Assembly: GCA_903944345.1 (NCBI GenBank)
Contig: CAJARJ010000020.1
Span: 18,110 to 82,109, forward strand
Source: Candidatus Omnitrophota bacterium
GTDB taxonomy: Bacteria > Omnitrophota > Gorgyraeia > Zapsychrales > Fredricksoniimonadaceae
DNA length: 64,000 nucleotides
Reading direction: 5' to 3'
In this document: positions 1 through 64,000 of the stretch, piece by piece
How the letters are laid out: each line of letters begins with the position of its first letter
Numbering within the stretch: position 1 is the first letter of the stretch
Notes under the pieces: generated by a model
What the model was told of the DNA's origin: nothing
Database searches by the model: none
Seen by the model: the letters and a program-made list of their open reading frames with translations, nothing else
Program-made: the position numbers and the translations under genes

Positions 1-813
1 CCCCAGTTCATCCGCCGCCCGCTTCAATTCATCCGGCTTCATCGGACGATAATGCCAGATCGGCACATCTTCCATAAAAGAGATCCCTTTACCTTTCACT
101 GTGTGTGCCACGATCAAGGACGGTTTTCCGGACATTAACGGAAGCCGGGCAAACAACGCACTCAGCGCATCAACATCATGCCCATCAACCTCAGTTACCG
201 CCCAGCCAAAGGCCTTCCATTTCTCTGCCATCGGCTCCATCGGGATGATCTTATCCAAATGATCCATCGCCTGAAGCTTGTTATAATCCACAATGACCGT
301 CAAATTATCAAGCCCAACCGAAGGAGCGAATAAGGCCGTTTCCCAAATACTGCCCTCTTGACACTCCCCATCCCCAATCACTACAAAAACTCTGTATAAT
401 TTTCCATCCTTTTTCCCCGCCAACGCGACTCCGGCACCAAAGGGAAGTCCATGGCCCAATGCCCCAGTCGATGCTTCAATCCCGGGAACCTTATGCATAT
501 CCGGATGCCCGCCAAGGATCGTACCCTTACGTCCGAAAGTATCCAAATGCTCCAACGCAAAAAAACCAAGATCCGCAAGGATCGCATATAACGCCACCCC
601 GCCATGACCCTTGCTTAATATGAACCGATCTCGATCAGGTGCCTTAGGATGTTGCGGATCGACCCTGAGAACTCCATAATAAAGAACCGTCAAAACATCC
701 AGCATGGAGAATGAGGTCGGGAGATGCCCTCCGCCCCCATTGCACATGGTTTTAAAAATACTTTGACGCAACTGACGGGCCTTTGCCCCCAACTGCTCAA
801 TTGATAACAGCAT
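1..813 (-). CDS. transketolase, N-terminal (thiamine-diphosphate-binding) subunit of a split transketolase; 3' end at or just beyond the window edge
   Basis: Minus-strand ORF from ATG at 813 (absent from the ORF track because it is open at position 1). Translation MLLSIEQLGAKARQL...NGGGGHLPTSFS...SKGHGG...IGDGECQEG carries the TPP-binding motifs of transketolase N-terminal subunits. Length ~271 aa equals a full N-terminal subunit. Confidence 0.8.
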   Translation of the reverse strand, partial: MLLSIEQLGAKARQLRQSIFKTMCNGGGGHLPTSFSMLDVLTVLYYGVLRVDPQHPKAPDRDRFILSKGHGGVALYAILADLGFFALEHLDTFGRKGTILGGHPDMHKVPGIEASTGALGHGLPFGAGVALAGKKDGKLYRVFVVIGDGECQEGSIWETALFAPSVGLDNLTVIVDYNKLQAMDHLDKIIPMEPMAEKWKAFGWAVTEVDGHDVDALSALFARLPLMSGKPSLIVAHTVKGKGISFMEDVPIWHYRPMKPDELKRAADELG

Positions 814-2443
814 GTTTACCTCTCTTCATGAACGCATAAAACCGCCTGATAGGAAGAAAAAACCGGAAAACCCCCGGACTGATCACCATCCAACGGATAA
901 TCCATAGAAAACGCATCTGATACTTGAACATCTCAAGATCAAAAAAGCGCGGATCAGATCTATCGATAAAGGTCCTTTGAAAGCAGTGCTTACAAATAAT
1001 AAATCCGCGCCAGGCAGATGCAGAATGACTCAAATCCAGATAACAATTCTCATTCAGTCCACCGCAAAAACTGCAATGGATGTTCAACACATGCCGACCA
1101 TCTGGTCTTTTGCCCAGCACAAACACCTTGGCATAAAGAGCTCTTGTGCGATATACGCTCTCAAAAATGGCCTTCTTGTACATATAATCATATTCATCTT
1201 CAGAAAGCTTCGTCATATTATAGTGCCTGCTGCTCGGCGACATATGATGTGTCCGACGATCATCAAGCTTTCCGGACCTCACAAGATCATGATAAAGAGT
1301 TGTTCCTGGATAAGGATGGATGGGCGCAAATATAATATCAATCTTGGGGAACTTTCTGGCAAACGCGATCGTCTCTCCCAGCGTCTCCAATGTTTCCGCA
1401 GGATCACCAAAAATAAATCCCCCCTGAATACACAGTTTCGCCTTGATGCAGCCGAGTATCCCCCGCTCGATCTGAGCAGGAGATATCCCTTTCTTCATAC
1501 TCTTGAGGACCGTCGGACTGGCGCTCTCAAAGCCCATGCTCAACAAATAACAACCAGAATCTTTCAACATCGCCAGCAAATCATCATCCAGCGAAGGCAC
1601 TCGCGCCTGACAAAGCCATGGCAGTCCCAGAGTTTTTAGTTCCCTGCACGCTTCTTTAGCCCTCTTCTTGTCCGTAATGAACATTTCATCGGCAATATAA
1701 AGGATATTGACCTTATATGTCTCTACTAAATAACGAATCTCCGCCATAAAATTGGCGATCGATCTGACCCTATAATTACCGCCCGTGATACGGAAACAAA
1801 ACGTACACTGGCTTACACAATCCCGGCTAGACACGGGAAATGCCGGTCTTCTGACAAAATCATTCCCTTGAATGGCACACAGCTCCTGTTCAACATGATT
1901 AACATACTGATCAAGAAAAACACCGTACTCAAATCCCTCGTAATCCGGAAAAGGCAATTCATCTAAAACCTCGATCAACGGGGTCGGCGGCGTCTTTACC
2001 ACCCGTCCATTCTCGAGAAAAGCGATTCCTGTAACACGATGAAAATCCCCTCCGCTGCCAAGTGCCTTTAACAGCAGATCTGTCGTAACCTCTCCCTCTC
2101 CAAGAACAAGAACATCAGGTCTTAATTCAGGTAATATGAAATCAGGGTCTGCTGAAGCGATCGCTCCCCCCAAAAAAATACAGGCTTTAGGGGCTAATTC
2201 ACGAACTGTCTGAATGATCGCTATCATCTGGGGCATATGAATAAAAAGCCCTCCGGTCCCTACTGCATCATAATTGCACGCCAAAAGAACATCTTTAAGC
2301 TTGGATTCCGGATAATGATTTAAATTCAACGCATCAACAGAATATCCCTTCTGTTTCAAATACGCCGATATATACATCACCCCCAAAGGAATGTGTTGAT
2401 AATTCTCCCGGCCATAATTAGGGACTATCAGCAATATTTTCAT
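797..2443 (-). CDS. B12-binding radical SAM protein (class B radical SAM methyltransferase-like)
   Basis: 548-aa ORF. N-terminal Rossmann-like cobalamin-binding region (MKILLIVPNY...) followed by a CxxxCxxC cluster (CVSQCTFC) and the radical SAM core. Confidence 0.8.
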   Translation of the reverse strand: MKILLIVPNYGRENYQHIPLGVMYISAYLKQKGYSVDALNLNHYPESKLKDVLLACNYDAVGTGGLFIHMPQMIAIIQTVRELAPKACIFLGGAIASADPDFILPELRPDVLVLGEGEVTTDLLLKALGSGGDFHRVTGIAFLENGRVVKTPPTPLIEVLDELPFPDYEGFEYGVFLDQYVNHVEQELCAIQGNDFVRRPAFPVSSRDCVSQCTFCFRITGGNYRVRSIANFMAEIRYLVETYKVNILYIADEMFITDKKRAKEACRELKTLGLPWLCQARVPSLDDDLLAMLKDSGCYLLSMGFESASPTVLKSMKKGISPAQIERGILGCIKAKLCIQGGFIFGDPAETLETLGETIAFARKFPKIDIIFAPIHPYPGTTLYHDLVRSGKLDDRRTHHMSPSSRHYNMTKLSEDEYDYMYKKAIFESVYRTRALYAKVFVLGKRPDGRHVLNIHCSFCGGLNENCYLDLSHSASAWRGFIICKHCFQRTFIDRSDPRFFDLEMFKYQMRFLWIIRWMVISPGVFRFFLPIRRFYAFMKRGKHAVIN

Positions 2444-2518
2444 ACACTACTGTCTTTCCCTTACTTGAAAGATTCTCAATATCTTCTCCTGTCCTCCGAC
2501 ACAAGCACCCCCAAAACT

Positions 2519-3826
2519 CTATCTATCTACCTCCGATGGGATACAATAAAGAACAGTCTCCCATTTTTCATAAGAATACGTCCTGCAATAAAACCTGTAA
2601 TCCGGACACATGGACATTAAACGAAGTGGCATTTCAAAAAAGTCCCGATTCCTGTGATAAATACTAAATGCTACCTGGGGACGGAACTTCTTGATCAGGA
2701 CATCCATTCCTTCCAGGATCGCATCCTCCCCTCCATCAGTGTCAACCTTAACAAGATCAACCCTTTCAAGGGAAAGAATGCTTACAAGATCCCGCATGCG
2801 GATAGCCCTGAACTTCTTTGCCCCACCATTCCCGAACCCGGAGGAGTCGACCACGGTATCATTCTGCAAGCCATCCCGACACGCCGTATGTACGTCTCCG
2901 ATGCAGGTCAATTCCACTTCTGCTAGCGTTTCCGAAACGGCACGATCGATAAACTCAAGTCTCCCAGGGAAGACCTTTCCCCATTCACGTACATATGGTG
3001 ACAGCTGCTCATCCCCCGTCGGATCGATATTAAATATTTTTTGAACATCAAAAGACAAAAAATATGGAATTTCAAACCCGCGCCCCACACCAAAGTTCAA
3101 AACAACCGAAAGATTATCCAACTTGATATAATCGATATACTGCGGAAGTTCAATAAGACCGCGATAATAATTCTTCCACTGGCTCACAGCATCACCGAAC
3201 ATAACATTATGGTAAAGATCCCTCGAGAGATCATCAGACAACCGCCGGAAAACCTCTGATATCTGTTGCAGATCAGTCTCTCGAAGATCCATGGAATCAT
3301 CAATAAGATAGCTAATGCCCAGCTTGCGTTCCCGGCTTAAATGATAACCGGTTTTTTCGAGAGCTGGAATAAACCGCAATATCCCGTTCTTGCCAGAACG
3401 ACGAATCCGCCAATGGCTAGCGATGAACCTTGAAGCATCTTTAGTCACCCGCCCATGTACCTGAATATACTTACCCCACATCTGTTCATCAAACTGACCA
3501 TAACGCTCTTGAAGCTGATTTTCAACCAGACGAAAAATGGTATCATGCGTTCCCCAGTAATCCTCCGTGTTATAAACATGCAGGATCTTTCGTCCAGTCT
3601 TAACATTCAGGATATCCGGCTTCGTCGACAGAAGAACGCTGTCTGCCATCAAATCAGAGATGCTCTGCCGATACCCCCTGAATCTAGTTTCGGGATACAA
3701 GTACGAAAGAATCCTTATCAGCTTCTGATTCTCTTCCAGCGGATGCAACGGATCATCATAAATATAATATTCACGAAGCTCTTTAAGATCAGAAAGTTTT
3801 CTTGAAATCATAACATCCCTTATCAC
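2519..3826 (-). CDS. FkbM-family SAM-dependent methyltransferase with a long N-terminal domain of unknown function
   Basis: 435-aa ORF. C-terminal region (...GFGNGG...VDLVKVDTDGGEDAILEGMDVLIKKFRPQV...) matches the FkbM methyltransferase signature. Confidence 0.55.
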   Translation of the reverse strand: MIRDVMISRKLSDLKELREYYIYDDPLHPLEENQKLIRILSYLYPETRFRGYRQSISDLMADSVLLSTKPDILNVKTGRKILHVYNTEDYWGTHDTIFRLVENQLQERYGQFDEQMWGKYIQVHGRVTKDASRFIASHWRIRRSGKNGILRFIPALEKTGYHLSRERKLGISYLIDDSMDLRETDLQQISEVFRRLSDDLSRDLYHNVMFGDAVSQWKNYYRGLIELPQYIDYIKLDNLSVVLNFGVGRGFEIPYFLSFDVQKIFNIDPTGDEQLSPYVREWGKVFPGRLEFIDRAVSETLAEVELTCIGDVHTACRDGLQNDTVVDSSGFGNGGAKKFRAIRMRDLVSILSLERVDLVKVDTDGGEDAILEGMDVLIKKFRPQVAFSIYHRNRDFFEMPLRLMSMCPDYRFYCRTYSYEKWETVLYCIPSEVDR

Positions 3827-3859
3827 TAACGACCACGCCTCTTTTCAACGCACCATTAA

Positions 3860-4927
3860 TCAGATAAAATTCACATGTGCCGGCGGACGTTTAATCTCCC
3901 ACAAATAACGGTTCACCTCATCCATCCGGCAGTTCAATCGGCAGTGCGACGCATCGAAATCCTGCTCGACCCACCGCAGGGAATCCTTGCGCTTTGGCCC
4001 AGTCCAGATCTCTTCAAAGGTATTCTGATAAATATTGCCGTAAGCAAAACGCTCATCGCCCAGATAAACACTGCAGCCCCACACATTCCCGCCGGCATCG
4101 ATATACGACCAGAACGGAAGCGCTATGCAGCGGTTATAAGGCTTGTGCCCTTCATCCCATTTCTTCATGGTGTTCAGACGAAAAATGACCTGAAAGTCTG
4201 ATGCATTCTCTTTCATCAGTTCGTCCTGAAGATACAAATAATCACTGTATTTCACCTGGCTATAAACATTCGTCTGACTTTGGGGATGCTGGGAATACGG
4301 CTTGATCACCAGATAATCCAGTCCAAGGTTCCGGGCCAATCGTGCCAGCGCCACGGCCTCATGATGATTGTCAGGCAAAAGCAGAAGCTGCATGCCGATT
4401 GTGCAGGAATATTTGTTCTCCCGTCGGATCCTCACCGCTTCCTTCAGATTCTCCATCAGACGGGGAAAGTCATTCTCGGTCGTGCGATGAATCTTGGCAT
4501 ACGTGGATGCCGTTGCCCCGTTGATACTGATCTTAATCCATTCCGTAACGCCCAGAATCTTTTCCGAGATTTCCTTCTTCATCAGAACACCATTGGTCGT
4601 GAAAGCCGTATCGATCCCGCTCTTTTTAGTATGCTGCGTAATCTCCACCATATCTTTGTGCAGAAAGGGCTCGCCCTCGCCGGCAAACATCATGCTCCGC
4701 AACCCCAGTCGCCCCAACTCCGACAGTCTTTCTTTCAAAAGCCCTGTTTCCAGAAACCGCCGCTGGTATTCCATGAAATCAAGTGCACAATACACGCACC
4801 GGTGATTACATGCTCCCGCTGGACTTATCTCCATATAAAGCGGATACATCGTCTTCCCCGCCTTCCATTCCGCCAGGCGATCCACATGGTACATCAACTT
4901 GTGGCTGTCGATTTTGTACTTGTCCAT
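3860..4927 (-). CDS. radical SAM protein (possibly SPASM/twitch type)
   Basis: 355-aa ORF with CNHRCVYC (CxxxCxxC) near the N-terminus and additional Cys-rich C-terminal region. Confidence 0.7.
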   Translation of the reverse strand: MDKYKIDSHKLMYHVDRLAEWKAGKTMYPLYMEISPAGACNHRCVYCALDFMEYQRRFLETGLLKERLSELGRLGLRSMMFAGEGEPFLHKDMVEITQHTKKSGIDTAFTTNGVLMKKEISEKILGVTEWIKISINGATASTYAKIHRTTENDFPRLMENLKEAVRIRRENKYSCTIGMQLLLLPDNHHEAVALARLARNLGLDYLVIKPYSQHPQSQTNVYSQVKYSDYLYLQDELMKENASDFQVIFRLNTMKKWDEGHKPYNRCIALPFWSYIDAGGNVWGCSVYLGDERFAYGNIYQNTFEEIWTGPKRKDSLRWVEQDFDASHCRLNCRMDEVNRYLWEIKRPPAHVNFI

Positions 4928-4935
4928 AACACCTT

Positions 4936-5874
4936 TCAGGAAAGAAGCCTGGTAATATCCTTTAATACCGCCTCAGGCTTGGCCAGTGTGGTGCAGCCAT
5001 CCTTGAAATGAGGACAAATGTTCTCCCGACACGGAAAAAGCTCACAGGAAAAATCCTTGGGATAGAAAGCCACCCCACGTTCATACAAATAGTTTTCCTG
5101 ACAATGCGTTGGTCCGAAAATCACCACAAACGGCTTCTTGAGCGCGATCGCAATATGCATGCCAAAAGAATCGTTGGTCACAAGCAAGCGACATGAATTG
5201 ATCCATTCAAAATAAGCTTCCATATCATTCTGGCCTTGTTGCCAAGATACGGAAAATTTCTTCCCAATCTGCTTCTCGAGTTTTTTCCAATACAACATGG
5301 GCCAGCCCTTTAGCGGCCACTTGTTACCAACAAGATAGTTAAAACCGATATCGAACTTTTCCTTGCCCTTTAGCTGATGCCCGAAAACATATTCCTCACC
5401 CTTCCAATGGGCTCCCACCATGTCAAAAAGGCCTTCCTGCCAATACGCCTTACGGTGACGTTTGCGTTCCAGATCACGACACACATCCAGCACCGCATGT
5501 GTTCCGTCATAGGCTGCCGCCTGACCAGATCGACGATCAAACCGAAAACCATACCGGCGCCAGGCGCTAATAGAATCCGCCAAAGCGCATAATCCCGGAA
5601 CCTTTTCCAGATTGATGACCGTGTCGAACTCCTCCGCCTGCAACTGCAAGACCGAGCTTAAGTCATACCCGAGAATACGATTGATATACGGATTGCCCTT
5701 CAAAATCGGGAAAGCCTTCTCATCGACCAGCCAGGTCACATGAGAATCCTTGTATAGATTAAGAAGAACGGTCGTACGCAACACATCCCCATAGCTCGTG
5801 AAATTGCTAATATCCGCATCCAGAGTCTCGGAATACCCCACCTTGATAATCAAGACCTTATGTTTCTTTTCCAT
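4936..5874 (-). CDS. glycosyltransferase family 9 (heptosyltransferase-like)
   Basis: Start moved to the in-frame ATG at 5874 (MEKKHKVLIIKVGYSETLDAD...), which removes overlap with the upstream gene. C-terminal LVTNDSFGMHIAIALKKPFVVIFGPT is the GT9 signature. Confidence 0.75.
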   Translation of the reverse strand: MEKKHKVLIIKVGYSETLDADISNFTSYGDVLRTTVLLNLYKDSHVTWLVDEKAFPILKGNPYINRILGYDLSSVLQLQAEEFDTVINLEKVPGLCALADSISAWRRYGFRFDRRSGQAAAYDGTHAVLDVCRDLERKRHRKAYWQEGLFDMVGAHWKGEEYVFGHQLKGKEKFDIGFNYLVGNKWPLKGWPMLYWKKLEKQIGKKFSVSWQQGQNDMEAYFEWINSCRLLVTNDSFGMHIAIALKKPFVVIFGPTHCQENYLYERGVAFYPKDFSCELFPCRENICPHFKDGCTTLAKPEAVLKDITRLLS

Positions 5875-6763
5875 CAGACCTCGCCTTGTTCTCATCAAAC
5901 CGAATATCAACTGATGTATACCCGAACTGCTGGTAATGGTTATTCTTGATCTTCACATCACACTCGCTGCACAAACCAAAATTCGGACACGGCAGATGCG
6001 TGCTCGGGAACTCAAAATGCGAGGCTGTGATATTCCCTAACGCGCGCTCCCGACGGTTGAAATACAAATCCGAATGACAAAGATAAACCATGCCATCCGG
6101 CGCCACGGGCATAACTGTATTGCGACATGTGACCTCAATGCCCTGCCGCCTTCCATCTACAGATCCCGGATATTTGAGCTGACCATACATCTTGCCGTCA
6201 TAAAGCCCCAAAAAATCCTTAGCGCGCAATTCTACGCCTTTTTCTTTTGCGTAAACCTTCATAAAAGAGATCTCATCCTCAGACAAAGCAGGATGCGTTA
6301 AATAATACAATCCGATACTGAGAATATCATTCAGACCCGCAATGCGATCCACCAGCTCTTTGAAATCATTCTGCCCTTTGTGAAAACTCACCCGAATTGT
6401 CGGGTATGGTGCCGGACGCTTATTCCAGTCCAACGTCTTCAACTTCAGGAAATATTCCCGGTTCAGAAACGGCGGCAACGCGGTCATGATATCGACCTTA
6501 TGCCGCACATTCTCCATAATCTCGGCAATCCCCTTGTAGAGGAACGGTTCCCCGCCCTGAAGCGAAATAGGCACATCTGTGGGAAGTTCGAGCCGGTTCA
6601 ATGCTTTTATCCACTGATCAGGCGACAAATAAGACGCATCCGGCTGTCCAATAAATTTCGATCCATGATGACTCGTGATGCAATACGGACACTTAAGAAA
6701 ACACTTATCCGTCAGATAAATACCAACGTAATCATAATCTGGAGGGAATATTATTTTTTCCAT
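5858..6763 (-). CDS. radical SAM protein
   Basis: CFLKCPYC (CxxxCxxC) about 25 aa after the proposed ATG at 6763 (MEKIIFPPDYDYVGIYLTDKCFLKCPYC). The longer ORF to 6859 is possible but has a weaker start context. Confidence 0.65.
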   Translation of the reverse strand: MEKIIFPPDYDYVGIYLTDKCFLKCPYCITSHHGSKFIGQPDASYLSPDQWIKALNRLELPTDVPISLQGGEPFLYKGIAEIMENVRHKVDIMTALPPFLNREYFLKLKTLDWNKRPAPYPTIRVSFHKGQNDFKELVDRIAGLNDILSIGLYYLTHPALSEDEISFMKVYAKEKGVELRAKDFLGLYDGKMYGQLKYPGSVDGRRQGIEVTCRNTVMPVAPDGMVYLCHSDLYFNRRERALGNITASHFEFPSTHLPCPNFGLCSECDVKIKNNHYQQFGYTSVDIRFDENKARSDGKET

Positions 6764-6901
6764 GATCGAGCCTATCCTGTCCCGTGTGTCCTTATCATCA
6801 AAAAATACTTTACCAGGCCTCAAAATACAAAAACGGCAGTTCCAGCCGCGACCAGACACTTCAGAGGCCGTTTGGCAGAATCTTTGTTATCCTGTTAATC
6901 T

Positions 6902-7465
6902 TCATACACCTGCCACCATCGACTGCCCCACTAGTGCTGAACTTCTGGCCAACTCCTCAATAACATTAACCACACGCAAAACTTCAGACCCATCGGAAAC
7001 AGCTTGCTCACGGCAAACAAGCACAACACCATCCATCATCGTCTTAACCAAGGCTTCTGTCCGCATCATTTCAACACCATCCCCGTACGATTCCCGGGCT
7101 GTCAGCTCAATAAGCCCCGCCAGATCCGAATCGCCCAAAATATAAAATTTCCGCACACCCGTGTCATGCTCAGCTTTAAGAAGCGCCGCAAGACTCTTTT
7201 TAACCAACCCGATAGAATGAACCGTTTTGATCGTATACCGCACCGACTTTTGCATCTTCTCCGCAAAGCCCTTGGGGGTCAACAAATACTCGACTTTCTT
7301 CTTGTTGAGCTGGCGGATACGAATATAGCCCTTGGTGACCAGGCGGCGGATCAAAAGATTGGTCATGCCCAGAGACAAGTTCATCCGCCGCGAAAGAACG
7401 CGTTGATTGGCCCCCAGGTCACCACCAATAATATTGATCAGTTCAAATTCGCGTTCATCCAGCAC
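6902..7465 (-). CDS. winged-helix (MarR-like) transcriptional regulator
   Basis: 187-aa ORF. N-terminal HTH/wing region (...NQRVLSRRMNLSLGMTNLLIRRLVTKGYIRIRQ...). A palindrome lies ~45 bp upstream of its start. Confidence 0.55.
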   Translation of the reverse strand: MLDEREFELINIIGGDLGANQRVLSRRMNLSLGMTNLLIRRLVTKGYIRIRQLNKKKVEYLLTPKGFAEKMQKSVRYTIKTVHSIGLVKKSLAALLKAEHDTGVRKFYILGDSDLAGLIELTARESYGDGVEMMRTEALVKTMMDGVVLVCREQAVSDGSEVLRVVNVIEELARSSALVGQSMVAGV

Positions 7466-7507
7466 AGATAAAACCTGTTGAAAGTGTTGAAACTTCTAAA
7501 AAAGACC

Positions 7508-7528
7508 GATTGTTCATTTACTGAACAA
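7508..7528. promoter_or_regulatory. perfect inverted repeat ATTGTTCA-N5-TGAACAAT, candidate operator upstream of the regulator gene
   Basis: Read directly: attgttca tttac tgaacaat in the 7466-7688 intergenic region, 43-63 bp upstream of the regulator ATG (7465, minus strand). Confidence 0.35.
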
Positions 7529-7688
7529 TTATAGGCACTCCCCCAGGAAAGTCAAAGCTTTAGAAATACAAAATTTACAAAGTCAAAACGGCATGATTGA
7601 AATAGCGGGAAAGTAAAGGAATAAATGCCAGAACCGCAATGCGCCCGGAAAGAATCGGTCGCCATGATTACTAAATTATCGCTTAGAG

Positions 7689-9134
7689 TCATAGACAACA
7701 GGAATAATTCCGAGCTTTGGCGTCAAATGTTTTATTGTAAGAGTTATAAAAAGCGACGATCTGCTCGATATCCTCCCCCGTAAACTCATTCGTTCTGTAC
7801 CCTAATGATGGTCCTGTTTGGTGCGCTCTAAGAAAATCCGAAAAATTTCTTCTATCCGTCGTGATGCCATATTCTTCGGCATCAAGATTCCAGGGAGAAC
7901 ACGGTTCCATTTCAATACAACAGGCCTTGATATTGATTTGTTTAAATTGCATCCTGAGCAGCCTGATTAGTTTCAAAGTTTCTTTAATGTCATCCCTGGT
8001 TTCAGAAGCCAACCCGGCCGTGAAGAAAACCCGTACTTTAATATCTCTCAAAAAAACATATTTTAGAGTGTCCAGCAGCTCAGTATTGGAATAATAGTAC
8101 CCTTTATTTTGCCTTCTCACCCTTTGAGAACCGCATTCAGGAGAAATTTCCAGAACAGAAGAACATAAGTCAAATGTCATGGCAAACTCATCTATGAATT
8201 GTCTGGAAGGAAGGGCCCAACATTCGAACCCCAAGTTCAGTTTAAGCCCCTCGGCCCGAATCTTTCTAAACAGCTCAATATAGTAATCACCTTTGGGAAG
8301 CGGGTCAAAGCAAGTATGCCATCTTGTGATCCCATATTCATGGCTAGCCCTCTTCAGTTCTCGGACAACCGCACCTTGACTTATAAAAATAATTTCTGAA
8401 CGATGATTGATTATTTTCTGTGCGACCCTTGAACCTCCGCAAAAAGAACAGTTCACAAGACAGCCGCGGCCGCAGTTGTAATAAAAAGTAGCCGGAACAT
8501 TTGATAATAAACCGTCTGCCTTGTTCAAAGGATCCTCAACTCTTAAATAATAATCATAATTCTTGAGGAATTTAAAGTTGGCGAACTCCATAGCATCGAT
8601 AATTTGCTGAGTCGTATTGTACGTTAACCTACTTGACAGAACGGCTCCCCCCTCGCGAAAGAAAAGATTGGCAACCAGATGAAAATCTTTATTTCCAGAG
8701 AAAATCCGGACGAGCAAATCAAGCAAAGGCTGTTCGGATTCCCCGGTTATAATAAAATCAATTTCAGGGAAGCTGGCCATAATCTCCGCGGCATAATAAG
8801 ATGCGGTAAACCCTCCGAGAATGATTCTTGAGCAAGGAATCGCTTCTTTCAAAAGCCTGCAAAGCTCCATCACTTTTACGGATTGACTATGCCAATGAAG
8901 ATTTAGACAGAATACAGTGCGTTTGTTTTCAATTAAATAAGCAGCCAAATCAAAATCCGGATTTAAAATTCTCTCCAACTCCACATTTAAGATCTCACTC
9001 AAGATATAATTTCTGTCAAGAAAACTTGCCAACCCAACCATGCCGATGGGAATTAACGGCGTATATACTGTTTTATCATCCTCAGCAGATGTATGAATAA
9101 AAGTAACCGTATTATCAGTCCTCATATCAGCCAT
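7689..9134 (-). CDS. B12-binding radical SAM protein
   Basis: 481-aa ORF. N-terminal cobalamin-binding-like domain and a CLVNCSFC cluster (CGRGCLVNCSFCGG). Paralogous architecture to 797..2443 and 15218..16693. Confidence 0.75.
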   Translation of the reverse strand: MADMRTDNTVTFIHTSAEDDKTVYTPLIPIGMVGLASFLDRNYILSEILNVELERILNPDFDLAAYLIENKRTVFCLNLHWHSQSVKVMELCRLLKEAIPCSRIILGGFTASYYAAEIMASFPEIDFIITGESEQPLLDLLVRIFSGNKDFHLVANLFFREGGAVLSSRLTYNTTQQIIDAMEFANFKFLKNYDYYLRVEDPLNKADGLLSNVPATFYYNCGRGCLVNCSFCGGSRVAQKIINHRSEIIFISQGAVVRELKRASHEYGITRWHTCFDPLPKGDYYIELFRKIRAEGLKLNLGFECWALPSRQFIDEFAMTFDLCSSVLEISPECGSQRVRRQNKGYYYSNTELLDTLKYVFLRDIKVRVFFTAGLASETRDDIKETLKLIRLLRMQFKQINIKACCIEMEPCSPWNLDAEEYGITTDRRNFSDFLRAHQTGPSLGYRTNEFTGEDIEQIVAFYNSYNKTFDAKARNYSCCL

Positions 9135-9299
9135 AAATCCTTAATAAGTCTCAACAGGAAGACGTCAGGGCCCCCTTCTTGCCACGCGGAAAGCAATACA
9201 TATTGAATTAAATTATAACGAAGAAAGTTAAGAACTGATATTATAATCTCATGTAATGTGGCTCTCTCAGACAATTCCGATACCAAAACCTGAAATCCT

Positions 9300-11480
9300 A
9301 TGCCTGCATTAAAAGCCCTTTACCATTATTTGAGTAGCCCGCCCATCAAAACCTGGCCCTGGCTGGGAGTCCTGTTTCTAGCCTGGATTTTTATGTACCG
9401 CGGCTTTCTGGACGGCACCTTCTTTGCCTCGATGGAAACAACCCCCCAGTATTTCTACGCTCTCTATTTTACCGACTGCCTTTCCCAAGGCATCTTTCCT
9501 CTATGGGATCCTTACCACAACTGGGGAGTCGCCGACAATATCGACCCTCTCTGGGTGGGACTCTATAACCCGTTTTATCTCTTAATCCTGCTTTTACGTC
9601 TGGCCGGAGTCTCTGCCGAAACCTCCTATGCCTTCTTCATGCACTTCTATGTTCTTGCAAGCATCCTTGGTTTTTATCTTCTGTGCCGCCAGCTCATGAA
9701 AGACACCACCTCGGCTCTTCTGGCCGCAGCCGCATTGCTGTTCTCTTCTTTGAGCATCATTCCTTTTTTGACCATCTGGCCGCAACTGATCTTTACCCCC
9801 ATAGTCTGGTTTCTGTACTTTCTTGTTATCTTTTGCAAAGCGGCGAACAATAACGGACGTCGAATGGCTGCAATCGGAATAACCTTCTGCTCCATGATCA
9901 TTGTTTCAACCTATATCCCTCTTTTTGCCCTCACATTTTTTTGTTGTCTACTGCTTGGTTTTCTGCTCTGTGCACCGCGCCAGACTTTTTCTTTTCTTGG
10001 AACGATACTCTCTTTTGTCCGCCAGAACGCTCTTGTGTGCGTCTTTCTGCTGGGCAGTTTCCTGCTGGCCTGCGTGCCGATTGTCCGCTGGTATCTGTCT
10101 TCAAAAGATCCGGGTTTTCTTATGGATATTGCCCGGGGAGGCACCTCCGATGGGCCGTCGGGCATTTCCCTGATCGGGCTTAACCTCAACACCATCTGGG
10201 GGGAAGGCTCCTGGATGGAGCTTTTCAGCGATCAGGAAATAGGCGCCCAACTCTATACCCAGGTTTCATTTACAATCTTCTTTTTTCTTTCGCTGGCACT
10301 GCCCGTGGCTGTTCCGGCTTTATGGCGCGCACTGTTTGTCGCGGCCTTCCTTCTTCTGCTGTTTCTTTCGGCCAATGTTTTCCCGCTTCATCGCTGGGCT
10401 TATGAACACATCTTTTTCGTCCGCTTCTTTCGTAATTATTTCTACCTGGCTCCCTGTCTTTTGGGATCGTTGATCATCCTTGCACTGCTCCCGCTGAAAT
10501 CTTTTCTTTTAACTCAAGGCGCCCGGCGCCCGCTACGCCTTATGTGGGTCACCCTCCTCCTTGTTGTCTGGATCATTTTTCTTAAGCAATTTTCCAATGT
10601 CCACCCTATGACTTACTGGACAGCAGGCATCCTCCTGCCAACCTTGTCCCTTATCCTTCTTGACATCCTGCCATTCAACAGCCGGGCCGCCCGATTTCTA
10701 CTGTTGAGCGTGCTGATCGCCCAGCCGGCTGCCGTGTTCTTTCCCGATTTCTTTAACAATTTCTACTCACGCCAACCCCTGAAAGAATTTGTCGGACACA
10801 ACAACCAAATGAGCTACACCCGCCCCGACAGAGATAATGATCCTTACCGCCGCGCCGCCCATGTCACTGAAAAAATGGCCCGGGACGATTCCGGATTCTC
10901 CGAACAAGGTTACATGGGCAGTGCCTATGCCCACGCTCTGCTGACACATATCCCTTACCCCGTTCTTCAGTCTTATGTCAAAAACAAGTTTGTCCTTTAC
11001 GATCGCGTGGAATATTCCGATCCGGACAAACCCGACTGGCAAAAGCTTGCGCACTCACTAACAGGAGAATCCTCAATAGCAATCGCTGGCTCGGCACAAG
11101 GGGCAGGCGGCAACCGGCAACCTGGCGCTCGAGCAGAAATCCTCTCGCAAAATTCCCCCGGATTCGAGGTAACCGCATTCGATGTCAATAAGATCATCGT
11201 GCAAACAGACTTCTCCGCAGACAAATTCCTGGTCTATAACGACAACTACCACCCCGGCTGGCGGGCCTATATTGATGGAAAGAAATTCCCGCTTTACCGT
11301 GCAAACCTGGCGTTTAAAGGCATCTGGATTCCCGGCGGGAAACATACCCTGAAACTCGTTTACGGAGCCTGGTGGGAACCGGCGCTAAACTGGAGCCTGA
11401 TAGGATTATTTCTATTGTTTATGTTATTAACCGCAAGAAATACTGTTTTGATTGAAAGCAAAAATGAAGAAGCTTGCTAA
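9300..11480 (+). CDS. YfhO-like polytopic membrane protein (putative GT-C-type glycosyltransferase)
   Basis: 726-aa ORF. N-terminal ~500 aa has many predicted TM segments and a large C-terminal soluble domain. Resemblance to the YfhO family is by architecture and N-terminal sequence character only. Confidence 0.4.
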   Translation: MPALKALYHYLSSPPIKTWPWLGVLFLAWIFMYRGFLDGTFFASMETTPQYFYALYFTDCLSQGIFPLWDPYHNWGVADNIDPLWVGLYNPFYLLILLLRLAGVSAETSYAFFMHFYVLASILGFYLLCRQLMKDTTSALLAAAALLFSSLSIIPFLTIWPQLIFTPIVWFLYFLVIFCKAANNNGRRMAAIGITFCSMIIVSTYIPLFALTFFCCLLLGFLLCAPRQTFSFLGTILSFVRQNALVCVFLLGSFLLACVPIVRWYLSSKDPGFLMDIARGGTSDGPSGISLIGLNLNTIWGEGSWMELFSDQEIGAQLYTQVSFTIFFFLSLALPVAVPALWRALFVAAFLLLLFLSANVFPLHRWAYEHIFFVRFFRNYFYLAPCLLGSLIILALLPLKSFLLTQGARRPLRLMWVTLLLVVWIIFLKQFSNVHPMTYWTAGILLPTLSLILLDILPFNSRAARFLLLSVLIAQPAAVFFPDFFNNFYSRQPLKEFVGHNNQMSYTRPDRDNDPYRRAAHVTEKMARDDSGFSEQGYMGSAYAHALLTHIPYPVLQSYVKNKFVLYDRVEYSDPDKPDWQKLAHSLTGESSIAIAGSAQGAGGNRQPGARAEILSQNSPGFEVTAFDVNKIIVQTDFSADKFLVYNDNYHPGWRAYIDGKKFPLYRANLAFKGIWIPGGKHTLKLVYGAWWEPALNWSLIGLFLLFMLLTARNTVLIESKNEEAC

Positions 11481-12231
11481 ATACATTTCAGGCTCTGCAG
11501 GTTTTATGCTTCTGTGTGCAGGAATCATCATCTGGCTGACCGGCGACTTCAAAAAAGCCTATATCCGCAGAGCTGACGTGACTACCGCTTGGAGCGAAAA
11601 CTTCATTACCGGGCTGCAATCCGGCTCGGAGATATCCCCCAGAACGCTGAAGCTGGCAGCCTTGTACTATAAAAATCTCTCTGCGGCTCTGCCGTCACTC
11701 CCGGGGCCGTATGAAGCCATTGCTTATTGTTACGCGAAGCTGGGTATGAACCAGGCTGCGGAACGCTATCTGGAACAGGGCCGACAAGCCTGCCCGGATT
11801 GTTTCTGGTTTTCTTATAATTCAGCGGTTCTTGCTCTGCGCAACAAAAACAAGCGGGCCGCCGAGGAGCATCTGTCCAGGGCCTTAACAGTTTCCGGAGA
11901 ACGCCTGCTCAAAAGCGTGATCCGCGCCCCTCTGTCCCGATTACCACAAGAGCAACGACAACTCCTCTACCAGCAAGCCATCCTTTTTGCCCGACAGGTG
12001 CGCGGCGAAGCAATGACTGTCCTGATTGGTCTGCGGCTGGAGCGGAAAGATCCGACAGGCGCACGTACCCTTGCCGAACAGGCGATGGCCGACCCGATGG
12101 TTGATAACAAAACCTTCTTCTTGCGCGTCCTTATTGATCAATCCTCTGCCTCGGTGCAGGACAAACAGCCGGATATTGTGATCCATCCCTGGGCAAAAAC
12201 AATACCGGTCGGCAAAGAAAACCATTTCTAG
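11464..12231 (+). CDS. membrane-anchored TPR-like repeat protein
   Basis: N-terminal TM helix (FMLLCAGIIIWL) then helical repeat region (AIAYCYAKLGMNQAAERYLEQG...). Start is uncertain (11452 or 11464) and overlaps the 3' end of the upstream gene. Confidence 0.35.
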   Translation: MKKLAKYISGSAGFMLLCAGIIIWLTGDFKKAYIRRADVTTAWSENFITGLQSGSEISPRTLKLAALYYKNLSAALPSLPGPYEAIAYCYAKLGMNQAAERYLEQGRQACPDCFWFSYNSAVLALRNKNKRAAEEHLSRALTVSGERLLKSVIRAPLSRLPQEQRQLLYQQAILFARQVRGEAMTVLIGLRLERKDPTGARTLAEQAMADPMVDNKTFFLRVLIDQSSASVQDKQPDIVIHPWAKTIPVGKENHF

Positions 12232-12242
12232 GTCTGATGCCT

Positions 12243-13136
12243 TCAACCCTTTTGTTTGCGTACCAGAACCCAAAGCACGTTCCGTGGCAATAGCCAATCC
12301 AGCGGCAGAGACACAGCAGCAATGGCTCCTTTGGGAGCAAACGGACGATACAGCCATTGCGGAGTTTTCCTGATCCTCAAGTGACGATACAGGCTCGGGA
12401 TAACCAGCGGGATCGTGTCAAAACCCGAGTCGACAACCGTCAGTCCAAGCTGGCGGCAGAAAGTTTCGACCGATTTCATATCGAAATGCCACAAATGCCT
12501 GGGAGGATCAAGAAAGAAGTTGCAGGCCCCAAAGAGTTTACTCGCCGAAGATGAAATGTCCGGCAGAACTATATAAAAGCTGTTGGCCCCGTGATCGATC
12601 ATTCTGTTTACAAAGACTTCCGGCTCCCTGATATGCTCCAGAACATGCCGTAACACAACCAGTCCGTCTTTCATCCCGGGAAAACCTTCCAGAGAGTAAT
12701 TATTGTAATCAATAGAATAATACGGGATATCCGCGGTTTCCAGTAAACAGGGCTTCTGCCCACAGGAGTCTGCGGCGGAAACCCTGGCTCCGGAGGCGCG
12801 AATAATCCTGGCGAAATCTCCTGTGCCACAGCCGATATCCAGAAACTCGCCGGGTGAAAAACTCCTCCGGATACGGGCCAATTCCCGGCGCAGAAGAAAA
12901 TTCTTCAGAAACAGGTGCAGATCCGAGGTGGCCTGACGCATCATTCCGCCCATTTCATTCTGATAATACTGCGCCAGATCTTCCGGAAACGGCGCGGTTT
13001 TCTTGACCCCGCAGGAATCGCATTCCAACAGGCTAAAAGGTGTTGCGGTCACCAGATCACACGTCTGCAGAAACACCCGGCTAAACCGGCCCTGACGGCA
13101 GATTGGACAAATGCTGTTATCTGTTGCATCGGCCAT
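12243..13136 (-). CDS. class I SAM-dependent methyltransferase with N-terminal zinc-ribbon
   Basis: CPIC...CDSC zinc-ribbon at the N-terminus and an LDIGCGTGDF SAM-binding motif I. Confidence 0.75.
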   Translation of the reverse strand: MADATDNSICPICRQGRFSRVFLQTCDLVTATPFSLLECDSCGVKKTAPFPEDLAQYYQNEMGGMMRQATSDLHLFLKNFLLRRELARIRRSFSPGEFLDIGCGTGDFARIIRASGARVSAADSCGQKPCLLETADIPYYSIDYNNYSLEGFPGMKDGLVVLRHVLEHIREPEVFVNRMIDHGANSFYIVLPDISSSASKLFGACNFFLDPPRHLWHFDMKSVETFCRQLGLTVVDSGFDTIPLVIPSLYRHLRIRKTPQWLYRPFAPKGAIAAVSLPLDWLLPRNVLWVLVRKQKG

Positions 13137-13163
13137 GACTCATACTCCTTGTGCATATCCCTG

Positions 13164-14039
13164 TTATTTATAAAACACCCAGAAAGAAAACCCGATCCAG
13201 CAAAGCACACTTGTTATCAAAGGAAAATCCGCAAGCAGAATTTCGTCAACATCTTCGGTCTTGCCGACAACGTGAACCAGATACAGATATCGAAACACTC
13301 CATAAACAACAAAAACCAGCGAATAAATCATCCAGTAACCATGCACCCTGGCGACTATGTCCGGAGATATTGTGTACAGCCCGTAAAAAACAATAGCCAG
13401 TGTCGCCGAAATCATGATCAGTTGATCGAGAAAATATATCGTGTAGTGCCGTAAAGCGCCCCGGTGCTCCTCTGCTCTGTCTCCCAGCGTTCTCATCTCC
13501 GATCTTCTTTTGGTGAAACCAAGAAAAAGTGACAGCAGAAAGACACAAAGCTGCAGCCACCCCGAGGGGAGAACCCCAACGACTACCGCGCCTGCCCATA
13601 TCCGTATACAAAAACCAAGCGCGATACAGCCCACATCCAGCAATACCAGTTTCTTCCAAAAGAAAGTGTACATAAAATGCAGTAACAGATACAACCCTGC
13701 CAGACAGAAAAACAGGCCACCAAGAAACAGCGAAAGCAGCAATCCGCCGCACACAAGAACAACCCCTAGCAAAACAGCAATGCGTCGGCTGATCCTGCCG
13801 CTGGCAATAGGCCGTTGACATTTCTTCGGATGGGCCCGGTCCCTGTGCATGTCTTCCAGATCATTGACAACATACACCCCGCTGGAGACAAGGCAGAACG
13901 CAACCAAAGCCAGCAAAGCGGACGAAAAAGATGACAGGCTTACAAAGCGGCCGGAAAAAAGAAGCGGCGCCAGAACAAAAAGGTTCTTGATCCACTGTTT
14001 GGTGCGCATTAGCCTGAAAACATCCATCAAAAAACTCAT
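13164..14039 (-). CDS. UbiA-family prenyltransferase, decaprenyl-phosphate phosphoribosyltransferase (DPPRS)-like
   Basis: Start placed at ATG 14039 (MSFLMDVFRLMRTKQWIKNLFVLAPLLFSG...), which gives an ATGA overlap with the upstream gene stop. NDLEDMHRDRAHP is the Asp-rich motif of the DPPRS/UbiA family. Multiple TM segments. Confidence 0.7.
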   Translation of the reverse strand: MSFLMDVFRLMRTKQWIKNLFVLAPLLFSGRFVSLSSFSSALLALVAFCLVSSGVYVVNDLEDMHRDRAHPKKCQRPIASGRISRRIAVLLGVVLVCGGLLLSLFLGGLFFCLAGLYLLLHFMYTFFWKKLVLLDVGCIALGFCIRIWAGAVVVGVLPSGWLQLCVFLLSLFLGFTKRRSEMRTLGDRAEEHRGALRHYTIYFLDQLIMISATLAIVFYGLYTISPDIVARVHGYWMIYSLVFVVYGVFRYLYLVHVVGKTEDVDEILLADFPLITSVLCWIGFSFWVFYK

Positions 14040-15052
14040 TCGTCCCCCTTTTTTGCTCCGGCAGGAACATTTTGAACATAGGACAATATCTCTTTCACTG
14101 CCTGTAGTAAGCGCACGGTAAGTTCCGGCGATCTCAGGCAGGGATACGTCCCATGACATTGCGGAACAGCATAACCAAAGAAAGTACAAGGTGAGCAAAG
14201 AAGACCGGAATCCACAAAAAATGTCCTGGTGTTTTCCGGAGCCCATTTATTCCTGTTCCCTGGACCAAAGACAGCCACAGAAGGAACCGACAATGCCGCA
14301 GCGATATGTAGCAGCCCCGAATCCTGACCGATAAAACAACGAGCCCCGGCGACCAGGGCCACACTTTGGGCCAGGCTGGTCTTGCCGACAAAACTGACCA
14401 CGCCAGGACTCTTCATCTCATCTAATAGCTTCCCCGCGAATACCTTCATGTCCCCGCCTCCGAGCAAGACGACATTCAGTCCACTGTCAATAATCAGTCG
14501 CCCCATCAATACGAGCTGTTCCGAGGAAAAACGCCTAGCCGCGGAACTTCCTCCCAATGCCAGCGCCGCGTACGGCCGGGACAAAGATGCTTTTGCCCAG
14601 GCAATGTCGGGGGCAGAGACAGCATATGATCCTTCCAGATGCAATCTCCCCCGTAACCCCAAAAGGGAAAAAAGCCGGCTAAAATTATGCAGCTCATAAG
14701 CTTCGTGAGAATATTCAACGGCTGTATAAAAAAGACCCGCCCGTTCAGGACGAGTGCCAAAGCCGATCGTCCTGCGGGAGCGAATCAGGCGACTTAAAAC
14801 AGCACTCAGACAGTGCCATTGCTCGGTATCAACAACCCAGTCATATGAATTCCGGCCAACCGCCGTTAACTCACCTAAAACATCGTAACAAAAAATCTGA
14901 CCGCAAAGTCCGGGCTGCGAACGAAATACAGCCACGTTCCTCTTTTCGCACAAAATGTCAAGTGTGTGTCCCCCACGCTTTAACTCGCGCAGGACTGGCA
15001 ACAGCAAAACCGCATCCCCAATACCGCCAGGCCGAATAATCAGAACTTTCAT
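14036..15052 (-). CDS. glycosyltransferase family 9 (heptosyltransferase-like)
   Basis: Start at ATG 15052 (MKVLIIRPGGIGDAVLLLPVLREL...), the typical GT9 N-terminus. C-terminal ...CFIGQDSGLLHIAAALSVPSVAVFGPG matches the GT9 signature. The ORF could extend to 15208. Confidence 0.65.
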   Translation of the reverse strand: MKVLIIRPGGIGDAVLLLPVLRELKRGGHTLDILCEKRNVAVFRSQPGLCGQIFCYDVLGELTAVGRNSYDWVVDTEQWHCLSAVLSRLIRSRRTIGFGTRPERAGLFYTAVEYSHEAYELHNFSRLFSLLGLRGRLHLEGSYAVSAPDIAWAKASLSRPYAALALGGSSAARRFSSEQLVLMGRLIIDSGLNVVLLGGGDMKVFAGKLLDEMKSPGVVSFVGKTSLAQSVALVAGARCFIGQDSGLLHIAAALSVPSVAVFGPGNRNKWAPENTRTFFVDSGLLCSPCTFFGYAVPQCHGTYPCLRSPELTVRLLQAVKEILSYVQNVPAGAKKGDE

Positions 15053-15217
15053 CGGGCCCGAGGGAAGAACGGAAGAATCCGTCCGACTCCTCCCTAAACA
15101 ACGACAAACAATGGATCCCAGGGTGTGATCAAGCAGCTTGATCCCTTTAAGCGGCCAGCTCCCCTGCGAACGAAAAATATCCCACAGAGTAATCGGCCTC
15201 ATAAACAAGAAACCATC

Positions 15218-16693
15218 TTAATCTCCCAGAAGAACACGGGGCAGTTTATGCGTGAGCAGTCCGCGAACATGGTCAAGGGTTGGCTGGCCAAACTTGCGCA
15301 GAATCATATCCTGATAACGGGAAGAACCAAAATACTGCATAAAAGCATTGTCCCGAAAACGCAGAATCTCGGCGGAAGAAAGATATTTGCTGGGCAGCGG
15401 AACCGTATGCCGGTTAAATTGAGAATAACCCTCCCAGCAGGAGGGCAAAGGCAAAGCGTCGCGCACTGCCGTATCATACAAAGCCGCCCCTGGATAAGCC
15501 ATGGTCACATAAAAATTGGCATATTCGCAGTTAAGTTCAACAGCCAGATCCAGAGTCTCCTGCATGGTCGACATATCATCGTCCGGCAGACCAAACATGT
15601 AATTACCAATCACATGAATGCCCGCCTCGTTGGTTTGACGAATGACCTGAAGAATCTTTTCCCGGTCGAATCTTCCCTTGGCAACCCCTTTACGTACTTC
15701 CGTGTTGGCCCCCTCAATGCCATAGGCAATCCAGCGCACGCCCGCGCGAAAAAGTTTACGGAGAATATTTTCATTAACGGTATCAATACGCGCATACACC
15801 CAGATATTAATATCGTATTTGCGCTCGGCCAGACCCAGGCAAACCTCGTCCATCCGGCGGGGATTGACCACAAAAAGCTCGTCAACAAACTTGAAATTTC
15901 TGACCCCGTATTTCCTAACCAGAAGATCAATCTCCTCGAGAACCTTGCCGGCAGAACGAAAACGAATTCCCCCCCCGCCGTAAAGTGCATGAATATTGCA
16001 GTAACTGCAGTTGTAGGGACATCCCAGGCTTGTGTAAACCATGGCATAGGAAGCCCGATCCTCAAGATGCCCGAAACAATGCCAGTTATGCGCGCGGTAA
16101 CGATCCATCGGCAAAAGATCCCAGGCCGCCAGAGGCAGAACATCCAGATCCTGAAGCTGCCGGGCCCAGCCCCGGTCAACAACCTTATCATTCTGCTTAT
16201 ACCAGAGCCCCTGAATGTTACCCGTATCCCCGCCATTCCTGAAGGCCATGACGAGGTCGGTAATACACAAAAATGTTTCACCCCGGCAAAGAAAATCTAC
16301 CGGCTCTTCCCGTAGGGTGCGTTCGGGAACACCGGAAGGATGAATCCCGAAAATAACCGAACGGACATTAGTGGACTGTTGGCGCAGTTCTTCAAGGACA
16401 GCGCGCACCGCCGGCATTTTGGGTGTCGAGGAAACACTTGGGTTGCCGCCTATGGCCCCCACGGCACACAAAAGCGGTTGAAGTTCCACCGCCCGGCGCA
16501 CAGCTTCCCGCGGCCCGAGTTGTTGGGCATCCGCATCAATAATCGCAACCGTAAGCCCGCGCTCGCGCAAATAGGCAGCCAGCAAAGCCAGCCATAAAGG
16601 TGTCTCAACGGCGGCATACTCATTGGCCAAAGCCCCGTAGATCGGCTCCTTGCCGCCGGGATTGACAAGAACAACATCCAGCGGAGATCCCAT
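15218..16693 (-). CDS. B12-binding radical SAM protein
   Basis: 491-aa ORF. N-terminal cobalamin-binding-like domain, radical SAM cluster CPYNCSYC. Confidence 0.8.
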   Translation of the reverse strand: MGSPLDVVLVNPGGKEPIYGALANEYAAVETPLWLALLAAYLRERGLTVAIIDADAQQLGPREAVRRAVELQPLLCAVGAIGGNPSVSSTPKMPAVRAVLEELRQQSTNVRSVIFGIHPSGVPERTLREEPVDFLCRGETFLCITDLVMAFRNGGDTGNIQGLWYKQNDKVVDRGWARQLQDLDVLPLAAWDLLPMDRYRAHNWHCFGHLEDRASYAMVYTSLGCPYNCSYCNIHALYGGGGIRFRSAGKVLEEIDLLVRKYGVRNFKFVDELFVVNPRRMDEVCLGLAERKYDINIWVYARIDTVNENILRKLFRAGVRWIAYGIEGANTEVRKGVAKGRFDREKILQVIRQTNEAGIHVIGNYMFGLPDDDMSTMQETLDLAVELNCEYANFYVTMAYPGAALYDTAVRDALPLPSCWEGYSQFNRHTVPLPSKYLSSAEILRFRDNAFMQYFGSSRYQDMILRKFGQPTLDHVRGLLTHKLPRVLLGD

Positions 16694-17559
16694 TATAAAG
16701 CCTCCAGAATAGTGCGCACAGGCTCCGCCCGGTTAAGCGTATAGAAATGCAGACCCGGAGCCCCGCCAGCCAGAAGCTCGCGGCACTGCTCGACAGCGAA
16801 ATGAATGCCGGCGGCCAGCGTCTTGTCCTTATCACTGGCAATCGGTGCAAAAATATCATGCACTTTCTGCGGAAGTGATGCGCCGCAACCTTTACAAAAG
16901 TTAACCGCGCTTTCGTAATTGGTCACAGGAAGAATGCCGGGAATAATCCGCGCGGTAACGCCCGATATGCGCAGCCTGCGGACATAATCAAAATAAAGAG
17001 CATTATCAAAAAAAAGCTGGGTCATCACAAAATCTCCGCCGGATGCAATCTTGCGGCACAGAATTTCGGCATCGAACTCCGGTGAGGCGGCCAGCGGATG
17101 CCCCTCGGGAAACCCGGCCACACCAATCGCAAAATGATCGCCATAATGTTTTCGGATAAAGGCCACCAGTTCACTGCTGTAGCGAAAATTCTCCGGCCCA
17201 GGCTTCCAGTCCGGATTATCTTTGGGCGGATCCCCGCGCAACGCCAGCAAATTCCTGACATCCCCGGCCTTAAGCTCATCGAGAATCTGGCGAACCTGGG
17301 CACGGGTATGCAAAACACAGGTAAAATGATGCAGTGCCGGAAGATTATATTCTTTCTGAATCGAGAATACCAAAGAAGAGGTTGTTTCCCGGCTGGAACC
17401 ACCAGCTCCATAAGTCACCGAAACAAAATCGAACGGCAGACGAGTCAGTTCACCCAACGCCAGACCAAGCGCTTGCGCACCCTGAGCTGTTTTAGGAGGG
17501 AATATTTCGAAAGAGAAAGTGCGCGTTTTCGCGGCAAAAATATCGGTCAGTTTTTTCAT
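16693..17559 (-). CDS. metF: 5,10-methylenetetrahydrofolate reductase
   Basis: 288-aa ORF. FSFEIFPPKT...VTYGAGGSSRETT...ALRGDPP is the MetF fold signature. Confidence 0.85.
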   Translation of the reverse strand: MKKLTDIFAAKTRTFSFEIFPPKTAQGAQALGLALGELTRLPFDFVSVTYGAGGSSRETTSSLVFSIQKEYNLPALHHFTCVLHTRAQVRQILDELKAGDVRNLLALRGDPPKDNPDWKPGPENFRYSSELVAFIRKHYGDHFAIGVAGFPEGHPLAASPEFDAEILCRKIASGGDFVMTQLFFDNALYFDYVRRLRISGVTARIIPGILPVTNYESAVNFCKGCGASLPQKVHDIFAPIASDKDKTLAAGIHFAVEQCRELLAGGAPGLHFYTLNRAEPVRTILEAL

Positions 17560-17597
17560 CGAATGGGGATTATATCACGAAAAACATTCTTGCTGCG

Positions 17598-20500
17598 TCA
17601 TCTTGTTTCTCTTTTAAGAGGCCGCAGGAAAAAGACCCGTTCCCCAAAGACCACCTCAACCGCGTGTGCTGCCTGCACATCCGTCAGAGTAAAAAGCCAC
17701 GTCCCGTTATCGTAGGTCAACGCCACCCCTTTGCCATCCACAAGAACGTATTTGACCGACTGCCCGGCTTCCGGAGTCAGACGAAACGTCACGGATTCTC
17801 CTCTGGGAACATTCTGCACGCCGGAAGGCTCAATGGTTCCAGGACCGCTAACCGTTGGCGTCACCGCGAAAGTGATCGAAACAGTCACTTGCCCGCTGAC
17901 TGTCCCGCCGATTCCGCTGCAAGTCAAAGAATAAACTGTTGTCGATTCTGTGGGCGTCACTTCCTCCGTCCCGGCAACAAGTTTGGCTCCTGACCAGCCA
18001 CCACCAGCTGTGCAAACCGTCGTATTGGTAGATTCCCAGACCAACGATGAAGATTCCCCCGGATCGACATTCACCGGATTGGCTGTAAAACTGAAAGTGG
18101 CCGGAATCGCAGTAAAAACAGCCGTGATAGTCTGATTGGATTGCACGTCACTGAACGTATAAGAACTGTTCGTTCCAACCGAAACTCCGTTAACAAGAAC
18201 GTCTTCTATACGATACCCCTCATCCGGCGTCACTGTAAAGACCTGACTTCCCCCTTCAGCGACCGTTGTCGTATCCGGAGCAATCGTTCCATTTGCCCCC
18301 TGGGTAACAGTCAAGGTAAACATGCGCGGTGTAACCGCGACTTCCAAAGACTCGGTATCCGTACCGCCCGGGCCGGAACAGGCCAGGGTGTAGGTGCTAT
18401 TCTGGGCAACAGTGACCGCCTCGGATCCGGCAATGGCCTTTGCCCCAGACCAGGCACCACCGGCGGTACAAGTCGTTGCAGACGTCGAAGCCCAGCTGAG
18501 AGTGGTCACATCCCCCGTAACTACAGTCAAAGGGTTAGCAGAAAAACTGACAACCGGAGCCGGAATCACAATCGAAGAAAATGACGCCGTAATCTGGTGA
18601 TCTTCTTGAACATTCATAAAAGTAAATAAAGAAATCGCGCCCTGAGATACACTGTCCACCTGAACATCTGTCACCTGGTACCCGGCATCAGGAGTAATCG
18701 TGAACGTCTGATCATTGCCCTCGAGCAGCGCAGTTGTTCCCGGGGCAATCACGCCATTATTTCCCTGGGTAACCGTCAGATTATAAACAGGAATATTAAC
18801 CGTAAGCGCAAACGTCTGCTGACTCGAAGTGCTATACCCCGTGCAGGTCAGCGTGTAATTGGCGGTTCCGGCTGCAGAGGGAGTCACCGTCTGTGTCCCC
18901 GCCGTTGCCTTGCTGCCTGACCAGTCTCCGCTAGCCGTACAACTATTAGCATAAAGGGTGGACCAGGTCAGAATCGAAGATTGCCCGACCGAAATTGTTG
19001 CCGGAGCCCCGGAAATTGTAATGACCGGTGCCGGAACAGGGATCAACGAGAAAGAAGCCGTGATGGCGTGATCGGCCTGAACATTGGTAAAAGTATAGGA
19101 GTCAACGGCTCCGAACGAAACTCCATCCACCAGCACATCCTGCACCTGATAACCAGCCTGCGGAGTCATGGTGAATGTTTTGTCGGTCCCGGCTGTAACA
19201 GCGGTTGTACCCGGAGAAATCACGCCATTAGCCGACTGGGTTACCGTTAAGGTATGCGTTGCCGGCGTAACCGTTACCGTAACCATATCCGCGCCCGCGC
19301 CCCCGTCTCCATTGCAAGTCAACGTATAACTGGCGGTGACAGCAGGGGAAACCACCTGGGTGCCAGATGTGGCTTTTGCTCCCTCCCAGGCCCCGCTGGC
19401 CCCGCAAGCATTGGCGTTCGTCGTGGTCCAGCTCAGTGTGGAGGAACCGCCCCCAATAATCCCCTCCGGAGTTGCCGTCAAAGTAACTGTCGGTGGCAAC
19501 GGGGCAAACGTTGCTGTAAGTGTATGATTGGACTGGACATCGCTAAAAGTATACTGATTGGCCGATCCTTCGGGAATGCCGTCCGCAATCACGCTCCCGA
19601 TCCGGTACAAAGGATCCGGAGTAATCGTAAATATCTGACTGGCTCCGTCTACGACAGTGACCGTACCGGGAGAAATCGTTCCGTTAGATCCTTGCGCAAC
19701 ACTCAAGGTATAATTGACAGTCCCCACTGTTACTCCGGCATTTACAGCTGTTGACCCTCCTGGGCCGTAACAAGTCAAGGTATACTGAGCGGTTGCTGCG
19801 GGGACAACGGGATGAGTTCCTGCTGTCGGTTGGAATCCCGCCCAGTCGCCGCTGGCCACACACAGTGTCGCATAATTCGTGGACCAAGTCAGGACTGAAG
19901 AGCCTCCTTCGAGAATATTGACCGGGCTGGCCGAAAAAGTGAGCTGCGGTGGAATCGGCGCGAAAACCGCGGTAATACTCGAATCCACCCTGACATCGGG
20001 AAAAGTATACGAAGTCAGAGACCCGACCGAAATTCCATTAACCAGAACGTCCTGAACCAGATAATCAGCATCGGGGGTAATGGTAAACGTCTGACTACTG
20101 CCTCCGGATACCAGCACTGTACCAGGAGCAATAGTCCCGTTGTTCCCCTGAACCACCTCGAGAGTGAACGTACGCGGATTAACCGTAACCGTTACCGTTT
20201 CGGTATCCGTGCCTGATGGGCCCGTACAGACCAAAGTATACGTTGCGGATGCAGCCGGAGTCATAATAGCCTCCCCGCCGACATCTTTCGTTCCGGTCCA
20301 GGAACCACTGGCCGTGCAGGCGGTGGCATCCGTAGCCGACCAGGTAAGAGTAGAGGAATCCCCGGCAATAATAGTGGCTGGTGCGGCGGTGAAAGTTAAT
20401 ACCGGTGCCGGCGGCGGGATCAAGGAAAAAGAAACCGCAATGGTATGGTTCGCCTGAACATTAGAGAAAATATAAGTCGGAGATGTCCCGACAGATACCC

Positions 20501-23500
20501 CATCGACCAATACATCTGCAATCTGATAACCGTTGTGCGGTGTCATTGTGAAGGTCTGATCCGTCCCCGCATTGACCGTTATCGTGGCTGGTGAAATATC
20601 TCCGTTAGTCCCCACGGTAGCCGTAAGTAAATATGTTTTGGGCTGAACAGTAACCGAAACGCTGGCATTGTCCGAACCGTCCGGTCCCGTACAGGTCAAA
20701 GTATAGGTTGCAGCAGCCGCAGGAGTGACCGCTTCTGACCCCGCAATATCCCTTGCGCCGGACCAGTCCCCGCTGGCCGTACAAGCCGTAGCGTCCGTCG
20801 TCGACCAGGTCAGGGTGGCAAAGTCCCCGGCGATAATAGTCAAAGGATCAACAGTCAATACGATCTCGGGAGGCGTCAGGGGAATCAGGGAAAAAGAAGC
20901 CGTAATACTACGATTCGCCCGCACGTTGGTGAAAGCATACTCGCTCACAGCCCCGCGGGATACTCCATCCACCAGCACATCCTGAATCTGATAACCGCTA
21001 TCCGGCGTGATTGTAAAGACCTGGTCAGCCCCGGCGTCAAGCGTGAGCGTTCCGGGAGAAATCGTGCCGTTATTTCCCTGGGTTACAGTCAGAGTATACG
21101 TCAACGGCTGAACAGTCACTGTCGTTGAATTCTCCCCGCTGCCGCCGGCACCGGTACAAGTCAATGTGTACGTTTCTGTTTGCGCCGGTGTAAGCGTAGC
21201 CGTTCCTGTTGTCGCTCTGGATCCGGTCCATCCTCCGCTGGCCGTACAGGCCGTAGCATCAGTAGCCGACCAGGTCAGGGTGGTTGATTCTCCGGTATAA
21301 ATCGTGGACGGACTGGCTGAAATGCTAACAACCGGCGGCACAACCGGGATCAGGGAGAAAGAAGCCGAAAGCGTATGATCAGCAGAAATATTCGGGAATG
21401 TATACGAAGTTATCGAGCCTTGGGAATTACCGTCCACCAGAACCGCCTGCACCTGATAACCGCTATTGGGTGTTATGGCAAACGTGGGAGAACTGCCGGC
21501 CGCCACGGTCGTCGTTCCGGGTGAAACACTGCCATTGGAGCCCGCACTCACGGTCACGGTATACTCAACAATTTCTTCGGCAACTGTCACCGGAATGGCC
21601 GCAGAAGTGGTCTGTGCTCCATTATTATCAGTCACCTTCAGCCGGGCCACGTAATTACCCAAAGCCGCGTAGGTATGCTGGACAATAGGATTAGTAGCAT
21701 GCGCTGACCCGTCGCCAAAGTCCCAATCATAAGAGGCGATGTTACCATCGGGATCATACGAGTCGGTTCCCACAAAATCGACCACCAAAGGTGGCTCGCC
21801 CGAGGAAGGGAGCGCCGTACCTCTTGCTATCGGAGGAGTATTGGTTCCGGCAAACGTATACGTGATCTTGCTGTAATTGCTGTTGTTATCGATGCTCAGC
21901 GGTAAACCCGTGGCTGAAGACAAAACCGCCATACTTTCCGGATTCAGAAGTGCAAAACTGCTTACTTGAAGAGGACTCGCCGAAGTGTTGTCTACCAAAA
22001 CAAGATAATAATCTTTGGACGTTGTTGTTGCCGGCAGTAGATCGGTAAAATCAAAAAGGAAATCGCCGCTCATCGCAGTCGTCGTTCCGTTAAAAGCATA
22101 ATCCCCACCCTGATAATACAGCGCCCCCGGATACCATTCGGTACGAGTGGAATACGCTGCCCCGGCATCGGCAATCGCCAGTGCCACTTCAATCTGCTGG
22201 CGCTTGGCATGATTCAATGTAAATTTCCCGACCAGCTTGGGCACATAAGTTCCCCCTGATCTGACCGTCATGGCAAAAATTTGCTGTCCTGTAAACATGG
22301 GTTGTCTTCCGGAAGAAGGGCCTCCGCTCACCTGTGTAATCGGCCGAAGCGCATCATAGGACACCCACACAAACCCGCTGTTGCCCCAACTGGTGCCCCA
22401 GGAATTGGCAATTTTGAAAGCTCCCAGTTCATTGGCATCCAGAGTCGAATTGCCATTGACATCAATCCATAAATTATCATTGTATCCGACTATAGTAATG
22501 AAATGACCGCCATCCTGACCATTCTGCCAGGAAATCGCTTCCTGACCAATATAGCTGTTGTCATCCGTCGTAGCCGGATTATCGCGCACTGTGGTCATCA
22601 CCCAGGAATAGGCATAAGTGCCCCCTGTAAGAACATAACCATTATTCAAAAGTTTCTTGACCAGCAACATGCCTTCGTTTGTGCCGACATTATCCACATA
22701 AACAGCCGTATTTGCCCGGGCTTTAAGCGCTTCCCGCCAGGTGGCAGCATCGGTCACCCAGGGAAGATAACTGCTGTCATAAGGAACCAGCGACCAGACA
22801 GGCGCCCCGTGCTGAAGCATCAAAATATAGGCATGAACCGCATAACTTCCGCCATCCGCGCCACCATTGATCATATTGTAAATAAATTTGGGAGAATACT
22901 TGGTCGAATTATCCGCGTTATTGATCGCAATATTTTTTTCGCGGGCGATCATGTAAGACAACTGATAATAGCCGGCGGCAAAAGCCACACAGGAACCAAG
23001 CAAGCCTTGATCCCTGATCGGAGGGAACCATTGCAAAAGACTGTTGTCGGCAGAAAGAGGAAGCGAGGCCCCGACAAGATCGGAGACGGAAGCCGCATTA
23101 TAATTTAAAATACCGGTTGAAGCAGGCGAACTCACAATATCGTCAGCGGTGCTCTCAATCTCCTGGCCAGAAGTAATTGCCAACGCCGAGGGCAAAAGGG
23201 GACGGCGTTGCTGCTGCAAATGAGCATTGACACGCTGCAGTCCAAACGCATTAAGCCTGACATTGGTGACCCGATTGAAACTTTTACGTATGCGGGCTTC
23301 TTCCTCTATTGAATACTTCATCCCGGTCTTGAGGTTCGGATGTGTCTTTGGAGTGTATTTATTGCGGACTGTATTAAGTGTGACAACCTGTGCGCAAGCT
23401 AGCTCGGAGGAACCGCCACCTCCCAAACGCGCCAGCGGAAAACCAGCCGTGAGCAGACAAGAAAAGATCAGCAAACAACGTAATATAGCACCGGGTTTCA

Positions 23501-23504
23501 GCAT
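17598..23504 (-). CDS. giant secreted papain-family (C1) cysteine protease with PKD domain and 8 tandem Ig-like/B-repeat-like modules
   Basis: Start proposed at ATG 23504 (MLKPGAILRCLLIFSCLLTAGFPLA signal peptide). The ORF is open to 23540. C1 catalytic residues are present: QGLLGSCVAFAAGYY (Cys), GGHFITIVGYND (His), NSWGTSWGNSGFVWVSYD (Asn/Trp). PKD motif YDWDFGDGS...H.Y...G.Y...VTD. Then 8 units of [~80-aa TLTWS...C.ASG.W...YTLTC domain + ~75-aa YTLTV.QG.NG.ISPG...TITPD.GYQ..DVLVDG domain]. Confidence 0.8.
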   Translation of the reverse strand: MLKPGAILRCLLIFSCLLTAGFPLARLGGGGSSELACAQVVTLNTVRNKYTPKTHPNLKTGMKYSIEEEARIRKSFNRVTNVRLNAFGLQRVNAHLQQQRRPLLPSALAITSGQEIESTADDIVSSPASTGILNYNAASVSDLVGASLPLSADNSLLQWFPPIRDQGLLGSCVAFAAGYYQLSYMIAREKNIAINNADNSTKYSPKFIYNMINGGADGGSYAVHAYILMLQHGAPVWSLVPYDSSYLPWVTDAATWREALKARANTAVYVDNVGTNEGMLLVKKLLNNGYVLTGGTYAYSWVMTTVRDNPATTDDNSYIGQEAISWQNGQDGGHFITIVGYNDNLWIDVNGNSTLDANELGAFKIANSWGTSWGNSGFVWVSYDALRPITQVSGGPSSGRQPMFTGQQIFAMTVRSGGTYVPKLVGKFTLNHAKRQQIEVALAIADAGAAYSTRTEWYPGALYYQGGDYAFNGTTTAMSGDFLFDFTDLLPATTTSKDYYLVLVDNTSASPLQVSSFALLNPESMAVLSSATGLPLSIDNNSNYSKITYTFAGTNTPPIARGTALPSSGEPPLVVDFVGTDSYDPDGNIASYDWDFGDGSAHATNPIVQHTYAALGNYVARLKVTDNNGAQTTSAAIPVTVAEEIVEYTVTVSAGSNGSVSPGTTTVAAGSSPTFAITPNSGYQVQAVLVDGNSQGSITSYTFPNISADHTLSASFSLIPVVPPVVSISASPSTIYTGESTTLTWSATDATACTASGGWTGSRATTGTATLTPAQTETYTLTCTGAGGSGENSTTVTVQPLTYTLTVTQGNNGTISPGTLTLDAGADQVFTITPDSGYQIQDVLVDGVSRGAVSEYAFTNVRANRSITASFSLIPLTPPEIVLTVDPLTIIAGDFATLTWSTTDATACTASGDWSGARDIAGSEAVTPAAAATYTLTCTGPDGSDNASVSVTVQPKTYLLTATVGTNGDISPATITVNAGTDQTFTMTPHNGYQIADVLVDGVSVGTSPTYIFSNVQANHTIAVSFSLIPPPAPVLTFTAAPATIIAGDSSTLTWSATDATACTASGSWTGTKDVGGEAIMTPAASATYTLVCTGPSGTDTETVTVTVNPRTFTLEVVQGNNGTIAPGTVLVSGGSSQTFTITPDADYLVQDVLVNGISVGSLTSYTFPDVRVDSSITAVFAPIPPQLTFSASPVNILEGGSSVLTWSTNYATLCVASGDWAGFQPTAGTHPVVPAATAQYTLTCYGPGGSTAVNAGVTVGTVNYTLSVAQGSNGTISPGTVTVVDGASQIFTITPDPLYRIGSVIADGIPEGSANQYTFSDVQSNHTLTATFAPLPPTVTLTATPEGIIGGGSSTLSWTTTNANACGASGAWEGAKATSGTQVVSPAVTASYTLTCNGDGGAGADMVTVTVTPATHTLTVTQSANGVISPGTTAVTAGTDKTFTMTPQAGYQVQDVLVDGVSFGAVDSYTFTNVQADHAITASFSLIPVPAPVITISGAPATISVGQSSILTWSTLYANSCTASGDWSGSKATAGTQTVTPSAAGTANYTLTCTGYSTSSQQTFALTVNIPVYNLTVTQGNNGVIAPGTTALLEGNDQTFTITPDAGYQVTDVQVDSVSQGAISLFTFMNVQEDHQITASFSSIVIPAPVVSFSANPLTVVTGDVTTLSWASTSATTCTAGGAWSGAKAIAGSEAVTVAQNSTYTLACSGPGGTDTESLEVAVTPRMFTLTVTQGANGTIAPDTTTVAEGGSQVFTVTPDEGYRIEDVLVNGVSVGTNSSYTFSDVQSNQTITAVFTAIPATFSFTANPVNVDPGESSSLVWESTNTTVCTAGGGWSGAKLVAGTEEVTPTESTTVYSLTCSGIGGTVSGQVTVSITFAVTPTVSGPGTIEPSGVQNVPRGESVTFRLTPEAGQSVKYVLVDGKGVALTYDNGTWLFTLTDVQAAHAVEVVFGERVFFLRPLKRETR
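17700..21700. repeat. coding tandem repeat, about 8 copies with ~462-bp period (inside the giant protease gene)
   Basis: Recurring motif (..ctgaacattggtaaaagtatagga.. and variants) at 18146, 18610, 19075, 19536, 19998, 20455, 20915 and 21381, giving spacings of 457-466 bp. Copies are diverged (~70-80% identity by eye). Confidence 0.75.
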
Positions 23505-23639
23505 AATCTTTCTTTCTGCTCCCCAAGAGTTTATAAACACTTAACACCTGCCTGATCCAGGACTTTGCATCCCGGGGCCTCAGACAGACTGACTCGTGAA
23601 AAGCATAGCATAATGGGAAGAGAGGGTACAAGCAGGTAT

Positions 23640-23696
23640 TGTAAAAAAATAAACACCGCCTCTGCCTGACGCTTTTACGCCAAACAGAAGCGGTGT
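23640..23696 (-). terminator. Rho-independent terminator downstream of gap
   Basis: On the minus strand a 12-bp stem (acaccgcctctg / cagaagcggtgt, 11 of 12 paired) with ~20-nt loop is followed by TTATTTTTTTAC (A-run on plus strand 23640-23652), immediately after the gap stop at 23750. Confidence 0.55.
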
Positions 23697-23749
23697 CTGA
23701 TCTTTGCCAACTGAAAGGAAATTACATCACAGGAACAAAACCTGCGAAT

Positions 23750-24856
<1,107 letters not shown>

Positions 24857-24992
24857 TCACACAGCCGCGCTCTCCTGGACAAAAGGAATGCGGTACGAAA
24901 TCCTGAAACTGTCCGGCGATTATAGCAAAAACCAGGATTTGGGCAACTGAATTTACATCTTGCCTGTCTTTGAATGTCGGCTGTCTATAGAC

Positions 24993-26270
24993 TCAGAAAT
25001 TAATCAGCAAGCCCGTGCTTTCGCTCAAAGGCTGCTCAAAATAACTCCCGCGATTTTCTTTGTACGAGTTTTCTGCCAGCAGACGAGCCCGGACAACGTC
25101 GGCAGAGCCTGACAGACGGCCCAGCATGTCCTTGTAAACAGCAGGGAAATACTCTTCTTCCCGGGCTGCAACAAGCACGGCGCGCAAAACCTCCCGCTTG
25201 TTTTCAATAATCGATCGATAGGCTTGCGGTAACCGCGGCAACAACAAACAATGCTCCAGGTAATTAATGGCCCGGATATAGACCTGCCGGGCCTCTGCCA
25301 GAGCCAGATGCGAAGAAAGCACCAAAACACGTGCTTCGCGAACAGAATCGGGCAGCATGTCCAACTGCGCCAGGATCCTGTCAGTAACCGGCACCCCGGG
25401 CAGAGACAAACGGATCAGCTTGCCCTCCGAGACCCGCCCGTCGAGCGAAAAATCTTCTGCCGCCTTCTGCCAGAGGGCGACAAACTCCTGCCGCGCCTCC
25501 GCGACAACAGAGGCAAAGGAACGTTTAGGAAAAACTTCGCTGATATCATTGGCTGTGATCACCACTTCCCCGCTGAGCGCGGCGACCTTGTCACCCTCAT
25601 TAAGCTGTGGAAGTCCCAGCAGTCCCACCGCATCACGCACAACATGCACTGACCTACGCCCGTCTTCAAGCGTCCCGGCATCCTGAATGCAGGGCAGAAA
25701 TGAAAACGGCGCTTTGACCTTGCGACAATCGCCAAGCGCCCGCATCAATCCGTTATCCTGCCTGGCCAGCAGACATTCCCGGACTGAAAGCTTGCGCAAG
25801 CGTTCGTTCAGGTTATCAGAGGGTAAATCCAGCCTTAATAGTCCCAGCTCTTCCAGCAACAAGCTCTGCATGGACTGTGTCCGGTAATGTTTAACAATAT
25901 CTGCCAGCGCGGGACTGGAATACGACAAACGCAACAGGTCATACGCACTGACCGGAACCTTATCCAGCAGGCGTCGGGATAAAAGAGGCCGCAGCCCCTC
26001 CTCAATTTCCTGCCGGAACGCCAGCTCACGATCGTCCAGGCGTACCGGCCGCAGCAGCGGGCCAGTCGAAGCCTTGTCCAGCTCGCTCACTTTGGCTTGG
26101 TGCTGTGCGCGGTCAAGGCCCGGTGTCCGATAATAACAAAACCCCCGGTCGTCAATAACCGCCTTGCGTAAACGGGTATCCGCAGGCGCGTCCGGTGCAA
26201 AAATATCAGCGGCCGCCGGCACTCCCACCAAAAGCAGAACCAGAGGGAACCATCTTAGAACAAACAGCAT
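24993..26270 (-). CDS. hypothetical secreted Leu/Arg-rich helical protein (last gene of the T4SS-like operon; TraH-sized)
   Basis: Start placed at ATG 26270 (MLFVLRWFPLVLLLVGVPAAA, signal-peptide-like), 16 nt inside the traU 3' end. No recognisable motif. Confidence 0.4.
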   Translation of the reverse strand: MLFVLRWFPLVLLLVGVPAAADIFAPDAPADTRLRKAVIDDRGFCYYRTPGLDRAQHQAKVSELDKASTGPLLRPVRLDDRELAFRQEIEEGLRPLLSRRLLDKVPVSAYDLLRLSYSSPALADIVKHYRTQSMQSLLLEELGLLRLDLPSDNLNERLRKLSVRECLLARQDNGLMRALGDCRKVKAPFSFLPCIQDAGTLEDGRRSVHVVRDAVGLLGLPQLNEGDKVAALSGEVVITANDISEVFPKRSFASVVAEARQEFVALWQKAAEDFSLDGRVSEGKLIRLSLPGVPVTDRILAQLDMLPDSVREARVLVLSSHLALAEARQVYIRAINYLEHCLLLPRLPQAYRSIIENKREVLRAVLVAAREEEYFPAVYKDMLGRLSGSADVVRARLLAENSYKENRGSYFEQPLSESTGLLINF

Positions 26271-27157
26271 TCTTTCTGTCTCCAATAAATCCAGACATAA
26301 CTGCCGTCCGCCGAACGCCGGCCGTTCTCCCACAGATCCGCCTGCTCTCCGACGCGCAAGCAACGGCTCTTTGACGGAAAGACCATCTGCAACCGATCCC
26401 TCAATTTGTCTGGCGAGAACATGGCCGGCACAATAATCCGATGCGGAACCAGCATGTTCAACGAAGCAATATCCACCGCCCGGTAGGCTGCCACGGCCGA
26501 GCCGACGGCCTCGCTATAATGAACCAGCTGTCCGGTCCGCGGAAACAACGGCCCCCAGCTGCCCAGACATGCCACAGCCGACAAAGGATGCAGGAAGTTC
26601 TCACACACCGGCCCGGCTGCGGCCAGAAGACGCGCCAGAGGATGCCCTGCTTCCCCGCGACCAACGCGCCACTCGGCAGCGTCAATCTCACTTAAATAGG
26701 ACAATGGCCCCGCAAGATCCGGGGGCCCCTCGCACGGCGCCAGAATAAGAGCAGACACCTGATCAGATAAAGGAAAACCGTAAACATGAACATCGTTCAT
26801 TTGCAAGGCCGTGGTGTCGGAGGCGTACGCGCTCCCGCTGTCGGGAGCGGCCTGACATTCCGCCGCCGCAGTAATGGTCTTGTTCCCCAATGACTGCAAA
26901 AACTTTCCCGCCAACGGACGCAATTCGTCAATCATGACCCGGCCCGGCATCTTGACGGTCTCAACAAGCAAGACCGGTTGACGGTAACGCACTCGCACCC
27001 CCACAAAAGGAGGAGTCGACCGCCGACAAACACCGATCACACGAAAATCCACACAATCCAGATCAGCGCGTAATGCCAGCGTGGACAGACTCTCAGCGCA
27101 GACAGGTACGGACAGCACAAGCCATATCAGCACAGAAACATTTATTACCCGGAACAT
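26255..27157 (-). CDS. traU: F-type conjugative-transfer pilus-assembly protein TraU family
   Basis: 300-aa Cys-rich secreted protein. ...YLSEIDAAEWR... and the C-terminal ...WIYWRQKECCLF closely parallel F-plasmid TraU (...AYLSEIDPTW... and ...LMWRKRNCVFL). AGGAG SD 7 nt upstream. Confidence 0.7.
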   Translation of the reverse strand: MFRVINVSVLIWLVLSVPVCAESLSTLALRADLDCVDFRVIGVCRRSTPPFVGVRVRYRQPVLLVETVKMPGRVMIDELRPLAGKFLQSLGNKTITAAAECQAAPDSGSAYASDTTALQMNDVHVYGFPLSDQVSALILAPCEGPPDLAGPLSYLSEIDAAEWRVGRGEAGHPLARLLAAAGPVCENFLHPLSAVACLGSWGPLFPRTGQLVHYSEAVGSAVAAYRAVDIASLNMLVPHRIIVPAMFSPDKLRDRLQMVFPSKSRCLRVGEQADLWENGRRSADGSYVWIYWRQKECCLF

Positions 27158-27178
27158 AAGAGCTCTCCTGCCGGAACA

Positions 27179-28102
27179 TCAGCCGCAACGAATGATCCAG
27201 AACATGGCCAAAGACGGCTGCATATTATTGTGCGCCTGGCCGCCCCCAGCGTTTTCTGTCGGATGAAGATATGGCACCGCCGGAATATTGTCATAATCCA
27301 GCGACTCCGCGTTCCCTTGCGCTGACCCGCCCCACCCCTGATTCTCGCTGAAAGTGTAATCATACATATTATGCTTGTGAGCGGGCATTTCCGGGATCGT
27401 CAACACATGCATCTCTGCCCCCAGCCGGCCACCTAGTACCGATGCTGACGGATGACTAACCACATTCGCCGCACTGCCCGTCATATTGTCCATTCCAATG
27501 GGCACGCGTCCCCGAAGGTCAGGCAAGGCAAACGTACTTGTTCCGTCTCCAGCACCATAAACTGTACCGATCAACGCAAACAAAAGAGTGTACTGCTCAC
27601 GTGAAATCGTCCGGCCGTCGCAAGGCAACCAACCCTCAGGTATTGTCGTGCCGGGCCAGGGGATCATGCTGCCAATCGGAAGGGCGGCATCAGGATCCTG
27701 GGCAAAACCGATATCCGACTGCACCCGGCCGTCTTGAACAACGCTTATTGGTGTCATACGCGCAACAAAGGCGGACAGCTGCGCAGGAACTTCTGTCTCA
27801 AGCATCATCCCGGCCCCCGATGAAGATAAAACATACTGACCTCCAAAAGGGTTTTTGCCCTCCCACGCCGCAGGCATATAGCCACCCTCCCTTAAATTTT
27901 GCCAATTCTGCGGCCAGACATGCTCTTTACGCTGAAATGCCCTGACAGCCTCGGTGATCCGCCCTATCTCCGCGACCGTGATGCGGGCAGCCTCAAGCTG
28001 GACACCGCGCAGAACACCGGGCACAACAATACTGACCAGAAGCCCCGCAATCAGCAGAGAAATCGACAGCTCAATCAGAGAAAATCCCTTGTCCGACCCC
28101 AT
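27179..28102 (-). CDS. type IV (pseudo)pilin with C-terminal phage tail-collar domain
   Basis: Prepilin leader MGSDKG|FSLIELSISLLIAGLL (Gly at -1, Phe at +1, Glu at +5). C-terminal half IPEGWLPCDGRTISREQYTLLFALIGTVYGAGDGTSTFALPDLRGRVPIG...HKHN matches the phage tail-collar fibre domain family (MdpB-like). Strong SD TAGGAGGTGGT before the ATG. Confidence 0.7.
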   Translation of the reverse strand: MGSDKGFSLIELSISLLIAGLLVSIVVPGVLRGVQLEAARITVAEIGRITEAVRAFQRKEHVWPQNWQNLREGGYMPAAWEGKNPFGGQYVLSSSGAGMMLETEVPAQLSAFVARMTPISVVQDGRVQSDIGFAQDPDAALPIGSMIPWPGTTIPEGWLPCDGRTISREQYTLLFALIGTVYGAGDGTSTFALPDLRGRVPIGMDNMTGSAANVVSHPSASVLGGRLGAEMHVLTIPEMPAHKHNMYDYTFSENQGWGGSAQGNAESLDYDNIPAVPYLHPTENAGGGQAHNNMQPSLAMFWIIRCG

Positions 28103-28110
28103 ACCACCTC

Positions 28111-28551
28111 CTAGAAAGTCGCCAGCCAGGTTTTGGCCCCTGCGTCATAGGAAAGTGTTTCCGCTTTCCCCCGAAACAATCTGGAAAGACCAGCCGCAGC
28201 ATTATCCGGCACACTCGAAAGCGCAATGTCCACCCGGGTGCGATCCGCTGTATTTGCGTTCACCCGATAATCACCGCCATAACTGTTTGCCCCCGTCGGG
28301 TCAAACGTAGCGGGCAAATACCCGGAACTCTTCATGGCTTCGATACTAATACCTTCATACGTCAGACTCATCACCGACAGATAGTTTTGCGCTGCCAGAC
28401 GCAGGTTATCAACCGACTGGGCCTCTCTTTGCAGACGTGCCTGCGCAGCCATCCCCCCTCCAGCACTAATCATGCCGACGAGCATGGCAATAAGTCCCAA
28501 TGCAATCGAAAGTTCAACAAGAGAAAAACCATCATTTTTGTTTACTCGCAT
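28111..28551 (-). CDS. type IV pilin / pseudopilin (prepilin-type N-terminal cleavage/methylation domain)
   Basis: 146-aa ORF. MRVNKNDG|FSLVELSIALGLIAMLVGMI class III signal. AAGGAGGAG SD. Confidence 0.7.
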   Translation of the reverse strand: MRVNKNDGFSLVELSIALGLIAMLVGMISAGGGMAAQARLQREAQSVDNLRLAAQNYLSVMSLTYEGISIEAMKSSGYLPATFDPTGANSYGGDYRVNANTADRTRVDIALSSVPDNAAAGLSRLFRGKAETLSYDAGAKTWLATF

Positions 28552-28582
28552 CCGCTCCTCCTTTTTTATTTTAAAACACCCC

Positions 28583-29662
28583 TCATGGGTGCATCATCCC
28601 TATATTTGCCAGATTCCCATACAGCGGCCTGAAAAAGGCAAAAACCAGCAACGCCATCACCCCCGCACACAGAAGGATCAACGCCGGCTGCAAAAAATCA
28701 ACAACCCGCTTGACCCGGGACTCCAGAGAACGCCGGCATAGCTGGTAACCCCGGAAGAAATACTCGTCAAGGCATCCGGATAACTCCCCGACTCTAAGAG
28801 TCTCGCCAACCCAGGAAGGGAAATACGCATCCTGCAAAAACGCGGACGACAGCATCTGCCCGCTGACCAGTCTGGTCCGGCAAGAATTCATGTGATAACG
28901 AGTCCGGCCTCCCGACGCGACAGCTGCCTCCGCCAGAGATTCATCCAGAGTAATTCCGCTTTTAAGCATCAACGACAACAGAAAAAATCCCATGGCCAGC
29001 TCCCGATCCCGAATCAGTCGCCCCACAAAAGGACACCGGGCCTGCCAGCCCGAGAACACAAGCGGCTCGGTTCTTTGCACCAGCCAAAGTCCGCCAACGA
29101 TAAGTAAGACAATTCCCAGCCAAAACGGCCACTGCATCCTCACTGTGCAAGCCAGACGCAACATGCCCCCGGTCAAAGGCCCGGAAAAAGTGCTCTGCGG
29201 CAAAAGGCTGCCCAGCCGCGGAACAATCTCGAACGAAATATAACCGGCAACCAAAAGCAGAATGACCAGCACAAACAAAGGATATCCCATAGCTCCAGCC
29301 AGCTGATGTCCTACCTCGTCGCTGGCATGGTAATATTCCGCCAAAGCCCGGGCTGAACGGGAAATTTGTCCTGCCTTGCCGGCAGCGTTGAGTGCGCGCA
29401 AGGCACATTCTTCGAAAATACCGCACTCCCCCATGGCCTGCCCAAGAGACAAGCCCCGGTCAAGGGAACGAAGCATATGCGCACAGGCCCGCGCCAGCGT
29501 CCGGCTTCCGGAAGCCCCTTCGAGGCAGCGCAGCGCGGCACCAAGCGAGAGTCCGGCAGAAAGCATGTTGGAAAGATCTTCGAAAAAGAACGCGGCCTCA
29601 GCCGCCGACAGCTTCTGCCCGGAATAGAATATCCTTAACCAAGAACCCTGACCGCTTCGCAT
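28583..29662 (-). CDS. type II secretion / type IV pilus platform protein (GspF/PilC family)
   Basis: Two T2SS_F-like repeats with TM helices (..FFFEDLSNMLSAGLSLGAAL.. and ..LAEAAVASGG..). Start chosen at ATG 29662 with a GGAGG SD. The ORF is open to 29854 but would overlap the upstream ATPase by 220 nt. Confidence 0.7.
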   Translation of the reverse strand: MRSGQGSWLRIFYSGQKLSAAEAAFFFEDLSNMLSAGLSLGAALRCLEGASGSRTLARACAHMLRSLDRGLSLGQAMGECGIFEECALRALNAAGKAGQISRSARALAEYYHASDEVGHQLAGAMGYPLFVLVILLLVAGYISFEIVPRLGSLLPQSTFSGPLTGGMLRLACTVRMQWPFWLGIVLLIVGGLWLVQRTEPLVFSGWQARCPFVGRLIRDRELAMGFFLLSLMLKSGITLDESLAEAAVASGGRTRYHMNSCRTRLVSGQMLSSAFLQDAYFPSWVGETLRVGELSGCLDEYFFRGYQLCRRSLESRVKRVVDFLQPALILLCAGVMALLVFAFFRPLYGNLANIGMMHP

Positions 29663-31245
29663 AACGACAACACTCCTTCCCTGACCAAACGACATGCATC
29701 TGCACGCATAGAAACAAACCCCGCGCGGGCGGCCTGCCGGGGCACAAGTTCGCTCATTAACCCCTGCTCGATAAGAAACCGGTCTTCTTCCTCTATACAG
29801 AAAATCTCGGCCACCACTGTCCTCCCGCTGAAGCCACCCCGGCAAGCGGAGCACCCAGCGGGGACAAAAAATTTCCGGTCACTGTGCAAAAGATATGCCT
29901 CGGCACCCGAAGGGATGCCACGGATATCCCCTTCCTTACGGCATTCCGGGCACAATTTACGCACCAGACGCTGGGCTATCACACAATTTAAAGTTGCGGC
30001 CAGATGCGCCCAATCCACGCCAAGGTCTCGCAGACGAAGAAAAGCTCCGGTCGCACTATTGGTATGCAGAGTAGAAAAAACCCGATGTCCGGTCTCTGCC
30101 GCCCGGACAGCCTCGCGAGCGGTTTTCTCGTCGCGAATCTCTCCGACCAGTACAATATCCGGATCATGCCGCAACAAGGCTCTGGTCACATCCGGAAAAT
30201 CGTATCCCTTGGCGCTGTCAACACTGACCTGGGTGACACATGAAGCCCGTACTTCAACCGGATCTTCCACAGATACGATCTTGATCTCGCTATCTTTTAC
30301 CCGACCGATCATGGCATGCAGTCCAGTGGTCTTACCGCAACCGGTCGGACCGGTGATTAAAACCAGTCCATGCGGACGCCGCAAGACGCGCTCCAGCACC
30401 TTCTGGTGTTCCGGCGAATATCCAAGCGGTTCCAGGGACATGGCTTCCCGCCCGCGTTCCAAAAGACGCAAAACCAGCGCAGAACCATTTAAAGACGGCA
30501 AATGGGAAACACGCACATCGACGACCCGTCCCCTGGCCTCAAATTCGAAACGGGCATCATGGAAACGCAAAAAGTCCCCCGCGCTGATCCCGGCACGCCG
30601 AAAAACCCGATTGACAAAAAATGGATGCTCTCCCAGCGGCCAGGAACGGTGAAAATGCAAAACACCGTCGATACGCAACCGGCTCTCGAAAGAAGACGAC
30701 GAAGGCTCGATATGAATATCTGTTGCTCCGGCAACTACAGCCTCGACCAGAATCCGGGCAACAGGATCATCGTCACCGGAATCCGCCCCTTCCGGTTCAG
30801 GACTGACACCACCGCCTGAAGAAGGCCTCAACAACTGCAAGGCCCGGTCAAGAGCACGCGGGGCGGCAACCATAAAAAAGATCTGCGAACCAAAAAGAGC
30901 CCTTAACTCATCGGTCAGTCCGGTCTGCAGGGTATCAGCCAGCACAAAAAATCGGCGTACGGCGCTCCGGGCCGGAAAAATCTTGCGCTTCCTGAAAAAG
31001 TCTTCCCCCAAAGCAGACAAAGCCTCCTGATCCACGCTCCAGTCTCCGTCATAATACGGCCACCCCGACTGCTCTGCTACAGCCCGCGCCACATCTTCTT
31101 CCCGACTCAAATGCTGTTCGACCAGTATCCGTCCCAGACGCCGGCCGCCGCCCTGCGCTTTTTGCACGGCCAGACACATGCTCAAATCTCCTGGACGCAA
31201 CTTATTGCGGCGTATAAGTATAGATCCAAGCCTTTCAGCACTCAT
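29635..31245 (-). CDS. GspE/PilB-family secretion ATPase with MshEN-like N-terminal domain
   Basis: 536-aa ORF. Walker A GPTGCGKTT, Asp/His boxes, tetracysteine CPEC...CSAC. N-terminal ~140 aa resembles the T2SSE_N domain. ATGA overlap with the upstream gene. Confidence 0.85.
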   Translation of the reverse strand: MSAERLGSILIRRNKLRPGDLSMCLAVQKAQGGGRRLGRILVEQHLSREEDVARAVAEQSGWPYYDGDWSVDQEALSALGEDFFRKRKIFPARSAVRRFFVLADTLQTGLTDELRALFGSQIFFMVAAPRALDRALQLLRPSSGGGVSPEPEGADSGDDDPVARILVEAVVAGATDIHIEPSSSSFESRLRIDGVLHFHRSWPLGEHPFFVNRVFRRAGISAGDFLRFHDARFEFEARGRVVDVRVSHLPSLNGSALVLRLLERGREAMSLEPLGYSPEHQKVLERVLRRPHGLVLITGPTGCGKTTGLHAMIGRVKDSEIKIVSVEDPVEVRASCVTQVSVDSAKGYDFPDVTRALLRHDPDIVLVGEIRDEKTAREAVRAAETGHRVFSTLHTNSATGAFLRLRDLGVDWAHLAATLNCVIAQRLVRKLCPECRKEGDIRGIPSGAEAYLLHSDRKFFVPAGCSACRGGFSGRTVVAEIFCIEEEDRFLIEQGLMSELVPRQAARAGFVSMRADACRLVREGVLSLCEAVRVLG

Positions 31246-31697
31246 AACTCCACCCTCAGGACAATAGTTTCCCCCTGCGCACCTGTCAGAATTGCACCAT
31301 TTTCATCAAGCGAACTGACTTCAAAACCGCCAACACGCTCTTTTTCCCTTGCCCAAACTTGCTGGGCATCAAACTGAAAACAGCCCCGCCAAATCCCCGC
31401 GATAGAAACAACCGAACGCAAGGATAGCGTCAGCGACTGCGCCCGGGAAACCCCGTCCTTCGCTATATCACTGACCTGCAATGGGATATCCGTCCCTATT
31501 TTTTTTAACTCGTGCTCTACTCTGGCTTTTTCCAGATCAAGCTGCAACAGACGCAAGGATTGCTCTTTATCCTGCACACTGGAAGAATATGCTCTTAAGC
31601 GCGACAAAGATTCCTTCATATCCTCTTCTCCTGCTCTGACCGGACCTGACTGCAGCAAAAATGCTGCCACAATTACGGCTATTCCTGTTTTGATCAT
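31242..31697 (-). CDS. hypothetical periplasmic protein with signal peptide (part of pilus/secretion module)
   Basis: 151-aa ORF. MIKTGIAVIVAAFLLQSGPVRA signal peptide. ATGA-coupled to both neighbours. No motif recognised. Confidence 0.35.
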   Translation of the reverse strand: MIKTGIAVIVAAFLLQSGPVRAGEEDMKESLSRLRAYSSSVQDKEQSLRLLQLDLEKARVEHELKKIGTDIPLQVSDIAKDGVSRAQSLTLSLRSVVSIAGIWRGCFQFDAQQVWAREKERVGGFEVSSLDENGAILTGAQGETIVLRVEL

Positions 31698-32188
31698 CCT
31701 TTCACCTGCTCCCCTTTCACAACAATGACCAGCGTTAATACATCTTTTGTTTGTTTAAACTCTTCGAGCTCGAACAATCCTGAACGCATCCCCCCCGAGA
31801 TCACCGCCAACACCCGGCCCAGCATGGCCCGGTCACGGACAGACCCCAGCGATACCTGCAGGCGCGAAGAGTCCAACCCGTCGGCAGCCTCTGGCGAATC
31901 TGTGGAGGTCTGCCCCAAAGAGATTGTTTGCAGAAACACCGAAACTCCTTCCGCCCGGGTCAGATCCTGCAAAAATAGCGTCAGTCGTTCATGCGCCCCT
32001 GAAAGATCATCCGGTCGGCTGTGCGGTAAACTTTGCAAATTCTTTAAACGGCCCCCATCTTGCTGTAACCGGACACGAATCTCCTGCAAGGAAGTCTCCA
32101 CTGCGCGGACAGACTGGTAAACCCCAAGACCATTGTATAAACAGGACACAACCAATCCGCCGGCAAACAGCACAAGAAACAAGCGCAT
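31694..32188 (-). CDS. GspM/PilO-like bitopic inner-membrane protein (assignment by topology only)
   Basis: 164-aa ORF. N-terminal TM (LFLVLFAGGLVVSCLY) followed by a coiled-coil-like periplasmic region. Position is between the GspL-like gene and the ATPase. Confidence 0.35.
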   Translation of the reverse strand: MRLFLVLFAGGLVVSCLYNGLGVYQSVRAVETSLQEIRVRLQQDGGRLKNLQSLPHSRPDDLSGAHERLTLFLQDLTRAEGVSVFLQTISLGQTSTDSPEAADGLDSSRLQVSLGSVRDRAMLGRVLAVISGGMRSGLFELEEFKQTKDVLTLVIVVKGEQVKG

Positions 32189-32210
32189 ACCTTCCCTCTC
32201 TCAACAGACA

Positions 32211-33335
32211 TTAAAATCGCGGCTCAACCCGTACAGAGACCTCGACTGCCGGCCGTCCACCCTGAAAAATGCGGTTCAGCTTTCTTTGATGAAAAAGACC
32301 CTCCCGACCAAAACTTCCTTCTCCGCGCACAACAAGAACCGCACCAAAATGCCCTCCGCCTTGCGCATCAGCCCGCCATTGCAGGCTCGCCACAGTCCAT
32401 TCGGGCGGCATATTCCAGATCAATTGATAGAACAACTCATCAAGATTCACTGCCTGCCGGCGGCGCAAGCGTTCCTGATAGGTCTGCGCCAATGCCGAAC
32501 GCAGCAACACATACTGACTGTCCACCTCACGGCTCAACTCCGCACGTAAACTTTCCAACCGGCCAAGATGCTGACGCATAAAAAGATTACCGACGACAAG
32601 CAGACAACCAGTCCCCGCTACCAGTGCCCCTATAACCCAGGATCTTCGGCGACGCACAGAGGTTTCACGGCGTGAAAGCTCCTCAGGGGGCAGGAACCCG
32701 GTTGCAGGATTCCAGAAGCCCGCCGCCAGAAGCCCCGGCGACCCGGCGTCCATCCGCCGGGTCCGCCATCCGGTCTGTGCGGATATTTGCTCAAGACAGG
32801 GATGATTCGAAATTATGCACCGTTTATCCACAGCTGTGCACAACCTGGCACTGCGATGCAGTTCTTCCACTAACGCAGCAGTCTCCAAAGAAGGAAATTC
32901 ACGCGTCTCAACCACCCTGCCGTCCTCGATCACTGTAAGCAAGACCAAACCGCAGATTTCTTCAAGCACCATAACGACTCCGTCAGGAATACCCTGCTCG
33001 TGCCTGACAAAATATTGAGCGACCGCAAGCCCATACGGCGCGCAGCAGGCAATATTGTTCCCGGGGAACAGAGAAAAAATTTCACGGATCCGTTCAACCG
33101 GCATGGCCGCCAAAGAGAATCCCCCACCAGGCAGGCTTTGCTCCATATAAACATTGCTCTGCCCGGATGAAGTCTTGCTGTATGTCTTTTTATCCTCAAA
33201 AACAACCCCGGTCACCAGAACCTGTACCGGCTCCCGGAGAAATGAAAATTCGTCCTTAACGGCATTTCTGGGTATACGACGCAATTGTCCTTGCGTTTCA
33301 TAAATCACGCTGTCAAAAGTAAATACAAGTGTCAT
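32211..33335 (-). CDS. GspL/PilM-PilN-like protein: cytoplasmic domain, single TM, periplasmic domain (assignment by architecture)
   Basis: ATG at 33335 overlaps the secretin stop (TGATG). ~220-aa cytoplasmic region, TM (SWVIGALVAGTGCLLVVGNLFM), ~130-aa periplasmic helical region. Confidence 0.4.
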   Translation of the reverse strand: MTLVFTFDSVIYETQGQLRRIPRNAVKDEFSFLREPVQVLVTGVVFEDKKTYSKTSSGQSNVYMEQSLPGGGFSLAAMPVERIREIFSLFPGNNIACCAPYGLAVAQYFVRHEQGIPDGVVMVLEEICGLVLLTVIEDGRVVETREFPSLETAALVEELHRSARLCTAVDKRCIISNHPCLEQISAQTGWRTRRMDAGSPGLLAAGFWNPATGFLPPEELSRRETSVRRRRSWVIGALVAGTGCLLVVGNLFMRQHLGRLESLRAELSREVDSQYVLLRSALAQTYQERLRRRQAVNLDELFYQLIWNMPPEWTVASLQWRADAQGGGHFGAVLVVRGEGSFGREGLFHQRKLNRIFQGGRPAVEVSVRVEPRF

Positions 33336-34792
33336 CACAAGCCCTCCCTTGCGGGCGTCAGCATAATGACCAGTTCACTTCGGACACTCCGGCGGGTATC
33401 ATAAGAAAAGATACGCCCCAGAAACGGCAGACGGCCAAGAACCGGAACCCCGTGATGTCTGACCAGCGTATTGCGGGTAATAAGCCCACCAATAACTGCG
33501 GTCTGGCCAAAACGCAAACGCACCATGCTGCTCATCGATTTGACTGATGTTTCCGGAGCCTCAACCCGCGCGCCCTGGCCTAGCTCAACCGAACGGATAT
33601 CGTCAATCATGCTGACCACCGGAGTCACATTGATAAAAACCTCATCTCCAACAATATTCCCCATTAACTGCAGGGTCACTCCTCCATGCACATCCCCCAG
33701 GGTGACCGCGCTGATGGTCTGCCCCGTCTGGCTCATTGTGATGCCGCTCGAATCAATATAAGACCGGGTTTGCCCGACCTGGATACCGGCCAGGGTATTG
33801 TTCAGCATCGTAACCCGCGGCTGGGACACCACCTCAACCCGGCCAAAAACCTCCAGCGCGCGGATCAAGGATGTCACCCCTCCCTGGATTGCCCCTTGCC
33901 CATCTTCTGCTGACAGTTTCAAATAACCTCCGCCAGCAACATTCTCCCCGGAAAAATCCACCACGGCATTCAGGCTGTCCCGGCCTTTACGCTGAAGTAA
34001 TACGTTCCAGTCAATCCCCAGCTTGTGTTCGTTGGAAAGTTCGACTTCAACCAACTTGATATCGGCAAAGATCTGCCGCGACACCCGGGCATTGATTTCA
34101 TCCATAAATGAAGCCACCCGGCTCAACGCCACCGGCGCATCGGTAACCACCGCCAGTCCTCCGCTGCGATTCAGCGAGAGTGTCCCTGCCGGGGTCAACA
34201 AAGAACGGATATTGCGTTCAATATCATCCCAATACGACAACTCGCCGCTTTTGTTCTCCAGAAAAAGACCCGCCCCCACACGCACTCGTCCGGAGGCGCT
34301 ATTCTCTCCCGTCTGCACGCCTCCAGCCCGGCTTTCATTTGATGTCAGGCTTTCCCCTTTCTGCACAACCGGAGGAAGAAATACAGAGAAAATCCTGGTC
34401 TCGCTGGCCAGGACAACAAGATCTTCGCCCTGCTGCCGGACACCATAACCATCAGCATAAACAACGGCTTCCAATGCCCGTTCGACCGTAACCCCGGACA
34501 ACCGCAGATTGATCTCTTTGTCCCGAACACCCGGGCCGATAATCAGATTCTTACCCGCCGCATCGGCCATCAGCTGTAACACTTCATACAAACGAAAACG
34601 GCCGTTGAGCTTGACCGGCAGCGTCGGGGTTTGCTCCGGCATCTGCGCTATGGATTGACGTTCTTCCTGAATAGCCGCCGGACGGGCAGCAACACGTGCC
34701 CATTCTTCGGCCACAACCTTGTTTTCCTGCATCTCGGCCTTGGCCGGAACACTCAACAACATAAGACCCAAAAGCACCCACCCTGTTTTCAT
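33335..34792 (-). CDS. secretin (GspD/PilQ family outer-membrane channel)
   Basis: Start at ATG 34792 (MKTGWVLLGLMLLSVPAKA signal peptide; ATGA overlap with the upstream lipoprotein stop). C-terminal secretin signature ...GVPVLGRLPFLGRIFSYDTRRSVRSELVIMLTP. Confidence 0.8.
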   Translation of the reverse strand: MKTGWVLLGLMLLSVPAKAEMQENKVVAEEWARVAARPAAIQEERQSIAQMPEQTPTLPVKLNGRFRLYEVLQLMADAAGKNLIIGPGVRDKEINLRLSGVTVERALEAVVYADGYGVRQQGEDLVVLASETRIFSVFLPPVVQKGESLTSNESRAGGVQTGENSASGRVRVGAGLFLENKSGELSYWDDIERNIRSLLTPAGTLSLNRSGGLAVVTDAPVALSRVASFMDEINARVSRQIFADIKLVEVELSNEHKLGIDWNVLLQRKGRDSLNAVVDFSGENVAGGGYLKLSAEDGQGAIQGGVTSLIRALEVFGRVEVVSQPRVTMLNNTLAGIQVGQTRSYIDSSGITMSQTGQTISAVTLGDVHGGVTLQLMGNIVGDEVFINVTPVVSMIDDIRSVELGQGARVEAPETSVKSMSSMVRLRFGQTAVIGGLITRNTLVRHHGVPVLGRLPFLGRIFSYDTRRSVRSELVIMLTPAREGL

Positions 34793-35220
34793 TCGAGCTC
34801 TCCTTGCGTAATTTTCTGCCCCGATCCCGGCATCGGGGTTATGTCTGCGACAATAAACGCCCCGGAATGCGTCGGCGATTGCACCACTGGTACTGACAAA
34901 GGGAAAGCTCCGCTTTTCTTCCATTCCCCCGGGGTGATAATGACCGGCTCGGCATGCCGGGGATAAAAAACACCATCGGCAATATGCGCCGGAATGATCA
35001 CATCCTGAACCAGAGGAGCGCTCCAGCTGCCGTCAAGATACGGGAAATCATTACCGTTTAACCCTTCAACCACGTCTCCTATCTGTGCCGACACACCGGC
35101 TCGATACCCCTGCAAATACGTACCGCGTTCCCTGCGGCTGAAGTTCTTCTGCCCCACGCAACCGGCAGAGGCCAGCAGAACAACCACCAATCCCACCCAA
35201 CATCCCCTAACGTAACCCAT
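34789..35220 (-). CDS. lipoprotein (candidate secretin pilotin or TraW/TrbC-position accessory protein)
   Basis: Start at ATG 35220 (MGYVRGCWVGLVVVLLASAGC, lipobox LASAGC). 143 aa. The ORF is open further upstream but would overlap traC. Confidence 0.45.
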   Translation of the reverse strand: MGYVRGCWVGLVVVLLASAGCVGQKNFSRRERGTYLQGYRAGVSAQIGDVVEGLNGNDFPYLDGSWSAPLVQDVIIPAHIADGVFYPRHAEPVIITPGEWKKSGAFPLSVPVVQSPTHSGAFIVADITPMPGSGQKITQGELE

Positions 35221-37723
35221 GTGGCATCTTTCCGGCGCACACCATAAGCGCCCTGGTGAGGTTCCCATCCTGTTGACGACGAATTTCATCCAGAAATTCG
35301 TTCTCCCTGGCATCGCTGGTTGCCGCCCAATACAAAAAAGGATCAGGAGCCAGACGAATGACCCCGCCGCCTGTACCGGCAAGCAGCAAAGCTTCTGAAT
35401 AGCGCCCCCGCACCGTAACCAGAGAACGCAAAAGTTCCCCGGTCTGCGGACTAAAGGCCAGCTCCCGGCACAACCGTTCAATAATCCCGCTTTCCTGACG
35501 TAAAAATATCTTGTGCGCGCTATTCGCCAGGATGGCCAATCCTGCCGGCTGCTGCAACAAGTCAGCGGTTTCCTGGGTCACCGCCACAGCCGCACAGCGA
35601 TATTTCCGAAACGTTTTGAAAGCCGCCGAAATGAAATCCGCTGTCGATGACGTTTTTAACAACTGCCAGGCCTCATCAATAATCAGAAACTTGTTTTTAC
35701 CGCGCAATTCCTCGGCCGAAACAAAGCCGGTTATCAAAAACATGATATTAAGCAAGGCCACCAGTTGCAGATCCGGGTAACGGGAGATTTGTGCCAGTTC
35801 AAAGACCGTAAAACGTCCTCCGGGTGCAAATTGATTCTGCCCGTCAAAGAAAGCCCCATACTGTCCCCTGCGGGTATAGGGCATAAGTCGCAGGGCCAGG
35901 CGAAACGCCATATCTGCTCCGCTGACCCCGGCGAAACAAACCGAAGGATCTTCCAGAACGGATACCACATCGCTTAGAACCAGCTCCCGACTACTGTTTT
36001 GATCATGCCGGGCATACGCCTCCAGCACAGCCAGATGCAGAACCCCTTTCTCTTCCCGCGAAAGGCGGTCACGTTCGTCCCCTCCGCTGGCCATTAATGC
36101 CAGCATATCTACCAGAAAAGCCAGCCCCTCGGACTGAAGCGTCCTGGCAAAAGGATTTATCAACACCGGGGAAGACATATCGAGTGAAACATAGCTGCCA
36201 CCCAGCACCTCGCAGGTCTTCCGGTAAGAGTGCCCCTTGTCGAGCACAAAGAAATGCGCTCCGGTCCGGTAGTTCTGATGAATAAAATCATTGGTAAAAA
36301 ATGATTTCCCTGCTCCTGAAGCGCCAATAATCACCGCATGCGGATTGGTGTCGGAATCAAACAGATCGAAGAACACCGGCTCCCCCCTGCGGTTAAGATA
36401 AACCGCCGCCGGCGTGCCAGTTCCCTGGAAGGCCCCATATAAAGGAAGCATATCCGCAAGATTGTCCGATAACATTCGCCTTTTACGTCGGATAAAAGGT
36501 TCGCGGCGATGATCATAATTCAATGGCAGGCAAGTCAGAAACAATGACGACCCGATAGCATCTTCCCGCACAGCCTGCATTCCACTGCGGCCCAGAAGAT
36601 GAATAATATGATCGGCCTGTCGCAACGACTCCTGCTCGTCAACACTGCCGCAGACAAAATGAATCCTGGCCTCAAGAACCGACTGTCCTCCCTGAAAAAG
36701 CCGGCTAATGACCGCACTAAGCTCTTCTTTCTTGCCTACGGCCTCCTCGCTGACATCTCCCAGCGAGGAAGACCGACGGATGAAAGCAAAAGCTTTCTGT
36801 GCCTTGAGCTTGGCGAGCGCCCGGCTCTGATCAGGCACAATAAAGTTGAAGACCATAGCCATATCGCCCAGCTCATCCCAGAAGCTTCCTCTGTGCCCGG
36901 CCAGCAACATCCCGGCGAAAGTCTGTGCGGGAAGCTCTTTAATGGTGACCATCCGCAGGGTCGTGCCGTCAAGTTTCAGCCCTTCGGAAGATATTTTCAC
37001 CGGACTATACAAAAGCTGATCCCGAATAAAACCCTGATCCCGAACGGGAGGCGGAACATGCTGCGAACGGCGGGGATTGAGCATTTTATACAAAAGAGCA
37101 GTTATGTCCTTTCCATCCAGGCAGACACAGGCAAGCCCCAGTGAACGCAGACCATTCTCGATCTGGCGAACCTGCCGCAAAAATTTCTCTTTATGTTCCT
37201 GCCATTGAAGAGAAATGACGCGTGACACCTGACGAGTATCACAAAAGAAAGCCTCTGCCCTGACCCCGCCAGGCACATTCCGCCAGGAAGGAAAGACGCG
37301 CACCGAGAAAATCAGCCTGATCCGCCTGACTTTCACTCGGTCCATCGTTTGTCCGTTTCGCGCCAGTGCGACCATGGAGGTCAAACGGCTGTCAAGCGCT
37401 GCGGCCACCACTTCCGAATTCTGCGCGCAACCAAACAAGCGATAACGCTCCAGCAAAGGCTCAATATCATCACTCCCCCATAGAATCACCTGCGCGTGTA
37501 CATCCGACGGAAGAGTTCCGATAAAAGCGGCCAATCCCAAAGAAAATTTTTCCCGCTCCTCGTCACAGGCCAGCTCCACATCACGGCTGACGATTTGCCA
37601 GACCCGACCCAGGCTGCCATCAACATTCAGTAATACGCCCTCAACCTCTTCTGCATAGGGCAAGTAATCAGCCAAAGATGGGCCATCGGCAAAAAGCTTG
37701 TTTATATCCTGGTCTTTCAACAT
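35207..37723 (-). CDS. traC: F-type T4SS ATPase TraC (VirB4 family)
   Basis: 838-aa ORF. Walker A VIIGASGAGKSFFTND, Walker B FLIIDEAWQLL. Size and position (after TraV-like lipoprotein, before TraU) match F TraC. Confidence 0.8.
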   Translation of the reverse strand: MLKDQDINKLFADGPSLADYLPYAEEVEGVLLNVDGSLGRVWQIVSRDVELACDEEREKFSLGLAAFIGTLPSDVHAQVILWGSDDIEPLLERYRLFGCAQNSEVVAAALDSRLTSMVALARNGQTMDRVKVRRIRLIFSVRVFPSWRNVPGGVRAEAFFCDTRQVSRVISLQWQEHKEKFLRQVRQIENGLRSLGLACVCLDGKDITALLYKMLNPRRSQHVPPPVRDQGFIRDQLLYSPVKISSEGLKLDGTTLRMVTIKELPAQTFAGMLLAGHRGSFWDELGDMAMVFNFIVPDQSRALAKLKAQKAFAFIRRSSSLGDVSEEAVGKKEELSAVISRLFQGGQSVLEARIHFVCGSVDEQESLRQADHIIHLLGRSGMQAVREDAIGSSLFLTCLPLNYDHRREPFIRRKRRMLSDNLADMLPLYGAFQGTGTPAAVYLNRRGEPVFFDLFDSDTNPHAVIIGASGAGKSFFTNDFIHQNYRTGAHFFVLDKGHSYRKTCEVLGGSYVSLDMSSPVLINPFARTLQSEGLAFLVDMLALMASGGDERDRLSREEKGVLHLAVLEAYARHDQNSSRELVLSDVVSVLEDPSVCFAGVSGADMAFRLALRLMPYTRRGQYGAFFDGQNQFAPGGRFTVFELAQISRYPDLQLVALLNIMFLITGFVSAEELRGKNKFLIIDEAWQLLKTSSTADFISAAFKTFRKYRCAAVAVTQETADLLQQPAGLAILANSAHKIFLRQESGIIERLCRELAFSPQTGELLRSLVTVRGRYSEALLLAGTGGGVIRLAPDPFLYWAATSDARENEFLDEIRRQQDGNLTRALMVCAGKMPHGLR

Positions 37724-37725
37724 CT

Positions 37726-38133
37726 CTATGGCTCCTTGGCCGTATCCGGAACTTGCGGAATAATGACGGACATCTCCTGATCCATTCCCTGTTGTCGATC
37801 AATAAACCATTCGGCCGGGCGCAACATCACAAATGCCCAGTGCCCGCCAACCATTACCTCCCGCTCTCCTCCGGAAACATGCGCGGGCACCCAGACTTTG
37901 ATAACCTTGGGAGGAAGAACAACGGGGACATACGGCTTCACATGCCCTGTATCGACTCCCCAAACCACCGTTTGTGACTCTTTCTCTGCCCCCGAAGACC
38001 GGGCAGCAGCACGATACGTTCCTCCCAAGGTCACAGCGTCTTTCCTGACGACACTCACCGGACCTCGTGCAGACAAAGAGCAGCCGCTAGTCAACAGAAC
38101 GATAAAAATCAACCGAATCCCGAGCCATCCCAT
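37726..38133 (-). CDS. TraV-like outer-membrane lipoprotein
   Basis: 135-aa ORF. MGWLGIRLIFIVLLTSGCS lipobox. Position between TraB and TraC as in the F tra operon. No sequence motif beyond the lipobox. Confidence 0.45.
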   Translation of the reverse strand: MGWLGIRLIFIVLLTSGCSLSARGPVSVVRKDAVTLGGTYRAAARSSGAEKESQTVVWGVDTGHVKPYVPVVLPPKVIKVWVPAHVSGGEREVMVGGHWAFVMLRPAEWFIDRQQGMDQEMSVIIPQVPDTAKEP

Positions 38134-39241
38134 GGATACGAAATCCTTTCTGTACGATCACATACACACGTACTCCCGGTTGAACCATCACTGCCGGAAC
38201 AATCATGTCCAGTTGCTGCTGGTAGTACCGCGACAACTGTGCGGTGCTCTGGGCCATCCCCGAAAAAAGCGCATGTTTGGCCGCATTGCCGGTCAATGTC
38301 CGTGACTCTTTCCCGTCTTGCGTAACGGCAGAGACTTCCCCGTCGGCGACAGCCTGCGAAGCTCCGCCCATAAACCCACTCATAAACGATGCCGCCAGAC
38401 GCCCTGCGGTATTGCGCACAACCACACCTTTAAGCCCCAGCTGCCCCGAACGATCCGTCAAATACCCGAAAACTCCCGACTGTTCAAAACTTGCTCCTGT
38501 CGGAAAAACAGCCGCCAGTTTTTCCGCTTCAATCAAAGCCCGCTCGCTGTTAAGATCGCCCGTCGCCTTGCCCAGAACAAAAGCTCCTTCAAGTGCAATC
38601 GCCGAAGCATTCGGACCGGTAAAGGCTTCATCAAGCCTGATCAGGACGGGCAAAGAATTGTTCCCGTCCGCCGGAGCGTACACTCCGGTCAACAGTGTCC
38701 CCGACACAAAGCTGCCCGCCGGCAGATACACATCCATGGACTCCTGATCGGGTTCCTGCACGGCTACTATGTCAAGCTGCTGGCGTGATTCTGCCCCATT
38801 CTTGTCTGCTGGTTCGCTCCCTTCCCTACGTAACCGTTTGGCAACCGCCTGCAGGCTCAGCACAGCAGTTTTTGTTTTCTTTATCGATTCACGCATCTCC
38901 TCGAACCTGGTGTTAAGTTTTGTAACCTTGCGGGACATTTCGTCATTCTTGCGTGCGACACTGTCATATTGTTTTTCCAGGCGTTCGACATAAGCCTTGC
39001 GATCCACCTCTTCTCCCAGAAACATTCCTCTGCCCGTATCTTTAAGTTGCCCTGTCGAAGAAACAGCCTGTACGACACCATGAGACTCCTGCCCTTTGCC
39101 TCTCTCCTGTTTTGACGAAAAGACAAACATCAGGACAAAAAAAAGAGCCGCTCCCGCCGCAATAATCAGCAGACCGCTCTTCTCACTTCCGGACCCAACC
39201 CTTTCAAACAAACCGCGCAAGCGGGCTAACAAATCTTTCAT
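38087..39241 (-). CDS. traB: F-type T4SS core protein TraB (VirB10 family)
   Basis: 384-aa ORF. N-terminal TM (LLIIAAGAALFFVLMFVF), coiled-coil region, C-terminal beta-rich domain ending ...IVPAVMVQPGVRVYVIVQKGFRI typical of VirB10/TrbI. Confidence 0.65.
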   Translation of the reverse strand: MKDLLARLRGLFERVGSGSEKSGLLIIAAGAALFFVLMFVFSSKQERGKGQESHGVVQAVSSTGQLKDTGRGMFLGEEVDRKAYVERLEKQYDSVARKNDEMSRKVTKLNTRFEEMRESIKKTKTAVLSLQAVAKRLRREGSEPADKNGAESRQQLDIVAVQEPDQESMDVYLPAGSFVSGTLLTGVYAPADGNNSLPVLIRLDEAFTGPNASAIALEGAFVLGKATGDLNSERALIEAEKLAAVFPTGASFEQSGVFGYLTDRSGQLGLKGVVVRNTAGRLAASFMSGFMGGASQAVADGEVSAVTQDGKESRTLTGNAAKHALFSGMAQSTAQLSRYYQQQLDMIVPAVMVQPGVRVYVIVQKGFRIHGMARDSVDFYRSVD

Positions 39242-39957
39242 CGCCTTAACACCAGATACAGGGTTGTAGAATCACTCTTACGTCCGCGTGCCTGCAAGAT
39301 GTCTCGCTCAACCGTGCCAAGCAGCAGTCCCGGCAAACTCAACCTTTGCAGAGGAATCACCAATGCCCGACCAAGCAGATTCTCAGCCCGCACCACCCAT
39401 CCTTTAAGTTGGGCTGTCGTATAACTCCTGATCACAGTCAGACGCATGGTCTTATCCTGCCAGAGCAGCTCCGAATCGCTTGACTCCGTCGCGCCAGAAG
39501 GCTTTTGCCCTAAAACCATGGCCTTGAGCATGCCCAAAGCATGATCTTGCCTGAAGGAAACAGCGGCCGTATCTCTGGAGATATAAATACGTTCCCCCGA
39601 AAAAACCTGTTGCTCAAGAGAAAGCTCCGAGGAGGAAAACCTGATCCTGAAAGAACGACCTCCACGATCAATAATCACCAATTCAGAATTATCACAACGC
39701 CGTGGCGTAACAAAAACCCGGCCGGGCGCATGTTCTACCTCGAGCGCTTCGGAACTTCCTGAACGAACCAGGTGCGACACTCCGCCCTCGACAACTATCT
39801 CGGTCATGTGCCCCGGAGTGCACGCAATCAGGCTGCTTCCCTCTTGCTCAATACGTAGCGGCACCTGCGCCTCGGCCAAAGTACAGACAAAACATAATCC
39901 AAGAACAAAACCCAAGACCCTAAAGCGCATCCTCATCTGCCTCCTTTGACCAGACAT
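39238..39957 (-). CDS. TraK-like secreted protein (VirB9 / secretin-N-like), by size, signal peptide and position
   Basis: 239-aa ORF with signal peptide (RFRVLGFVLGLCFVCTLAEA). ATGA overlap with traB. The start may be 21-27 nt downstream. Confidence 0.5.
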   Translation of the reverse strand: MSGQRRQMRMRFRVLGFVLGLCFVCTLAEAQVPLRIEQEGSSLIACTPGHMTEIVVEGGVSHLVRSGSSEALEVEHAPGRVFVTPRRCDNSELVIIDRGGRSFRIRFSSSELSLEQQVFSGERIYISRDTAAVSFRQDHALGMLKAMVLGQKPSGATESSDSELLWQDKTMRLTVIRSYTTAQLKGWVVRAENLLGRALVIPLQRLSLPGLLLGTVERDILQARGRKSDSTTLYLVLRR

Positions 39958-40507
39958 CCTCTACAACAAGACCATAAATATTCTCTCCAGCCGCCGGGAC
40001 TCGCCGCACAACAACAACATAACGCACATCTTTCATTGCAATTTCTTCCTTGCCCATATAAACCCCGCGCTTGCCGTCGATTTCTACCCGGAATGAGCGC
40101 CCTTCGGAAGCAACCCGTGCGTCATCTGTAAGCGTAAATATCGATGAAAGCCGGTCAGAAAGAATCTTTCCGCGTTCCTCCTGCGAACGGGCGCGGACTT
40201 TGGAAAGCAGCTGTGGTCCCATAAACCGGAAAGCCCGCGAATAAACTCCGTCAATCGTCTCTGGAGTATAATTCATCCAGTCCATTAACCAGGCCGAAGC
40301 GAAAGAAAGAACCGAACTTTCTGGTATCCGGTCGGGATAAGCCAGGCCCGCTTGTGCTGCCCCCGGAATATAATAGATCGGACGGGGCCGAAACGCTGTC
40401 ACCGCCAGCAATACAGCGAATATCACGCTTAAGCTTCCCAAAAGATAAAGAACATAATGCAGTTTTACATTCTCGAATTCCGCTCCGGCATAACGTTCAA
40501 AAAACAT
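39920..40507 (-). CDS. TraE-like bitopic protein (VirB8-like) of F-type T4SS
   Basis: Start at ATG 40507 with AAGGAAGG SD (MFFERYAGAEFENVKLHYVLYLLGSLSVIFAVLLAV). N-terminal TM plus periplasmic domain. Size 195 aa versus F TraE 188 aa. Confidence 0.55.
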   Translation of the reverse strand: MFFERYAGAEFENVKLHYVLYLLGSLSVIFAVLLAVTAFRPRPIYYIPGAAQAGLAYPDRIPESSVLSFASAWLMDWMNYTPETIDGVYSRAFRFMGPQLLSKVRARSQEERGKILSDRLSSIFTLTDDARVASEGRSFRVEIDGKRGVYMGKEEIAMKDVRYVVVVRRVPAAGENIYGLVVEDVWSKEADEDAL

Positions 40508-40793
40508 CCTGGCCTTCCTTGCTATAAATGCTGTAAAAACGCTCGGGCCCCGGCGGCAGCAATCCTCTGAAGCCAACTCCCTGCCGGTACAGCCAATGAA
40601 TCAGATATCCTTCCGGTTTCCCGCGCTTGAACGCGGCCAGACATGGCCAGATGAAAAACAACGCGATCAACGGAACTGCCGGAGAAAACACAATTGCCGG
40701 TACCCCGCACAATAAAAGAATCACAGCGACATCTTCACCCTCAAGGCCCAGAATAAGAAGAGGCCGGTCAATTGTTCTTGGACACGGTTTCAT
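40497..40793 (-). CDS. TraL-like small membrane protein (VirB3-like)
   Basis: 98-aa ORF. ...RTIDRPLLILGLEGEDVAVILLLCGVPAIVF... resembles the TraL/VirB3 N-terminal motif (P..i.GL...E...). Position right after the pilin gene as in F. Confidence 0.55.
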   Translation of the reverse strand: MKPCPRTIDRPLLILGLEGEDVAVILLLCGVPAIVFSPAVPLIALFFIWPCLAAFKRGKPEGYLIHWLYRQGVGFRGLLPPGPERFYSIYSKEGQDVF

Positions 40794-40794
40794 T

Positions 40795-41082
40795 TTATCC
40801 TCCGAATATCCCCAGAAAATTGGGCAGAAATACCAGCGCCAGCAAGGCTAAAACACAACCCACCGCGGCCCCGTACTCCTGATGAATAATTTTCCAGACC
40901 CCAATAAGTAAAAATACCAGCGCCAGAACCTTGGAAGCCGGTCCGGTCATAACCTTGACCATAAAATCCGCCAGACCGTTAAATTCCGTCACCGCCCGTT
41001 CCTGTGATCCCGACTGGGCAAAAGCAACCTGGCTCCACAAACTTAAGATCATCCCCGCCAAAACAGGCAACACCTTCTTCAT
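40795..41082 (-). CDS. conjugative-type propilin (TraA/VirB2-like)
   Basis: 95-aa ORF. Signal peptide MKKVLPVLAGMILSLWSQVAFA, then two hydrophobic helices separated by a short charged loop (KIIHQEYG), which is VirB2/TraA pilin topology. First recognisable tra gene. Confidence 0.6.
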   Translation of the reverse strand: MKKVLPVLAGMILSLWSQVAFAQSGSQERAVTEFNGLADFMVKVMTGPASKVLALVFLLIGVWKIIHQEYGAAVGCVLALLALVFLPNFLGIFGG

Positions 41083-42332
41083 ACGGCTCCTTTAACTGTC
41101 GGTTGAAAAATCATCTTTGCTCTCGTGAAAAATAAAAGCGCGCTCACCAGGACACACCCAAGAATAACGACAATCCCGACAGCCACTCCCACAGCCACTC
41201 CCAGAGATTCACGAAAGCCCTGCAGATCACTCCGCAGCAAAATAACCCGGCTGCAACTATCCAGAACCGTCAGACAAAACGGGCAAAGTTTGAGTACTAA
41301 CAACCCGCGAAAATACCCCAACAGAATATCCAGATTGCCTTTGAGCATAACAGCCAAAAGAAACACAGGAAAAAAGACATACCAACCGGCAAGCATTCCT
41401 CCCAGAACATAGGGCCAGCCACTCAAGACCATACGAGCCGCCGCAAGAAATTTGTCGAAAAGCTCATATGCCGGAATAACCCCGTCCTGACAAAACTTGT
41501 CCTGACAGGTAAAAACACCATATTCCCCCGGTCTGCGCTGCGTTTCCAGAATCAGAAAATCCCTGACCGAAAGCTCTACAACCGGACTTTGCAGACCAAA
41601 CAGCCTGTGAGCCTTCTCTAATAAGTGATTCTTGCCATCAAGATACTTATATAAAGACTCCTGCAATTCCCCCCAGCGACGCCCATCCTGCGCGGAATAT
41701 CGTGCAACCACCCTGGAATCTCCCGGCCATAATCCGGACGGCATAAGGCTGTTATTTTCCGACACAAGTCTTTTCAGAACAGGAAGATATGTTTCCGAAT
41801 AGAATACTTTCACCTGCTCCTTAAGACCGCCATCAGCAATGCCCTGTGAAAAAAGACGCGCCACCAGAACCGAAAGATTGATTGGCAGAAACGGACTCTT
41901 CAGAAAACCCTCTCCGGCAACCTCTTGAACTTCCATAATATTGATGAGATTATTGGAGAACCCATTCAATAGCTGCACTGTCGTCAAGAAAACCGGATTA
42001 ATCGTCAGCCTGCCCAACCCATGTTTTTCCAACAAGCCCGTTGTTGAAACCTCCCTGAAACCTCGTTCTTCCATAACCGACGGATATCCCGCAAGCTCAG
42101 TCGAGGGCAAAACAAATAACATCCATACACTAAAAAAAATCAAACAAAACATCATAAAAGGACGAATACTCCCCGCGCGGACAGATCGCCACAATGCCAG
42201 AATAAACCCCAGACCAAAAAGACTTTTGCCAAACGCACTTTGCAGAAAAAGAAATTCAATAAGAGCGTGTGAGCGATCCAGGCCTATTAATTCAAAAGCA
42301 TTCTCAACGGGCGTTATGGCTGACAACATCAT
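41079..42332 (-). CDS. polytopic inner-membrane protein, first gene of the operon (possible VirB6/TraG-N-like channel component)
   Basis: Start at tandem ATG ATG (42332/42329). The track ORF begins at a TTG four codons upstream. At least 8 predicted TM segments. ATGA overlap with the pilin gene. Confidence 0.4.
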   Translation of the reverse strand: MMLSAITPVENAFELIGLDRSHALIEFLFLQSAFGKSLFGLGFILALWRSVRAGSIRPFMMFCLIFFSVWMLFVLPSTELAGYPSVMEERGFREVSTTGLLEKHGLGRLTINPVFLTTVQLLNGFSNNLINIMEVQEVAGEGFLKSPFLPINLSVLVARLFSQGIADGGLKEQVKVFYSETYLPVLKRLVSENNSLMPSGLWPGDSRVVARYSAQDGRRWGELQESLYKYLDGKNHLLEKAHRLFGLQSPVVELSVRDFLILETQRRPGEYGVFTCQDKFCQDGVIPAYELFDKFLAAARMVLSGWPYVLGGMLAGWYVFFPVFLLAVMLKGNLDILLGYFRGLLVLKLCPFCLTVLDSCSRVILLRSDLQGFRESLGVAVGVAVGIVVILGCVLVSALLFFTRAKMIFQPTVKGAV

Positions 42333-42373
42333 TAGATTGTCCAATGGTCAATTTAGTTGACAATTACTCAACA

Positions 42374-42402
42374 AATATAGCATAAATTGACATCATGTCA
42401 AT
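42374..42402 (-). promoter_or_regulatory. sigma70-like promoter (TTGACA-N16-TATATT) for the T4SS-like operon, -35 overlapped by the perfect palindrome ATTGACATCATGTCAAT
   Basis: Read on the minus strand: TTGACA = complement of 42396-42401, TATATT = complement of 42374-42379. The palindrome attgacat c atgtcaat spans 42386-42402. Located in the 105-bp gap between rfbB and the first operon gene. Confidence 0.5.
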
Positions 42403-42449
42403 GATAATTTTGATTGTTTATCAAATAAAAAGACTTCGGAAGGAGTAAA

Positions 42450-43427
42450 TCAGCTCAAACGATGCTGCAGATGCGCAATCCATTCAGGGTGGGCAAGATA
42501 CCACTCAATCGTATTTTTAATGCCCTGCTCAAAAGGCACCGTTGGCTGCCAGCCCAGTTCCGTGCGAATTCGGGCGGCATCAATGGCATAACGACGATCA
42601 TGCCCCTGGCGGTCTTCTACATAAGAAATAAGACTTTCAGATTTTCCAAGAATATTAAGAATCAGACGGACAATATCAATATTCTTCCATTCATTATTCC
42701 CGCCGATATTATAGACTCGGCCCGGCACCCCCTCATGTAAAACCACGTCGATCGCCGCACAATGATCGCCTACATAAAGCCAATCCCGGACATTAAGTCC
42801 ATCGCCGTAAACCGGCAGAGGCTTGTTCTGCAAGGCATTATTAATCATCAACGGAATCAATTTCTCGGGATATTGATACGGCCCGTAGTTATTGGAACAA
42901 CGGGTTATGATGACCGGGAAACGAAATGTTTCATGATAAGCCCGCGCCAAAAGATCACTGCCGGCCTTGCTGGCCGAATACGGACTATTGGGGGCAAGAG
43001 GAGTTTCTTCGGTAAAATATCCTTGCGGCCCCAAAGACCCGTAAACCTCGTCAGTTGAAACGTGAATAAAACGCTGGATAGAGCAGCCCCGGGCACATTC
43101 CAGAAGAACTTGCGTCCCAAGAACATTCGTGCGAACAAAAACCTCCGGCCCCTCAATGCTGCGATCCACATGAGATTCTGCAGCAAAGTGGATGACCTGG
43201 TCAGCTTGCGACATAACCTGCTGCACGGCCACCCGGTCGGCTATATCGCCCTGAACAAAGGTGTAACGAGGATCGGCAGCCACCGCAACCAGGTTATCGG
43301 GGTTCCCCGCATAAGTCAGCAAGTCAAAATTGATCAACCTGTAGTCCGGATAACGCTCAAGCATGTAGCGAATAAAATTGGAGCCGATAAAACCACATCC
43401 GCCGGTAATAAGCAGTGTCTTTTTCAT
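42450..43427 (-). CDS. rfbB: dTDP-glucose 4,6-dehydratase
   Basis: 325-aa ORF. MKKTLLITGGCGFIGSNF... NAD-binding GxxGxxG, the YxxxK SDR motif, and full-length RfbB-like sequence. Confidence 0.9.
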   Translation of the reverse strand: MKKTLLITGGCGFIGSNFIRYMLERYPDYRLINFDLLTYAGNPDNLVAVAADPRYTFVQGDIADRVAVQQVMSQADQVIHFAAESHVDRSIEGPEVFVRTNVLGTQVLLECARGCSIQRFIHVSTDEVYGSLGPQGYFTEETPLAPNSPYSASKAGSDLLARAYHETFRFPVIITRCSNNYGPYQYPEKLIPLMINNALQNKPLPVYGDGLNVRDWLYVGDHCAAIDVVLHEGVPGRVYNIGGNNEWKNIDIVRLILNILGKSESLISYVEDRQGHDRRYAIDAARIRTELGWQPTVPFEQGIKNTIEWYLAHPEWIAHLQHRLS

Positions 43428-43430
43428 TCT

Positions 43431-44294
43431 CTACCTCAAGTCTGCCGGGCAAACGCGGCTATTTTGAATATCTGCCAGATACCGGTCAATCGCCGCCTGC
43501 CACGACGGCAGGCCACAGCCCAGCACTCCGGACAATTTACGATTGGAAAGCGGAGAAAACAACGGGCGCCTGGCCATAACAGGAAAAGAACTCATTGGCA
43601 CCGGAACGATTTCGACCTGTAAGCGACGTGCCGCCAGATAATATTTCGCCCATTCATAGCGGGAACAACAGCCGGTACTGGCCAAATGATACAACCCGCC
43701 GACCCTTTTGGCCGCGGCCGCGAGAATCGCATCCGCGACATCCCCGGTATAAGTAGGAATGGAGACTTCATCCTCTGATATGCGCAAAGTTTTCTGACGA
43801 GTCGCCCAATCTTCAAGCTTGTAAAGAAAATTCTGCCTGCCCTCGCCAAAAAGCCAGCTCAAGCGAAACACGGCGGCAAAGTCGCCTCCGGCAGCCAGGA
43901 CATCGCACTCGCCTTGATACTTGCTCGCCCCGTACACACCCAGCGGATTAGGACAATCAGCCTCCGTGTAATAATCGCCCTTTGTCCCGTCAAAAACATA
44001 ATCTGTGCTGAAATGAAACAACATCGCCCTCTGCCGGCGGCACATTTCCGCCAGTTGCGCCGGAGCCTGAGCATTCACACAAAAAGCACGCTCGTTTTCC
44101 TGCTCAGCTCGCTCGACATCATTATAAGCCGCACAATTGATCACAAAATCCGGAAAGAACGACTTCAGCAGAGCATTGAGCTTGTCGGTATCAGTCACAT
44201 CCGCTTGTAATCTGCCGGGCGCGGTAAAAGGCAGCCCGTTACGAAGCAAAACCTGTTGAACGGCCTTCCCCAACTGCCCCTGCGCTCCCAACAC
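43431..44294 (-). CDS. rfbD: dTDP-4-dehydrorhamnose reductase
   Basis: (V/L)LGAQGQLGKA... N-terminus and ...HFSTDYVFDGTKG...YGASKYQGE motifs. The track start is a TTG. A GTG 3 nt upstream or a further N-terminal extension is possible. Confidence 0.8.
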   Translation of the reverse strand: MLGAQGQLGKAVQQVLLRNGLPFTAPGRLQADVTDTDKLNALLKSFFPDFVINCAAYNDVERAEQENERAFCVNAQAPAQLAEMCRRQRAMLFHFSTDYVFDGTKGDYYTEADCPNPLGVYGASKYQGECDVLAAGGDFAAVFRLSWLFGEGRQNFLYKLEDWATRQKTLRISEDEVSIPTYTGDVADAILAAAAKRVGGLYHLASTGCCSRYEWAKYYLAARRLQVEIVPVPMSSFPVMARRPLFSPLSNRKLSGVLGCGLPSWQAAIDRYLADIQNSRVCPADLR

Positions 44295-44325
44295 AAGGAA
44301 TCTTGCACCACCTGCAACAGCCCCT

Positions 44326-44916
44326 TTACTCTGCAGTCTGGCCTCCTTCTGTCAAAACAGGAGCATACCTGAAATTATTCTCCGCATCTCTCAAGCGTGG
44401 ATAAAGCGCATCTTTCCCGGACAAAACAGGCAGACGCACCGGCCAATCAATGGCCAGCTCAGGATCATTCCATATAATACCGCGCTCCAGAGCCGGAACG
44501 TAGGGTGCTGTGCAGCAATAAATCACCTCAGCCTCACTGGAAAGGACACAAAAACCGTGAGCAAAACCTTCCGGAACATAAAGCATCCGCCCCTGCCGCG
44601 CGTCCAGGCTGACCGACAACCAGCGCCCATACGACGGAGATCCCTGACGAATATCCACCACAACGTCACATATCTCCCCCTTGACAACCATCACCAGTTT
44701 CCCTTGAGCTGAAGGCAAAAGCTGATAATGCAAGCCGCGCAAAACATCCTGACGGCTCACCGAACGGTTAATCTGGGAGAAATGACCGGGGATCCCTTGT
44801 TCCTGAAAAAGCGCTGATTTAAACAGCTCGCAGAAAGAGCCGCGAGCATCTTCATACATCTGCGGCGCAATGCTTATCACTCCGGGCAAAACCATTGCTT
44901 CAAACTGAAAAGCCAT
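44326..44916 (-). CDS. rfbC: dTDP-4-dehydrorhamnose 3,5-epimerase
   Basis: 196-aa cupin. ...RGLHYQ...KLVMVVKGEICDVVVDIR...LYVPEGFAHGF... is the RmlC signature. Confidence 0.9.
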   Translation of the reverse strand: MAFQFEAMVLPGVISIAPQMYEDARGSFCELFKSALFQEQGIPGHFSQINRSVSRQDVLRGLHYQLLPSAQGKLVMVVKGEICDVVVDIRQGSPSYGRWLSVSLDARQGRMLYVPEGFAHGFCVLSSEAEVIYCCTAPYVPALERGIIWNDPELAIDWPVRLPVLSGKDALYPRLRDAENNFRYAPVLTEGGQTAE

Positions 44917-45788
44917 TAGCGCTCCTCTGCTATATTCCGCAAATAAATCGCATACTCGCTATGAAAGCTGTCAGCCAGAGACAAAAGTTTTTCTTTGTCG
45001 ATAAAACCCTTGCGGAAAGCCACCTCTTCGATACAGCCAATCTTGAGCCCCTGGCGGTCTTCGATGGTTTTAATAAAAACCGAAGCATCCAGAAAAGAGT
45101 CATAAGTCCCCGTATCCAGCCAAGCATACCCTCGCCCCAAAAGATGGACTTTAAGCCGGCCTCGACGTAAATATTCATTATTGATATCCGTTATCTCTAT
45201 CTCGCCGCGTGCAGACGGACGAATCTGCCTGGCAATGCGAACAACATCGGAATCATAAAAATATAAACCGGTGACCGCCCAGTTGGAACGCGGACGCTGC
45301 GGCTTTTCTTCAATGGAAATGACATTGCGCTCGGCATCAAACTCAACAACGCCATACCGGGCGGGATCCTTGACATAATAGCCAAAAACCGTTGCATCCT
45401 GACAAGCCGCCGCGCGGGACAATAAATCGATAAGGCCATGGCCAAAAAAAACATTGTCTCCCAAGATAAGACAGACACGGGAATCCCCGATAAAATCCGC
45501 CCCGACAATAAAAGCATCCGCCAAACCACGCGGCTGTGCTTGCTGAGCATACTCCAGACGGATACCGTAATCTGCACCATTTCCCAACAAGGCTCTGAAT
45601 TGCGGCAGGGCTTCCGGGGTCGAAATAAGCAGAATATCTTTAATCCCCGCCATCATAAGAACCGAAAGTGGGTAATAGACCATCGGCTTGTCATAAAGAG
45701 GCAACAGTTGTTTGCTGACCACTCTGGTTGCCGGATAAAGCCGGGTAGCCTTCCCTCCGGCCAGAATTATTCCTTTTGTCTGTATCAT
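44916..45788 (-). CDS. rfbA: glucose-1-phosphate thymidylyltransferase
   Basis: Start at ATG 45788 with AAGAGGTGG SD (MIQTKGIILAGGKATRLYPATRVVSKQLLP...). Classic RmlA N-terminus. Confidence 0.9.
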   Translation of the reverse strand: MIQTKGIILAGGKATRLYPATRVVSKQLLPLYDKPMVYYPLSVLMMAGIKDILLISTPEALPQFRALLGNGADYGIRLEYAQQAQPRGLADAFIVGADFIGDSRVCLILGDNVFFGHGLIDLLSRAAACQDATVFGYYVKDPARYGVVEFDAERNVISIEEKPQRPRSNWAVTGLYFYDSDVVRIARQIRPSARGEIEITDINNEYLRRGRLKVHLLGRGYAWLDTGTYDSFLDASVFIKTIEDRQGLKIGCIEEVAFRKGFIDKEKLLSLADSFHSEYAIYLRNIAEER

Positions 45789-45796
45789 GCCACCTC

Positions 45797-46774
45797 TTAA
45801 CGTCTGCGCTGCCATTCCGTCTCAAGAATACTGCGAAGATCATGCTCCGGCGTCCAGCCCAGCATTTCCCGGGCTTTCAGCGAAGATGCCACCAAAGTCT
45901 CGACATCTCCCGGCCGACGGGAGCCAAGCGTATGCGGAACCTGTCGCCCCGACACCTGTTGCGCCATCTTGATAACGTCCATAACCGAAAAACCGCAGCC
46001 ATTGCCCAGATTAAAAGTCTCGTTCTTAATCCCCCGGTCAAAAGCACGCAAGGCCAGCAAATGCGCCCGGCACAAGTCCTGAACATGAATAAAATCACGA
46101 ACCCCGGTACCATCCGGCGTCTGATAATCTGTTCCGCACACCGTCAGTTCACCGCCTCCCAAAAGAGCACGCATAGCGTTCGAAATAAGATGGGTCGGAA
46201 CCGGACGGCCCTTGGCCGGCCATGCCCTGCGGATATCCCAGCCAGCCACGTTAAAATAACGCAGTACAACAAAATCAAGCAACCCCGCCGCGGCGGAATC
46301 CCGCAAACATCGCTCAACCATGAGTTTGGACATGCCATAAGGATTCTGCGGATCAACCGGCGCCTGCTCGGCAACCGGCAAAACAGCAGGATTCCCGTAA
46401 ACCGCCGCCGTCGACGAGAAAACAATCCGGCGAACCCCGCACTCGGCCATAACTGACAAAAGATTCAACGTTCCCCCGACATTATTCCTGTAATAAAGCA
46501 AAGGACGGGAGACCGACTCGGGAACCACAATGCGGGCGGCAAAATGCATCACCGCAGAAAATTTCCACTTTTTAAAAACACGCAGACAATCCGTCGGGCG
46601 GCACAAATCGCCCTTGACAAACTCCGCTCCGCGCGGCAACCAGCCTCTGACTCCGGTCGAAAGATTGTCCATAATCACAACCGGATACCCCTCTTCCAGC
46701 AGCATTCCGGCCATATGCGAAGCAATGTATCCTGCCCCGCCCGTAACAAGTATTGGATTATTTTCTAGTTTCAT
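45797..46774 (-). CDS. galE: UDP-glucose 4-epimerase
   Basis: 325-aa ORF. ILVTGGAGYIASH... NAD motif and SDR fold with GalE-like length. Confidence 0.8.
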   Translation of the reverse strand: MKLENNPILVTGGAGYIASHMAGMLLEEGYPVVIMDNLSTGVRGWLPRGAEFVKGDLCRPTDCLRVFKKWKFSAVMHFAARIVVPESVSRPLLYYRNNVGGTLNLLSVMAECGVRRIVFSSTAAVYGNPAVLPVAEQAPVDPQNPYGMSKLMVERCLRDSAAAGLLDFVVLRYFNVAGWDIRRAWPAKGRPVPTHLISNAMRALLGGGELTVCGTDYQTPDGTGVRDFIHVQDLCRAHLLALRAFDRGIKNETFNLGNGCGFSVMDVIKMAQQVSGRQVPHTLGSRRPGDVETLVASSLKAREMLGWTPEHDLRSILETEWQRRR

Positions 46775-46841
46775 AGAACAAATCTAGCATAGAAAAGACT
46801 GATCAACCCGATTTTTTTAACCGTTTGCCCCTGCTGAAACA

Positions 46842-48536
46842 TCATTCAAACTGCCTTAAACGCAACCCGCTCTTGTGCAATACAAACTTGAACAGTGTTT
46901 TAAGAATATTAAGTCCGTAAACAACCGAAGGCCACAGTCTGATAGAAGAGGCTTCATCAAAATAACGAGTCCGAATCGGGACCTCCTCGAAACGCATGTA
47001 TTTAAGCACTCCCTGCACAATAATCTCCGTATCAAACACAAAACCGTCAGAATTGGACTCAAAATTGACGTTGGTAAGATACTTGCGGCTATAGGCACGA
47101 AACCCGGAATGGTACTCGGTCAAATAAATCCCCAACACGACATTTTCCAGCGCGGTCAGCAGGATATTGGCATTATATTTCCAGATCGGCATGCCTCCCC
47201 TCAAAGCCCCGCCCTTCATCATGCGTGAACCAAAAACCGCATCAGCCCGCCCGGCAAGGATAGGTTCGATCAACTGGGGAATTGCGGTTGGATCGTACTG
47301 ATAATCAGGATGAACCATAACCACCACATCCGCTCCGGCTTCCAGCGCCTTGCGATAACAGGTCTTCTGATTTCCGCCATACCCACGGTTGCGGTCATGC
47401 CTGATGACCCTGATGCCCAGCTGACGAGCAACCTCGGACGTATTATCCCGACTGGCATCATCGACCAGAATAATATCCTGAACAATATCTTTGGGAATAT
47501 CCCCATAAGTCACGGCAAGGGTCTTGGCCGCATTGTAAGCCGGCAAAACCACCGCCACCTTGTGCGACGAAGGCGCCTCCGTTTGCTCCGCCCCCTCCTC
47601 GATCTCTTTCAAATACTTGAGTTGACGGCTTTTGCGGGCAAAGGCCACAAGCTGATCTCCCAGGTCCAGACAAATGGCAAAACTGGCCAACCCCGGACGG
47701 TTCCGGACAAAATCCGATAAAGTCTTGAAAGCCGGCTTGTAAACTGCCAGATTCGAGAACCAGTAGCCCAGCGAAAAGGTGCGAGCATGTGAATGTGTGG
47801 CCAGAGAATGAAACCCGGTAGCTGCGAAGAGCTTGCCCAATGTGCGGCGGTTATAATAAAACAAATGCGCCCGCTTGATACCCCACCACCTGGCCTTGAG
47901 CATGCGGCTGACCGTGCTGTCAATGTCCGGCGTCGTGCAACAAAAAACCCCGTCCGGCTTGAGCGCCCGGCGAACGATATAAAGAACTGCCTTGGGATCA
48001 ACCAGATGTTCAATCACGTCCGTCATAACCACAGCGTCAAAAAAGTTGTTAGGAAACGTGCCTTCCTGAAGCACGCCCTGCACAACCCCGTGAAGGCCAA
48101 GAGTCTCCCGGGCATAGCGCACCGCCCACTGGGATAATTCAATCCCGTGAACTTCCCAGCCCAGGCGCCTGGCCTCATCCAGAAGAAACCCGGTGGCACA
48201 GCCTATATCCAACAGGCGTCCGCCTTTTTTATATTTCGCCAGCTGCCGCAGAATCAACCGGGCAGCCTGACGGCGCCCCGCTTCCTCGGCATTATACTGC
48301 TCGTCATTCATCTCCGCATAATCATCATGAATCAACTTGCGATCCAGGCGCGGATTAAGAAACGAAACGCCACAGCGACGACAAGAGACCACGCGTAACC
48401 CCTCTTCCACTTCATGGCCGGTAATCCGGTAGCCACCTGCGGGCTGAGCGGCGGCTTTGGCAGAAACAGCAGGTTCATAAACCACACGAAAACTATCACT
48501 GCCGCATAAATGACACTTGTCCAGATCATCCATCAT
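46842..48536 (-). CDS. bifunctional class I SAM methyltransferase / family 2 glycosyltransferase
   Basis: N-terminal half: Cys4 ribbon (CHLC...CRRC) plus LLDIGCATGFL motif I. C-terminal half: VAVVLPAYNAAKTL...DIILVDDASRDNT... GT2 (DPM1-like) signature. Confidence 0.7.
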   Translation of the reverse strand: MMDDLDKCHLCGSDSFRVVYEPAVSAKAAAQPAGGYRITGHEVEEGLRVVSCRRCGVSFLNPRLDRKLIHDDYAEMNDEQYNAEEAGRRQAARLILRQLAKYKKGGRLLDIGCATGFLLDEARRLGWEVHGIELSQWAVRYARETLGLHGVVQGVLQEGTFPNNFFDAVVMTDVIEHLVDPKAVLYIVRRALKPDGVFCCTTPDIDSTVSRMLKARWWGIKRAHLFYYNRRTLGKLFAATGFHSLATHSHARTFSLGYWFSNLAVYKPAFKTLSDFVRNRPGLASFAICLDLGDQLVAFARKSRQLKYLKEIEEGAEQTEAPSSHKVAVVLPAYNAAKTLAVTYGDIPKDIVQDIILVDDASRDNTSEVARQLGIRVIRHDRNRGYGGNQKTCYRKALEAGADVVVMVHPDYQYDPTAIPQLIEPILAGRADAVFGSRMMKGGALRGGMPIWKYNANILLTALENVVLGIYLTEYHSGFRAYSRKYLTNVNFESNSDGFVFDTEIIVQGVLKYMRFEEVPIRTRYFDEASSIRLWPSVVYGLNILKTLFKFVLHKSGLRLRQFE

Positions 48537-50434
48537 GGATTACTTCTCCTTTGAACCCCGACTGCCTCCGGGGTGATAAAGATTGTACCTATCAACCCCA
48601 GTGTTTCTCGGACTCCCTCATCGTAAATCCCTACCCGCAGGCTAAACGGCTTTCCTGTCATCTCAACAGGAATAGTCAAATATCTATGCTCAACAACCAT
48701 CATTCCCGGCTTCCACTCTGTTGTCGGGAAAAGACGATAACAGGCGGGAAGAACCAACCCGGAAACTCTCTTCCCGTCTTTGTTCAAAAAAGCCAGCGAA
48801 AGCGACAAATCCCTTGAAACTTTTTCCAAGACCCGCCAAACCAGGCGCAAATAAAGCACATCCCCTCGATAATGATAGTCAATTTGATCAAGCGCCAACT
48901 TGCCATCAGAGAAAAATACATCCTGTTCACTCCCGGCCACCGTCCCCTGCCAGACCTCAAACAACCCCTGGGTAAATGAAGACGGAGAATCCTTTGCTCG
49001 ACTAAACAGAACCAGATTATCCCGCACAGCAACAGGCTCCAAAACATTATCTGCAAGAAACTTCCGCAATCGAAAGCTGCCATCCCTGTTATAAAAGGAA
49101 CCAAAAGTCAGGCCGTCGTTAATATTTAAAAGGGCATGGTCCACTGGCTCCGGAAGAAGATAGGCCTTGCTGGACAACGTGAAGTGCCCCGAATAAATAT
49201 GGTGAAAAGAATACAGACTTGGCCGATCGGAAAGTCTGGGCATAAACTCAAAAGTTGTTACCACAGCGCCTGTCGGCGGCAGAAGAGCCAGCATGCGCTC
49301 CATCAAGCAGCAGGCATCTTTCTGCAACAACAAGAATTTGGCGGACAACTCTCCGTACGGCCCCTCTATAGCAAAAAGCAGCACCGTCACCGATAACAAT
49401 ACCGGCAGGATCGCCCGTCGGCTGTTCTGGTTCATCAGACGACGCAAACCAAAAACAAGGGCAACAAAAATAAACGGTATCAACTCGGCCGTATAATGGA
49501 AGTAAAGATTGATCTCCTGCTGACGGTTAGACAAAAGATGCTGCAAGAACAAAGGCAATGACGGCAAAAAATGTAGAGGACCGAACCAGGGGATAAATGC
49601 GAGCGGCGCAAACAACTGATACAACCACCAGAGACGGGAAGACTCAGTCATATACCGCAAGACCTCCCACGGACGTGCCAGCACATTGGCAATAATCTGC
49701 CCGTGACTGTCTCCCAGATGAGAATAGATAGACACAAAATTAATGGTATCCGGATTAAGCGCTGGCACGACTATCCGGATATACCACAAAGCATAAACCG
49801 TCCCTGCAACAATAAGGGGAGACCACCACTGCCACCCGCGCCGGAGCGCCATCGCATAAAAGCCGAATGCCACCAGAACAAGTGACATGTTCTCCTGACA
49901 AAGCAAAACCAGCGCCATTGCCACAAGAAAACAACGAAAACGTTCCGTAAAGAAAAAATAAAACCCCCACATCAAAAAAAACGTGGCGAAAACCGTAAAA
50001 TGGAATTCATAAGCGTTTAAAAAGGCAACCGCAGGATACAGAAAATACGCTGCCGCTACCAAGAACCCCATCTTGGGAGTCAAAAAGCGCGCTGCTGTCA
50101 AATAAAGAGGCCATGCGGTCAGTCCAATCGCAAGAGTTTGCAAAGCAAGCAAAGTTAACGGATGTGGAACAAGTTTGTAAAGTAGCGCCACTGGGTACGC
50201 CAGAAAATGAGCATGGTGTCCGAGAAAGTCTACTCCCAATATGGAACTAAACCGGGTTCCACGATTAATATTGCGAATAATCTGATCATACGCCGCAAGA
50301 TCCATATCCTTGAAATCAAACGAAAAATACCGGACAACAGAAAGAGAAAAGAAATAAAGGATATAAACGGTTATCATCGTCCAGAGAAGGACAACCGGAT
50401 CAAACCCGAAGATTTTATTTTTGCTATTATCCAT
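48533..50434 (-). CDS. DUF2079-like polytopic membrane protein (putative glycan-processing membrane protein)
   Basis: 633-aa ORF. ~12 TM segments in the N-terminal 400 aa, soluble C-terminal domain. Family call is from overall resemblance only. Confidence 0.45.
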   Translation of the reverse strand: MDNSKNKIFGFDPVVLLWTMITVYILYFFSLSVVRYFSFDFKDMDLAAYDQIIRNINRGTRFSSILGVDFLGHHAHFLAYPVALLYKLVPHPLTLLALQTLAIGLTAWPLYLTAARFLTPKMGFLVAAAYFLYPAVAFLNAYEFHFTVFATFFLMWGFYFFFTERFRCFLVAMALVLLCQENMSLVLVAFGFYAMALRRGWQWWSPLIVAGTVYALWYIRIVVPALNPDTINFVSIYSHLGDSHGQIIANVLARPWEVLRYMTESSRLWWLYQLFAPLAFIPWFGPLHFLPSLPLFLQHLLSNRQQEINLYFHYTAELIPFIFVALVFGLRRLMNQNSRRAILPVLLSVTVLLFAIEGPYGELSAKFLLLQKDACCLMERMLALLPPTGAVVTTFEFMPRLSDRPSLYSFHHIYSGHFTLSSKAYLLPEPVDHALLNINDGLTFGSFYNRDGSFRLRKFLADNVLEPVAVRDNLVLFSRAKDSPSSFTQGLFEVWQGTVAGSEQDVFFSDGKLALDQIDYHYRGDVLYLRLVWRVLEKVSRDLSLSLAFLNKDGKRVSGLVLPACYRLFPTTEWKPGMMVVEHRYLTIPVEMTGKPFSLRVGIYDEGVRETLGLIGTIFITPEAVGVQRRSNP

Positions 50435-50449
50435 AAGGAACCCCTGGCG

Positions 50450-52285
50450 TCACTCCTTGTCCGAAACCTTATCCCCGGGAAGAACCACCGTAAACGTAGA
50501 CCCCTCTCCGGGCAGCGAGCGCACCAGGATGTCTCCTCCCTGCTTCTTCACGATCTCCAGACTGATACTCAGACCCAACCCCGTGCCTTGCCCAACGGGC
50601 TTGGTAGTAAAAAACGGGTCGAAAATCCTGCCCAGATCCTCGGCAGATATACCATTGCCGGTGTCCCGTATCTCTACATGCACATTATCTTCCAGCAAAA
50701 ACGTACGAATATAAATTATGCCTTTGTCTTTAATTGCCTGCCCCGCGTTAATCAGAAGATTGACAAACACCTGGGTTACTTTCTGTACATTACAGACCAC
50801 CAGCGGCGTCTGGGCATAGTCCAGAACAAGCTCTATCCGGTGGAGAAACGAATTACGGGTCAATGCCAGGGCATGATCAACCAAAGACTCCACCTTAACC
50901 GGCTCCTGGGTCTGATTGGCATCATCCCGGGCGAATGTGCGCAAATCCATAATAATCTTCTTGATCCGGTCAACCCCGTTACGGGACTGGGACAAAAGAT
51001 CTGTCACATCACCGCGTATAAATTCAATTCCCACGCTGCGCTGGAAGGCCCGCAAGTCATCAACGAAAGCGGATACCTGCTCTTTGCTGCCCTGCTGTGC
51101 CAGTTCTGCAAGCTGATCAGACTTCTCCAGAACACTTGTATATGCGGCGACATATTCCTTGAGCACTTCCAGGTTACTTCCGATAAACCCAATCGGATTG
51201 TTGATCTCATGAGCCACCCCCGCAGCCAGCTGACCGATGGCCACCAGCTTCTCGGAACGAACCAGCTTGTCCCTGGCATTACGCAAATCCTCCAGGGCCT
51301 TGAGCAGCTTGTCCTCATTGGCTTTCTGCCCGGAAATGTCCTTGAGAATATGCACTGCTCCGGAAAAACGCCCGTTCTCCATAATCGGCGCGACTGTCAC
51401 AACAAAAGGCGTGTTGCCTAAAGCGGTCATCTCCACTGAATGCGGCCTATTATCAGAACGCATCTGATCAAAAGGACAACGTTCGTGGCGCTGGACACCA
51501 TCATGCAAAAGATCACAACTCCTGCGACCACGCAAATCATCCAGGCCAAGACCAAAAGCGTCGCAAGCCGCCTTGTTGCAGCGCAGAATACGAGAATCGC
51601 CGTCAGTAACAAGAATCAGATCCGAAATGCTGTCGAAAGTCCGGCTCCATTCTGCTGCCGCTTGCTGTAACCGTTCCTGAGCCTGTCTGACTCCGGTCAG
51701 ATCACGAAAAAAAACAACAACAAATTTCCGTCCGGAAACACTCTTATGCAGGGTTCTTTTGATCAAAACCGGCCTGAGCCCGCCACCAGGCTCCGGCAAA
51801 AGCTCTTCCCCGACACTTTCCTGCCCGGTCAGCAACACCTGCTCATCCTTAATACGCCAGGATTCTGCCTGCTCGACCCCCAAGAGATTTCGTTCATTTT
51901 TTTGAACCAATTCTCCTGCCGAATAACCCATAAAATCACAAAAGACACGATTGAAATACACCCAGCGTAATTCATGATCCTTGACCAGAAAAGGATCCGG
52001 CAACGCGTCCAGAAGGGCCAAAGGAAGCTCTCCGTCGATCAGCCCCTCTCTTTTCTGCTCGACTCTCTCTGAAAAGAACCTCACTGGAATAAGCAGCGCC
52101 AGAAGAAAACCAGACACCAGAAGGAACCAAAAGACACGAACAAAATCCTGTCCCGAAGAAAGTACTGAAGAACCTGCGGAAGAAAAAACATTTAAAGCGG
52201 CACCCGCCAACAAAAGAAACCAAAGCGTGAAAGGAATATAAAACCGAAACAGAAAGGATCGAACTTTCGAACCAGACAGCATCAA
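50450..52285 (-). CDS. PAS-domain sensor histidine kinase
   Basis: 611-aa ORF. N-terminal TM pair, two PAS-like regions, H-box (...AAGVAHEINNPIGFI...), and HATPase_c N/G boxes (NLLINAGQAI, DTGNGI, GTGLGLSI). Confidence 0.85.
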   Translation of the reverse strand: MMLSGSKVRSFLFRFYIPFTLWFLLLAGAALNVFSSAGSSVLSSGQDFVRVFWFLLVSGFLLALLIPVRFFSERVEQKREGLIDGELPLALLDALPDPFLVKDHELRWVYFNRVFCDFMGYSAGELVQKNERNLLGVEQAESWRIKDEQVLLTGQESVGEELLPEPGGGLRPVLIKRTLHKSVSGRKFVVVFFRDLTGVRQAQERLQQAAAEWSRTFDSISDLILVTDGDSRILRCNKAACDAFGLGLDDLRGRRSCDLLHDGVQRHERCPFDQMRSDNRPHSVEMTALGNTPFVVTVAPIMENGRFSGAVHILKDISGQKANEDKLLKALEDLRNARDKLVRSEKLVAIGQLAAGVAHEINNPIGFIGSNLEVLKEYVAAYTSVLEKSDQLAELAQQGSKEQVSAFVDDLRAFQRSVGIEFIRGDVTDLLSQSRNGVDRIKKIIMDLRTFARDDANQTQEPVKVESLVDHALALTRNSFLHRIELVLDYAQTPLVVCNVQKVTQVFVNLLINAGQAIKDKGIIYIRTFLLEDNVHVEIRDTGNGISAEDLGRIFDPFFTTKPVGQGTGLGLSISLEIVKKQGGDILVRSLPGEGSTFTVVLPGDKVSDKE

Positions 52286-53076
52286 CCCTCGATCATGTTT
52301 TGCAAATCATTCAGAAACGTCATCTGATTGAAATGCCCCAGATGATGAGTCGCGCCCGCTGCCCTGCACTCGGCAATACGAACCTCCAGCGACCGACCGC
52401 CTTTATCCTCGGCATCAAGTCCGGCATCCGCGGACGTCACATACGTCACAAAAATCGTGTTCTTGAGCCGGGCAAAACATCTCATCGCGCCCAACATTTC
52501 ATTTGTCATAATGTCGCCTTCCATCATGACATCAATCAACAACAGATGAGGAACCATCAACAAAGCCTTGGAAACAATATCCAAAGGCGAACTGACAACC
52601 GTCGTCAAACAATCTTCTTTCTGCAACAAGGCCGCCTGCATCTGGGCATTAACATCCTTGTTGGTTCCACAAATCAGCACCTTGCGAAAAAGCCTCGACT
52701 TCTCCACAACATTGGAAACTTCCTCGATCTTGGCCAGGAGCAGTTCGACATCCGACATCTTGGGCACAAAATGATTTACCCCAAGCGACATAAAAGAATC
52801 CTGAAACATCTGTTTGTCGGTAGCAATAATAATCGGAATTTTCGCAGTAAGAGGGTTATCCTTGAGCGCAAGATACAAATCAACACCGTCCATCTCCGGC
52901 ATAACTACGTCAGTAACAAGCAAATCTACCGGCATCGAACCGATAATATTCAAAGCCTCCAGCCCGTTGGCCGCCGTCATAACGACATACCCGTTTTGTT
53001 CCAACTGTTTCTTGATCAAGAACGATGTCACACGATCATCTTCAGCCAGCAATATTCTCTTGATCTTCCCCTTCAT
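52282..53076 (-). CDS. response regulator with a canonical receiver domain followed by a second, degenerate receiver-like domain
   Basis: Start at ATG 53076 with GGGAGG SD (MKGKIKRILLAEDDRVTS...LLVTDVVMPEMDG...). ATGA overlap with the kinase gene. Confidence 0.7.
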   Translation of the reverse strand: MKGKIKRILLAEDDRVTSFLIKKQLEQNGYVVMTAANGLEALNIIGSMPVDLLVTDVVMPEMDGVDLYLALKDNPLTAKIPIIIATDKQMFQDSFMSLGVNHFVPKMSDVELLLAKIEEVSNVVEKSRLFRKVLICGTNKDVNAQMQAALLQKEDCLTTVVSSPLDIVSKALLMVPHLLLIDVMMEGDIMTNEMLGAMRCFARLKNTIFVTYVTSADAGLDAEDKGGRSLEVRIAECRAAGATHHLGHFNQMTFLNDLQNMIEG

Positions 53077-53234
53077 CTGCGCCTCCCTGTCCCCCGATGA
53101 ACTGCATAATACCGTAACTGAACCGGCAAACAACAACCTTGTTTATATCTTACCCTGAACTATCTGCGGAGTCAAACCGTGACTGGAATAATTAACAGCC
53201 ATCTCCCGCAAGGACAAAATGGGCCGGAACCGGA

Positions 53235-53270
53235 AAATAAAAAAAAGCTCGCCGGAATCTCCGACGAGCT
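53235..53270 (-). terminator. Rho-independent terminator downstream of tRNA-Gln
   Basis: On the minus strand a 6-bp GC-containing stem (agctcg/cgagct, 13-nt loop) is followed by T8 (plus-strand A-run 53239-53246). Confidence 0.5.
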
Positions 53271-53298
53271 GATATAAACAGACCTGTGCTAGGAATTA

Positions 53299-53369
53299 CT
53301 GCCCCGCATGGATTCGAACCATGGCCCACGCCTCCAAAGGGCGGTGTGCTACCATTACACCACAGGGCA
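53299..53369 (-). tRNA. tRNA-Gln (anticodon UUG)
   Basis: Hand-folded: acceptor stem TGCCCTG/CGGGGCA with the U1:A72 pair typical of bacterial tRNA-Gln, D-arm GTGT-AATGGTA-GCAC, anticodon loop CTTTGGA (TTG), T-arm CATGG-TTCGAAT-CCATG. No encoded CCA. Confidence 0.85.
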
Positions 53370-53393
53370 ATCAAATTGACACAACAAAAAAAC

Positions 53394-54254
53394 TTAAAAA
53401 GTGGAAACCGCAAATACCTGCGAATAGGAACCGCGAAACATGGACGCTATCCGCTCGGCCTCAGACTGATCCTTGACCAGGGCAAAGACCGAAGGCCCGC
53501 TACCTGAGAAACAGACTCCGCCGGATGCTGCCTTGTCCATACGGGAGAACAGCGACGACAACTCCGGACGCAAATACCGGATTGGCTTCTCCAGATCATT
53601 AAAGAGCTGCTGGCGCGCCAAAGAAATATTGTTTTTCCGCAAAGAACTGACGAGCATGGTAACAGCGGAACTTTCCTTTGTCAACGAAGCATCCCATGCC
53701 GCATAAACATCTTTGGTCAACAAAGGCGCCTTGGGCGTAACCAGCACATGCCAGAACTTGTGCCGGACAGAAAAAGAGCGAATTTTTTCTCCCCGCCCCG
53801 TCCCCAGTCCAAAAGGCGTCTCATATAAAAAAAAAGCCACATCACTGCCCAACTTGCGGGCCATAGCCAGAAGCTGCGGACGTGACAAGCCGAGTTTCCA
53901 GAAAACATTGAGCCCCGACAAAGCCGCTGCCGCGTTGGAAGACCCTCCGGCCAAACCTGCCGCCACCGGTATTCTTTTTGTCAGAACAAAACGCACACCG
54001 TAATTAACACGGCAGCATTCGCGAACCAACGCCGCCGCCCTGAAAATCAGATTACTCCCGTCGACAGGAACCCCGGGATGATCACATTCAATTACAGTCT
54101 GACCTTCAGACGCCGCGCTCAAAGCCAGGTCATCATGCAAACTTATCCGTTCGAAAAGAGTCTCCAGTTCGTGAAAACCATCCGGCCGCTTGCCAATAAT
54201 GCGTAAAGCCAGATTAAGTTTCGCGTAGGAAGCAATGACCAATGGTGATGACAT
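53394..54254 (-). CDS. ispE: 4-diphosphocytidyl-2-C-methyl-D-erythritol kinase
   Basis: 286-aa ORF. ...AKLNLALRIIGKRPDGFHELETLF... and GHMP-kinase motif PVAAGLAGGSSNAAAAL. Confidence 0.85.
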   Translation of the reverse strand: MSSPLVIASYAKLNLALRIIGKRPDGFHELETLFERISLHDDLALSAASEGQTVIECDHPGVPVDGSNLIFRAAALVRECCRVNYGVRFVLTKRIPVAAGLAGGSSNAAAALSGLNVFWKLGLSRPQLLAMARKLGSDVAFFLYETPFGLGTGRGEKIRSFSVRHKFWHVLVTPKAPLLTKDVYAAWDASLTKESSAVTMLVSSLRKNNISLARQQLFNDLEKPIRYLRPELSSLFSRMDKAASGGVCFSGSGPSVFALVKDQSEAERIASMFRGSYSQVFAVSTF

Positions 54255-55261
54255 CAGGGGCTATCCTGCCGGGCAGGAACCAGCTCCTGCAATTTTTTAA
54301 TAAGCACATCTTGTCCGGGCTCGAGTAAGATCGAGGTCTCCCACGCTTTACGCGCCATATCCGTCTGACCAATTTTCAAATACACATCCCCCAGATGCTC
54401 CAGGATAACCGGATCCTGTTCAATAACGGACGCAGCAGTCAGATGCCGCAACGCCTCTTTATAATCACCTTTTTTATAATAAGCCCAGCCAAGGCTATCC
54501 ATGTAAGCGGCGTTTTTAGGCTCCAGAGACAACGCTTTTTCAATAAAGCTTACTGCTTCATCCAATTGCTGTCCTGCCTCGACCTGGGCGTAACCCAGAG
54601 CATTGAGGCAATCAGCATGCAAAGGATCTGTATTGATACATCCTCTAAAGACCCCGAGCGCCTCGTCCCGACGCCCCGCCTCGATATACAATTCGCCCAA
54701 AGCATACGCCAGATCAAGATTTTCGGGCTCCAGCTGCCAAGCTTTCTCAAACTGCTCAAGAGCGCGCAACGTTTCTCCGCGGGAGTAATAAAGCTGACCT
54801 AAAAAAACATGAACATCCGGCTTGCCCACTGCAGAGCCTGCCAGTTGTTTAAAAAGTATTTCATATTCCCGTGAAGCCTGATCGTATTCTTTTCGGGCGG
54901 AATAAATTAAAGCCAACAAATAATGCGGCTCAGACTCCTCCGGGGCCATCTGCACCGACAATGAGAGTTCCTGGACAGCGCGCTCAATGTTTCCAAGACG
55001 CAGAAAAGCCGCCCCCAGGCGGAAATGCGAGGCATAAACAGAAGAATCCACTCCGACCGCGGATTGGTATTCCCGAACAGCTTGAGCCGTCTGACCAAGC
55101 AAATCGTGCGAGAAAGCAGTCATGAAATGGGCAACTGCCCGGACTTTTTCAGATGGAATCGCAGCTGCCCGAGATTTTGCGGCCTGTGCCGTGCCCAAAA
55201 ACAGGAACAAGAAACAAAGCCCAGCACAAGCACCAGTTCTATAAACCGCGCTCTGTCGCAT
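54254..55261 (-). CDS. secreted TPR-repeat protein
   Basis: 335-aa ORF. Signal peptide (GACAGLCFLFLFLGTAQA) and at least 7 TPR-like repeats (...LGQLYYSRGETLRALEQFEKAWQLEP...). Confidence 0.7.
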   Translation of the reverse strand: MRQSAVYRTGACAGLCFLFLFLGTAQAAKSRAAAIPSEKVRAVAHFMTAFSHDLLGQTAQAVREYQSAVGVDSSVYASHFRLGAAFLRLGNIERAVQELSLSVQMAPEESEPHYLLALIYSARKEYDQASREYEILFKQLAGSAVGKPDVHVFLGQLYYSRGETLRALEQFEKAWQLEPENLDLAYALGELYIEAGRRDEALGVFRGCINTDPLHADCLNALGYAQVEAGQQLDEAVSFIEKALSLEPKNAAYMDSLGWAYYKKGDYKEALRHLTAASVIEQDPVILEHLGDVYLKIGQTDMARKAWETSILLEPGQDVLIKKLQELVPARQDSP

Positions 55262-55290
55262 CTTATTGTCTCCCGTTACTGTTGCCGGGT

Positions 55291-55392
55291 CTAGCGGGTC
55301 TCGCGCTTCTTGAGGTGACGCAGGGACTTGCGCAGCTTCTTGCGCTTGTGAGTCTTGATTTTTCTTAATTTACGTTTTCTTCCGCAAGGCAT
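55291..55392 (-). CDS. 33-aa highly basic peptide (MPCGRKRKLRKIKTHKRKKLRKSLRHLKKRETR), possible ribosome-associated small protein
   Basis: Below the ORF-track size cutoff, found by reading the hisG to TPR spacer. ATG at 55392 is preceded by GAGGAAG 7 nt upstream, stop TAG at 55291. 19 of 33 residues are Lys/Arg/His. Confidence 0.35.
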   Translation of the reverse strand: MPCGRKRKLRKIKTHKRKKLRKSLRHLKKRETR

Positions 55393-55410
55393 AATGACTT
55401 CCTCTGGTTA

Positions 55411-56286
55411 TTACACAATAAGCTTGTTGATCGAATACTCTATGATCCCCTGCGCCCCGGCATCCTTAAGGGCAGGAATAATGGTCCTGACCACATTCTC
55501 TTCAATGATGGTTTCAACCGCAACCCAACCCGGCTGCGCAAGAGGCGCAACAGTCGGATTCTTGAGCGCCGGCAGCTGAGCGATCACCGACAAAAGATTC
55601 TTTTCCTCGATATTCATCTTGAGTCCGACCATGTTGTTGGCCGCCAGAGCCCCACGCAGCAGCATAACAATCTGATCCATCTTGCGCAATTTCCAGGGAT
55701 CCTGACGAGTCTGCCGATTAGCGATAAAACGGGTCGAGGACTCGCACAACGTCTCAACAATGCGCAGCTTGTTGGCCCGCAGACTGCTTCCGGTTTCGGT
55801 CAGCTCGACAATCGCATCGACCAGACCGGAGGTAACCTTGGCCTCCGTGGCTCCCCAGCTGAATTCAACATGCGCCTTAACCTTGTGCTTGGCCAAATAC
55901 TTTCTTGTAATCCCGACAACTTCTGTGGCGATCTTTTTGCCGGCAAGATCCTGGACAGAATGAATCTTGGAAGCTTCCGGGACAGCCAAAACCCAACGCA
56001 CCTTGCTGGCCGTAGCCTTGGAATAAACAAGTTCCGAGATTACATCAACCTTTGATCCATTCTCCGTAATCCAATCCAGACCCGTGATCCCGCAATCCAA
56101 TGTACCATCCTCTACATAGCGCGACATTTCCTGGGCACGCAACAAGACCGGAGAAATCTCCGGATCATCGATCTGCGGAAAATAAGACCGGCTGGATACC
56201 GTCATGCGGAATCCCGCCCTTGCAAACAACGCCACTGTTGCATCCTGCAGGCTGCCCTTGGGAACTCCCAGCTTCAGTTGCTTCAT
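55411..56286 (-). CDS. hisG: ATP phosphoribosyltransferase (long form)
   Basis: Start at ATG 56286 with GGAGAAG SD ([26 protein letters not shown]...). C-terminal regulatory domain present. Confidence 0.9.
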
Positions 56287-56509
56287 AAAAACTTCTCCAA
56301 TCACCGTTTATCACGAAGTTTTTCCAAAAAGGAAAATTCGAGTTCATCGTTGTCAGACCAGACACGGCTTTCCACCTGTCGTTCAAAGGGCGCTATTATA
56401 ACCAATGAGCACTTCTTCGTAAAGGAAAAAAACTTGTCATCATGATTGAGCACAGGTATAATCCCGTTTCAGCAAAGTTTCCTTCCCAATCAGTCAATGA
56501 GAGGTTTTT

Positions 56510-57988
56510 ATGCTTAAAGTGTTTCGTCAGAAAGGCGTTGCCAAAAAAGTCCTCTGGGTCGTCTCCGGAATCATCATCATTTCATTCGGTTTCGGCTTCG
56601 GCATGTCTCAACTCTCCGACAAGAACAGCGACCTTGCCCCGGCCGGAAAACTTTTCGGTAAAACGGTTTCTCTTAAGGAGTTCCGACGCTACAACGCCGA
56701 CGTCCATAACCAGATGCTGCTTTCCCATGGCGCGGAGATCGAAAGACTTCTTCCCTATATGGATATGAATAACGAAACCTGGACCCGCATCATGCTGGTC
56801 AAAGAAGCTGACCGCCGGAAAATCAAGGTCGATGATCGCGAAGTCATTGCCCTGATCGCCAATCAACCGGTCTTTCAAAAAAATGGCAGTCTCGACAAAA
56901 ATCTTTACAACAAGATCGTAGGCCAAATTTTCCACCGTGATGCACGATCCTTCGAAGAAGGACTCCGCGATGGACTCAAGATCATGAAACTGCTCAAGCC
57001 AGCCACACCTTCCACCGCAATCACGCAGGAAGAAGCCCGCAAGGAATACGAACGCCGCAACCGCAAGATCCAGGTCAGCTATGCCTTAATTGACCCAACA
57101 GAATTCGCCAAGAACATCACTCCCACGGAGCAGGAACTAAAAGATTACTACCAGCAGAATCGCGATGACTTCCTGGTACCAGACTCAATCAATGTCCAGT
57201 ATGTTGCTTTCAAGTTGTCCGACAAAACCTCCCAGTCGCAAAAAGAAAGCTTGCGCGAACAAGCCAACACTTTCTTTGATCAGGCTTCAACCACTGCAGA
57301 CTTTGCCACCGCCGCAAAAGACTCCGGACTTAAAGTTCAGGAAACGGGCTTCTTTAATATGGAACAACTTGGTCCCGTTTCCGAATGGCCACTCGAATTT
57401 GTAAGCCAGCTTTTCTCCGCCAAAGAAGGCCTGCTGCTGGCACCGGTTCCAACACCTGAAGGCTTTCTGGTGGCTAGGCCCCTGAGCCATGCCAAAGCCT
57501 ACATACCGGACTTCACCCAGGCGCAAACCATAGCTCAAACAAAGTTTATTGAAGAAAAGGCTTTAGAACTCGCCGAGGAGAAAGCTCGCTCCCTGCAGGC
57601 TGACATCAAAAAAACTATCTCCGGAGGACTGGCTTTTCCTGAAGCCGCGCAGCAGTCCGGACTTGACGTCAAGAAAACAGCCTTTTTTGCCTTGGGCGAT
57701 TATGTGCCTGAAATCGGTCTTTCGGAAGACTTTACCACCGCCTCATTCCTGTTAACAAACGAGAATAACTTGAGTGATGTGGTCCTGACAAGCAAGGGGC
57801 CGGTTATTATCGCCTTCGAAGCGGAGCAGCCTGCTGACGAAAAGAAATTCTCCGAGGTTCAGGAAGACTTCCTGAAAACGCTGGAAAAGGAACGCACATC
57901 TGAAGCAATAACAACCGTTATTCGGGATTTACGAAACCGGGCAGGACTGGAAAGTTATCTTTCCAAAGAAAAACCAAACACCAGGTAA
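56510..57988 (+). CDS. SurA-N-domain periplasmic chaperone (PpiD/SurA-like), membrane anchored
   Basis: 492-aa ORF. N-terminal TM anchor (VLWVVSGIIIISFGFGFG), long helical chaperone-like domain. No clear parvulin PPIase motif was seen. Confidence 0.55.
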   Translation: MLKVFRQKGVAKKVLWVVSGIIIISFGFGFGMSQLSDKNSDLAPAGKLFGKTVSLKEFRRYNADVHNQMLLSHGAEIERLLPYMDMNNETWTRIMLVKEADRRKIKVDDREVIALIANQPVFQKNGSLDKNLYNKIVGQIFHRDARSFEEGLRDGLKIMKLLKPATPSTAITQEEARKEYERRNRKIQVSYALIDPTEFAKNITPTEQELKDYYQQNRDDFLVPDSINVQYVAFKLSDKTSQSQKESLREQANTFFDQASTTADFATAAKDSGLKVQETGFFNMEQLGPVSEWPLEFVSQLFSAKEGLLLAPVPTPEGFLVARPLSHAKAYIPDFTQAQTIAQTKFIEEKALELAEEKARSLQADIKKTISGGLAFPEAAQQSGLDVKKTAFFALGDYVPEIGLSEDFTTASFLLTNENNLSDVVLTSKGPVIIAFEAEQPADEKKFSEVQEDFLKTLEKERTSEAITTVIRDLRNRAGLESYLSKEKPNTR

Positions 57989-57995
57989 GTACTGA

Positions 57996-58316
57996 TCATT
58001 CTGTTGCAGTCGAATCCTGCAACCAAAGTCGATAAGACTCACTTAATGCTTCAATCGGCAAAGCAACGATTTCGGGAACAGAATAGCTATGCAGCCGAGT
58101 CACTTCAACCTGCAATGCTGAGAAACACTCCCGCCTGGTCTTGACCACAAGCAAAACCTCAATGGCATCCTCAACCCGTTCCTGCCAGCGATAAATGGAA
58201 CGAACTCCGCCCAGAAGGTTGCAGCACGCCGCCAGCCTGCGCTCAACCAGGGAACGGGCAATGCGCAGAGCCTCCTCTTCGCCGGAAACAGTAATAAAGA
58301 CCGCAATAAAAGACAT
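57996..58316 (-). CDS. cutA: divalent-cation tolerance protein CutA
   Basis: 106-aa ORF. ...VFITVSGEEEALRIARSLVERRLAACCNL...IYRWQ...E..L..KT... matches the CutA1 fold. Confidence 0.8.
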   Translation of the reverse strand: MSFIAVFITVSGEEEALRIARSLVERRLAACCNLLGGVRSIYRWQERVEDAIEVLLVVKTRRECFSALQVEVTRLHSYSVPEIVALPIEALSESYRLWLQDSTATE

Positions 58317-58335
58317 CTTTGCTTTATTCCCGGGA

Positions 58336-59073
58336 TTATCTCACAGCAATGGCATGCAGCAAACGTCCAGCCTGATCGCCCTGACGCCGATAAGAAAAGA
58401 AAAATTCTTTCTCCGCAAAGGTGCAGCGGCCACAATCGGTAATGTTTTCCTGAAAGAATCCGGCTGAGAGTAACTGCCGAGTATTGGCTCCTGCCAAATC
58501 GAAATGCCAGCCATCCGACATTATGAAGACATCTTCGGGAAAGAAGTTGCAGAAATCCTGGCTTACCTGATAATTATTCATGCGGATACAGGGCCCGATA
58601 ACGGCCCGGATGTCGTGGAATTCGCAGTGATAGTCCCTCAACAGAATTTCCAGCGTCCGCAAAGCAATTTGCGCCTTTGTTCCGCGCCATCCGGCATGCA
58701 CCGCTGCAACAACGCCCCTGCGAACATCACATAACAAAAGTGGCAGGCAGTCTGCAGTACGGATCGCAACCGGAAGCCCTTTGACATCTGTAACCACGGC
58801 ATCCGCCTCAACCATTCCGCACTGTCCCGCCTGTTCCCGGGTCACTTGCCAGACTGAATTCCCATGCACCTGGCGGGGAAAAACCATAGACGAAGCCGCG
58901 CCAGGACCTAAAAGAGAAACCAGGGCTTCCCTCTGTAAAACAGAAAAGTCCTGTCCTCCAGAACATGCCTGCTGTGAGGAGAAATCCATGCCACAGTCCG
59001 TAGAAAAAGCTGTCACCGCAGGGCCAAAATCATAACAAATAGCAGGCAAGACTGGTCTCCTCGGCAGAAACAA
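58336..59073 (-). CDS. pgeF: peptidoglycan editing factor PgeF / YfiH (purine nucleoside phosphorylase LACC1 family)
   Basis: 245-aa ORF. ...QVHGNSV...ADAVVTD...PLAIRTADCLPLL...AAVHAGWRG... YfiH signature residues. Confidence 0.8.
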   Translation of the reverse strand: MFLPRRPVLPAICYDFGPAVTAFSTDCGMDFSSQQACSGGQDFSVLQREALVSLLGPGAASSMVFPRQVHGNSVWQVTREQAGQCGMVEADAVVTDVKGLPVAIRTADCLPLLLCDVRRGVVAAVHAGWRGTKAQIALRTLEILLRDYHCEFHDIRAVIGPCIRMNNYQVSQDFCNFFPEDVFIMSDGWHFDLAGANTRQLLSAGFFQENITDCGRCTFAEKEFFFSYRRQGDQAGRLLHAIAVR

Positions 59074-59145
59074 CGAATTTCGAGTCCGGATATAAACAAG
59101 CCGCTGTTTAACGCAGCCTCGCTGAAAAAAGGCAAAACCTGCCCG

Positions 59146-59508
59146 CTATTCTCCGATTAATTCCTTCATGTGAGCAAAAAGATCATCAAAATTGACCGGC
59201 TTGACCAGATAATGCATTATTCCTTTACGACGAAAAATTGGCTTATTCTCTTCATGCGAGGTCAAAACAATCACCGGAATACTGGAAATAGAAGAGTCCT
59301 GCTTCATCTCCAGAATAAAGACATAACCATTCATGGTCGGCATTTCGATATCCAGAATAATCAGATCCGGATGATACTCCCGGGCAGCTTCCAGTCCGTG
59401 CATCCCGTCAATTGCGGTCAAAACCTCGAATCCTGCACCGGACAAGCGCGCCTTCATAAGCGTACTGCCAACCGGATCATCGTCCACGACCAGAATCTTT
59501 TTGGCCAT
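59146..59508 (-). CDS. single-domain response regulator (CheY-like receiver)
   Basis: Start at ATG 59508 with GGAGG SD (MAKKILVVDDDPVGSTL...DLIILDIEMPTMNG...). The track ORF extends 32 codons upstream without support. Confidence 0.8.
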   Translation of the reverse strand: MAKKILVVDDDPVGSTLMKARLSGAGFEVLTAIDGMHGLEAAREYHPDLIILDIEMPTMNGYVFILEMKQDSSISSIPVIVLTSHEENKPIFRRKGIMHYLVKPVNFDDLFAHMKELIGE

Positions 59509-59524
59509 ATTGCCTCCCCAGGAA

Positions 59525-59857
59525 TTATTTCTGCTCCGCCTTGCCCAGCAAGGCGTCTGTGATCTTTTGTTCAAAACGACCGATTCTACCGGACACCAGA
59601 CCATCCAGCTCGGCAGGACTCACTCCTGCCGCTTGTAATAATAAATGACAATGGATCAGAATGTCCACCGTTTCTGCTTTCCAATGAGAATCCTTGCGCT
59701 CGATTAAACGACACACCTCGACCACATGTTCCGCCATGGAGCCCAGCGTGAAGATCGCATGCGCGCGGGAAGTCCCATGAAGACGAAGCGCCATTGTTTT
59801 GAGCTTACGCAAACGCAAATTCTGCGAAACAGCGGATTTCATGGCATCTTTCTGCAA
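59525..59857 (-). CDS. MazG-like nucleotide pyrophosphohydrolase domain protein (tentative)
   Basis: 110-aa ORF. Helical, with ...LGSMAEHVVEVCRLIE... reminiscent of the MazG EExxE-type motif. Weak call. Confidence 0.35.
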   Translation of the reverse strand: MQKDAMKSAVSQNLRLRKLKTMALRLHGTSRAHAIFTLGSMAEHVVEVCRLIERKDSHWKAETVDILIHCHLLLQAAGVSPAELDGLVSGRIGRFEQKITDALLGKAEQK

Positions 59858-60219
59858 ACCACTTTTTCGAACTTACCATCGGCATCAAAAAAAACATAAA
59901 TCTTGGAACCCCCAAAATACTGAGTAGCCTTGCGATAAAGCCAACGCTCGCCTTCTTCCTGGTCAGATACTAACACCAGGGCCGGACGACCAAAGGTCTC
60001 CTCGAATTCAATTTTTCCGGGGATGTTCTCAACAGAACCACCCTGGCATGCCGCCTGATAAAGAGCCTCAAAGGCTTGATCCTGATCGGCAACCTGCGCT
60101 GACTGGGCATCTTTCTCCCTCGCATATGCCTGAAGGACCAGAGCCTCCTTCATATACTCAAGCTTAACACACGAGGAGCAAAGCAACACAAAAAACAGCA
60201 GAAAAACAGGCATGGACAT
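59839..60219 (-). CDS. small lipoprotein
   Basis: Start at ATG 60219 (MSMPVFLLFFVLLCSSC, lipobox LLCSSC). The track ORF extends upstream and overlaps the Smr gene. Confidence 0.4.
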   Translation of the reverse strand: MSMPVFLLFFVLLCSSCVKLEYMKEALVLQAYAREKDAQSAQVADQDQAFEALYQAACQGGSVENIPGKIEFEETFGRPALVLVSDQEEGERWLYRKATQYFGGSKIYVFFDADGKFEKVVCRKMP

Positions 60220-60247
60220 ATTATAGCGTCCAAAAAAAGAAAGGAAA

Positions 60248-60499
60248 CTATTTCCAGCGAAAATGCACAAACAATCGGCCAAAATTTTTATCGTCCTTTT
60301 CAATGCGTTGATAACGGCCTTTGTAATTCTTTTCCAGAAAACGCAGAACCGATTTTTTGAGCTGTCCGCTTCCTTTGCCTGGTATAATCTCGACATATTC
60401 AGCGCGCTTGAGCAAGGCTTCGTCCATAATGTCACGCAACGAAGACTCGATGGCATTGCCGTTGGAAAAAACATCGTGCAAATCAAGCTTGAGCTTCAT
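60248..60499 (-). CDS. Smr-domain protein (MutS2 C-terminal-like small nuclease/RNase domain)
   Basis: 83-aa ORF. LDLHDVFSNGNAIESSLRDIMDEALLKRAEYVEIIPGKGSGQLKKSV matches the Smr consensus (LDLHG...a......g...l.iI.GKG.g.L). Confidence 0.6.
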   Translation of the reverse strand: MKLKLDLHDVFSNGNAIESSLRDIMDEALLKRAEYVEIIPGKGSGQLKKSVLRFLEKNYKGRYQRIEKDDKNFGRLFVHFRWK

Positions 60500-60500
60500 A

Positions 60501-62450
60501 TCATCCGATCCGTTGGCGCTCCTCGAGCAAACGCCTGCGCTCCGTTTCTATATCACGCATGCGCAGCTGAATTTCTTTCAGCCTCCGGGCACATTCAATC
60601 TTTTGCGCCTGATCACGCCCGGTGAATGCGGTGTTCATCACCCGGGATTTGATATAAGTTTCTGTTTCCAGGTCTTTCTCTTCTCTTTCGAGCGCCTTAA
60701 GGTCATTCTTGATCTTCTGCAGGCGCGCCAGGGCGGATTCATGCTGTTCCCGTACCAGGCGAAGATTCTCAGGCTCCTGGGGTTCCTTGCGCGACTTCTT
60801 TTGCTGCTCGTAAGAATCCCGTCCGGCAGCTTTTCCTGCCGAAGCCGTTGCCGAATCCGGAATACGACCCTGCTTTTTGTCCAGATAATAATCCAGGCCG
60901 CCGGAATACTGACGCAACACCCCGTTGTCGACCTCAACAATATGATCTGCTATCTCGCGAATAAAAAAAAGATCATGGCTGATGAAGCAAAGCGTCCCGC
61001 GATAATTACGAAACGCCTGCGTTAACGCCTCAACACCGGAAACATCCAGATGAGTAGTCGGCTCGTCAAGAAGAATAAAGTTCGGCGGGTTAATCAGCAA
61101 CTTAGCCAGAATCAGCCGGCTTTTCTCCCCTCCCGAAAGAATCGCAACAGTCTTGAAAACATCGTCCCCATGAAAATTGAACATCCCCAATAAATTACGC
61201 GCCTGGGTCTGGGGAAAACTGCCCCCGACAGCGCTGACCAACTCTTCAAAAACCGTCCGCCCGGGGTTAAGCACGTCCAACCGTGTCTGGGAAAAATAGC
61301 CCATCTTGACCCCGTGTCCCAGCCGTCGGACTCCGCCATCAGCGGGAATCGCGTCCGCCAGAATTTTCAACAAAGTGGATTTACCCGCCCCGTTGGAACC
61401 AACCAAACAGACCTTCTGCCCCTTGGTGATCTCAAAGTTCAAGTCACTGTAAACATTCTTATCCGGGTAAGCTTTGCGTATATGCTCGAGCGTAATCACG
61501 TTATAACCGCTCTCGACAGTCACAGGAAACTGAAACTCCCGGATGCTCTGCCGCGACCGCGGAAGAACAGCGCTCTCGTCGTCAAGCCGCTCAAGCATTT
61601 TCATCTTGTTCTGAACCGCGGAAGCCCGGTTGGGCTGGGCATGAAAACGCTGAGCAAACCGCTCCAGCTGATCTTTCTTCTTGTCCACAACCTTCATGCG
61701 CTTTTCAAGGGTACGATACTCGACATCTTTCTGTGCTTCGTAGGTTTCATAATTCCCCTTGACCTTGACCATCCTTCCATCTTCCAGAACAATCGTATAA
61801 TTTGTAACATCATTAAGAAAAATCTTGTCGTGCGAGATCATGACAAAAGACCCGGGATACCCGGAAAGAAAGTCCTTGAGCCAAAGCGTCGCCGAAAGAT
61901 CAAGATAATTTGTCGGTTCATCCAGCAGCAGCAGATCAAAATGATATGTCAAAAGCTTGGCCAGCAGCGTACGCATCTGCCATCCACCTGAAAGCTGAAC
62001 AATCGGCTTATGAAATTCCGCCTCGCGAAAACCCAGTCCGGTAAGAATTTTCTCGGCTTTATGCTCCAGATCGTAAATCCCCAGCAGCTCGAGTTTCTCA
62101 AGAACATCGCCATAACGGTTCTCGGCACACAAAGCCGCCTCTTCCATCCGATGTTTCTCGTCAAGCAACAAACGAATCTCGTCATCGCCCGAGGTCACTT
62201 CTTCCATCACGGTACGTGCCGAATCAAAATGCGCTTCCTGGGGAAGATAGCCGATCTTGATGCCTTTCTGGATCGACACCGTCCCGCCGGATGTCTCCAT
62301 GTCACCAAGAATAATATGAAACAACGTCGTCTTGCCCGCGCCGTTGGGACCGGTAAGACCAATTCGCTCGCCGGGAAAAATGCTCAGTGAAACCCGGTCC
62401 ATCAGCATGCGCTGATCAAAATTCTTTGAAACATTGCTAAGTGTAATCAT
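60501..62450 (-). CDS. ABC-F family ATPase (two ABC cassettes plus C-terminal coiled-coil; Uup/EttA-like)
   Basis: 649-aa ORF. Two Walker A motifs (GPNGAGKTT, GSNGAGKST), two LSGG signatures, and a charged helical C-terminal tail. Confidence 0.85.
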   Translation of the reverse strand: MITLSNVSKNFDQRMLMDRVSLSIFPGERIGLTGPNGAGKTTLFHIILGDMETSGGTVSIQKGIKIGYLPQEAHFDSARTVMEEVTSGDDEIRLLLDEKHRMEEAALCAENRYGDVLEKLELLGIYDLEHKAEKILTGLGFREAEFHKPIVQLSGGWQMRTLLAKLLTYHFDLLLLDEPTNYLDLSATLWLKDFLSGYPGSFVMISHDKIFLNDVTNYTIVLEDGRMVKVKGNYETYEAQKDVEYRTLEKRMKVVDKKKDQLERFAQRFHAQPNRASAVQNKMKMLERLDDESAVLPRSRQSIREFQFPVTVESGYNVITLEHIRKAYPDKNVYSDLNFEITKGQKVCLVGSNGAGKSTLLKILADAIPADGGVRRLGHGVKMGYFSQTRLDVLNPGRTVFEELVSAVGGSFPQTQARNLLGMFNFHGDDVFKTVAILSGGEKSRLILAKLLINPPNFILLDEPTTHLDVSGVEALTQAFRNYRGTLCFISHDLFFIREIADHIVEVDNGVLRQYSGGLDYYLDKKQGRIPDSATASAGKAAGRDSYEQQKKSRKEPQEPENLRLVREQHESALARLQKIKNDLKALEREEKDLETETYIKSRVMNTAFTGRDQAQKIECARRLKEIQLRMRDIETERRRLLEERQRIG

Positions 62451-62472
62451 CAGCTCAAACCAGCCCTGTTAG

Positions 62473-63633
62473 TCAGGGCCGCCTCCGACGATCTGCAGGT
62501 GCCGCCGGCCTGCTTCCCGAAGAACGCGGACGCCGGACACCACTTGGGACTCCGGCAGAACGCGGACGAACTGAAGACCGGGCTGAGGGCCCGTGCACGT
62601 CCGAATCACTGTGCCATTCCCGGGTGGCAGCGTTACGCACAACCTGCGTCCGGGAAGAAAAAGCCGGACGTGGCAAAGCTGTTGCGGTCCTTCTCTGCTC
62701 TCGCCCGGGGACTTTCCGCTCAGGACGGGATGGAGCCTTGGTACGGGAGTCAACAGAATAAGGCCTGCGTTCGGAAGAAACCGGATGTGCGCCCCTCACA
62801 GGACGCTCGGCCTGCGGCTTGCGCCCGGAGAAAGCAGGACGTTCCGCTCGCCCGGAACGCTCCACCTGCAACGGCCTGCGAGGTAGGTTACGTACAACAA
62901 GCGGACGCGAAACAGTGTCCGGCTGCGGACGAATTTCGCGCAAACGGGCAATCTCGGCATCACTCAGCCGGCGCCAGGCGGAAGATTCAAGAGCTCCGAG
63001 AGTAACCGGCCCCTGACGCAAACGACTCAAATACACCACCGGATGCCCGACTGTGTCCATCATCAGCCGCACTTGTCGCTTGCGTCCCTCATGAATCGTG
63101 ATCTCCAGTTCACTTTCCTTGTCCCCGCTATGTAAAATCCTGACCGTCGCCGGAGCGGTCTTGAGTCCGCCAATCATGACTCCCTGTTCCAGTCGAGCGG
63201 CAGTCACTGGCGTTAAATGCCAGCGCACGCGGACCAGATAAGTTTTATCAACGTCAAAAGACGGGTGCATCAACTTGTTGGCCATAACCCCGTCATTCGT
63301 CAGAAATAAAAGACCTTCGGTGTCTTTGTCCAATCGCCCGACCGGCCGCAGATGCTGCAAATCCGCCGGAAGCAGATCAAGGACTGTCTTCTGCCCGAAC
63401 TGCCCCTCGCAAGTGGTTATATAGCCCTGCGGCTTGTTCAAAACAACATATTCAAAACGCTTTGAAGCAATCAACCGACCGGAACATAAAACCTCGTCCC
63501 GAACGGGATCGACCTCCGTGGAAGGCTCTGCTTCGACCTTCCCGTTAACCATCACCGCCCCACGCCGAATGGCATCAAACGCCTTGCGCCGCGAAAACGC
63601 CCCGCTGTGAGAAATCATCAATAATAATTTCAT
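62473..63633 (-). CDS. rluB: 23S rRNA pseudouridine synthase, RsuA/RluB family, with long Arg/Ser/Pro-rich C-terminal tail
   Basis: 386-aa ORF. S4 domain (RRKAFDAIRRGAVMVNG) and catalytic motif PVGRLDKDTEGLLFLTNDG. The last ~140 aa are low-complexity and basic. Confidence 0.75.
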   Translation of the reverse strand: MKLLLMISHSGAFSRRKAFDAIRRGAVMVNGKVEAEPSTEVDPVRDEVLCSGRLIASKRFEYVVLNKPQGYITTCEGQFGQKTVLDLLPADLQHLRPVGRLDKDTEGLLFLTNDGVMANKLMHPSFDVDKTYLVRVRWHLTPVTAARLEQGVMIGGLKTAPATVRILHSGDKESELEITIHEGRKRQVRLMMDTVGHPVVYLSRLRQGPVTLGALESSAWRRLSDAEIARLREIRPQPDTVSRPLVVRNLPRRPLQVERSGRAERPAFSGRKPQAERPVRGAHPVSSERRPYSVDSRTKAPSRPERKVPGREQRRTATALPRPAFSSRTQVVRNAATREWHSDSDVHGPSARSSVRPRSAGVPSGVRRPRSSGSRPAAPADRRRRP

Positions 63634-64000
63634 TTTGCACGCTGCCTTACAGCTTCATAGATCATGAGTGCCGCCGCAACAGAAACGTTCAGGGAATCGA
63701 TCTTGCCAAGCATCGGAATACAAACACTTTCGTCGGTATTCCGGCGCCAGAATTCGCCTAACCCATCCTGTTCACTGCCCAGAACAACCGCCGCCGGGCC
63801 TCTCATGTCACTGTTAAAATACTTGTCCGTTGCCTGAACAACAGCGGCAAAAGTACGGATACCTTTCGCACGCAAAAAAGCAAGAGCTTCTCCGGCCGAA
63901 CAAGTGACCGTCGGGACTGTAAAAACCGCCCCCAGACTGGCCCTCACCGTATTCGGATTATAAATATCCGTTTTGTCATCGCAGACCAAAAGAGCGTCTG
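63630..64000 (-). CDS. SpoU/TrmH-family RNA 2'-O-methyltransferase, C-terminal part (5' end outside window)
   Basis: ...AVVLGSEQDGLGEFWRRNTDESVCIPMLGKIDSLNVSVAAALMIYE... is the SPOUT motif II/III region. The ORF is open to the window end. Confidence 0.6.
   Translation of the reverse strand, partial: DALLVCDDKTDIYNPNTVRASLGAVFTVPTVTCSAGEALAFLRAKGIRTFAAVVQATDKYFNSDMRGPAAVVLGSEQDGLGEFWRRNTDESVCIPMLGKIDSLNVSVAAALMIYEAVRQRAK

Follow-up and report, generated by a model that had tools for sequence, protein, structure and literature searches.

A composite operon of F-like type IV secretion and type IV pilus genes in Candidatus Omnitrophota

The DNA analysed here, hereafter the window, is a stretch of 64,000 nt from an uncultured Omnitrophota nanobacterium. 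From 42329 to 24993 on its minus strand, 19 co-oriented genes form one tightly coupled chromosomal operon, in which intergenic gaps do not exceed 31 nt, stop and start codons frequently overlap, and all ORFs are intact and translationally coupled. The operon is flanked by gap (23750-24811) on one side and by rfbB/D/C/A (42450-45815) on the other; both the tight coupling and the core metabolic genes at the boundaries had been correctly described in the original prediction. Its F-like type IV secretion system (T4SS) core consists of a TraG_N-like protein, a TraA-like pilin, TraL, TraE, TraK, TraB, TraV, TraC and TraU. Between traC and traU, 10 genes (34789-27179) constitute a type IV pilus/T2SS-like module with a lipoprotein, a secretin, three assembly proteins, a PilB/GspE ATPase, a PilC/GspF platform and two prepilins, which had been missed when the locus was read as a pure T4SS apparatus. 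The features are listed below from the first gene (S) to the last (A).

42374-42401 (-): promoter-like site ahead of S, TTGACA-16-TATATT plus a TG extension, proposed from its consensus match (11/12)
41079-42329 (-): S, polytopic membrane protein (416 aa) in a VirB6-type position, TraG_N-like from family matches to PF07916
40795-41082 (-): R, TraA/VirB2-like T4SS pilin (95 aa), weak matches to PF04956 TrbC/VirB2 (4.4e-4) and NF041281 TraA (3.6e-4), signal peptide and two hydrophobic helices, conserved place ahead of traL
40497-40793 (-): Q, TraL (VirB3-like), PF07178 1.6e-6, TIGR02762 1.8e-7 (exceeding its cut-off)
39920-40507 (-): P, TraE (VirB8-like), PF05309 1.8e-7, hhalign 77% to F-type TraE
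39238-39930 (-): O, TraK (VirB9-like), hhalign 97.8% to Neisseria/Hydromonas F-type TraK, weak TIGR03749 match
38087-39241 (-): N, TraB (VirB10-like), PF03743 TrbI 6.3e-23, NF010289 TraB 1.1e-17
37726-38133 (-): M, TraV lipoprotein (VirB7-like), PF09676 0.0028, hhalign 94% to F-type TraV, signal peptide then cysteine
35207-37723 (-): L, TraC/VirB4 ATPase, TIGR02746 5e-117 (392 bits, under the 567 cut-off), PF19044 4.7e-41, PF11130 7.6e-25, Walker A GASGAGKS
34789-35220 (-): K, lipoprotein (143 aa) adjoining the secretin, possible pilotin, lipobox LLASAGC, family conserved in 23 loci
33335-34792 (-): J, secretin, PF00263 1.6e-28, MshL 3.9e-54, PilN type IVB 1e-44, hhalign 99.9% to plasmid PilN
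32211-33335 (-): I, membrane protein (374 aa), putative pilus assembly component by position, conserved 3' of the secretin in 20+ loci
31694-32188 (-): H, bitopic protein (164 aa) with N-terminal hydrophobic segment, putative pilus assembly component by position, with positional equivalents elsewhere
31242-31697 (-): G, secreted protein (151 aa) with signal peptide, putative pilus assembly component by position, with positional equivalents in other loci
29635-31245 (-): F, PilB/GspE-type assembly ATPase with MshEN-like N-terminus, PF00437 3.2e-97, GspE 1.7e-99, PilB 2.3e-98, Walker A GPTGCGKT
28583-29662 (-): E, PilC/GspF platform protein, PF00482 1.4e-32, GspF 1.4e-36
28111-28551 (-): D, prepilin (146 aa), probable major pilin, N_methyl 4.7e-5, cleavage motif KNDG/FSLVE
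27179-28102 (-): C, modular prepilin (307 aa) bearing a receptor-binding (Collar) domain of phage tail-fibre type, N_methyl 9.6e-5, Collar 8.9e-26, Gp10_C 1.7e-4
26255-27157 (-): B, TraU, PF06834 3e-28, hhalign 98.3% to F-type TraU and 98.8% to TIGR03756
24993-26270 (-): A, secreted protein (425 aa) with signal peptide, possible remote TraH relative

The single sigma70-like promoter that had been proposed stands insofar as the site directly before S is the top sigma-70-like match within 24-43.5 kb, although the promoter-like sites of this interval, 15 against 11.2 +/- 3.3 in shuffles, show no excess. The sole tRNA of the window, tRNA-Gln (53298-53370), is separated by about 6.5 kb from where the sugar-nucleotide genes end; the distance of about 11 kb formerly counted from the rfb genes applies to the operon edge.

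Contrary to the earlier view that a TraG homologue is absent, 12 of the 22 members of the S family match PF07916 TraG_N (best E 2.8e-14; the window member weakly, 0.029), so TraG is not wholly missing, and a homologue of its N-domain is predicted in the operon, the assignment of S itself being in part insecure. S has at least four hydrophobic segments, its orthologue in V. archaeovorus carries a precomputed TraG_N match, and its relatives are rare (66 among 1.84 billion representatives). TraH had been considered absent save for the then unannotated protein A. The likeness of A to TraH is doubtful: one of eight family members matches PF06122 TraH at 8e-6, hhalign against F-type TraH gives 0.5%, and A has no PDB match. 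Members of the A family occur in 10 other loci and in all three branches of the operon; the Velamenicoccus branch is represented by L028, with the position of A in most of its other loci falling outside the fetched sequence range. Profiles of F-type TraW, TrbC, TraN and TraF, likewise held to be absent, had no match in the S, K, I and A families, the four tested, with G and H outside the comparison. VirB11 and VirB5, like VirD4, are absent from the operon in profile searches.

The pilus set, which is complete, occupies the site where F-type operons hold TrbI and TraW; in those operons TrbC, TraN and TraF follow traU. D is related to GspG (hhalign 96%) and to PilS-type pilins (92%). The second prepilin, C, a probable adhesin kept in all three branches, matches PDB entries of the short tail fibre gp12 of T4 and of the tips of long tail fibres (1e-8 to 2e-3). 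The N-terminus of F probably serves as a c-di-GMP sensor, with a c-di-GMP motif score of 37.9 bits, just short of the cut-off (38), and an MshEN match of 1.3e-4. No match was found for K in Pfam or PDB (hhalign to TraV giving only 38%), for I among PilO2, GspL, HofM/N, Pfam and PDB, for H among GspM, HofO and PilP, or for G in family profile searches, and six of the 19 predicted proteins (K, I, H, G, A and partly S) are without a secure assignment. The operon encodes no prepilin peptidase or retraction ATPase.

The predicted lack of TraD/VirD4, relaxase, integrase and transposase is borne out: Pfam searches of the window detected no T4CP, relaxase, integrase or transposase, HMMs of Omnitrophota T4CP and relaxase-like proteins had no match among its six-frame ORFs, and the scaffold gene calls, which extend 9 kb ahead of the window and 10 kb past it, include no coupling protein, relaxase, integrase or transposase. 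The context searched amounts to 84 kb of the 335-kb source scaffold (ENA ERZ18659518 scaffold_4). As a positive control, the same methods recover a T4CP and an integrase in ICE-type loci.

The composite operon was found in about 45 Candidatus Omnitrophota genomes. The order S-TraA-TraL-TraE-TraK-TraB-TraV-TraC-K-secretin-I-..-PilB-PilC-pilin-collar pilin-TraU-A is shared by Omnitrophota loci with TraC identities from 92% to ~41%; TraC and K followed by the secretin are present in 34/35 loci with enough sequence, and PilB and PilC in 16/23. Some close relatives (L001, L002, L011, L042, L005, L007 and L010) keep the secretin and lack PilB through TraU at the site, and the pilus part is therefore dispensable or has moved elsewhere in some lineages. 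The nearest other T4SS loci, of a Bdellovibrionota type and of a second, ICE-type Omnitrophota system, have no pilus module. GC content of operon and flanks is correlated over 18 genomes (r = 0.79, range 0.35-0.59), and the RSCU correlation is 0.94 between operon and flanks versus 0.955 between the flanks, giving no compositional sign of recent arrival. Relative to a genome with 92% identical TraC and the same flanks, dN/dS is 0.04-0.25 in each of the 19 genes, and dS equals the level of the rfb flanks. The arrangement is subject to purifying selection and has stayed conserved and vertically stable, and host-tracking GC, flank-like codon usage and low dN/dS argue for long residence and function.

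Among known systems, those of MPF_F type on the F plasmid and on the gonococcal genetic island of Neisseria gonorrhoeae share the order traA-traL-traE-traK-traB-traV-traC...traU. When profiles are compared with Neisseria/Hydromonas loci, TraK, TraV, TraU and TraE of the window can be recognised; TraC is nearest to the F-type model but scores below its cut-off, and the TraG N-domain is present. In contrast to MPF_F, the window operon lacks TraW, TrbC, TraN, TraF, TrbI, the TraG C-domain, TraD and relaxase, its TraH is doubtful, and a pilus module separates traC from traU. IncI1 R64 (MPF_I) and PAPI-1/ICEclc-type elements (MPF_G) also combine, on one genetic unit, a T4SS and a thin pilus of type IV (PilL-PilV), whose secretin, ATPase, platform, major pilin and large adhesin pilin follow one another as in the window; PilN proteins are the best annotated plasmid relatives of the window secretin, and the MPF_G model TIGR03756 is closest to its TraU. 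Their pilus secures recipient contact and is required for IncI transfer and essential for PAPI-1 transfer (PMC12857230). However, their pilus cluster is separate, several kb from the T4SS genes, and they possess TraD, relaxase and integrase, whereas the window genes are interleaved in one operon that is chromosomal and apparently not mobile, has short pilin leaders (6-8 residues), no recognisable PilO2, PilP, PilL or PilM counterparts, no TraD, relaxase, integrase or shufflon, and a phage tail-fibre domain as adhesin module.

Machines without VirD4 in the locus are also known from Bartonella Trw, Bordetella Ptl, Brucella VirB and Helicobacter ComB, for which adhesion pili, two-step export and DNA uptake have been proposed (PMC12857230). 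These are P-type (VirB-like) systems of Proteobacteria with no pilus module, whereas the window system is F-like; its VirD4 absence covers 84 kb of scaffold, and the Velamenicoccus branch keeps VirD4. In modular type IV pilins such as Streptococcus sanguinis PilB, the filament owes its binding function to an additional adhesive domain (PMC8179133). C likewise joins a pilin N-terminal module to a grafted domain, in its case a phage short-tail-fibre Collar/gp12-like one, and a targeted literature search found no report of such a pilin. By lifestyle rather than sequence comparison, the ultra-small Omnitrophota, thought to be predators or parasites (PMC10066038), resemble the episymbiotic, ultra-small, host-dependent Saccharibacteria, which are monoderm and have separate loci and Gram-positive-type T4SS components; in Southlakia epibionticum, T4SS and type IV pilus are both required for growth on the host, according to the summary in PMC12857230.

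In the Velamenicoccus branch, the orthologous operon contains a VirD4-type T4CP with intact Walker motifs as well as a MOBC-like (Replic_Relax) protein between its TraG_N and traA/traL genes. The latter is a relaxase candidate with weak matches: PF13814 is found in 4/9 members, at best with E 3.1e-6, and the protein of V. archaeovorus falls slightly below the Pfam cut-off. In neighbour-joining trees, this T4CP is about as distant from other T4CPs as its family's TraC is from other TraCs, which suggests that it is ancestral to the machine family. Judged by these genes, the machine family probably served DNA or nucleoprotein transfer at its root, and the window operon is probably a derived, reduced variant from which T4CP and relaxase genes were lost. 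The proposal of a domesticated MPF apparatus with a non-conjugative use thus holds in part: the operon is intact, chromosomal, under selection and free of nearby DNA-processing genes, but its Velamenicoccus orthologue has VirD4 and a MOBC-like gene.

The Velamenicoccus genes and the apparent ancestry of their T4CP also favour an ordinary split system for conjugation or DNA transfer, with the operon providing mating-pair formation and VirD4 and relaxase encoded elsewhere in the genome, and some composite-operon MAGs do contain another T4SS, of ICE type and equipped with a T4CP of its own (L060 with L030, L075 with L028, L061/L069 with L047). Those T4CPs, however, are part of a different, complete system; no T4CP or relaxase lies in the 84 kb around the operon, and in the other two branches every locus lacks a T4CP within 10 kb of TraC, although outgroup and ICE-type loci with enough sequence mostly have one 4-7 kb away. 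A split system appears rather unlikely.

Type IV pili with secretins are the customary route of DNA uptake, and a competence-like machine could import DNA or nucleotides from host cells that are attached or have lysed. The H. pylori ComB system, which takes up DNA, is a T4SS without VirD4, VirB5 and VirB11 (PMC12857230), all three of which this operon lacks. Such a role is nevertheless improbable: comEC, comEA and dprA are missing from the operon and its 84-kb context, the T4CP and relaxase candidate of the sister branch point to export, and a tail-fibre-type adhesin suggests binding to a cell surface rather than to DNA. A decaying integrated conjugative element, or two unrelated systems side by side, would account for the missing F-type genes (TraW, TrbC, TraN, TraF, T4CP and relaxase) and the differing gene content of relatives, but is very hard to reconcile with 19 intact, coupled ORFs under purifying selection and the lack of an integrase or att-like context. 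Moreover, the pilus genes are followed by traU and A, which makes the two gene sets interleaved rather than adjacent, in an order kept across three deep branches.

The preferred reading is a cell-contact apparatus, for which the adhesion or filament function originally suggested is plausible, the operon encoding a pilus of its own whose adhesin pilin is tail-fibre-like. A functional link between pilus and T4SS is inferred from operon structure. The pilus would display the pilin fused to a receptor-binding domain of phage tail-fibre type, extend with the PilB-like ATPase as probable, c-di-GMP-responsive driver, and capture a target cell, replacing the absent F-type mating-pair stabilisers TraN and TraG C-domain in the manner of the IncI/PAPI-1 thin pilus; the T4SS part would then form an envelope-spanning channel or pilus at the contact. 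Known T4SSs without a T4CP serve to build adhesive pili, to export cargo from the periplasm or to import DNA (PMC12857230), and after T4CP deletion the F and pKM101 systems remain in a pilus-producing mode (PMC13463995). In the window's branch, the machine most likely works in a mode independent of a coupling protein, for pilus production/adhesion or periplasmic cargo export; alternatively, the coupling protein may be encoded elsewhere in the genome. The literature searched contains no description of the composite operon, which is a variant of known T4SS-plus-pilus systems. The chances are about even that it encodes a composite apparatus for cell contact, typical of Candidatus Omnitrophota, uniting a conjugation-type T4SS with an adhesin-bearing type IV pilus and here working independently of a coupling protein.

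The region between 24993 and 42329 holds 19 genes that are all encoded on the minus strand and form a single tightly packed unit, and the same 19-gene set was obtained from independent gene calls on the source scaffold. Intergenic gaps within this operon are no longer than 31 nt, and stop/start overlaps are numerous. The original prediction had described a T4SS-like machine; the T4SS genes are real, but over half of the operon consists of a type IV pilus module that had not been mentioned.

Genes of the composite operon in order of transcription, from protein S to protein A
41079-42329, minus strand: S, polytopic membrane protein of a TraG_N-like family (Pfam PF07916 across the family)
Next, minus strand: TraA/VirB2-like pilin, TraL, TraE, TraK, TraB, TraV and TraC (Pfam, NCBIfam and profile-profile comparison)
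Next, minus strand: 143-aa lipoprotein (K), secretin and three small membrane or secreted proteins (I, H, G)
Next, minus strand: PilB/GspE-type ATPase with an MshEN-like N-terminus and PilC/GspF platform protein (Pfam, NCBIfam)
Next, minus strand: GspG-like prepilin and, at 27179-28102, a prepilin of 307 aa that bears a phage Tail Collar domain (Pfam, NCBIfam)
3' end of the operon, minus strand: TraU, then the 425-aa secreted protein A

For the PilC-like, secretin and lipoprotein genes, longest-ORF starts lie too far upstream (window 29635-29854 and 34789-35481); independent gene calls give 359, 485 and 143 aa, respectively, versus 423, 529 and 230 aa for the longest ORFs. Walker A motifs are intact in both TraC and PilB. 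As to the single sigma70-like promoter proposed for the unit, the consensus match TTGACA-16-TATATT at 42401-42374 is the strongest in the region and lies directly upstream of the first gene, but sigma-70-like sites are no more numerous in the region than in shuffled sequence.

The T4SS half encodes equivalents of VirB2, B3, B4, B6-like, B7, B8, B9 and B10 together with TraU, a set from which an envelope-spanning complex and a pilus could be built. The best model for TraC is TIGR02746 (E 5e-117; 392 bits against a curated cut-off of 567), and its scores for Pfam TraC_F_IV and P-loop_TraG exceed their cut-offs. TraL, TraE, TraK, TraB and TraV occur in the F gene order. Among F-specific proteins of pilus assembly and stabilisation, the operon has TraU, which corrects the earlier description, and a TraG_N-only protein. 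The latter is S, in whose family 12 of 22 members match PF07916 (best E 2.8e-14; the window's own S is a weak match), and the reported lack of TraG therefore did not hold for its N-domain; the C-domain is absent from the operon. TraW, TrbC, TraN and TraF, also predicted to be missing, found no profile match among families S, K, I and A. With respect to TraH, comparison of protein A with F-type TraH profiles was likewise negative, but a PF06122-type signal is present in the protein A family (Pfam TraH matched by one of eight members, E 8e-6), and protein A may be a very remote TraH relative. Because TraC falls under its cut-off and TraW, TrbC, TraN, TraF and the TraG C-domain are missing, the T4SS half lies outside F-type (MPF_F) membership: it resembles these systems in the genes and order of TraL-TraE-TraK-TraB-TraV but differs in lacking F-specific assembly proteins.

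Additional comparisons assigned no identity to S, K, I or A, whether by hhalign against F-type TrbI, TraW, TrbC, TraN, TraF and TraH and MPF_G plasmid proteins or by profile searches against PDB sequences, which gave no meaningful match. Scanning every member of the I family with Pfam yielded no consistent match, and a word-indexed homologue search with S returned only two near-identical proteins. AlphaFold2 models of protein A and the collar-domain pilin, predicted without an alignment, were unusable (mean pLDDT of 36.8 and 33.5, respectively).

Judged by its genes, the pilus half qualifies as a genuine type IV filament machine, with a secretin, a PilB-type ATPase, a PilC-type platform and prepilins bearing class III signal peptides (cleavage motifs G/FSLVE and G/FSLIE). 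In its C-terminal part, the collar pilin matches solved structures of phage T4 gp12 short tail fibres and of long tail-fibre tips (E 1e-8 to 2e-3). The ATPase has an MshEN-like N-terminus, scoring slightly below both curated cut-offs, which suggests control by c-di-GMP. Neither a prepilin peptidase nor a retraction ATPase was detected by Pfam in the operon or elsewhere in the window, and both may be encoded outside it. In comparison with a thin pilus of the IncI/PAPI-1 type, the secretin matches the PilN model (under its cut-off), and the pilins align to PilS/PilV in their N-termini only. The pilus half does not belong to this type: hhalign found no similarity to PilL, PilM, PilO2 or PilP among I, K, H and G, the prepilin leaders are short (6-8 residues), and no shufflon recombinase accompanies the pilus genes. 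The same four proteins received no assignment in hhalign comparisons with E. coli GspC/L/M and HofM/N/O/P. In two plasmids, an MPF_G one of Vibrio and an MPF_I one of Yersinia, pilus genes and T4SS genes each have a cluster of their own, and traD lies within the T4SS cluster of the Vibrio plasmid; here they are fused into one operon.

Among the matches listed, TraC relatives from 92% to approximately 41% identity all belong to Candidatus Omnitrophota, and one of the genomes they come from is the complete one of Candidatus Velamenicoccus archaeovorus LiM. TraC identical to that of the window occurs on at least 15 contigs from several samples, and composite-clade records titled "uncultured Planctomycetales" interleave with Omnitrophota in the TraC tree. 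When the 80 listed loci were searched with the 19 window proteins, the gene order of the window operon was found repeated in Omnitrophota loci. TraC and the lipoprotein are followed by the secretin in 34 of the 35 listed loci with enough downstream sequence, and PilB plus PilC are present in 16 of 23. The next-nearest TraC proteins among the matches listed (24-29% identity) come from Bdellovibrionota/Oligoflexia MAGs and from a second Omnitrophota T4SS type; both groups have another gene order and no pilus module. The second type carries a T4CP, VirB6, CagX and integrases, by which it is an ordinary ICE-like system, and it served as the positive control for T4CP detection. The Bdellovibrionota/Oligoflexia loci (L050-L058), which hold the closest non-Omnitrophota TraC listed, come from a group that is likewise predatory; in five of them (L052, L054, L056-L058) a T4CP is encoded 4-5 kb downstream of TraC, and the pilus module is missing from all of them.

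Three further readings were examined. Chance juxtaposition of two systems was rejected on the basis of the conserved gene order across loci and the recurrence of secretin, PilB and PilC. Recent horizontal acquisition was rejected on composition. Across 18 genomes with GC from 0.35 to 0.59, operon GC follows flank GC (r = 0.79, mean difference 0.008), and within the window the RSCU-type codon usage correlation is 0.94 between operon and flanks versus 0.955 between flank and flank, and GC3 does not differ (p = 0.14). The rfb flank is shared with a relative whose TraC is 92% identical. As for a pseudogenised remnant, comparison with that same relative gives dN/dS of 0.04-0.25 for every operon gene (dS 0.35-0.81), beside 0.05-0.14 for the rfb genes (dS 0.37-0.74). 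GC tracking, codon usage, the shared flank and dN/dS together rule out both a decaying remnant and a recent acquisition.

The operon lies between the gene gap and the genes rfbB/D/C/A, in agreement with the predicted housekeeping flanks. As originally noted, the sole tRNA of the window is tRNA-Gln (53298-53370); it lies 11 kb from the operon with housekeeping genes between. The wider context comprised 84 kb of the 335-kb ENA scaffold ERZ18659518 scaffold_4, with 9 kb preceding the window and 10 kb following it, and gene calls with precomputed Pfam annotation showed only housekeeping genes in these surroundings. The claim that coupling protein, relaxase, integrase and transposase are lacking was confirmed over this range: Pfam revealed no T4CP or relaxase in the window or the 84-kb context, Omnitrophota-specific HMMs (T4CP and MOBC-like) found neither in the window, and no integrase or transposase occurs across the 84 kb. 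An ICE is thus not indicated, given the absence of an integrase, the 11-kb distance to tRNA-Gln and the same flanks in the relative at dS ~0.5.

Other genes of the window also deserve mention. Just downstream of the gene gap (17598-23540, minus strand) lies the gene for a protein of 1980 aa, whose N-terminus bears a hydrophobic, signal-like segment and which contains papain-like Peptidase_C1, PKD and five InlB B-repeat (Flg_new_2) domains. It is not conserved beside the operon in the other genomes among the loci searched, and may act at the cell surface as a protease or adhesin in a predatory way of life. An unusual concentration of at least five B12-binding radical SAM genes is seen at 797-16693 and farther upstream on the scaffold (L086), interspersed with glycosyl-/methyltransferases, a UbiA prenyltransferase and a YfhO-like membrane protein; this region may be a cluster for cell-envelope or lipid modification.

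DNA-processing candidates were found in one of the three TraC branches. In the Velamenicoccus branch (L012, L014-L016, L018, L020-L022, L028 and L029), additional genes separate the TraG_N gene from traA/traL in the orthologous operon. One encodes a protein of ~755 aa that matches TraG-D_C, TrwB_AAD_bind and T4SS-DNA_transf and is labelled VirD4 by NCBI in V. archaeovorus; it contains transmembrane segments along with Walker motifs A and B. The other encodes a 254-aa protein whose alignment shows invariant PDG...EVE...K residues, consistent with a PD-(D/E)xK nuclease, the fold of MOBC relaxases such as pAD1 TraX. Four of nine members match PF13814 Replic_Relax (best E 3.1e-6), which is the MOBC relaxase family (PMC5357655), making this protein a candidate MOBC-type relaxase. 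The window and all loci of the remaining two branches gave no hits to HMMs of the T4CP and the 254-aa protein. In distance-based neighbour-joining trees, whose finer groupings are without support, the Velamenicoccus T4CP stands alone on a long branch, apart from the T4CPs of the ICE-type systems and of Bdellovibrionota. The TraC tree is alike, and this mirroring weakly suggests that the T4CP dates back to the ancestor of the composite family, the window's branch having lost or relocated it. All matches listed for the Velamenicoccus T4CP were at least 66% identical. No integrase lies within ~7.5 kb upstream of operons of this branch, and their flanks are ordinary genes that differ from genome to genome.

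The family also includes variants. Several of L001, L002, L011, L042, L005, L007, L010 and L033 keep the T4SS genes, secretin and protein I, with PilB through TraU not present there, and L028 retains the T4CP, TraU and protein A, with secretin and pilus genes missing. Two MAGs, CAYOMI01 (L013, L017, L019, L035) and nCal2bin1 (L001, L040), have 2-4 contigs each with composite-type TraC, reflecting either multiple genome copies or mixed strains in the bin; if the copies are real, the T4CP-bearing version may still be mobile. In V. archaeovorus CP019384.1, small insertions occur in the operon copy (L088:2895-4101; L090:5813-6807; L090:21646-22516), including a GNAT-toxin/TacA1 antitoxin pair, encoded on the other strand, that separates the collar pilin gene from traU, and an Imm_superinfect plus NYN pair between traL and traE; HTH_17 and ParB_N genes lie upstream. 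Another locus (L095) has ~5 kb of extra genes, including a ParE toxin, in the traL-traE gap, which looks like an insertion hot spot. In addition, a family of large proteins (770-1800 aa; L008:2029-4353, L002:17274-20471, L042:17759-20653, L005:12195-16067, L069:3012-8396 and L061:1820-6277) adjoins both composite operons and ICE-type T4SS loci of Omnitrophota and is not found in the window. The two members scanned (L008 and L002) gave no Pfam match, and the family may represent a T4SS-associated substrate or accessory protein.

The pilus module lies between traC and traU, the place that TrbI and TraW would take in F-type operons. This position, the missing TrbC, TraN and TraF and the receptor-binding pilin lead us to read the module as a device by which the T4SS would capture a target cell and stabilise contact with it. 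Pilins with grafted adhesive modules are already known (PMC8179133), and one targeted literature search found no report of a pilin with a tail-fibre module. The proposed capture pilus would have a parallel in IncI plasmids and PAPI-1, where a thin pilus promotes transfer or is essential to it (PMC12857230). For the version of the Velamenicoccus branch, the presence of VirD4 and of the MOBC-like protein points to delivery of DNA or nucleoprotein. For the window's version, which has neither, the default expectation would be a pilus-producing mode: T4CP deletion leads to hyperpiliated F and pKM101 systems (PMC13463995), and the known T4SSs without a T4CP are used for adhesion, for export in two steps or for DNA uptake (PMC12857230). 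Alternatively, the window's machine may receive a T4CP in trans.

Beyond cell capture, a more far-reaching scenario can be formulated, which we regard as improbable. The composite operon would be a conserved Omnitrophota organelle for host or prey contact, in which the nanobacterium attaches to a larger cell by its tail-fibre-tipped pilus, after which nucleic acid or nucleoprotein (in the Velamenicoccus branch, which has VirD4 and the MOBC-like nuclease) or other cargo (the window's branch) passes through the F-like channel into bacterial, even archaeal, prey. Predator RNA has been observed inside dead Methanothrix cells (PMC13153191), and the contact organelle, if this scenario is true, would be a route for it.

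Omnitrophota are widespread and uncultured, ultra-small bacteria that are thought to be predators or parasites (PMC10066038). Surveys of their biology have described Tad pili, type IVa pili beside unusual ATPases, giant proteins and a Tad-like secretion locus. No description of a tra/T4SS system in Omnitrophota was found in the literature searched, with an earlier mention possible in the V. archaeovorus genome paper (Kizina et al. 2022), and public records already label operon genes TraC and VirD4. The combination of a T4SS with a type IV pilus is of an already known kind, represented here in versions with and without a T4CP. In this phylum, one operon joins a conjugation-type channel to a pilus with a phage-style receptor-binding tip, and selection has been maintained across deep branches, which makes it a concrete and testable candidate for the Omnitrophota contact apparatus. 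Moreover, the family offers a natural series of versions with the coupling protein, without it, without the pilus genes and without the secretin, from which it might be learnt how conjugation machines are re-tooled and how the stabilisation of mating pairs passes to type IV pili.

Follow-up and report, generated by a model that had tools for sequence, protein, structure and literature searches.

A type IV pilin carrying a phage-type tail-collar domain in a hybrid pilus and conjugation-like secretion operon of a candidate Omnitrophota bacterium

Results

Organization of the locus

The window analysed here, i.e. the whole 64-kb stretch of DNA, holds on its reverse strand an operon of 18 tightly packed genes (17.4 kb) with a single promoter-like site ahead of it. 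Genes of a type IV pilus are embedded in this operon among genes related to conjugative type IV secretion, and one of the pilin genes encodes a fusion with a phage tail-fibre domain. The features are given below in the order of transcription.

42374..42401 (-): promoter-like site 30 bp ahead of the first operon gene, TTGACA-16-TATATT with TG (consensus match only)
34789..42344 (-): upstream type IV secretion genes of the same operon (Pfam TraC_F_IV, TrbI, TraE; TraL)
33335..34792 (-): secretin, MshL/PilN-like, 485 aa according to the orthologous contig (Pfam Secretin, E 1.6e-28)
31242..33338 (-): three conserved genes of 151, 164 and 375 aa without family matches (position kept in L001, L087, L093 and L096)
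29635..31245 (-): GspE/PilB-family ATPase for pilus assembly, whose N-terminus bears a c-di-GMP-binding domain of the MshEN type (Pfam T2SSE, E 3e-97; MshEN; NF053729, 37.9 bits)
28583..29662 (-): pilus platform protein, GspF/PilC family, 359 aa (Pfam T2SSF; TIGR02120, 126 bits; also called as a gene in contig L084, which is identical)
28111..28551 (-): 146-aa type IV pilin, presumed major subunit, PilS-like (N_methyl, TIGR02532)
27179..28102 (-): fusion pilin, 307 aa, read as a modular minor pilin made of a pilin module, a linker and a phage tail-fibre receptor-binding domain (ORF; Pfam N_methyl, Collar, Gp10_C; AlphaFold2)
26255..27157 (-): TraU homologue, directly downstream of the fusion pilin (Pfam TraU, E 3e-28)
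24993..26270 (-): 425-aa protein, divergent TraH homologue, final operon gene (via its L096 homologue)

The promoter-like site agreed with the consensus at 11 of 12 positions and was the best one in the 19-kb region. Read in rising coordinates, hence against transcription, the upstream secretion genes encode a 143-aa ORF, TraC/VirB4 (35207-37723), TraV-like, TraB/VirB10-like and TraK-like proteins, TraE, TraL, a TraA/VirB2-like pilin and a 421-aa TraG_N-like membrane protein. TraC (392 bits with the TraC-F-type profile), TraB/TrbI, TraE and TraL exceeded their Pfam cut-offs, and TrbC/VirB2, TraV, TraK_C and TraG_N were weak matches; the small ORF after TraC, taken at its full 230 aa, had no Pfam match. 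The gene set of F-type/MPF_G systems (TraC ATPase, TraL, TraE, TraK, TraB, TraV and a VirB2-like pilin) was thereby represented, in part by these weak matches. Since NCBIfam scores were all below the equivalog cut-offs, the genes belong to a divergent lineage of F/G-like secretion systems.

Both periplasmic components specific to F/G systems were recovered, TraU directly and TraH through a homologue. The TraU homologue scored 63 bits with TIGR03756 versus 27 bits with F-type TraU. The 425-aa protein had no direct family match in Pfam or NCBIfam, nor a PDB sequence match with a four-sequence profile, and its single-sequence structure model reached a pLDDT of 37.6; its homologue in locus L096 (26% identity, E 2e-18) matched Pfam TraH above the cut-off (E 1.7e-11). 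No coupling protein (TraD/VirD4), relaxase, TraN or TraG C-terminal domain was found in the 64-kb window, and neither coupling protein nor relaxase was seen in the DNA that directly follows the operon in L087, L093 and L096. Relatives of TraU and of the pilus ATPase in plasmids were distant and generic (22-36% identity for the two together). The window also contains one tRNA-Gln and no rRNA.

Within the pilus module, the secretin scored 184 bits with MshL and 153 bits with PilN, each below its cut-off. The 151-, 164- and 375-aa proteins matched no Pfam or NCBIfam family and the 375-aa protein had no PDB match; by analogy with conjugative thin-pilus operons, these genes appear to hold the slots of PilP-/PilO-type assembly proteins. 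Prepilin peptidase and transglycosylase genes were both missing from the operon, an A24 prepilin peptidase was absent among the window ORFs of at least 120 aa scanned against Pfam, and no retraction ATPase was found in the 64-kb window. This chromosomal combination of a pilus with a conjugation-like secretion operon is the more unusual part of the locus.

Domain composition of the fusion pilin

The fusion gene starts with ATG and follows the 146-aa pilin after an 8-bp gap, itself followed by traU after a 21-bp gap, in keeping with the location between a short pilin and traU given in an earlier note on this DNA. Its parts are the following.

28085..28102 (-): class III leader MGSDKG, six residues, with the prepilin-peptidase site Gly(-1) at its end (sequence reading; N_methyl, TIGR02532)
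27710..28084 (-): pilin module, aa 7-131, with a long alpha-1 helix (aa 9-60) and a small beta-sheet head
27674..27709 (-): linker, aa 132-143 (IGFAQDPDAALP), 12 residues of lower confidence (pLDDT)
27500..27673 (-): tail-collar core, aa 144-201 (GSMIPW...WLPCDG...TFALPDLRGRVP) (Pfam Collar)
27182..27499 (-): distal receptor-binding part, aa 202-307, with the terminal conserved strand HNNMQPS...FWII
27371..27379 (-): HxH motif H242-K-H244, presumed metal site on the threefold axis (HMMER alignment with T4 gp12)

The N-terminus, MGSDKG/FSLIELSISLLIAGLLV (the slash marks the cleavage site), displays Gly at -1, Phe at +1 and Glu at +5. A short basic leader precedes a hydrophobic segment of about 20 residues (MGSDKG/FSLIELSISLLIAGLLVSIVV), as expected of a class III signal. 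Scores were above the curated cut-offs for both Pfam N_methyl (PF07963; 22.2 bits, cut-off 21.2) and TIGR02532 (25.1 bits, cut-off 16.3), which confirmed the class III signal with Glu at +5 previously read from the sequence. The pilin module weakly matched GspG and was 28% identical to the adjoining 146-aa pilin, of which it is a paralogue.

The C-terminal half had been assigned to the tail-collar family on the basis of motifs (IPEGWLPCDGR...LFALIGTVYGAGDGTSTFALPDLRGRVPIG) that are indeed present, and a search against that family had been named as a test. Pfam Collar (PF07484) matched aa 144-201 over its entire profile (positions 1-57 of 57) with an E-value of 8.9e-26 and 90.1 bits (cut-off 24). 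The similarity to fibres was not confined to this 57-residue core and spanned the entire C-terminal half: PHROG family phrog_9116 ('tail protein') matched aa 123-307 (E 1.6e-38) and Pfam Gp10_C weakly matched aa 198-305. Sequence matches of the fusion pilin in the PDB were T4 gp12, gp37 and a cyanophage fibre. The proposed architecture of a prepilin fused to a tail-collar domain was thus upheld on both sides of the linker.

Predicted structure and the HxH site

The AlphaFold2 model of the whole fusion pilin had a mean pLDDT of 85.9. The first 131 residues were modelled above 90 as a pilin fold, with a long N-terminal alpha-helix packed against an antiparallel beta-sheet. Confidence fell to 68 at aa 131-140, between the modules, and ranged from 49 to 83 in the distal domain of this monomer model. 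Fold searches with the model returned pilins and tail fibres alike.

HMMER aligned the motif H242-K-H244 with the HKH of T4 gp12. Among 17 aligned fusions, H242 was retained in 16 and H244 in 14, and both histidines were kept in 59 of the 66 sequences of a wider collar alignment. T4 gp12, gp37 and gp10 are trimeric fibres, and the HxH site of phage fibres sits on their threefold axis. The remaining solved phage-fibre relative that was found, 8kec from cyanophage A-1(L), is a trimeric fibre as well. In trimeric fibres, a metal is coordinated by the HxH motifs (PMC11705849). The HxH motif and the trimeric state of the solved relatives suggest, by analogy, that the fusion pilin is most likely a homotrimer.

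Homologues and selection

An exhaustive HMMER search supplied the homologues of the pilin half. Of 108 long pilin-module homologues, 20 contained Collar, and the architecture as a whole is common to about 20-25 distinct relatives. At least eight other loci hold full-length relatives (27-43% identity), the same fusion was recovered from independent assemblies, and in a comparison of 91 collar domains those of the pilin fusions were mutual best matches. The residues C161, G163, T190, F191, P194 and D195 were invariant in the 17 aligned fusions, and 16 of the 17 kept G, A or S at -1, F at +1 and E at +5; the linker differed in both length and sequence between homologues. With an orthologue 90% identical, 75 synonymous versus 32 non-synonymous codon differences were counted, a ratio pointing to purifying selection on both halves of the gene. 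The 146-aa pilin was better conserved than the fusion pilin, with homologues 56-61% identical in other lineages.

These data bear on the possibility that the gene does not encode a true pilin, being instead the remains of a prophage tail fibre whose hydrophobic N-terminus is fortuitous, or a fusion created by sequencing or assembly; the earlier note had itself raised a frameshift between two genes. Viral contigs do encode fibres up to 45% identical to the C-terminal domain, and an Omnitrophota homologue is named 'tail fiber protein' by NCBI. However, the pilin half was carried by none of the best 80 viral matches and phage genes were absent from the window. Conservation of the fusion in distant genomes and in independent assemblies, the confident modelling of the N-terminal half as a pilin and the purifying selection over both halves also speak against an artefact, an explanation that we consider effectively refuted. 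Searching plasmids with the collar half returned solely non-pilin 'tail fiber' genes. A six-sequence alignment, whose search patterns were derived from the collar domain, returned 80 genome loci, most of them with free-standing collar proteins; the genome to which the window belongs was not represented.

A second alternative concerns the role of the collar rather than its reality. It could mainly be a device for trimerisation and initiation, or a dock for a secreted partner as in the CofB-CofJ pair, with specificity residing elsewhere. In CofB, trimerisation is needed for pilus assembly and the lectin-like pockets take a secreted protein instead of a sugar (PMC6048534). Consistent with such a role, structural and metal-site residues were the most conserved features of the domain, and in some relatives of the pilin module coiled-coil segments replaced the collar, with weak matches including the two trimeric families TolA_bind_tri and LPP. 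Moreover, divergence among close relatives was not elevated: the fusion pilin (89.6% identity) was not more divergent than TraU (87.7%). Adhesins often show diversifying selection, of which this divergence, no greater than that of the neighbours, bears no mark. On the other hand, the entire gp12-type receptor-binding domain has been kept, including its distal part and not a trimerising stalk alone, its phage counterpart is the part that contacts the receptor, and no gene for a small secreted protein of the CofJ type was evident in the operon. Overall, we see a limited chance that the collar serves mainly in trimerisation or docking.

Gene order in related loci

Related loci came from metagenome-assembled genomes (MAGs) with the labels Omnitrophota and Planctomycetales. 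Five of them, L001, L003, L087, L093 and L096, kept the order ATPase, platform, pilin, (small pilin), fusion, TraU, TraH. Locus L010 followed it up to the fusion pilin, at a contig end, and L005, L049 and L094 showed partial forms, L094 with a collar-type C-terminus ahead of TraU. The collar gene was adjacent or next-but-one to TraU in seven other loci (L001, L003, L005, L049, L087, L093 and L096), these seven being the loci that were read through the collar-TraU stretch. TraC and the secretin gene were contiguous and co-directional with small gaps in L001, L010 and L087, as in the window.

Such an arrangement may still be accidental if the pilus module acts independently of the tra genes, in adhesion, motility, DNA uptake or type II-like secretion. 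The ATPase, platform and secretin are nearest to GspE/PilB, GspF and MshL-type proteins, the MshEN domain is shared with MSHA adhesion pili, the pilin module matches GspG, albeit weakly, and in L003 housekeeping genes instead of TraC precede the pilus genes. Nevertheless, in all loci inspected, L003 and L005 included, the pilus module was followed by TraU and a TraH-like gene, the contiguity of TraC and secretin extends over the four loci cited above, and one promoter-like site lies ahead of the entire block. We regard an independent pilus as quite improbable. Points that weigh against the tip-adhesin reading include the MAG locus L005, where the fusion-TraU pair occurs without upstream pilus genes, the ordinary divergence of the fusion pilin between close relatives, and the lack in the window of a prepilin peptidase, retraction ATPase, coupling protein, relaxase, TraN and TraG C-terminal domain.

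Discussion

Proposed function of the fusion pilin

The reading that we favour, and hold to be reasonably probable, is that of a modular minor type IV pilin forming a trimeric, phage-type, glycan-binding pilus tip in the service of the surrounding secretion genes. The earlier note had likewise suggested a tip adhesin built from a minor pilin, able to set the target of the apparatus, and the same explanation still fits best, on the strength of homology and of the modular, PilV, CofB and TcpB pilins discussed below. In this scheme, a prepilin peptidase encoded elsewhere would remove the six-residue leader, and the pilin module would dock into a filament made by the ATPase, platform and secretin encoded upstream. 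The fusion pilin would be placed at the filament tip because its bulky C-terminal half cannot fit within the filament lattice. That half would be a receptor-binding domain of the phage short-tail-fibre type (T4 gp12) retaining its HxH metal site. As this site lies on the threefold axis in phage fibres, three copies most likely trimerise, and its conservation is the reason for proposing a homotrimeric pilus-tip adhesin; the resulting 'knitted' trimer would cap and nucleate the pilus in the manner of the CofB and TcpB minor pilins. It could then bind a surface polysaccharide of another cell, e.g. lipopolysaccharide (LPS). As the pilus genes lie within an F/G-like secretion operon (TraA-L-E-K-B-V-C ... 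TraU-TraH), the partner cell of the secretion machine is probably chosen and retained by the tip. Most likely, then, the fusion pilin forms the tip of the pilus and determines the cell that the apparatus seizes.

A bolder and doubtful extension, offered tentatively, would make the operon a chromosomally fixed, non-conjugative contact apparatus, in which the trimer-capped pilus captures a specific host, prey or partner cell, a relaxase-less F/G-like secretion system moves protein or DNA over the contact, and TraU and TraH physically link both machines. If true, pilus and secretion machines joined in this way, with targeting taken from phages, would make up a new class of hybrid system.

In the fusion pilin, the receptor-binding head of a phage has clearly been transferred to a bacterial pilus subunit, and one recognition module would then serve infection and cell-cell contact alike. 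As the collar domain is an obligate trimer in phages, the fusion pilin lends itself to a simple test of whether a three-subunit tip complex starts type IV pili. The family also marks a conserved pilus/type IV secretion operon in poorly known, possibly host-dependent bacteria, and the receptor of the tip domain could show which cells these bacteria contact. Tip domains are exchangeable in principle, which might allow pili or conjugation to be retargeted.

Comparison with known systems

Modular pilins, as well as one PilV-collar fusion, have already been published. PilB and PilC of Streptococcus sanguinis (PMC8179133) are built like the fusion pilin from a small N-terminal pilin module, a short linker and a ligand-binding module, whereas the module grafted here is a phage tail-fibre receptor-binding domain. 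Raynaud et al. (2021, PMC8179133) argued that modular pilins are exposed at the tip and lend the filament an adhesive role.

IncI PilV proteins (R64, R721, TP114) and PilV2 of PAPI-1 resemble the fusion pilin in being encoded by the last pilin gene of a secretin-...-ATPase-platform-major-minor pilin operon near a type IV secretion system; they bind recipient LPS and stabilise mating pairs (PMC9045228, PMC5297154). Unlike these PilV systems, the fusion locus has neither a shufflon nor Rci, its operon includes neither a prepilin peptidase nor a transglycosylase gene, and a relaxase and a coupling protein are missing nearby. The fusion pilin had no PF04917 (Shufflon_N) match at E <= 0.01, the constant region of about 320 residues being missing, and only one weak Shufflon_N match occurred among the 108 pilin-module homologues. 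Conversely, R721 PilV scored 557 bits with Shufflon_N and had no Collar domain, and its BLASTP alignment with the fusion pilin was restricted to aa 3-35, about the first 33 residues, so that the two share no sequence relationship past the signal peptide. The likeness to PilV noted earlier is therefore one of analogy and does not extend to membership of the PilV (Shufflon_N) family; as R721 PilV lacks Collar, the accompanying remark that the C-termini of R64-type PilV derive from tail-fibre segments fails. The note had suggested a check for paralogous cassettes or invertible segments elsewhere in the genome; in the window, neither sfx-like inverted repeats nor a recombinase were found, and a shufflon was rejected, repeats being short and at chance level and no second collar-like segment occurring in any frame.

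The InterPro entry IPR011083 is presumably that of the tail collar, and IPR007001 that of the shufflon N-terminal region. Among the 264 modular-pilin architectures catalogued from InterPro in 2021, IPR011083 appears twice, after IPR007001 and after IPR003961, and the simple form, a pilin followed by a collar, is not listed (PMC8179133). The closest published case is a PilV-collar fusion of Pectobacterium brasiliense (UCP91044.1; PMC9881135), also a minor pilin with PF07484 among pilus genes. It was proposed to set conjugation specificity, shufflon PilV proteins described earlier having no collar domain (Milman et al. 2023, PMC9881135). In that protein the Shufflon_N constant region is large and programmed inversions bring about rearrangement, whereas the fusion pilin has neither Shufflon_N nor invertible cassettes, carries a small GspG-like module and sits inside a tra operon of uncultivated lineages.

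CofB and TcpB, of type IVb pili, also join a pilin domain to C-terminal beta-rich domains through a flexible linker, and their beta-repeat and H-type lectin domains are not present in the fusion pilin. As homotrimers at the pilus tip, these minor pilins start assembly and make the contact with the ligand (PMC6048534).

Finally, the same domain, HxH included, was recognized by sequence and predicted fold in T4 gp12, the gp37 tip, the gp10 C-terminal domain, the cyanophage A-1(L) fibre and the MdpB-like protein Bizionia C24 (6ov6). To our knowledge, no function has been established for the free-standing MdpB-like collar proteins of bacteria. In phage and MdpB-type proteins, the domain is mounted on a baseplate or a fibre shaft, or stands free, whereas in the fusion pilin it is carried by a pilin.

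Domain organization of the fusion pilin

The 307-codon ORF on the minus strand at 27179-28102 (ATG start) encodes a protein starting with MGSDKG followed by FSLIELSISLLIAGLLV, with Gly at -1, Phe at +1 and Glu at +5, and this N-terminus scored above the curated cut-offs of both Pfam N_methyl and TIGR02532. Similarity to phage tail proteins began near residue 123 and continued to the C-terminal end (phrog_9116, E 1.6e-38); it included a match over the whole length of the Pfam Collar profile (residues 144-201, E 8.9e-26) and a weak Pfam match to Gp10_C (residues 198-305). Sequence matches in the PDB were T4 gp12, T4 gp37 and a cyanophage fibre. The motifs from which an earlier note had recognized a prepilin fused to a tail-collar domain were found exactly as written, and the Collar match runs against the possibility, raised in that note, that the C-terminal region is unrelated to this family.

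An AlphaFold2 model built on 66 sequences had a mean pLDDT of 85.9. The pilin module was predicted at pLDDT >90 as a helix (residues 9-60) followed by a beta-sheet up to residue 131, pLDDT dipped in the linker (residues 131-140), and the C-terminal domain ranged from 49 to 97. The top Foldseek matches in the PDB were the fibre of cyanophage A-1(L), the receptor-binding domain of T4 gp12, the fibre of Pseudomonas phage Pa223 and the tip of gp37; the C24 protein of Bizionia and PilA1 of C. difficile came next. Among predicted viral structures, 130 matched the model at E <= 0.001, and all named entries of the top 50 were tail-collar, tail-fibre or baseplate proteins. Since each half has matches in both sequence and predicted fold, the two halves of the earlier description are supported. 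At its N-terminus the protein has a pilin module paralogous to the neighbouring 146-aa pilin (28% identity), and at its C-terminus a receptor-binding domain of the gp12 type.

Conservation and origin of the fusion

A frameshift between two adjacent genes had been considered as a source of the ORF. However, the identical protein was present on contigs of several independent assemblies, and a 90%-identical orthologue (locus L001) was found in a matching gene arrangement that extends to GAPDH, the 1980-aa putative surface protein and MTHFR on the flank. Codon differences between these orthologues were 75 synonymous versus 32 non-synonymous and occurred in both halves. Full-length relatives at 27-43% identity were carried by one Omnitrophota-labelled MAG (L003), two Planctomycetales-labelled MAGs (L010 and L049), an unclassified MAG (L005) and metagenome contigs (L087, L088, L093 and L096). 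The gene is genuine and no artefact.

When only the pilin half served as query, an exhaustive HMMER search retrieved 187 cluster representatives. The 108 matches of at least 200 aa contained N_methyl (82), Collar (20), weak T2SSG (three) and weak Shufflon_N (one) domains, and the C-terminal half, used as query over the same match set, detected about 25 collar-type domains. Other pilin-module relatives carried coiled coils or domains without any match; these differing C-terminal modules are consistent with the tip module being exchangeable. In 17 aligned fusions, W63, P64, P85 and Y90 of the pilin head and C161, G163, T190, F191, P194 and D195 of the collar were invariant, and N84 was kept in 16. 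Among 91 collar domains compared, the others being mostly the closest non-pilin matches from 5.8 billion proteins, each fusion collar domain had that of another fusion as its best match, which points to one old fusion event. The collar domain was found on viral contigs at up to 45% identity; the pilin half was absent from all 80 best viral-contig matches, and the sole long match was an ordinary fibre.

One 1603-aa protein from the pilin-half search (P0143) had 19 separate stretches matching pilin-module residues 55-102 and appears to consist of tandem repeats of the pilin-head motif. Four collar-domain proteins (P0031, P0062, P0081 and P0084) were deposited under bdelloid rotifer names (Rotaria) and may represent bacterial contamination or horizontally acquired genes.

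Genomic context

The fusion pilin gene is the sixteenth of eighteen co-directional, tightly packed genes running from 42344 to 24993. As the earlier note had placed it, it follows a short pilin gene (8-bp gap) and precedes traU (21 bp). In transcription order, the operon products are:

421-aa membrane protein (weak TraG_N)
95-aa TraA/VirB2-like pilin (weak)
TraL
TraE
TraK-like protein (weak)
TraB
TraV-like protein (weak)
TraC
product of a 143-aa ORF
secretin
three proteins without assignment (375, 164 and 151 aa)
29635-31245, minus strand: GspE/PilB-type ATPase with MshEN domain
GspF-type platform protein
146-aa pilin
27179-28102, minus strand: fusion pilin
TraU
24993-26270, minus strand: 425-aa protein

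The conserved 425-aa protein had no direct family match, and its distant homologue in L096 (L096:9134-10414) matched Pfam TraH above the cut-off (E 1.7e-11); in that locus a TraF-like thioredoxin-fold gene lies between TraU and TraH. All NCBIfam scores of operon proteins were under the family-specific cut-offs, TraU resembled the ICE family TIGR03756 more than F TraU, and its plasmid relatives reached 22-27% identity at most. On these measures, the operon represents a deeply branching and undescribed lineage among the F/G-like systems. The N-terminal MshEN-type c-di-GMP-binding domain of the ATPase (Pfam, 22.4 bits; NF053729, 37.9 against a cut-off of 38) suggests that pilus assembly is under c-di-GMP control, as in MSHA pili.

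Of the promoter-like sites in the region, the best is 30 bp ahead of the operon's first gene. Housekeeping genes flank the operon, with rmlBDCA upstream and GAPDH and MTHFR downstream. A scan of the window found no relaxase, coupling protein, integrase, prepilin peptidase, PilT-type ATPase or TraN. G+C was 0.53-0.57 in the operon and the adjoining 16-24 kb stretch versus 0.43-0.52 at 1-10 kb and 40-62 kb, a modest gap around which neither integrase nor repeat boundary was seen. Downstream features were:

23750-24811, minus strand: GAPDH, 99% identical to its L001 counterpart and much nearer to kinetoplastid glycosomal GAPDH (PDB 1gyp, 1a7k, 1k3t, 2x0n; about 600 bits) than to all other GAPDHs of solved structure (394 bits for the next best)
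17598-23540, minus strand: 1980-aa protein directly past GAPDH, with PKD domains, InlB B-repeat-like domains and a weak match to papain-like peptidases; it is also present in L001 and is possibly an adhesin or protease of the cell surface
797-2443, 3860-4927, 5858-6859, 7689-9134 and 15218-16693, minus strand: unusually dense radical SAM genes (three B12-binding, one containing a SPASM domain), between which lie genes for heptosyltransferase-like proteins, methyltransferases and UbiA prenyltransferases

L001, L003, L087/L088, L093 and L096 all showed the gene succession ATPase, platform, pilin, (extra small pilin), fusion, TraU, (small ORF), TraH. TraC and the secretin were located upstream in L001, L010 and L087. 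In L087:6864-9115 and L088:4763-6992 the platform gene seems to be broken into two ORFs; inserted between it and the major pilin gene is a DUF1016/YhcG-type gene. TraU directly adjoined the fusion pilin in L005 and L049; one small gene separated it from the collar-type C-terminus in L094. At L005:7302-8715 (MAG BP4.bin41), fusion pilin and TraU came straight after the housekeeping genes for shikimate kinase, DprA, topoisomerase I and a XerC-like protein, with no ATPase, platform or major pilin upstream. Because the two persist there without upstream pilus genes, the fusion pilin-TraU pair is the most tightly linked unit.

Proposed role of the fusion pilin

Across lineages, the 146-aa pilin was conserved at 56-61% identity and the fusion pilin at about 40%. 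With a 170-residue extra domain on a pilin, the fusion would be expected at the filament tip, where modular pilins in general have been argued to sit (PMC8179133). H242-x-H244, kept in nearly all relatives, lines up with the HKH of gp12, which has a Zn site. In phage fibres, HxH pairs of three chains together bind a metal ion that lies on the axis of the fibre (PMC11705849). CofB is an established case of a minor pilin that forms homotrimers, capping the pilus and initiating its assembly (PMC6048534). From this conserved, potentially metal-coordinating pair, three copies of the fusion would be expected to intertwine as a trimer in which the 12-residue linkers take up the helical stagger between the three pilin modules. 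Most likely, the tip would bind a polysaccharide on a cell surface; the ligand of gp12 is the LPS core. Among the minor pilins of conjugative thin pili, both PilV adhesins (PMC9045228) and PilV2 of PAPI-1 (PMC5297154) recognize recipient LPS. Because the pilus genes lie inside the tra operon and stay joined to traU and traH, the tip would select the cell engaged by the secretion machine.

Comparison with known systems

IPR011083 is, we presume, the tail-collar entry. Modular pilins are widespread, and a 2021 catalogue recorded IPR011083 in only two architectures, never in the simple two-module form (PMC8179133). A shufflon-rearranged PilV-collar fusion of Pectobacterium brasiliense, for which the same kind of function was proposed, was reported by Milman et al. 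in 2023 (PMC9881135). Membership of the fusion pilin in the PilV family was ruled out: it lacks Shufflon_N, its similarity to PilV of plasmid R721 was confined to the signal peptide, and no cassettes, inverted repeats or recombinase were found in the window. R721 PilV, unlike the fusion pilin, has no Collar domain, and the earlier note's claim that C-termini of R64-type PilV derive from tail fibres is therefore unsupported. The fusion pilin would work like PilV, CofB and TcpB while belonging to none of these families; it belongs to the type IV pilin and tail-collar domain families.

The fusion noticed earlier is real, and the core of the earlier reading, a tip adhesin built from a minor pilin, remains the best available interpretation: a modular tip pilin with a phage-fibre head. 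This combination has been noted once before, in another scaffold. Less expected is its setting, with no relaxase or coupling protein found nearby within the window: a conserved, chromosomally embedded hybrid that combines a pilus module with an F/G-like secretion system in uncultivated lineages.

Follow-up and report, generated by a model that had tools for sequence, protein, structure and literature searches.

Which protein forms the outer-membrane pore in a locus that encodes both a secretin and the VirB10-like TraB and VirB9-like TraK of a type IV secretion system (T4SS)? The preliminary description of this probable Omnitrophota locus raised the question for a secretin and a set of Gsp-like genes embedded in a T4SS block. 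We reanalysed these genes within the whole 64-kb stretch of DNA (the window) and compared them with related contigs and known systems.

Organization of the operon

All the genes named in the preliminary description were found in place on the minus strand; its list was incomplete, a fifth small gene, PilP/GspC-HR-like, having been overlooked (Table 1). Nineteen genes (24993-42332, minus strand) follow each other with gaps of at most 31 nt, many overlapping, as read from their coordinates. They begin with TraG_N, TraA, L, E, K, B, V and C and end with TraU and a TraH-like gene. The pilus set, inserted between traC and traU, runs from the lipoprotein through the secretin, GspL-like, PilO/GspM-like and PilP/GspC-HR-like proteins, MshE-like ATPase and GspF/PilC platform (28583-35220) to two prepilins. 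The 3' end of traC overlaps the lipoprotein gene by 14 nt, and 21 nt separate the second pilin gene from the TraU start. We found one strong promoter-like site upstream of the operon, overlapped by a palindrome, ATTGACAT-C-ATGTCAAT (42386-42402); its core is kept in the congener L019. The sole long-stem terminator lies 3' of GAPDH. On the strength of the short gaps, the single upstream promoter-like site and the terminator after GAPDH, the pil and tra genes are predicted to form one co-transcribed operon.

The operon is chromosomal, and its housekeeping flanks are syntenic in the congener. None of the 19 genes is disrupted, and their dN/dS values against the congener, 0.04-0.24, indicate purifying selection. 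A 1980-aa secreted PKD/papain-like protein is encoded directly downstream in both congeners.

Table 1. Predicted genes and promoter candidate of the operon, in order of transcription.
Feature	Position	Strand	Evidence
Promoter candidate, sigma70-like	42374..42401	-	best match TTGACA-16-TATATT with TG; consensus match only
TraG_N/VirB6-like polytopic inner-membrane protein, 417 aa	41079..42332	-	5 TM segments; L008 homologue
TraA/VirB2-like conjugative pilin (candidate), 95 aa	40795..41082	-	NF041281 TraA E 3.6e-4, sub-cutoff; precedes traL
TraL (VirB3-like)	40497..40793	-	TIGR02762 31.7 bits, cutoff 30.95
TraE (VirB8-like)	39920..40507	-	Pfam TraE 31.2, cutoff 24.8
TraK-like (VirB9 position; candidate), secreted, 230 aa	39238..39930	-	position; weak TIGR03749 match, E 0.0055
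TraB (VirB10-like)	38087..39241	-	Pfam TrbI 82, cutoff 35; NF010289 F-type TraB 1.1e-17
TraV-like lipoprotein (VirB7 role; candidate)	37726..38133	-	Pfam TraV 19.1, cutoff 21, sub-cutoff; LLTSGC lipobox
TraC (VirB4 ATPase)	35207..37723	-	Pfam TraC_F_IV 88.2, P-loop_TraG 141.2
Lipoprotein, putative secretin partner, 143 aa	34789..35220	-	...LLASAGC signal sequence
Secretin, 485 aa	33335..34792	-	Pfam Secretin 99.8 bits, cutoff 27.5
GspL / PilM-PilN-type bitopic assembly protein, 374 aa	32211..33335	-	predicted structure
PilO/GspM-type candidate, 164 aa	31694..32188	-	topology from low-confidence model
PilP / GspC-HR / GspB-like periplasmic protein, 151 aa	31242..31697	-	topology and family matches
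Pilus extension ATPase (GspE/PilB/MshE family)	29635..31245	-	T2SSE 325.9 bits
Platform protein, GspF/PilC family, 359 aa	28583..29662	-	Pfam T2SSF 112.8 bits, two stretches
Major pilin candidate, 146 aa	28111..28551	-	N_methyl 23.2, cutoff 21.2; 8-residue leader, G|FSLVE
Minor/tip pilin with phage tail-fibre receptor-binding domain, 307 aa	27179..28102	-	N_methyl 22.2; Collar 90.1 bits; Gp10_C
TraU (F-type-specific periplasmic assembly protein)	26255..27157	-	Pfam TraU 99.5, cutoff 26.5
Divergent TraH-like secreted protein, 425 aa	24993..26270	-	homology to L018 ORF

Judged by its domain matches, the T4SS block is a reduced F-like (conjugation-type) system. With MPF_F systems (F, pED208) it shares the TraA-L-E-K-B-V-C order, matches to TraC_F_IV, TraE, TraL, TrbI and TraU, and TraH-like and TraG_N-like proteins. 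In contrast to those systems, TraL is the only NCBIfam equivalog to pass its cutoff (TraC matches TIGR02746 at 5e-117, sub-cutoff), several proteins also match ICE models (PFL_47xx / MPF_G-type), and about ten pilus genes, from the lipoprotein to the second pilin, take the trbI-traW position. The TraG_N-like product has no Pfam match of its own; its L008 homologue (29% identity) matches Pfam TraG_N at 6.5e-11. Similarly, the TraH-like product has no direct family match and is 25% identical (E 5e-20) to an L018 ORF bearing Pfam TraH. TraK, TraV and TraA are candidate assignments from position and sub-threshold matches; the TraK-like protein is conserved in relatives, and the putative TraA has a signal peptide and two hydrophobic helices. 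The T4SS block had been recognized from the outset, but not its reduced state: we found no T4CP or relaxase within the 64-kb window, nor TraW, TrbC, TraF, TraN, TraD, TraI or a retraction ATPase.

Affinities of the pilus genes

The initial calls of secretin, ATPase and platform are upheld by Pfam (Table 1). The secretin, whose C-terminal motif GVPVLGRLPFLGRIF...ELVIMLTP is visible in the translation, is intact in every relative examined. Its best NCBIfam match is MshL (3.9e-54; 183.6 bits for a cutoff of 250.2); PilN of type IVb pili is matched at 1e-44 (TIGR02520, 153 for a cutoff of 287.65), and both are sub-cutoff. PilN secretins are also its best plasmid matches and BfpB its closest PDB relative (2.4e-14), with 24-28% identity to PilN/BfpB. 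Its nearest relatives by sequence are BfpB, PilN and MshL. The lipoprotein has no family match. In relatives L006 and L007 it forms the N-terminal part of a fusion with the secretin, which supports the initial view that the two go together; its L008 and L009 counterparts carry a canonical LAGC lipobox.

The ATPase has the Walker A (GPTGCGKTT) and tetracysteine (CPEC...CSAC) motifs reported earlier. The MshEN-like N-domain also reported is borderline, matching the c-di-GMP-binding domain of MshE just under both curated cutoffs (Pfam MshEN 22.4 for 23.1; NF053729 37.9 for 38); it probably binds c-di-GMP.

The GspL-like product has no Pfam, NCBIfam or PDB match by sequence. Its predicted structure shows a GspL/PilM fold, with an actin-like cytoplasmic domain, a TM/coiled-coil helix and a ferredoxin-like periplasmic domain, and bears out a call first made from topology alone. 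The GspM-like call fared less well. The model (pLDDT 56.5, poor) has a consistent topology, with an N-terminal TM helix, a coiled coil and an alpha-beta-beta-alpha-beta-beta domain, and fusion to the GspL-like protein in relative P0016 adds some support. The fold search, however, gave no match at E<=0.001, PulL-peri, PilO, PulM and XcpY appearing only among generic ferredoxin-like matches, and the protein remains a PilO/GspM-type candidate. Its family has 161 members, Omnitrophota where named. The PilP-like product combines a signal peptide, a coiled coil and a small beta domain; Pfam T2SSB is matched at 1.4e-5 by 3 of 10 family members, and alignment to GspC HR is weak (E 1.1).

Both prepilins carry the class III signal G|FSL(I/V)E, as originally noted. 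Within the module, the gene for the 146-aa pilin shows the strongest conservation (96.6% identity, dN/dS 0.04). The 307-aa pilin matches short and long tail fibres of T4 in the PDB (gp12; 1e-8 to 1e-6) and would represent a tail-fibre-tipped adhesin, a reading suggested by the parallel with the LPS-binding PilV adhesins (PMC9045228). As reported, the window has no prepilin peptidase gene: none of the ORFs scanned against Pfam matched an A24 peptidase, a plasmid A24 peptidase used as tblastn query gave no match, and every polytopic ORF was assigned to something else.

By content and order, the pilus set is type IVb/MSHA-like, with short-leader pilins. Its genes stand in the same order as those of plasmid type IVb pilus operons (lipoprotein, secretin, bitopic actin-fold protein in the PilO2 position, small protein(s), ATPase, platform, major pilin, adhesin pilin). 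A resemblance to MshI/J/K is presumed for the fused PilM-N-like protein and the PilO-like and PilP-like proteins encoded after it. Unlike in the MSHA pilus, there is no MshM or MshN, the secretin precedes the alignment genes instead of following them, and the set is embedded in a T4SS operon. The thin pilus of IncI1/IncI2 plasmids (R64 PilL-PilV; TP114) is likewise an accessory type IV pilus of a conjugation system, whose minor pilin, with a variable receptor-binding C-terminus, binds recipient LPS and stabilizes mating pairs (PMC9045228). There, the pil genes form a separate operon and the partner T4SS is I-type (Dot/Icm-like), whereas here they are interleaved within the tra operon of a chromosomal F-like system, with no T4CP or relaxase nearby. 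Moreover, the present cluster lacks a prepilin peptidase, lytic transglycosylase, second ATPase and shufflon, its short-leader pilins have Phe+1, and its adhesin domain has a phage gp12-like collar/tail-fibre fold.

Distribution in relatives

At least 10 related contigs (L006-L009, L011, L012, L015, L018, L019, L021, L022, L031 and L050), Omnitrophota where named, show the interleaved order, at 35-51% identity. L017 pairs this pilus module with a P-type T4SS (TrbC/VirB3/VirB4/TrbL). Where the cluster is split, the ATPase, platform, pilins, TraU and TraH remain together; a cluster so split is retained between housekeeping genes in another lineage. In one related clade, the cluster itself includes a T4CP and Replic_Relax; neither T4CP nor relaxase was found in L006 or L007. 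The coupling of pilus module and T4SS is frequent but not obligatory, since the module stands without a T4SS in L037 and perhaps in L014.

A proposed pair of cooperating machines and the alternatives

The locus contains what appears to be a full set of genes for an adhesive type IV pilus, lying within a chromosomal F-like T4SS operon. We favour, with a probability of about 0.6, a pair of cooperating machines, one an adhesive pilus and the other a transfer channel, co-transcribed in this reduced operon and acting separately, in sequence. The pairing resembles the IncI "thin pilus plus transfer channel", here fused into one conserved operon. We infer the following division of labour. The GspL/PilMN-type protein would connect the cytoplasmic ATPase to the periplasm, and together with the secretin, its lipoprotein, the PilO/GspM-like and PilP/GspC-HR-like proteins and the platform would polymerize the 146-aa pilin. 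The 307-aa pilin, built into the pilus (at the tip, by analogy), would bind a surface glycan of another cell, pilus extension being probably gated by c-di-GMP. The T4SS (TraA, L, E, K, B, V, C, TraG_N, TraU and TraH-like) would assemble its own TraV/K/B outer-membrane complex and, after contact, form the transfer junction. This scheme follows mating-pair stabilization via PilV adhesins in R64/TP114. The link to conjugation is suggested by the clade with T4CP and Replic_Relax. Given the chromosomal site and the lack of a T4CP or relaxase in the 64 kb, the substrate may be DNA, delivered through a T4CP whose gene lies elsewhere, or proteins, or there may be none, the system going no further than pilus-mediated contact.

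A less likely reading is a domesticated organelle for host or prey interaction, kept vertically in ultra-small, probably host-dependent Omnitrophota, in which the pilus catches a partner cell, and proteins or other cargo pass through a T4SS that lacks a T4CP. Omnitrophota have been predicted to be symbionts or predators that use pili (PMC10066038). The chromosomal site with syntenic flanks, purifying selection on all genes, the lack of T4CP and relaxase in the window, L006 and L007, retention of a split cluster among housekeeping genes and the secreted PKD/papain-like protein downstream would all fit. However, to our knowledge, effector-translocating T4SSs all require a T4CP, and none is seen here, nor is any effector candidate; furthermore, the clade that retains T4CP and Replic_Relax suggests that the system originally served DNA transfer.

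DNA uptake usually proceeds through type IV pili with secretins, and a T4CP-less T4SS working with such a pilus could import environmental or partner DNA. Helicobacter pylori ComB, with its chromosomal core (VirB2-4 and VirB6-10) and no VirD4 (T4CP), VirB11 or relaxase, shares both the core and the absences of our T4SS (PMC7366825). ComB is nevertheless P-type and is not associated with a type IV pilus or secretin, and experiments have shown that it acts in DNA uptake. With ComEA, ComEC and DprA missing from the window, a tail-fibre adhesin that suggests binding to cell surfaces rather than DNA, the F-specific TraU and TraH kept and a T4CP present in relatives, we regard a competence system as improbable.

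Still more doubtful is a single chimeric machine, in which the secretin stands in for the T4SS outer-membrane complex or adds to it, and the conjugative channel or pilus exits through the secretin. The pil and tra genes are strictly interleaved and translationally coupled, TraU/TraH keep to the pilus genes when the cluster is split, and several F-type periplasmic assembly genes are missing, all of which could be taken that way. Against this, the secretin has its full alignment set (GspL-like, PilO-like and PilP-like) and its own ATPase, platform and pilins, and the same module is joined to an unrelated P-type T4SS or found alone. The full TraV/TraK/TraB set is also kept; these proteins make up the F-type outer-membrane core complex (PMC8770708) and would suffice for one here. 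Secretin and TraB/TraK do coexist, but the pore question is weaker than first implied, because the operon encodes TraV/TraK/TraB and IncI plasmids combine a secretin-dependent pilus with a T4SS that has its own outer-membrane complex, the two machines coexisting independently.

Finally, we reject the type II secretion system implied by the initial Gsp labels, and consider a decayed locus, which the missing T4CP and relaxase could indicate, implausible as well: Gsp-family HMMs are among the top matches for ATPase, platform and secretin, but all Gsp equivalogs fall far under cutoff (GspE 334 for 630; GspF 127 for 424; GspD 98 for 351), neither a PDZ-bearing GspC nor a GspH-K set of minor pseudopilins is present, the second pilin is a fusion of adhesin type and the order matches plasmid pilus operons, while 19 of 19 genes are intact under purifying selection, in an order conserved down to 35% identity.

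Operon layout and genomic setting

The 19 genes of the operon are tightly packed on the minus strand, neighbours overlapping or lying at most 31 nt apart by their ORF coordinates, with the pilus genes placed between TraC and TraU. The ORF boundaries match those set by gene callers on identical public contigs, and public contigs of up to 335-630 kb carry exactly the same proteins. The tra-like genes resemble those of F-type T4SSs (MPF_F): Pfam cutoffs are passed for TraC_F_IV, TraE, TrbI and TraU, as is that of TIGR02762 for TraL, whereas TraC, TraE, TraB and TraU stay under the cutoffs of their NCBIfam equivalogs, and the TraK, TraV and TraA assignments are positional or sub-threshold. TraW, TrbC, TraF and TraN were not found in the window, and TraH is represented only by a divergent TraH-like protein, recognized through transitive homology.

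Features of the window and of related contigs discussed in the text
Feature	Contig	Coordinates	Strand	Remark
Operon	window	24993-42332	-	19 genes, read from 42332 to 24993
Gene 1, polytopic protein	window		-	homologue in a relative matches Pfam TraG_N
Genes 2-4	window		-	95-aa TraA/VirB2-like pilin, TraL, TraE
Genes 5-8	window		-	TraK-position protein, TraB (TrbI/VirB10 domain), TraV-like lipoprotein, TraC/VirB4
Pilus genes, about ten	window		-	lipoprotein through second pilin; 28583-35220 holds seven of these
Lipoprotein, 143 aa	window	34789-35220	-	
Secretin	window	33335-34792	-	
GspL-like protein, 374 aa	window	32211-33335	-	family p375
p164, 164 aa	window	31694-32188	-	PilO/GspM-type candidate
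p151	window	31242-31697	-	PilP/GspC-HR-like
ATPase	window	29635-31245	-	
Platform protein	window	28583-29662	-	
Pilin, 146 aa	window	28111-28551	-	
Pilin, 307 aa	window	27179-28102	-	putative adhesin
TraU	window		-	starts 21 nt past the 307-aa pilin
Last gene, 425-aa secreted protein	window		-	25% identity, E 5e-20, to a relative's ORF bearing Pfam TraH
Sigma70-like site	window	42401-42374		consensus match
Palindrome	window	42386-42402		possible operator
Secreted protein, 1980 aa	window	17598-23540	-	
Radical SAM/glycosyltransferase genes	window	1-17000		
tRNA gene	window	53299-53369	-	
Replic_Relax + T4CP insert	L008	3077-6101		
Replic_Relax + T4CP insert	L009	414-3435		
Pilus module with P-type T4SS	L017	9347-13580		
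Toxin-antitoxin pair	L015	7839-8364		between traC and secretin
Toxin-antitoxin pair	L014	4968-5571		
Lipoprotein-secretin fusion	L006	8154-9797		
Lipoprotein-secretin fusion	L007	12414-14075		
P0016, 521 aa	L013	536-2101		Omnitrophica MAG

Judged by consensus matching, the best sigma70-like site of the surrounding 20-kb region lies just upstream of the operon, and the sole long-stem terminator of that region sits past the next gene, encoding GAPDH. Overlapping the -35 element of this site is a perfect palindrome, ATTGACAT-C-ATGTCAAT, present once in the window against 0.03 expected; its core TTGACA-N3-TGTCAA is retained in a congener (contig L019), and the palindrome may be an operator. No riboswitch or other Rfam RNA was found within or before the operon.

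The operon is flanked by housekeeping genes, and the remaining window reads as ordinary chromosome, with rmlABCD, GAPDH, MTHFR, HisG, a GHMP kinase, a pseudouridine synthase, an ABC-F protein, a SurA-like protein, two-component genes and a radical-SAM and glycosyltransferase cluster. The 64-kb window contains no coupling protein (T4CP), relaxase, integrase or replicon, and the locus thus falls short of a self-transmissible element. A megablast search of an 8-kb segment against plasmids returned nothing. A lone tRNA gene lies about 11 kb upstream of the operon; as there is no integrase nearby, we do not take it as evidence of an island boundary.

Composition and affinities of the pilus module

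The identity of the secretin, the ATPase and the platform protein is unambiguous. The secretin C-domain reaches 99.8 bits (PF00263, cutoff 27.5), with BfpB as closest solved relative, PilQ as another relative in the PDB, and the PilN secretins of conjugative plasmids as closest plasmid relatives. The ATPase belongs to the GspE/PilB family (PF00437, 325.9 bits) and the platform protein to the PilC/GspF family (PF00482, 112.8 bits, two T2SSF stretches). The secretin and GspE motifs quoted in the preliminary description are legible in the translations, including the Walker A motif GPTGCGKTT and the tetracysteine CPEC...CSAC of the ATPase. The N-terminus of the ATPase misses both curated MshEN thresholds by a fraction of a bit (Pfam 22.4 versus 23.1; NF053729 37.9 versus 38), so that control by c-di-GMP is likely, although not established. 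The 143-aa lipoprotein has no family match; in L006 and L007, two contigs of distant relatives, it forms a single ORF of 547-553 aa with the secretin, fused in frame at the secretin N-terminus, which supports a physical partnership of the two proteins. Tblastn coordinates suggest the same fusion in L014 and L015.

Three further proteins of the module escape sequence profiles to differing degrees. The seven-gene segment that had been proposed as a Gsp-like set within a T4SS block is real, but one of its genes, p151, had been overlooked. The 374-aa protein had been called GspL-like from membrane topology, and this call proved right in architecture and fold. Neither singly nor as a family profile does it match Pfam, NCBIfam or the PDB; the GspL, PilM and PilN models fail to match it or 18 members of its family, and among 1.84 billion representatives an exhaustive HMMER search found just 21 relatives. 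Its AF2 model, built on 18 relatives, is nevertheless confident (pLDDT 85.9) and consists of an actin-like cytoplasmic domain, one very long helix, part of which crosses the membrane, and a small alpha/beta domain. The actin-like domain, single TM helix and periplasmic ferredoxin-like domain together match the GspL or PilM-PilN layout, and Foldseek ranks PilM first (1.3e-9), the PulL cytoplasmic domain being listed as well.

The layout of p164, an N-terminal TM helix followed by a coiled coil, fits PilO/GspM. It has no profile matches, and since its AF2 model is of low confidence (30 homologues, pLDDT 56.5), the fold search with this model, which gave no significant match and placed PilO, PulM and XcpY at E 0.03-0.08 among generic folds, is uninterpretable. 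Indirect support for p164 as a PilO/GspM-type protein that would pair with the GspL-like protein comes from its family, whose 161 members are from Omnitrophota wherever named, and from P0016, in which a p164-like domain is fused C-terminally to a GspL-like protein. PDB and Pfam searches with the 374-aa protein, p164 and their family profiles gave chance matches only. An hhalign comparison of the two families picked up just the fused C-terminal extension of P0016 and gave no sign of paralogy. Alignment of both families with PilO2 and PilP of a Yersinia plasmid returned nothing, single-sequence templates being too weak for that outcome to speak against a relationship. The third protein, p151, carries a signal peptide, a coiled coil and a small beta domain. 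In its family 3 of 10 members match Pfam T2SSB (1.4e-5), the window protein itself being without a match, and there is a weak alignment with the GspC HR domain (E 1.1); p151 fits a secretin connector of the PilP/GspC-HR type.

Both pilins score above the N_methyl cutoff of 21.2 (23.2 for the 146-aa and 22.2 for the 307-aa protein) and that of TIGR02532 (20.2 and 25.1, respectively, versus 16.3), and both carry class III signals, G|FSLVE and G|FSLIE, with leaders of 6-8 residues and Phe at +1. Within the module, conservation is highest for the gene of the 146-aa pilin. The 307-aa pilin continues into a Collar domain (90 bits) and a Gp10_C-like tail, and its PDB matches are the short tail fibre gp12 of phage T4 and long tail fibres (1e-8 to 1e-6). 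Since a phage receptor-binding domain is thereby set on a pilin, this protein is most simply read as an adhesin; gp12 binds LPS. When metagenomes were scanned from the pilin-collar alignment, the seeding motif fell in the collar domain, and most of the proteins recovered were unrelated tail-fibre and collar proteins, pilin fusions making up 9 of the 80 loci. As the preliminary description had noted, no A24 prepilin peptidase is encoded within the 64-kb window; its supply in trans is usual.

The Gsp labels thus held as family calls for the secretin, GspE and GspF, but not in the sense of a T2SS. Such a system can be set aside: the Gsp equivalogs are far below cutoff (TIGR02533 333.7 versus 630, TIGR02120 126.6 versus 424, TIGR02517 98.5 versus 351), GspC and the GspH-K set are absent, just two pilins are found at the locus, one of them the adhesin fusion, the secretin is related to BfpB and PilN, and the gene order is collinear with that of plasmid type IVb pili (T4bP). 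With IncI-type T4bP the module shares the order lipoprotein-secretin-PilO-PilP-ATPase-platform-pilin-adhesin, and the T4bP operon of Yersinia p_153kb is collinear with it save for one extra small gene. In contrast to the R64 Pil system, the window cluster has no peptidase PilU, transglycosylase PilT, pilV shufflon or long-leader type IVb pilins, and its secretin, 24-28% identical to plasmid PilN, misses the PilN equivalog (TIGR02520, 153 versus 287.65). It likewise falls short of the MshL model of the MSHA pilus (183.6, cutoff 250.2). Given these sub-cutoff scores, the short leaders and the lack of an in-cluster peptidase, transglycosylase and shufflon, we classify the pilus from its genes as an unassigned T4bP/MSHA-like one, outside the specific R64 type and probably outside the MSHA type.

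The cluster in relatives

In the congener (L019) the cluster has the same flanks, with 72-97% amino-acid identity over its 19 genes, all of which are intact, the secretin gene included, with dN/dS of 0.04-0.24. A decaying remnant is thereby excluded, and the possibility raised earlier that the secretin is a pseudogene in related strains finds no support here. More distant relatives, named Candidatus Omnitrophica or Omnitrophota and in three cases 'uncultured Planctomycetales', have 44-51% identity in TraC and keep the interleaved order in different genomic surroundings. Judged solely by such relatives of the cluster genes, the window itself probably belongs to Omnitrophota. The window's flanking genes have no counterparts beside the cluster in L006-L009, so synteny is unusable beyond the congener. 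Four independent metagenome contigs (L021, L022, L031 and L050) show the same junctions.

Several variants bear on the link between pilus and T4SS. Between TraG_N and TraA, the clade of L008 and L009 carries a 257-aa Replic_Relax protein and a 755-aa T4CP (TraG-D_C, T4SS-DNA_transf), which ties the family to DNA conjugation; this in-cluster pair is confined to that clade and is absent from the window, L006 and L007. In L017 the same pilus module leads straight into TrbC, VirB3, VirB4/TrbE and TrbL, a P-type T4SS replacing the F-like one. In one lineage the cluster is split, with ATPase, platform, pilins, TraU and TraH still together amid housekeeping genes. Toxin-antitoxin pairs (PhD/ParE; PIN) interrupt or border the cluster in L015 and L014, and L037, perhaps also L014, has the pilus module without adjacent tra genes. 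From these variants the association of pilus and T4SS is strong and recurrent, yet not absolute.

Two observations concern single contigs. In L014 a GGDEF gene lies directly upstream of the secretin gene. On the 2.15-Mb contig L018 several genes seem to be split (GspL-like 130 + 253 aa, platform 283 aa, TraC 677 aa), which could reflect long-read frameshift errors or true decay in that lineage.

Possible function and significance

By analogy with IncI plasmids, for which this has been demonstrated by experiment, the most economical model would be two machines acting in series. In TP114 and R64, a type IV pilus with PilV adhesins stabilizes mating pairs in liquid and picks recipients through LPS binding, while DNA transfer is the task of the T4SS (PMC9045228). 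One machine would be the pilus, with its secretin, GspL-, PilO- and PilP-type partners, ATPase, platform and pilins; the other would be the T4SS, with its own outer-membrane complex of TraV, TraK and TraB, the same composition as in the solved F-plasmid complex (PMC8770708). Because the operon provides both with a self-sufficient set of components, our default answer as to which protein makes the pore is that each machine would build its own. A single chimeric pore was weighed and given low weight, as were the T2SS and ICE-remnant readings.

The window version lacks several F-type assembly genes, as well as any T4CP or relaxase within 64 kb, and three substrate options come into consideration. 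One possibility is a domesticated contact or exchange organelle, in keeping with the predicted host dependence of the phylum (PMC10066038). A T4CP could also be encoded elsewhere in the genome, or the system could have a ComB-like role in uptake (PMC7366825). The locus may encode an Omnitrophota-specific, vertically kept composite organelle, in which a tail-fibre-tipped pilus and a T4CP-less, F-derived T4SS are obligatorily co-expressed and act on other cells jointly, in the service of epibiotic or predatory contact and not of the spread of plasmids. We give this tentative reading about one chance in four. If true, the organelle would be a 'grappling hook plus conduit', and the repeated joining of one pilus module to two unrelated classes of T4SS would reflect selection for the combined function.

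Accessory conjugative type IV pili are already known, to our knowledge almost solely from IncI-complex plasmids of enterobacteria and a small number of ICEs, where they are encoded in separate operons beside I-type or GI-type T4SSs. The present locus extends this functional pairing to a deeply branching, uncultured phylum, and differs in the interleaving within an F-like operon, in the attachment of the same module to a P-type T4SS, and in chromosomal versions under purifying selection without coupling protein or relaxase. The searchable literature yielded no description of pilus genes interleaved with those of an F-like T4SS in one operon, of one pilus module joined to two classes of T4SS, of a tail-fibre-tipped pilin, of the three profile-invisible assembly proteins, or of selected, T4CP-less chromosomal copies in Omnitrophota. 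The locus adds three families, GspL-, PilO- and PilP-type, that sequence profiles miss, provides a concrete candidate for the apparatus with which ultra-small, probably host-dependent Omnitrophota contact other cells, and lends itself naturally to asking whether T4P and T4SS machines are ever physically coupled.

Immediately downstream of the operon and GAPDH, and at the same position in the congener, lies the gene of the 1980-aa secreted protein, in which a PKD domain is combined with a papain-like Peptidase_C1 domain and six InlB B-repeats; this protein could be transported as cargo or could work together with the machinery at the cell surface. Large proteins beside secretion loci are a reported theme in Omnitrophota (West-Roberts 2023 preprint), and the locus described there beside giant genes is a different, Tad/T2SS-like system with RcpC. 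At the other side of this gene, the first 17 kb of the window are densely set with radical SAM genes (three B12-binding, one SPASM and one other), also hold two GT9 heptosyltransferase-like genes, methyltransferases, a UbiA prenyltransferase and a 14-TM YfhO-like protein, and look like an unusual locus for modifying envelope glycans or lipids.
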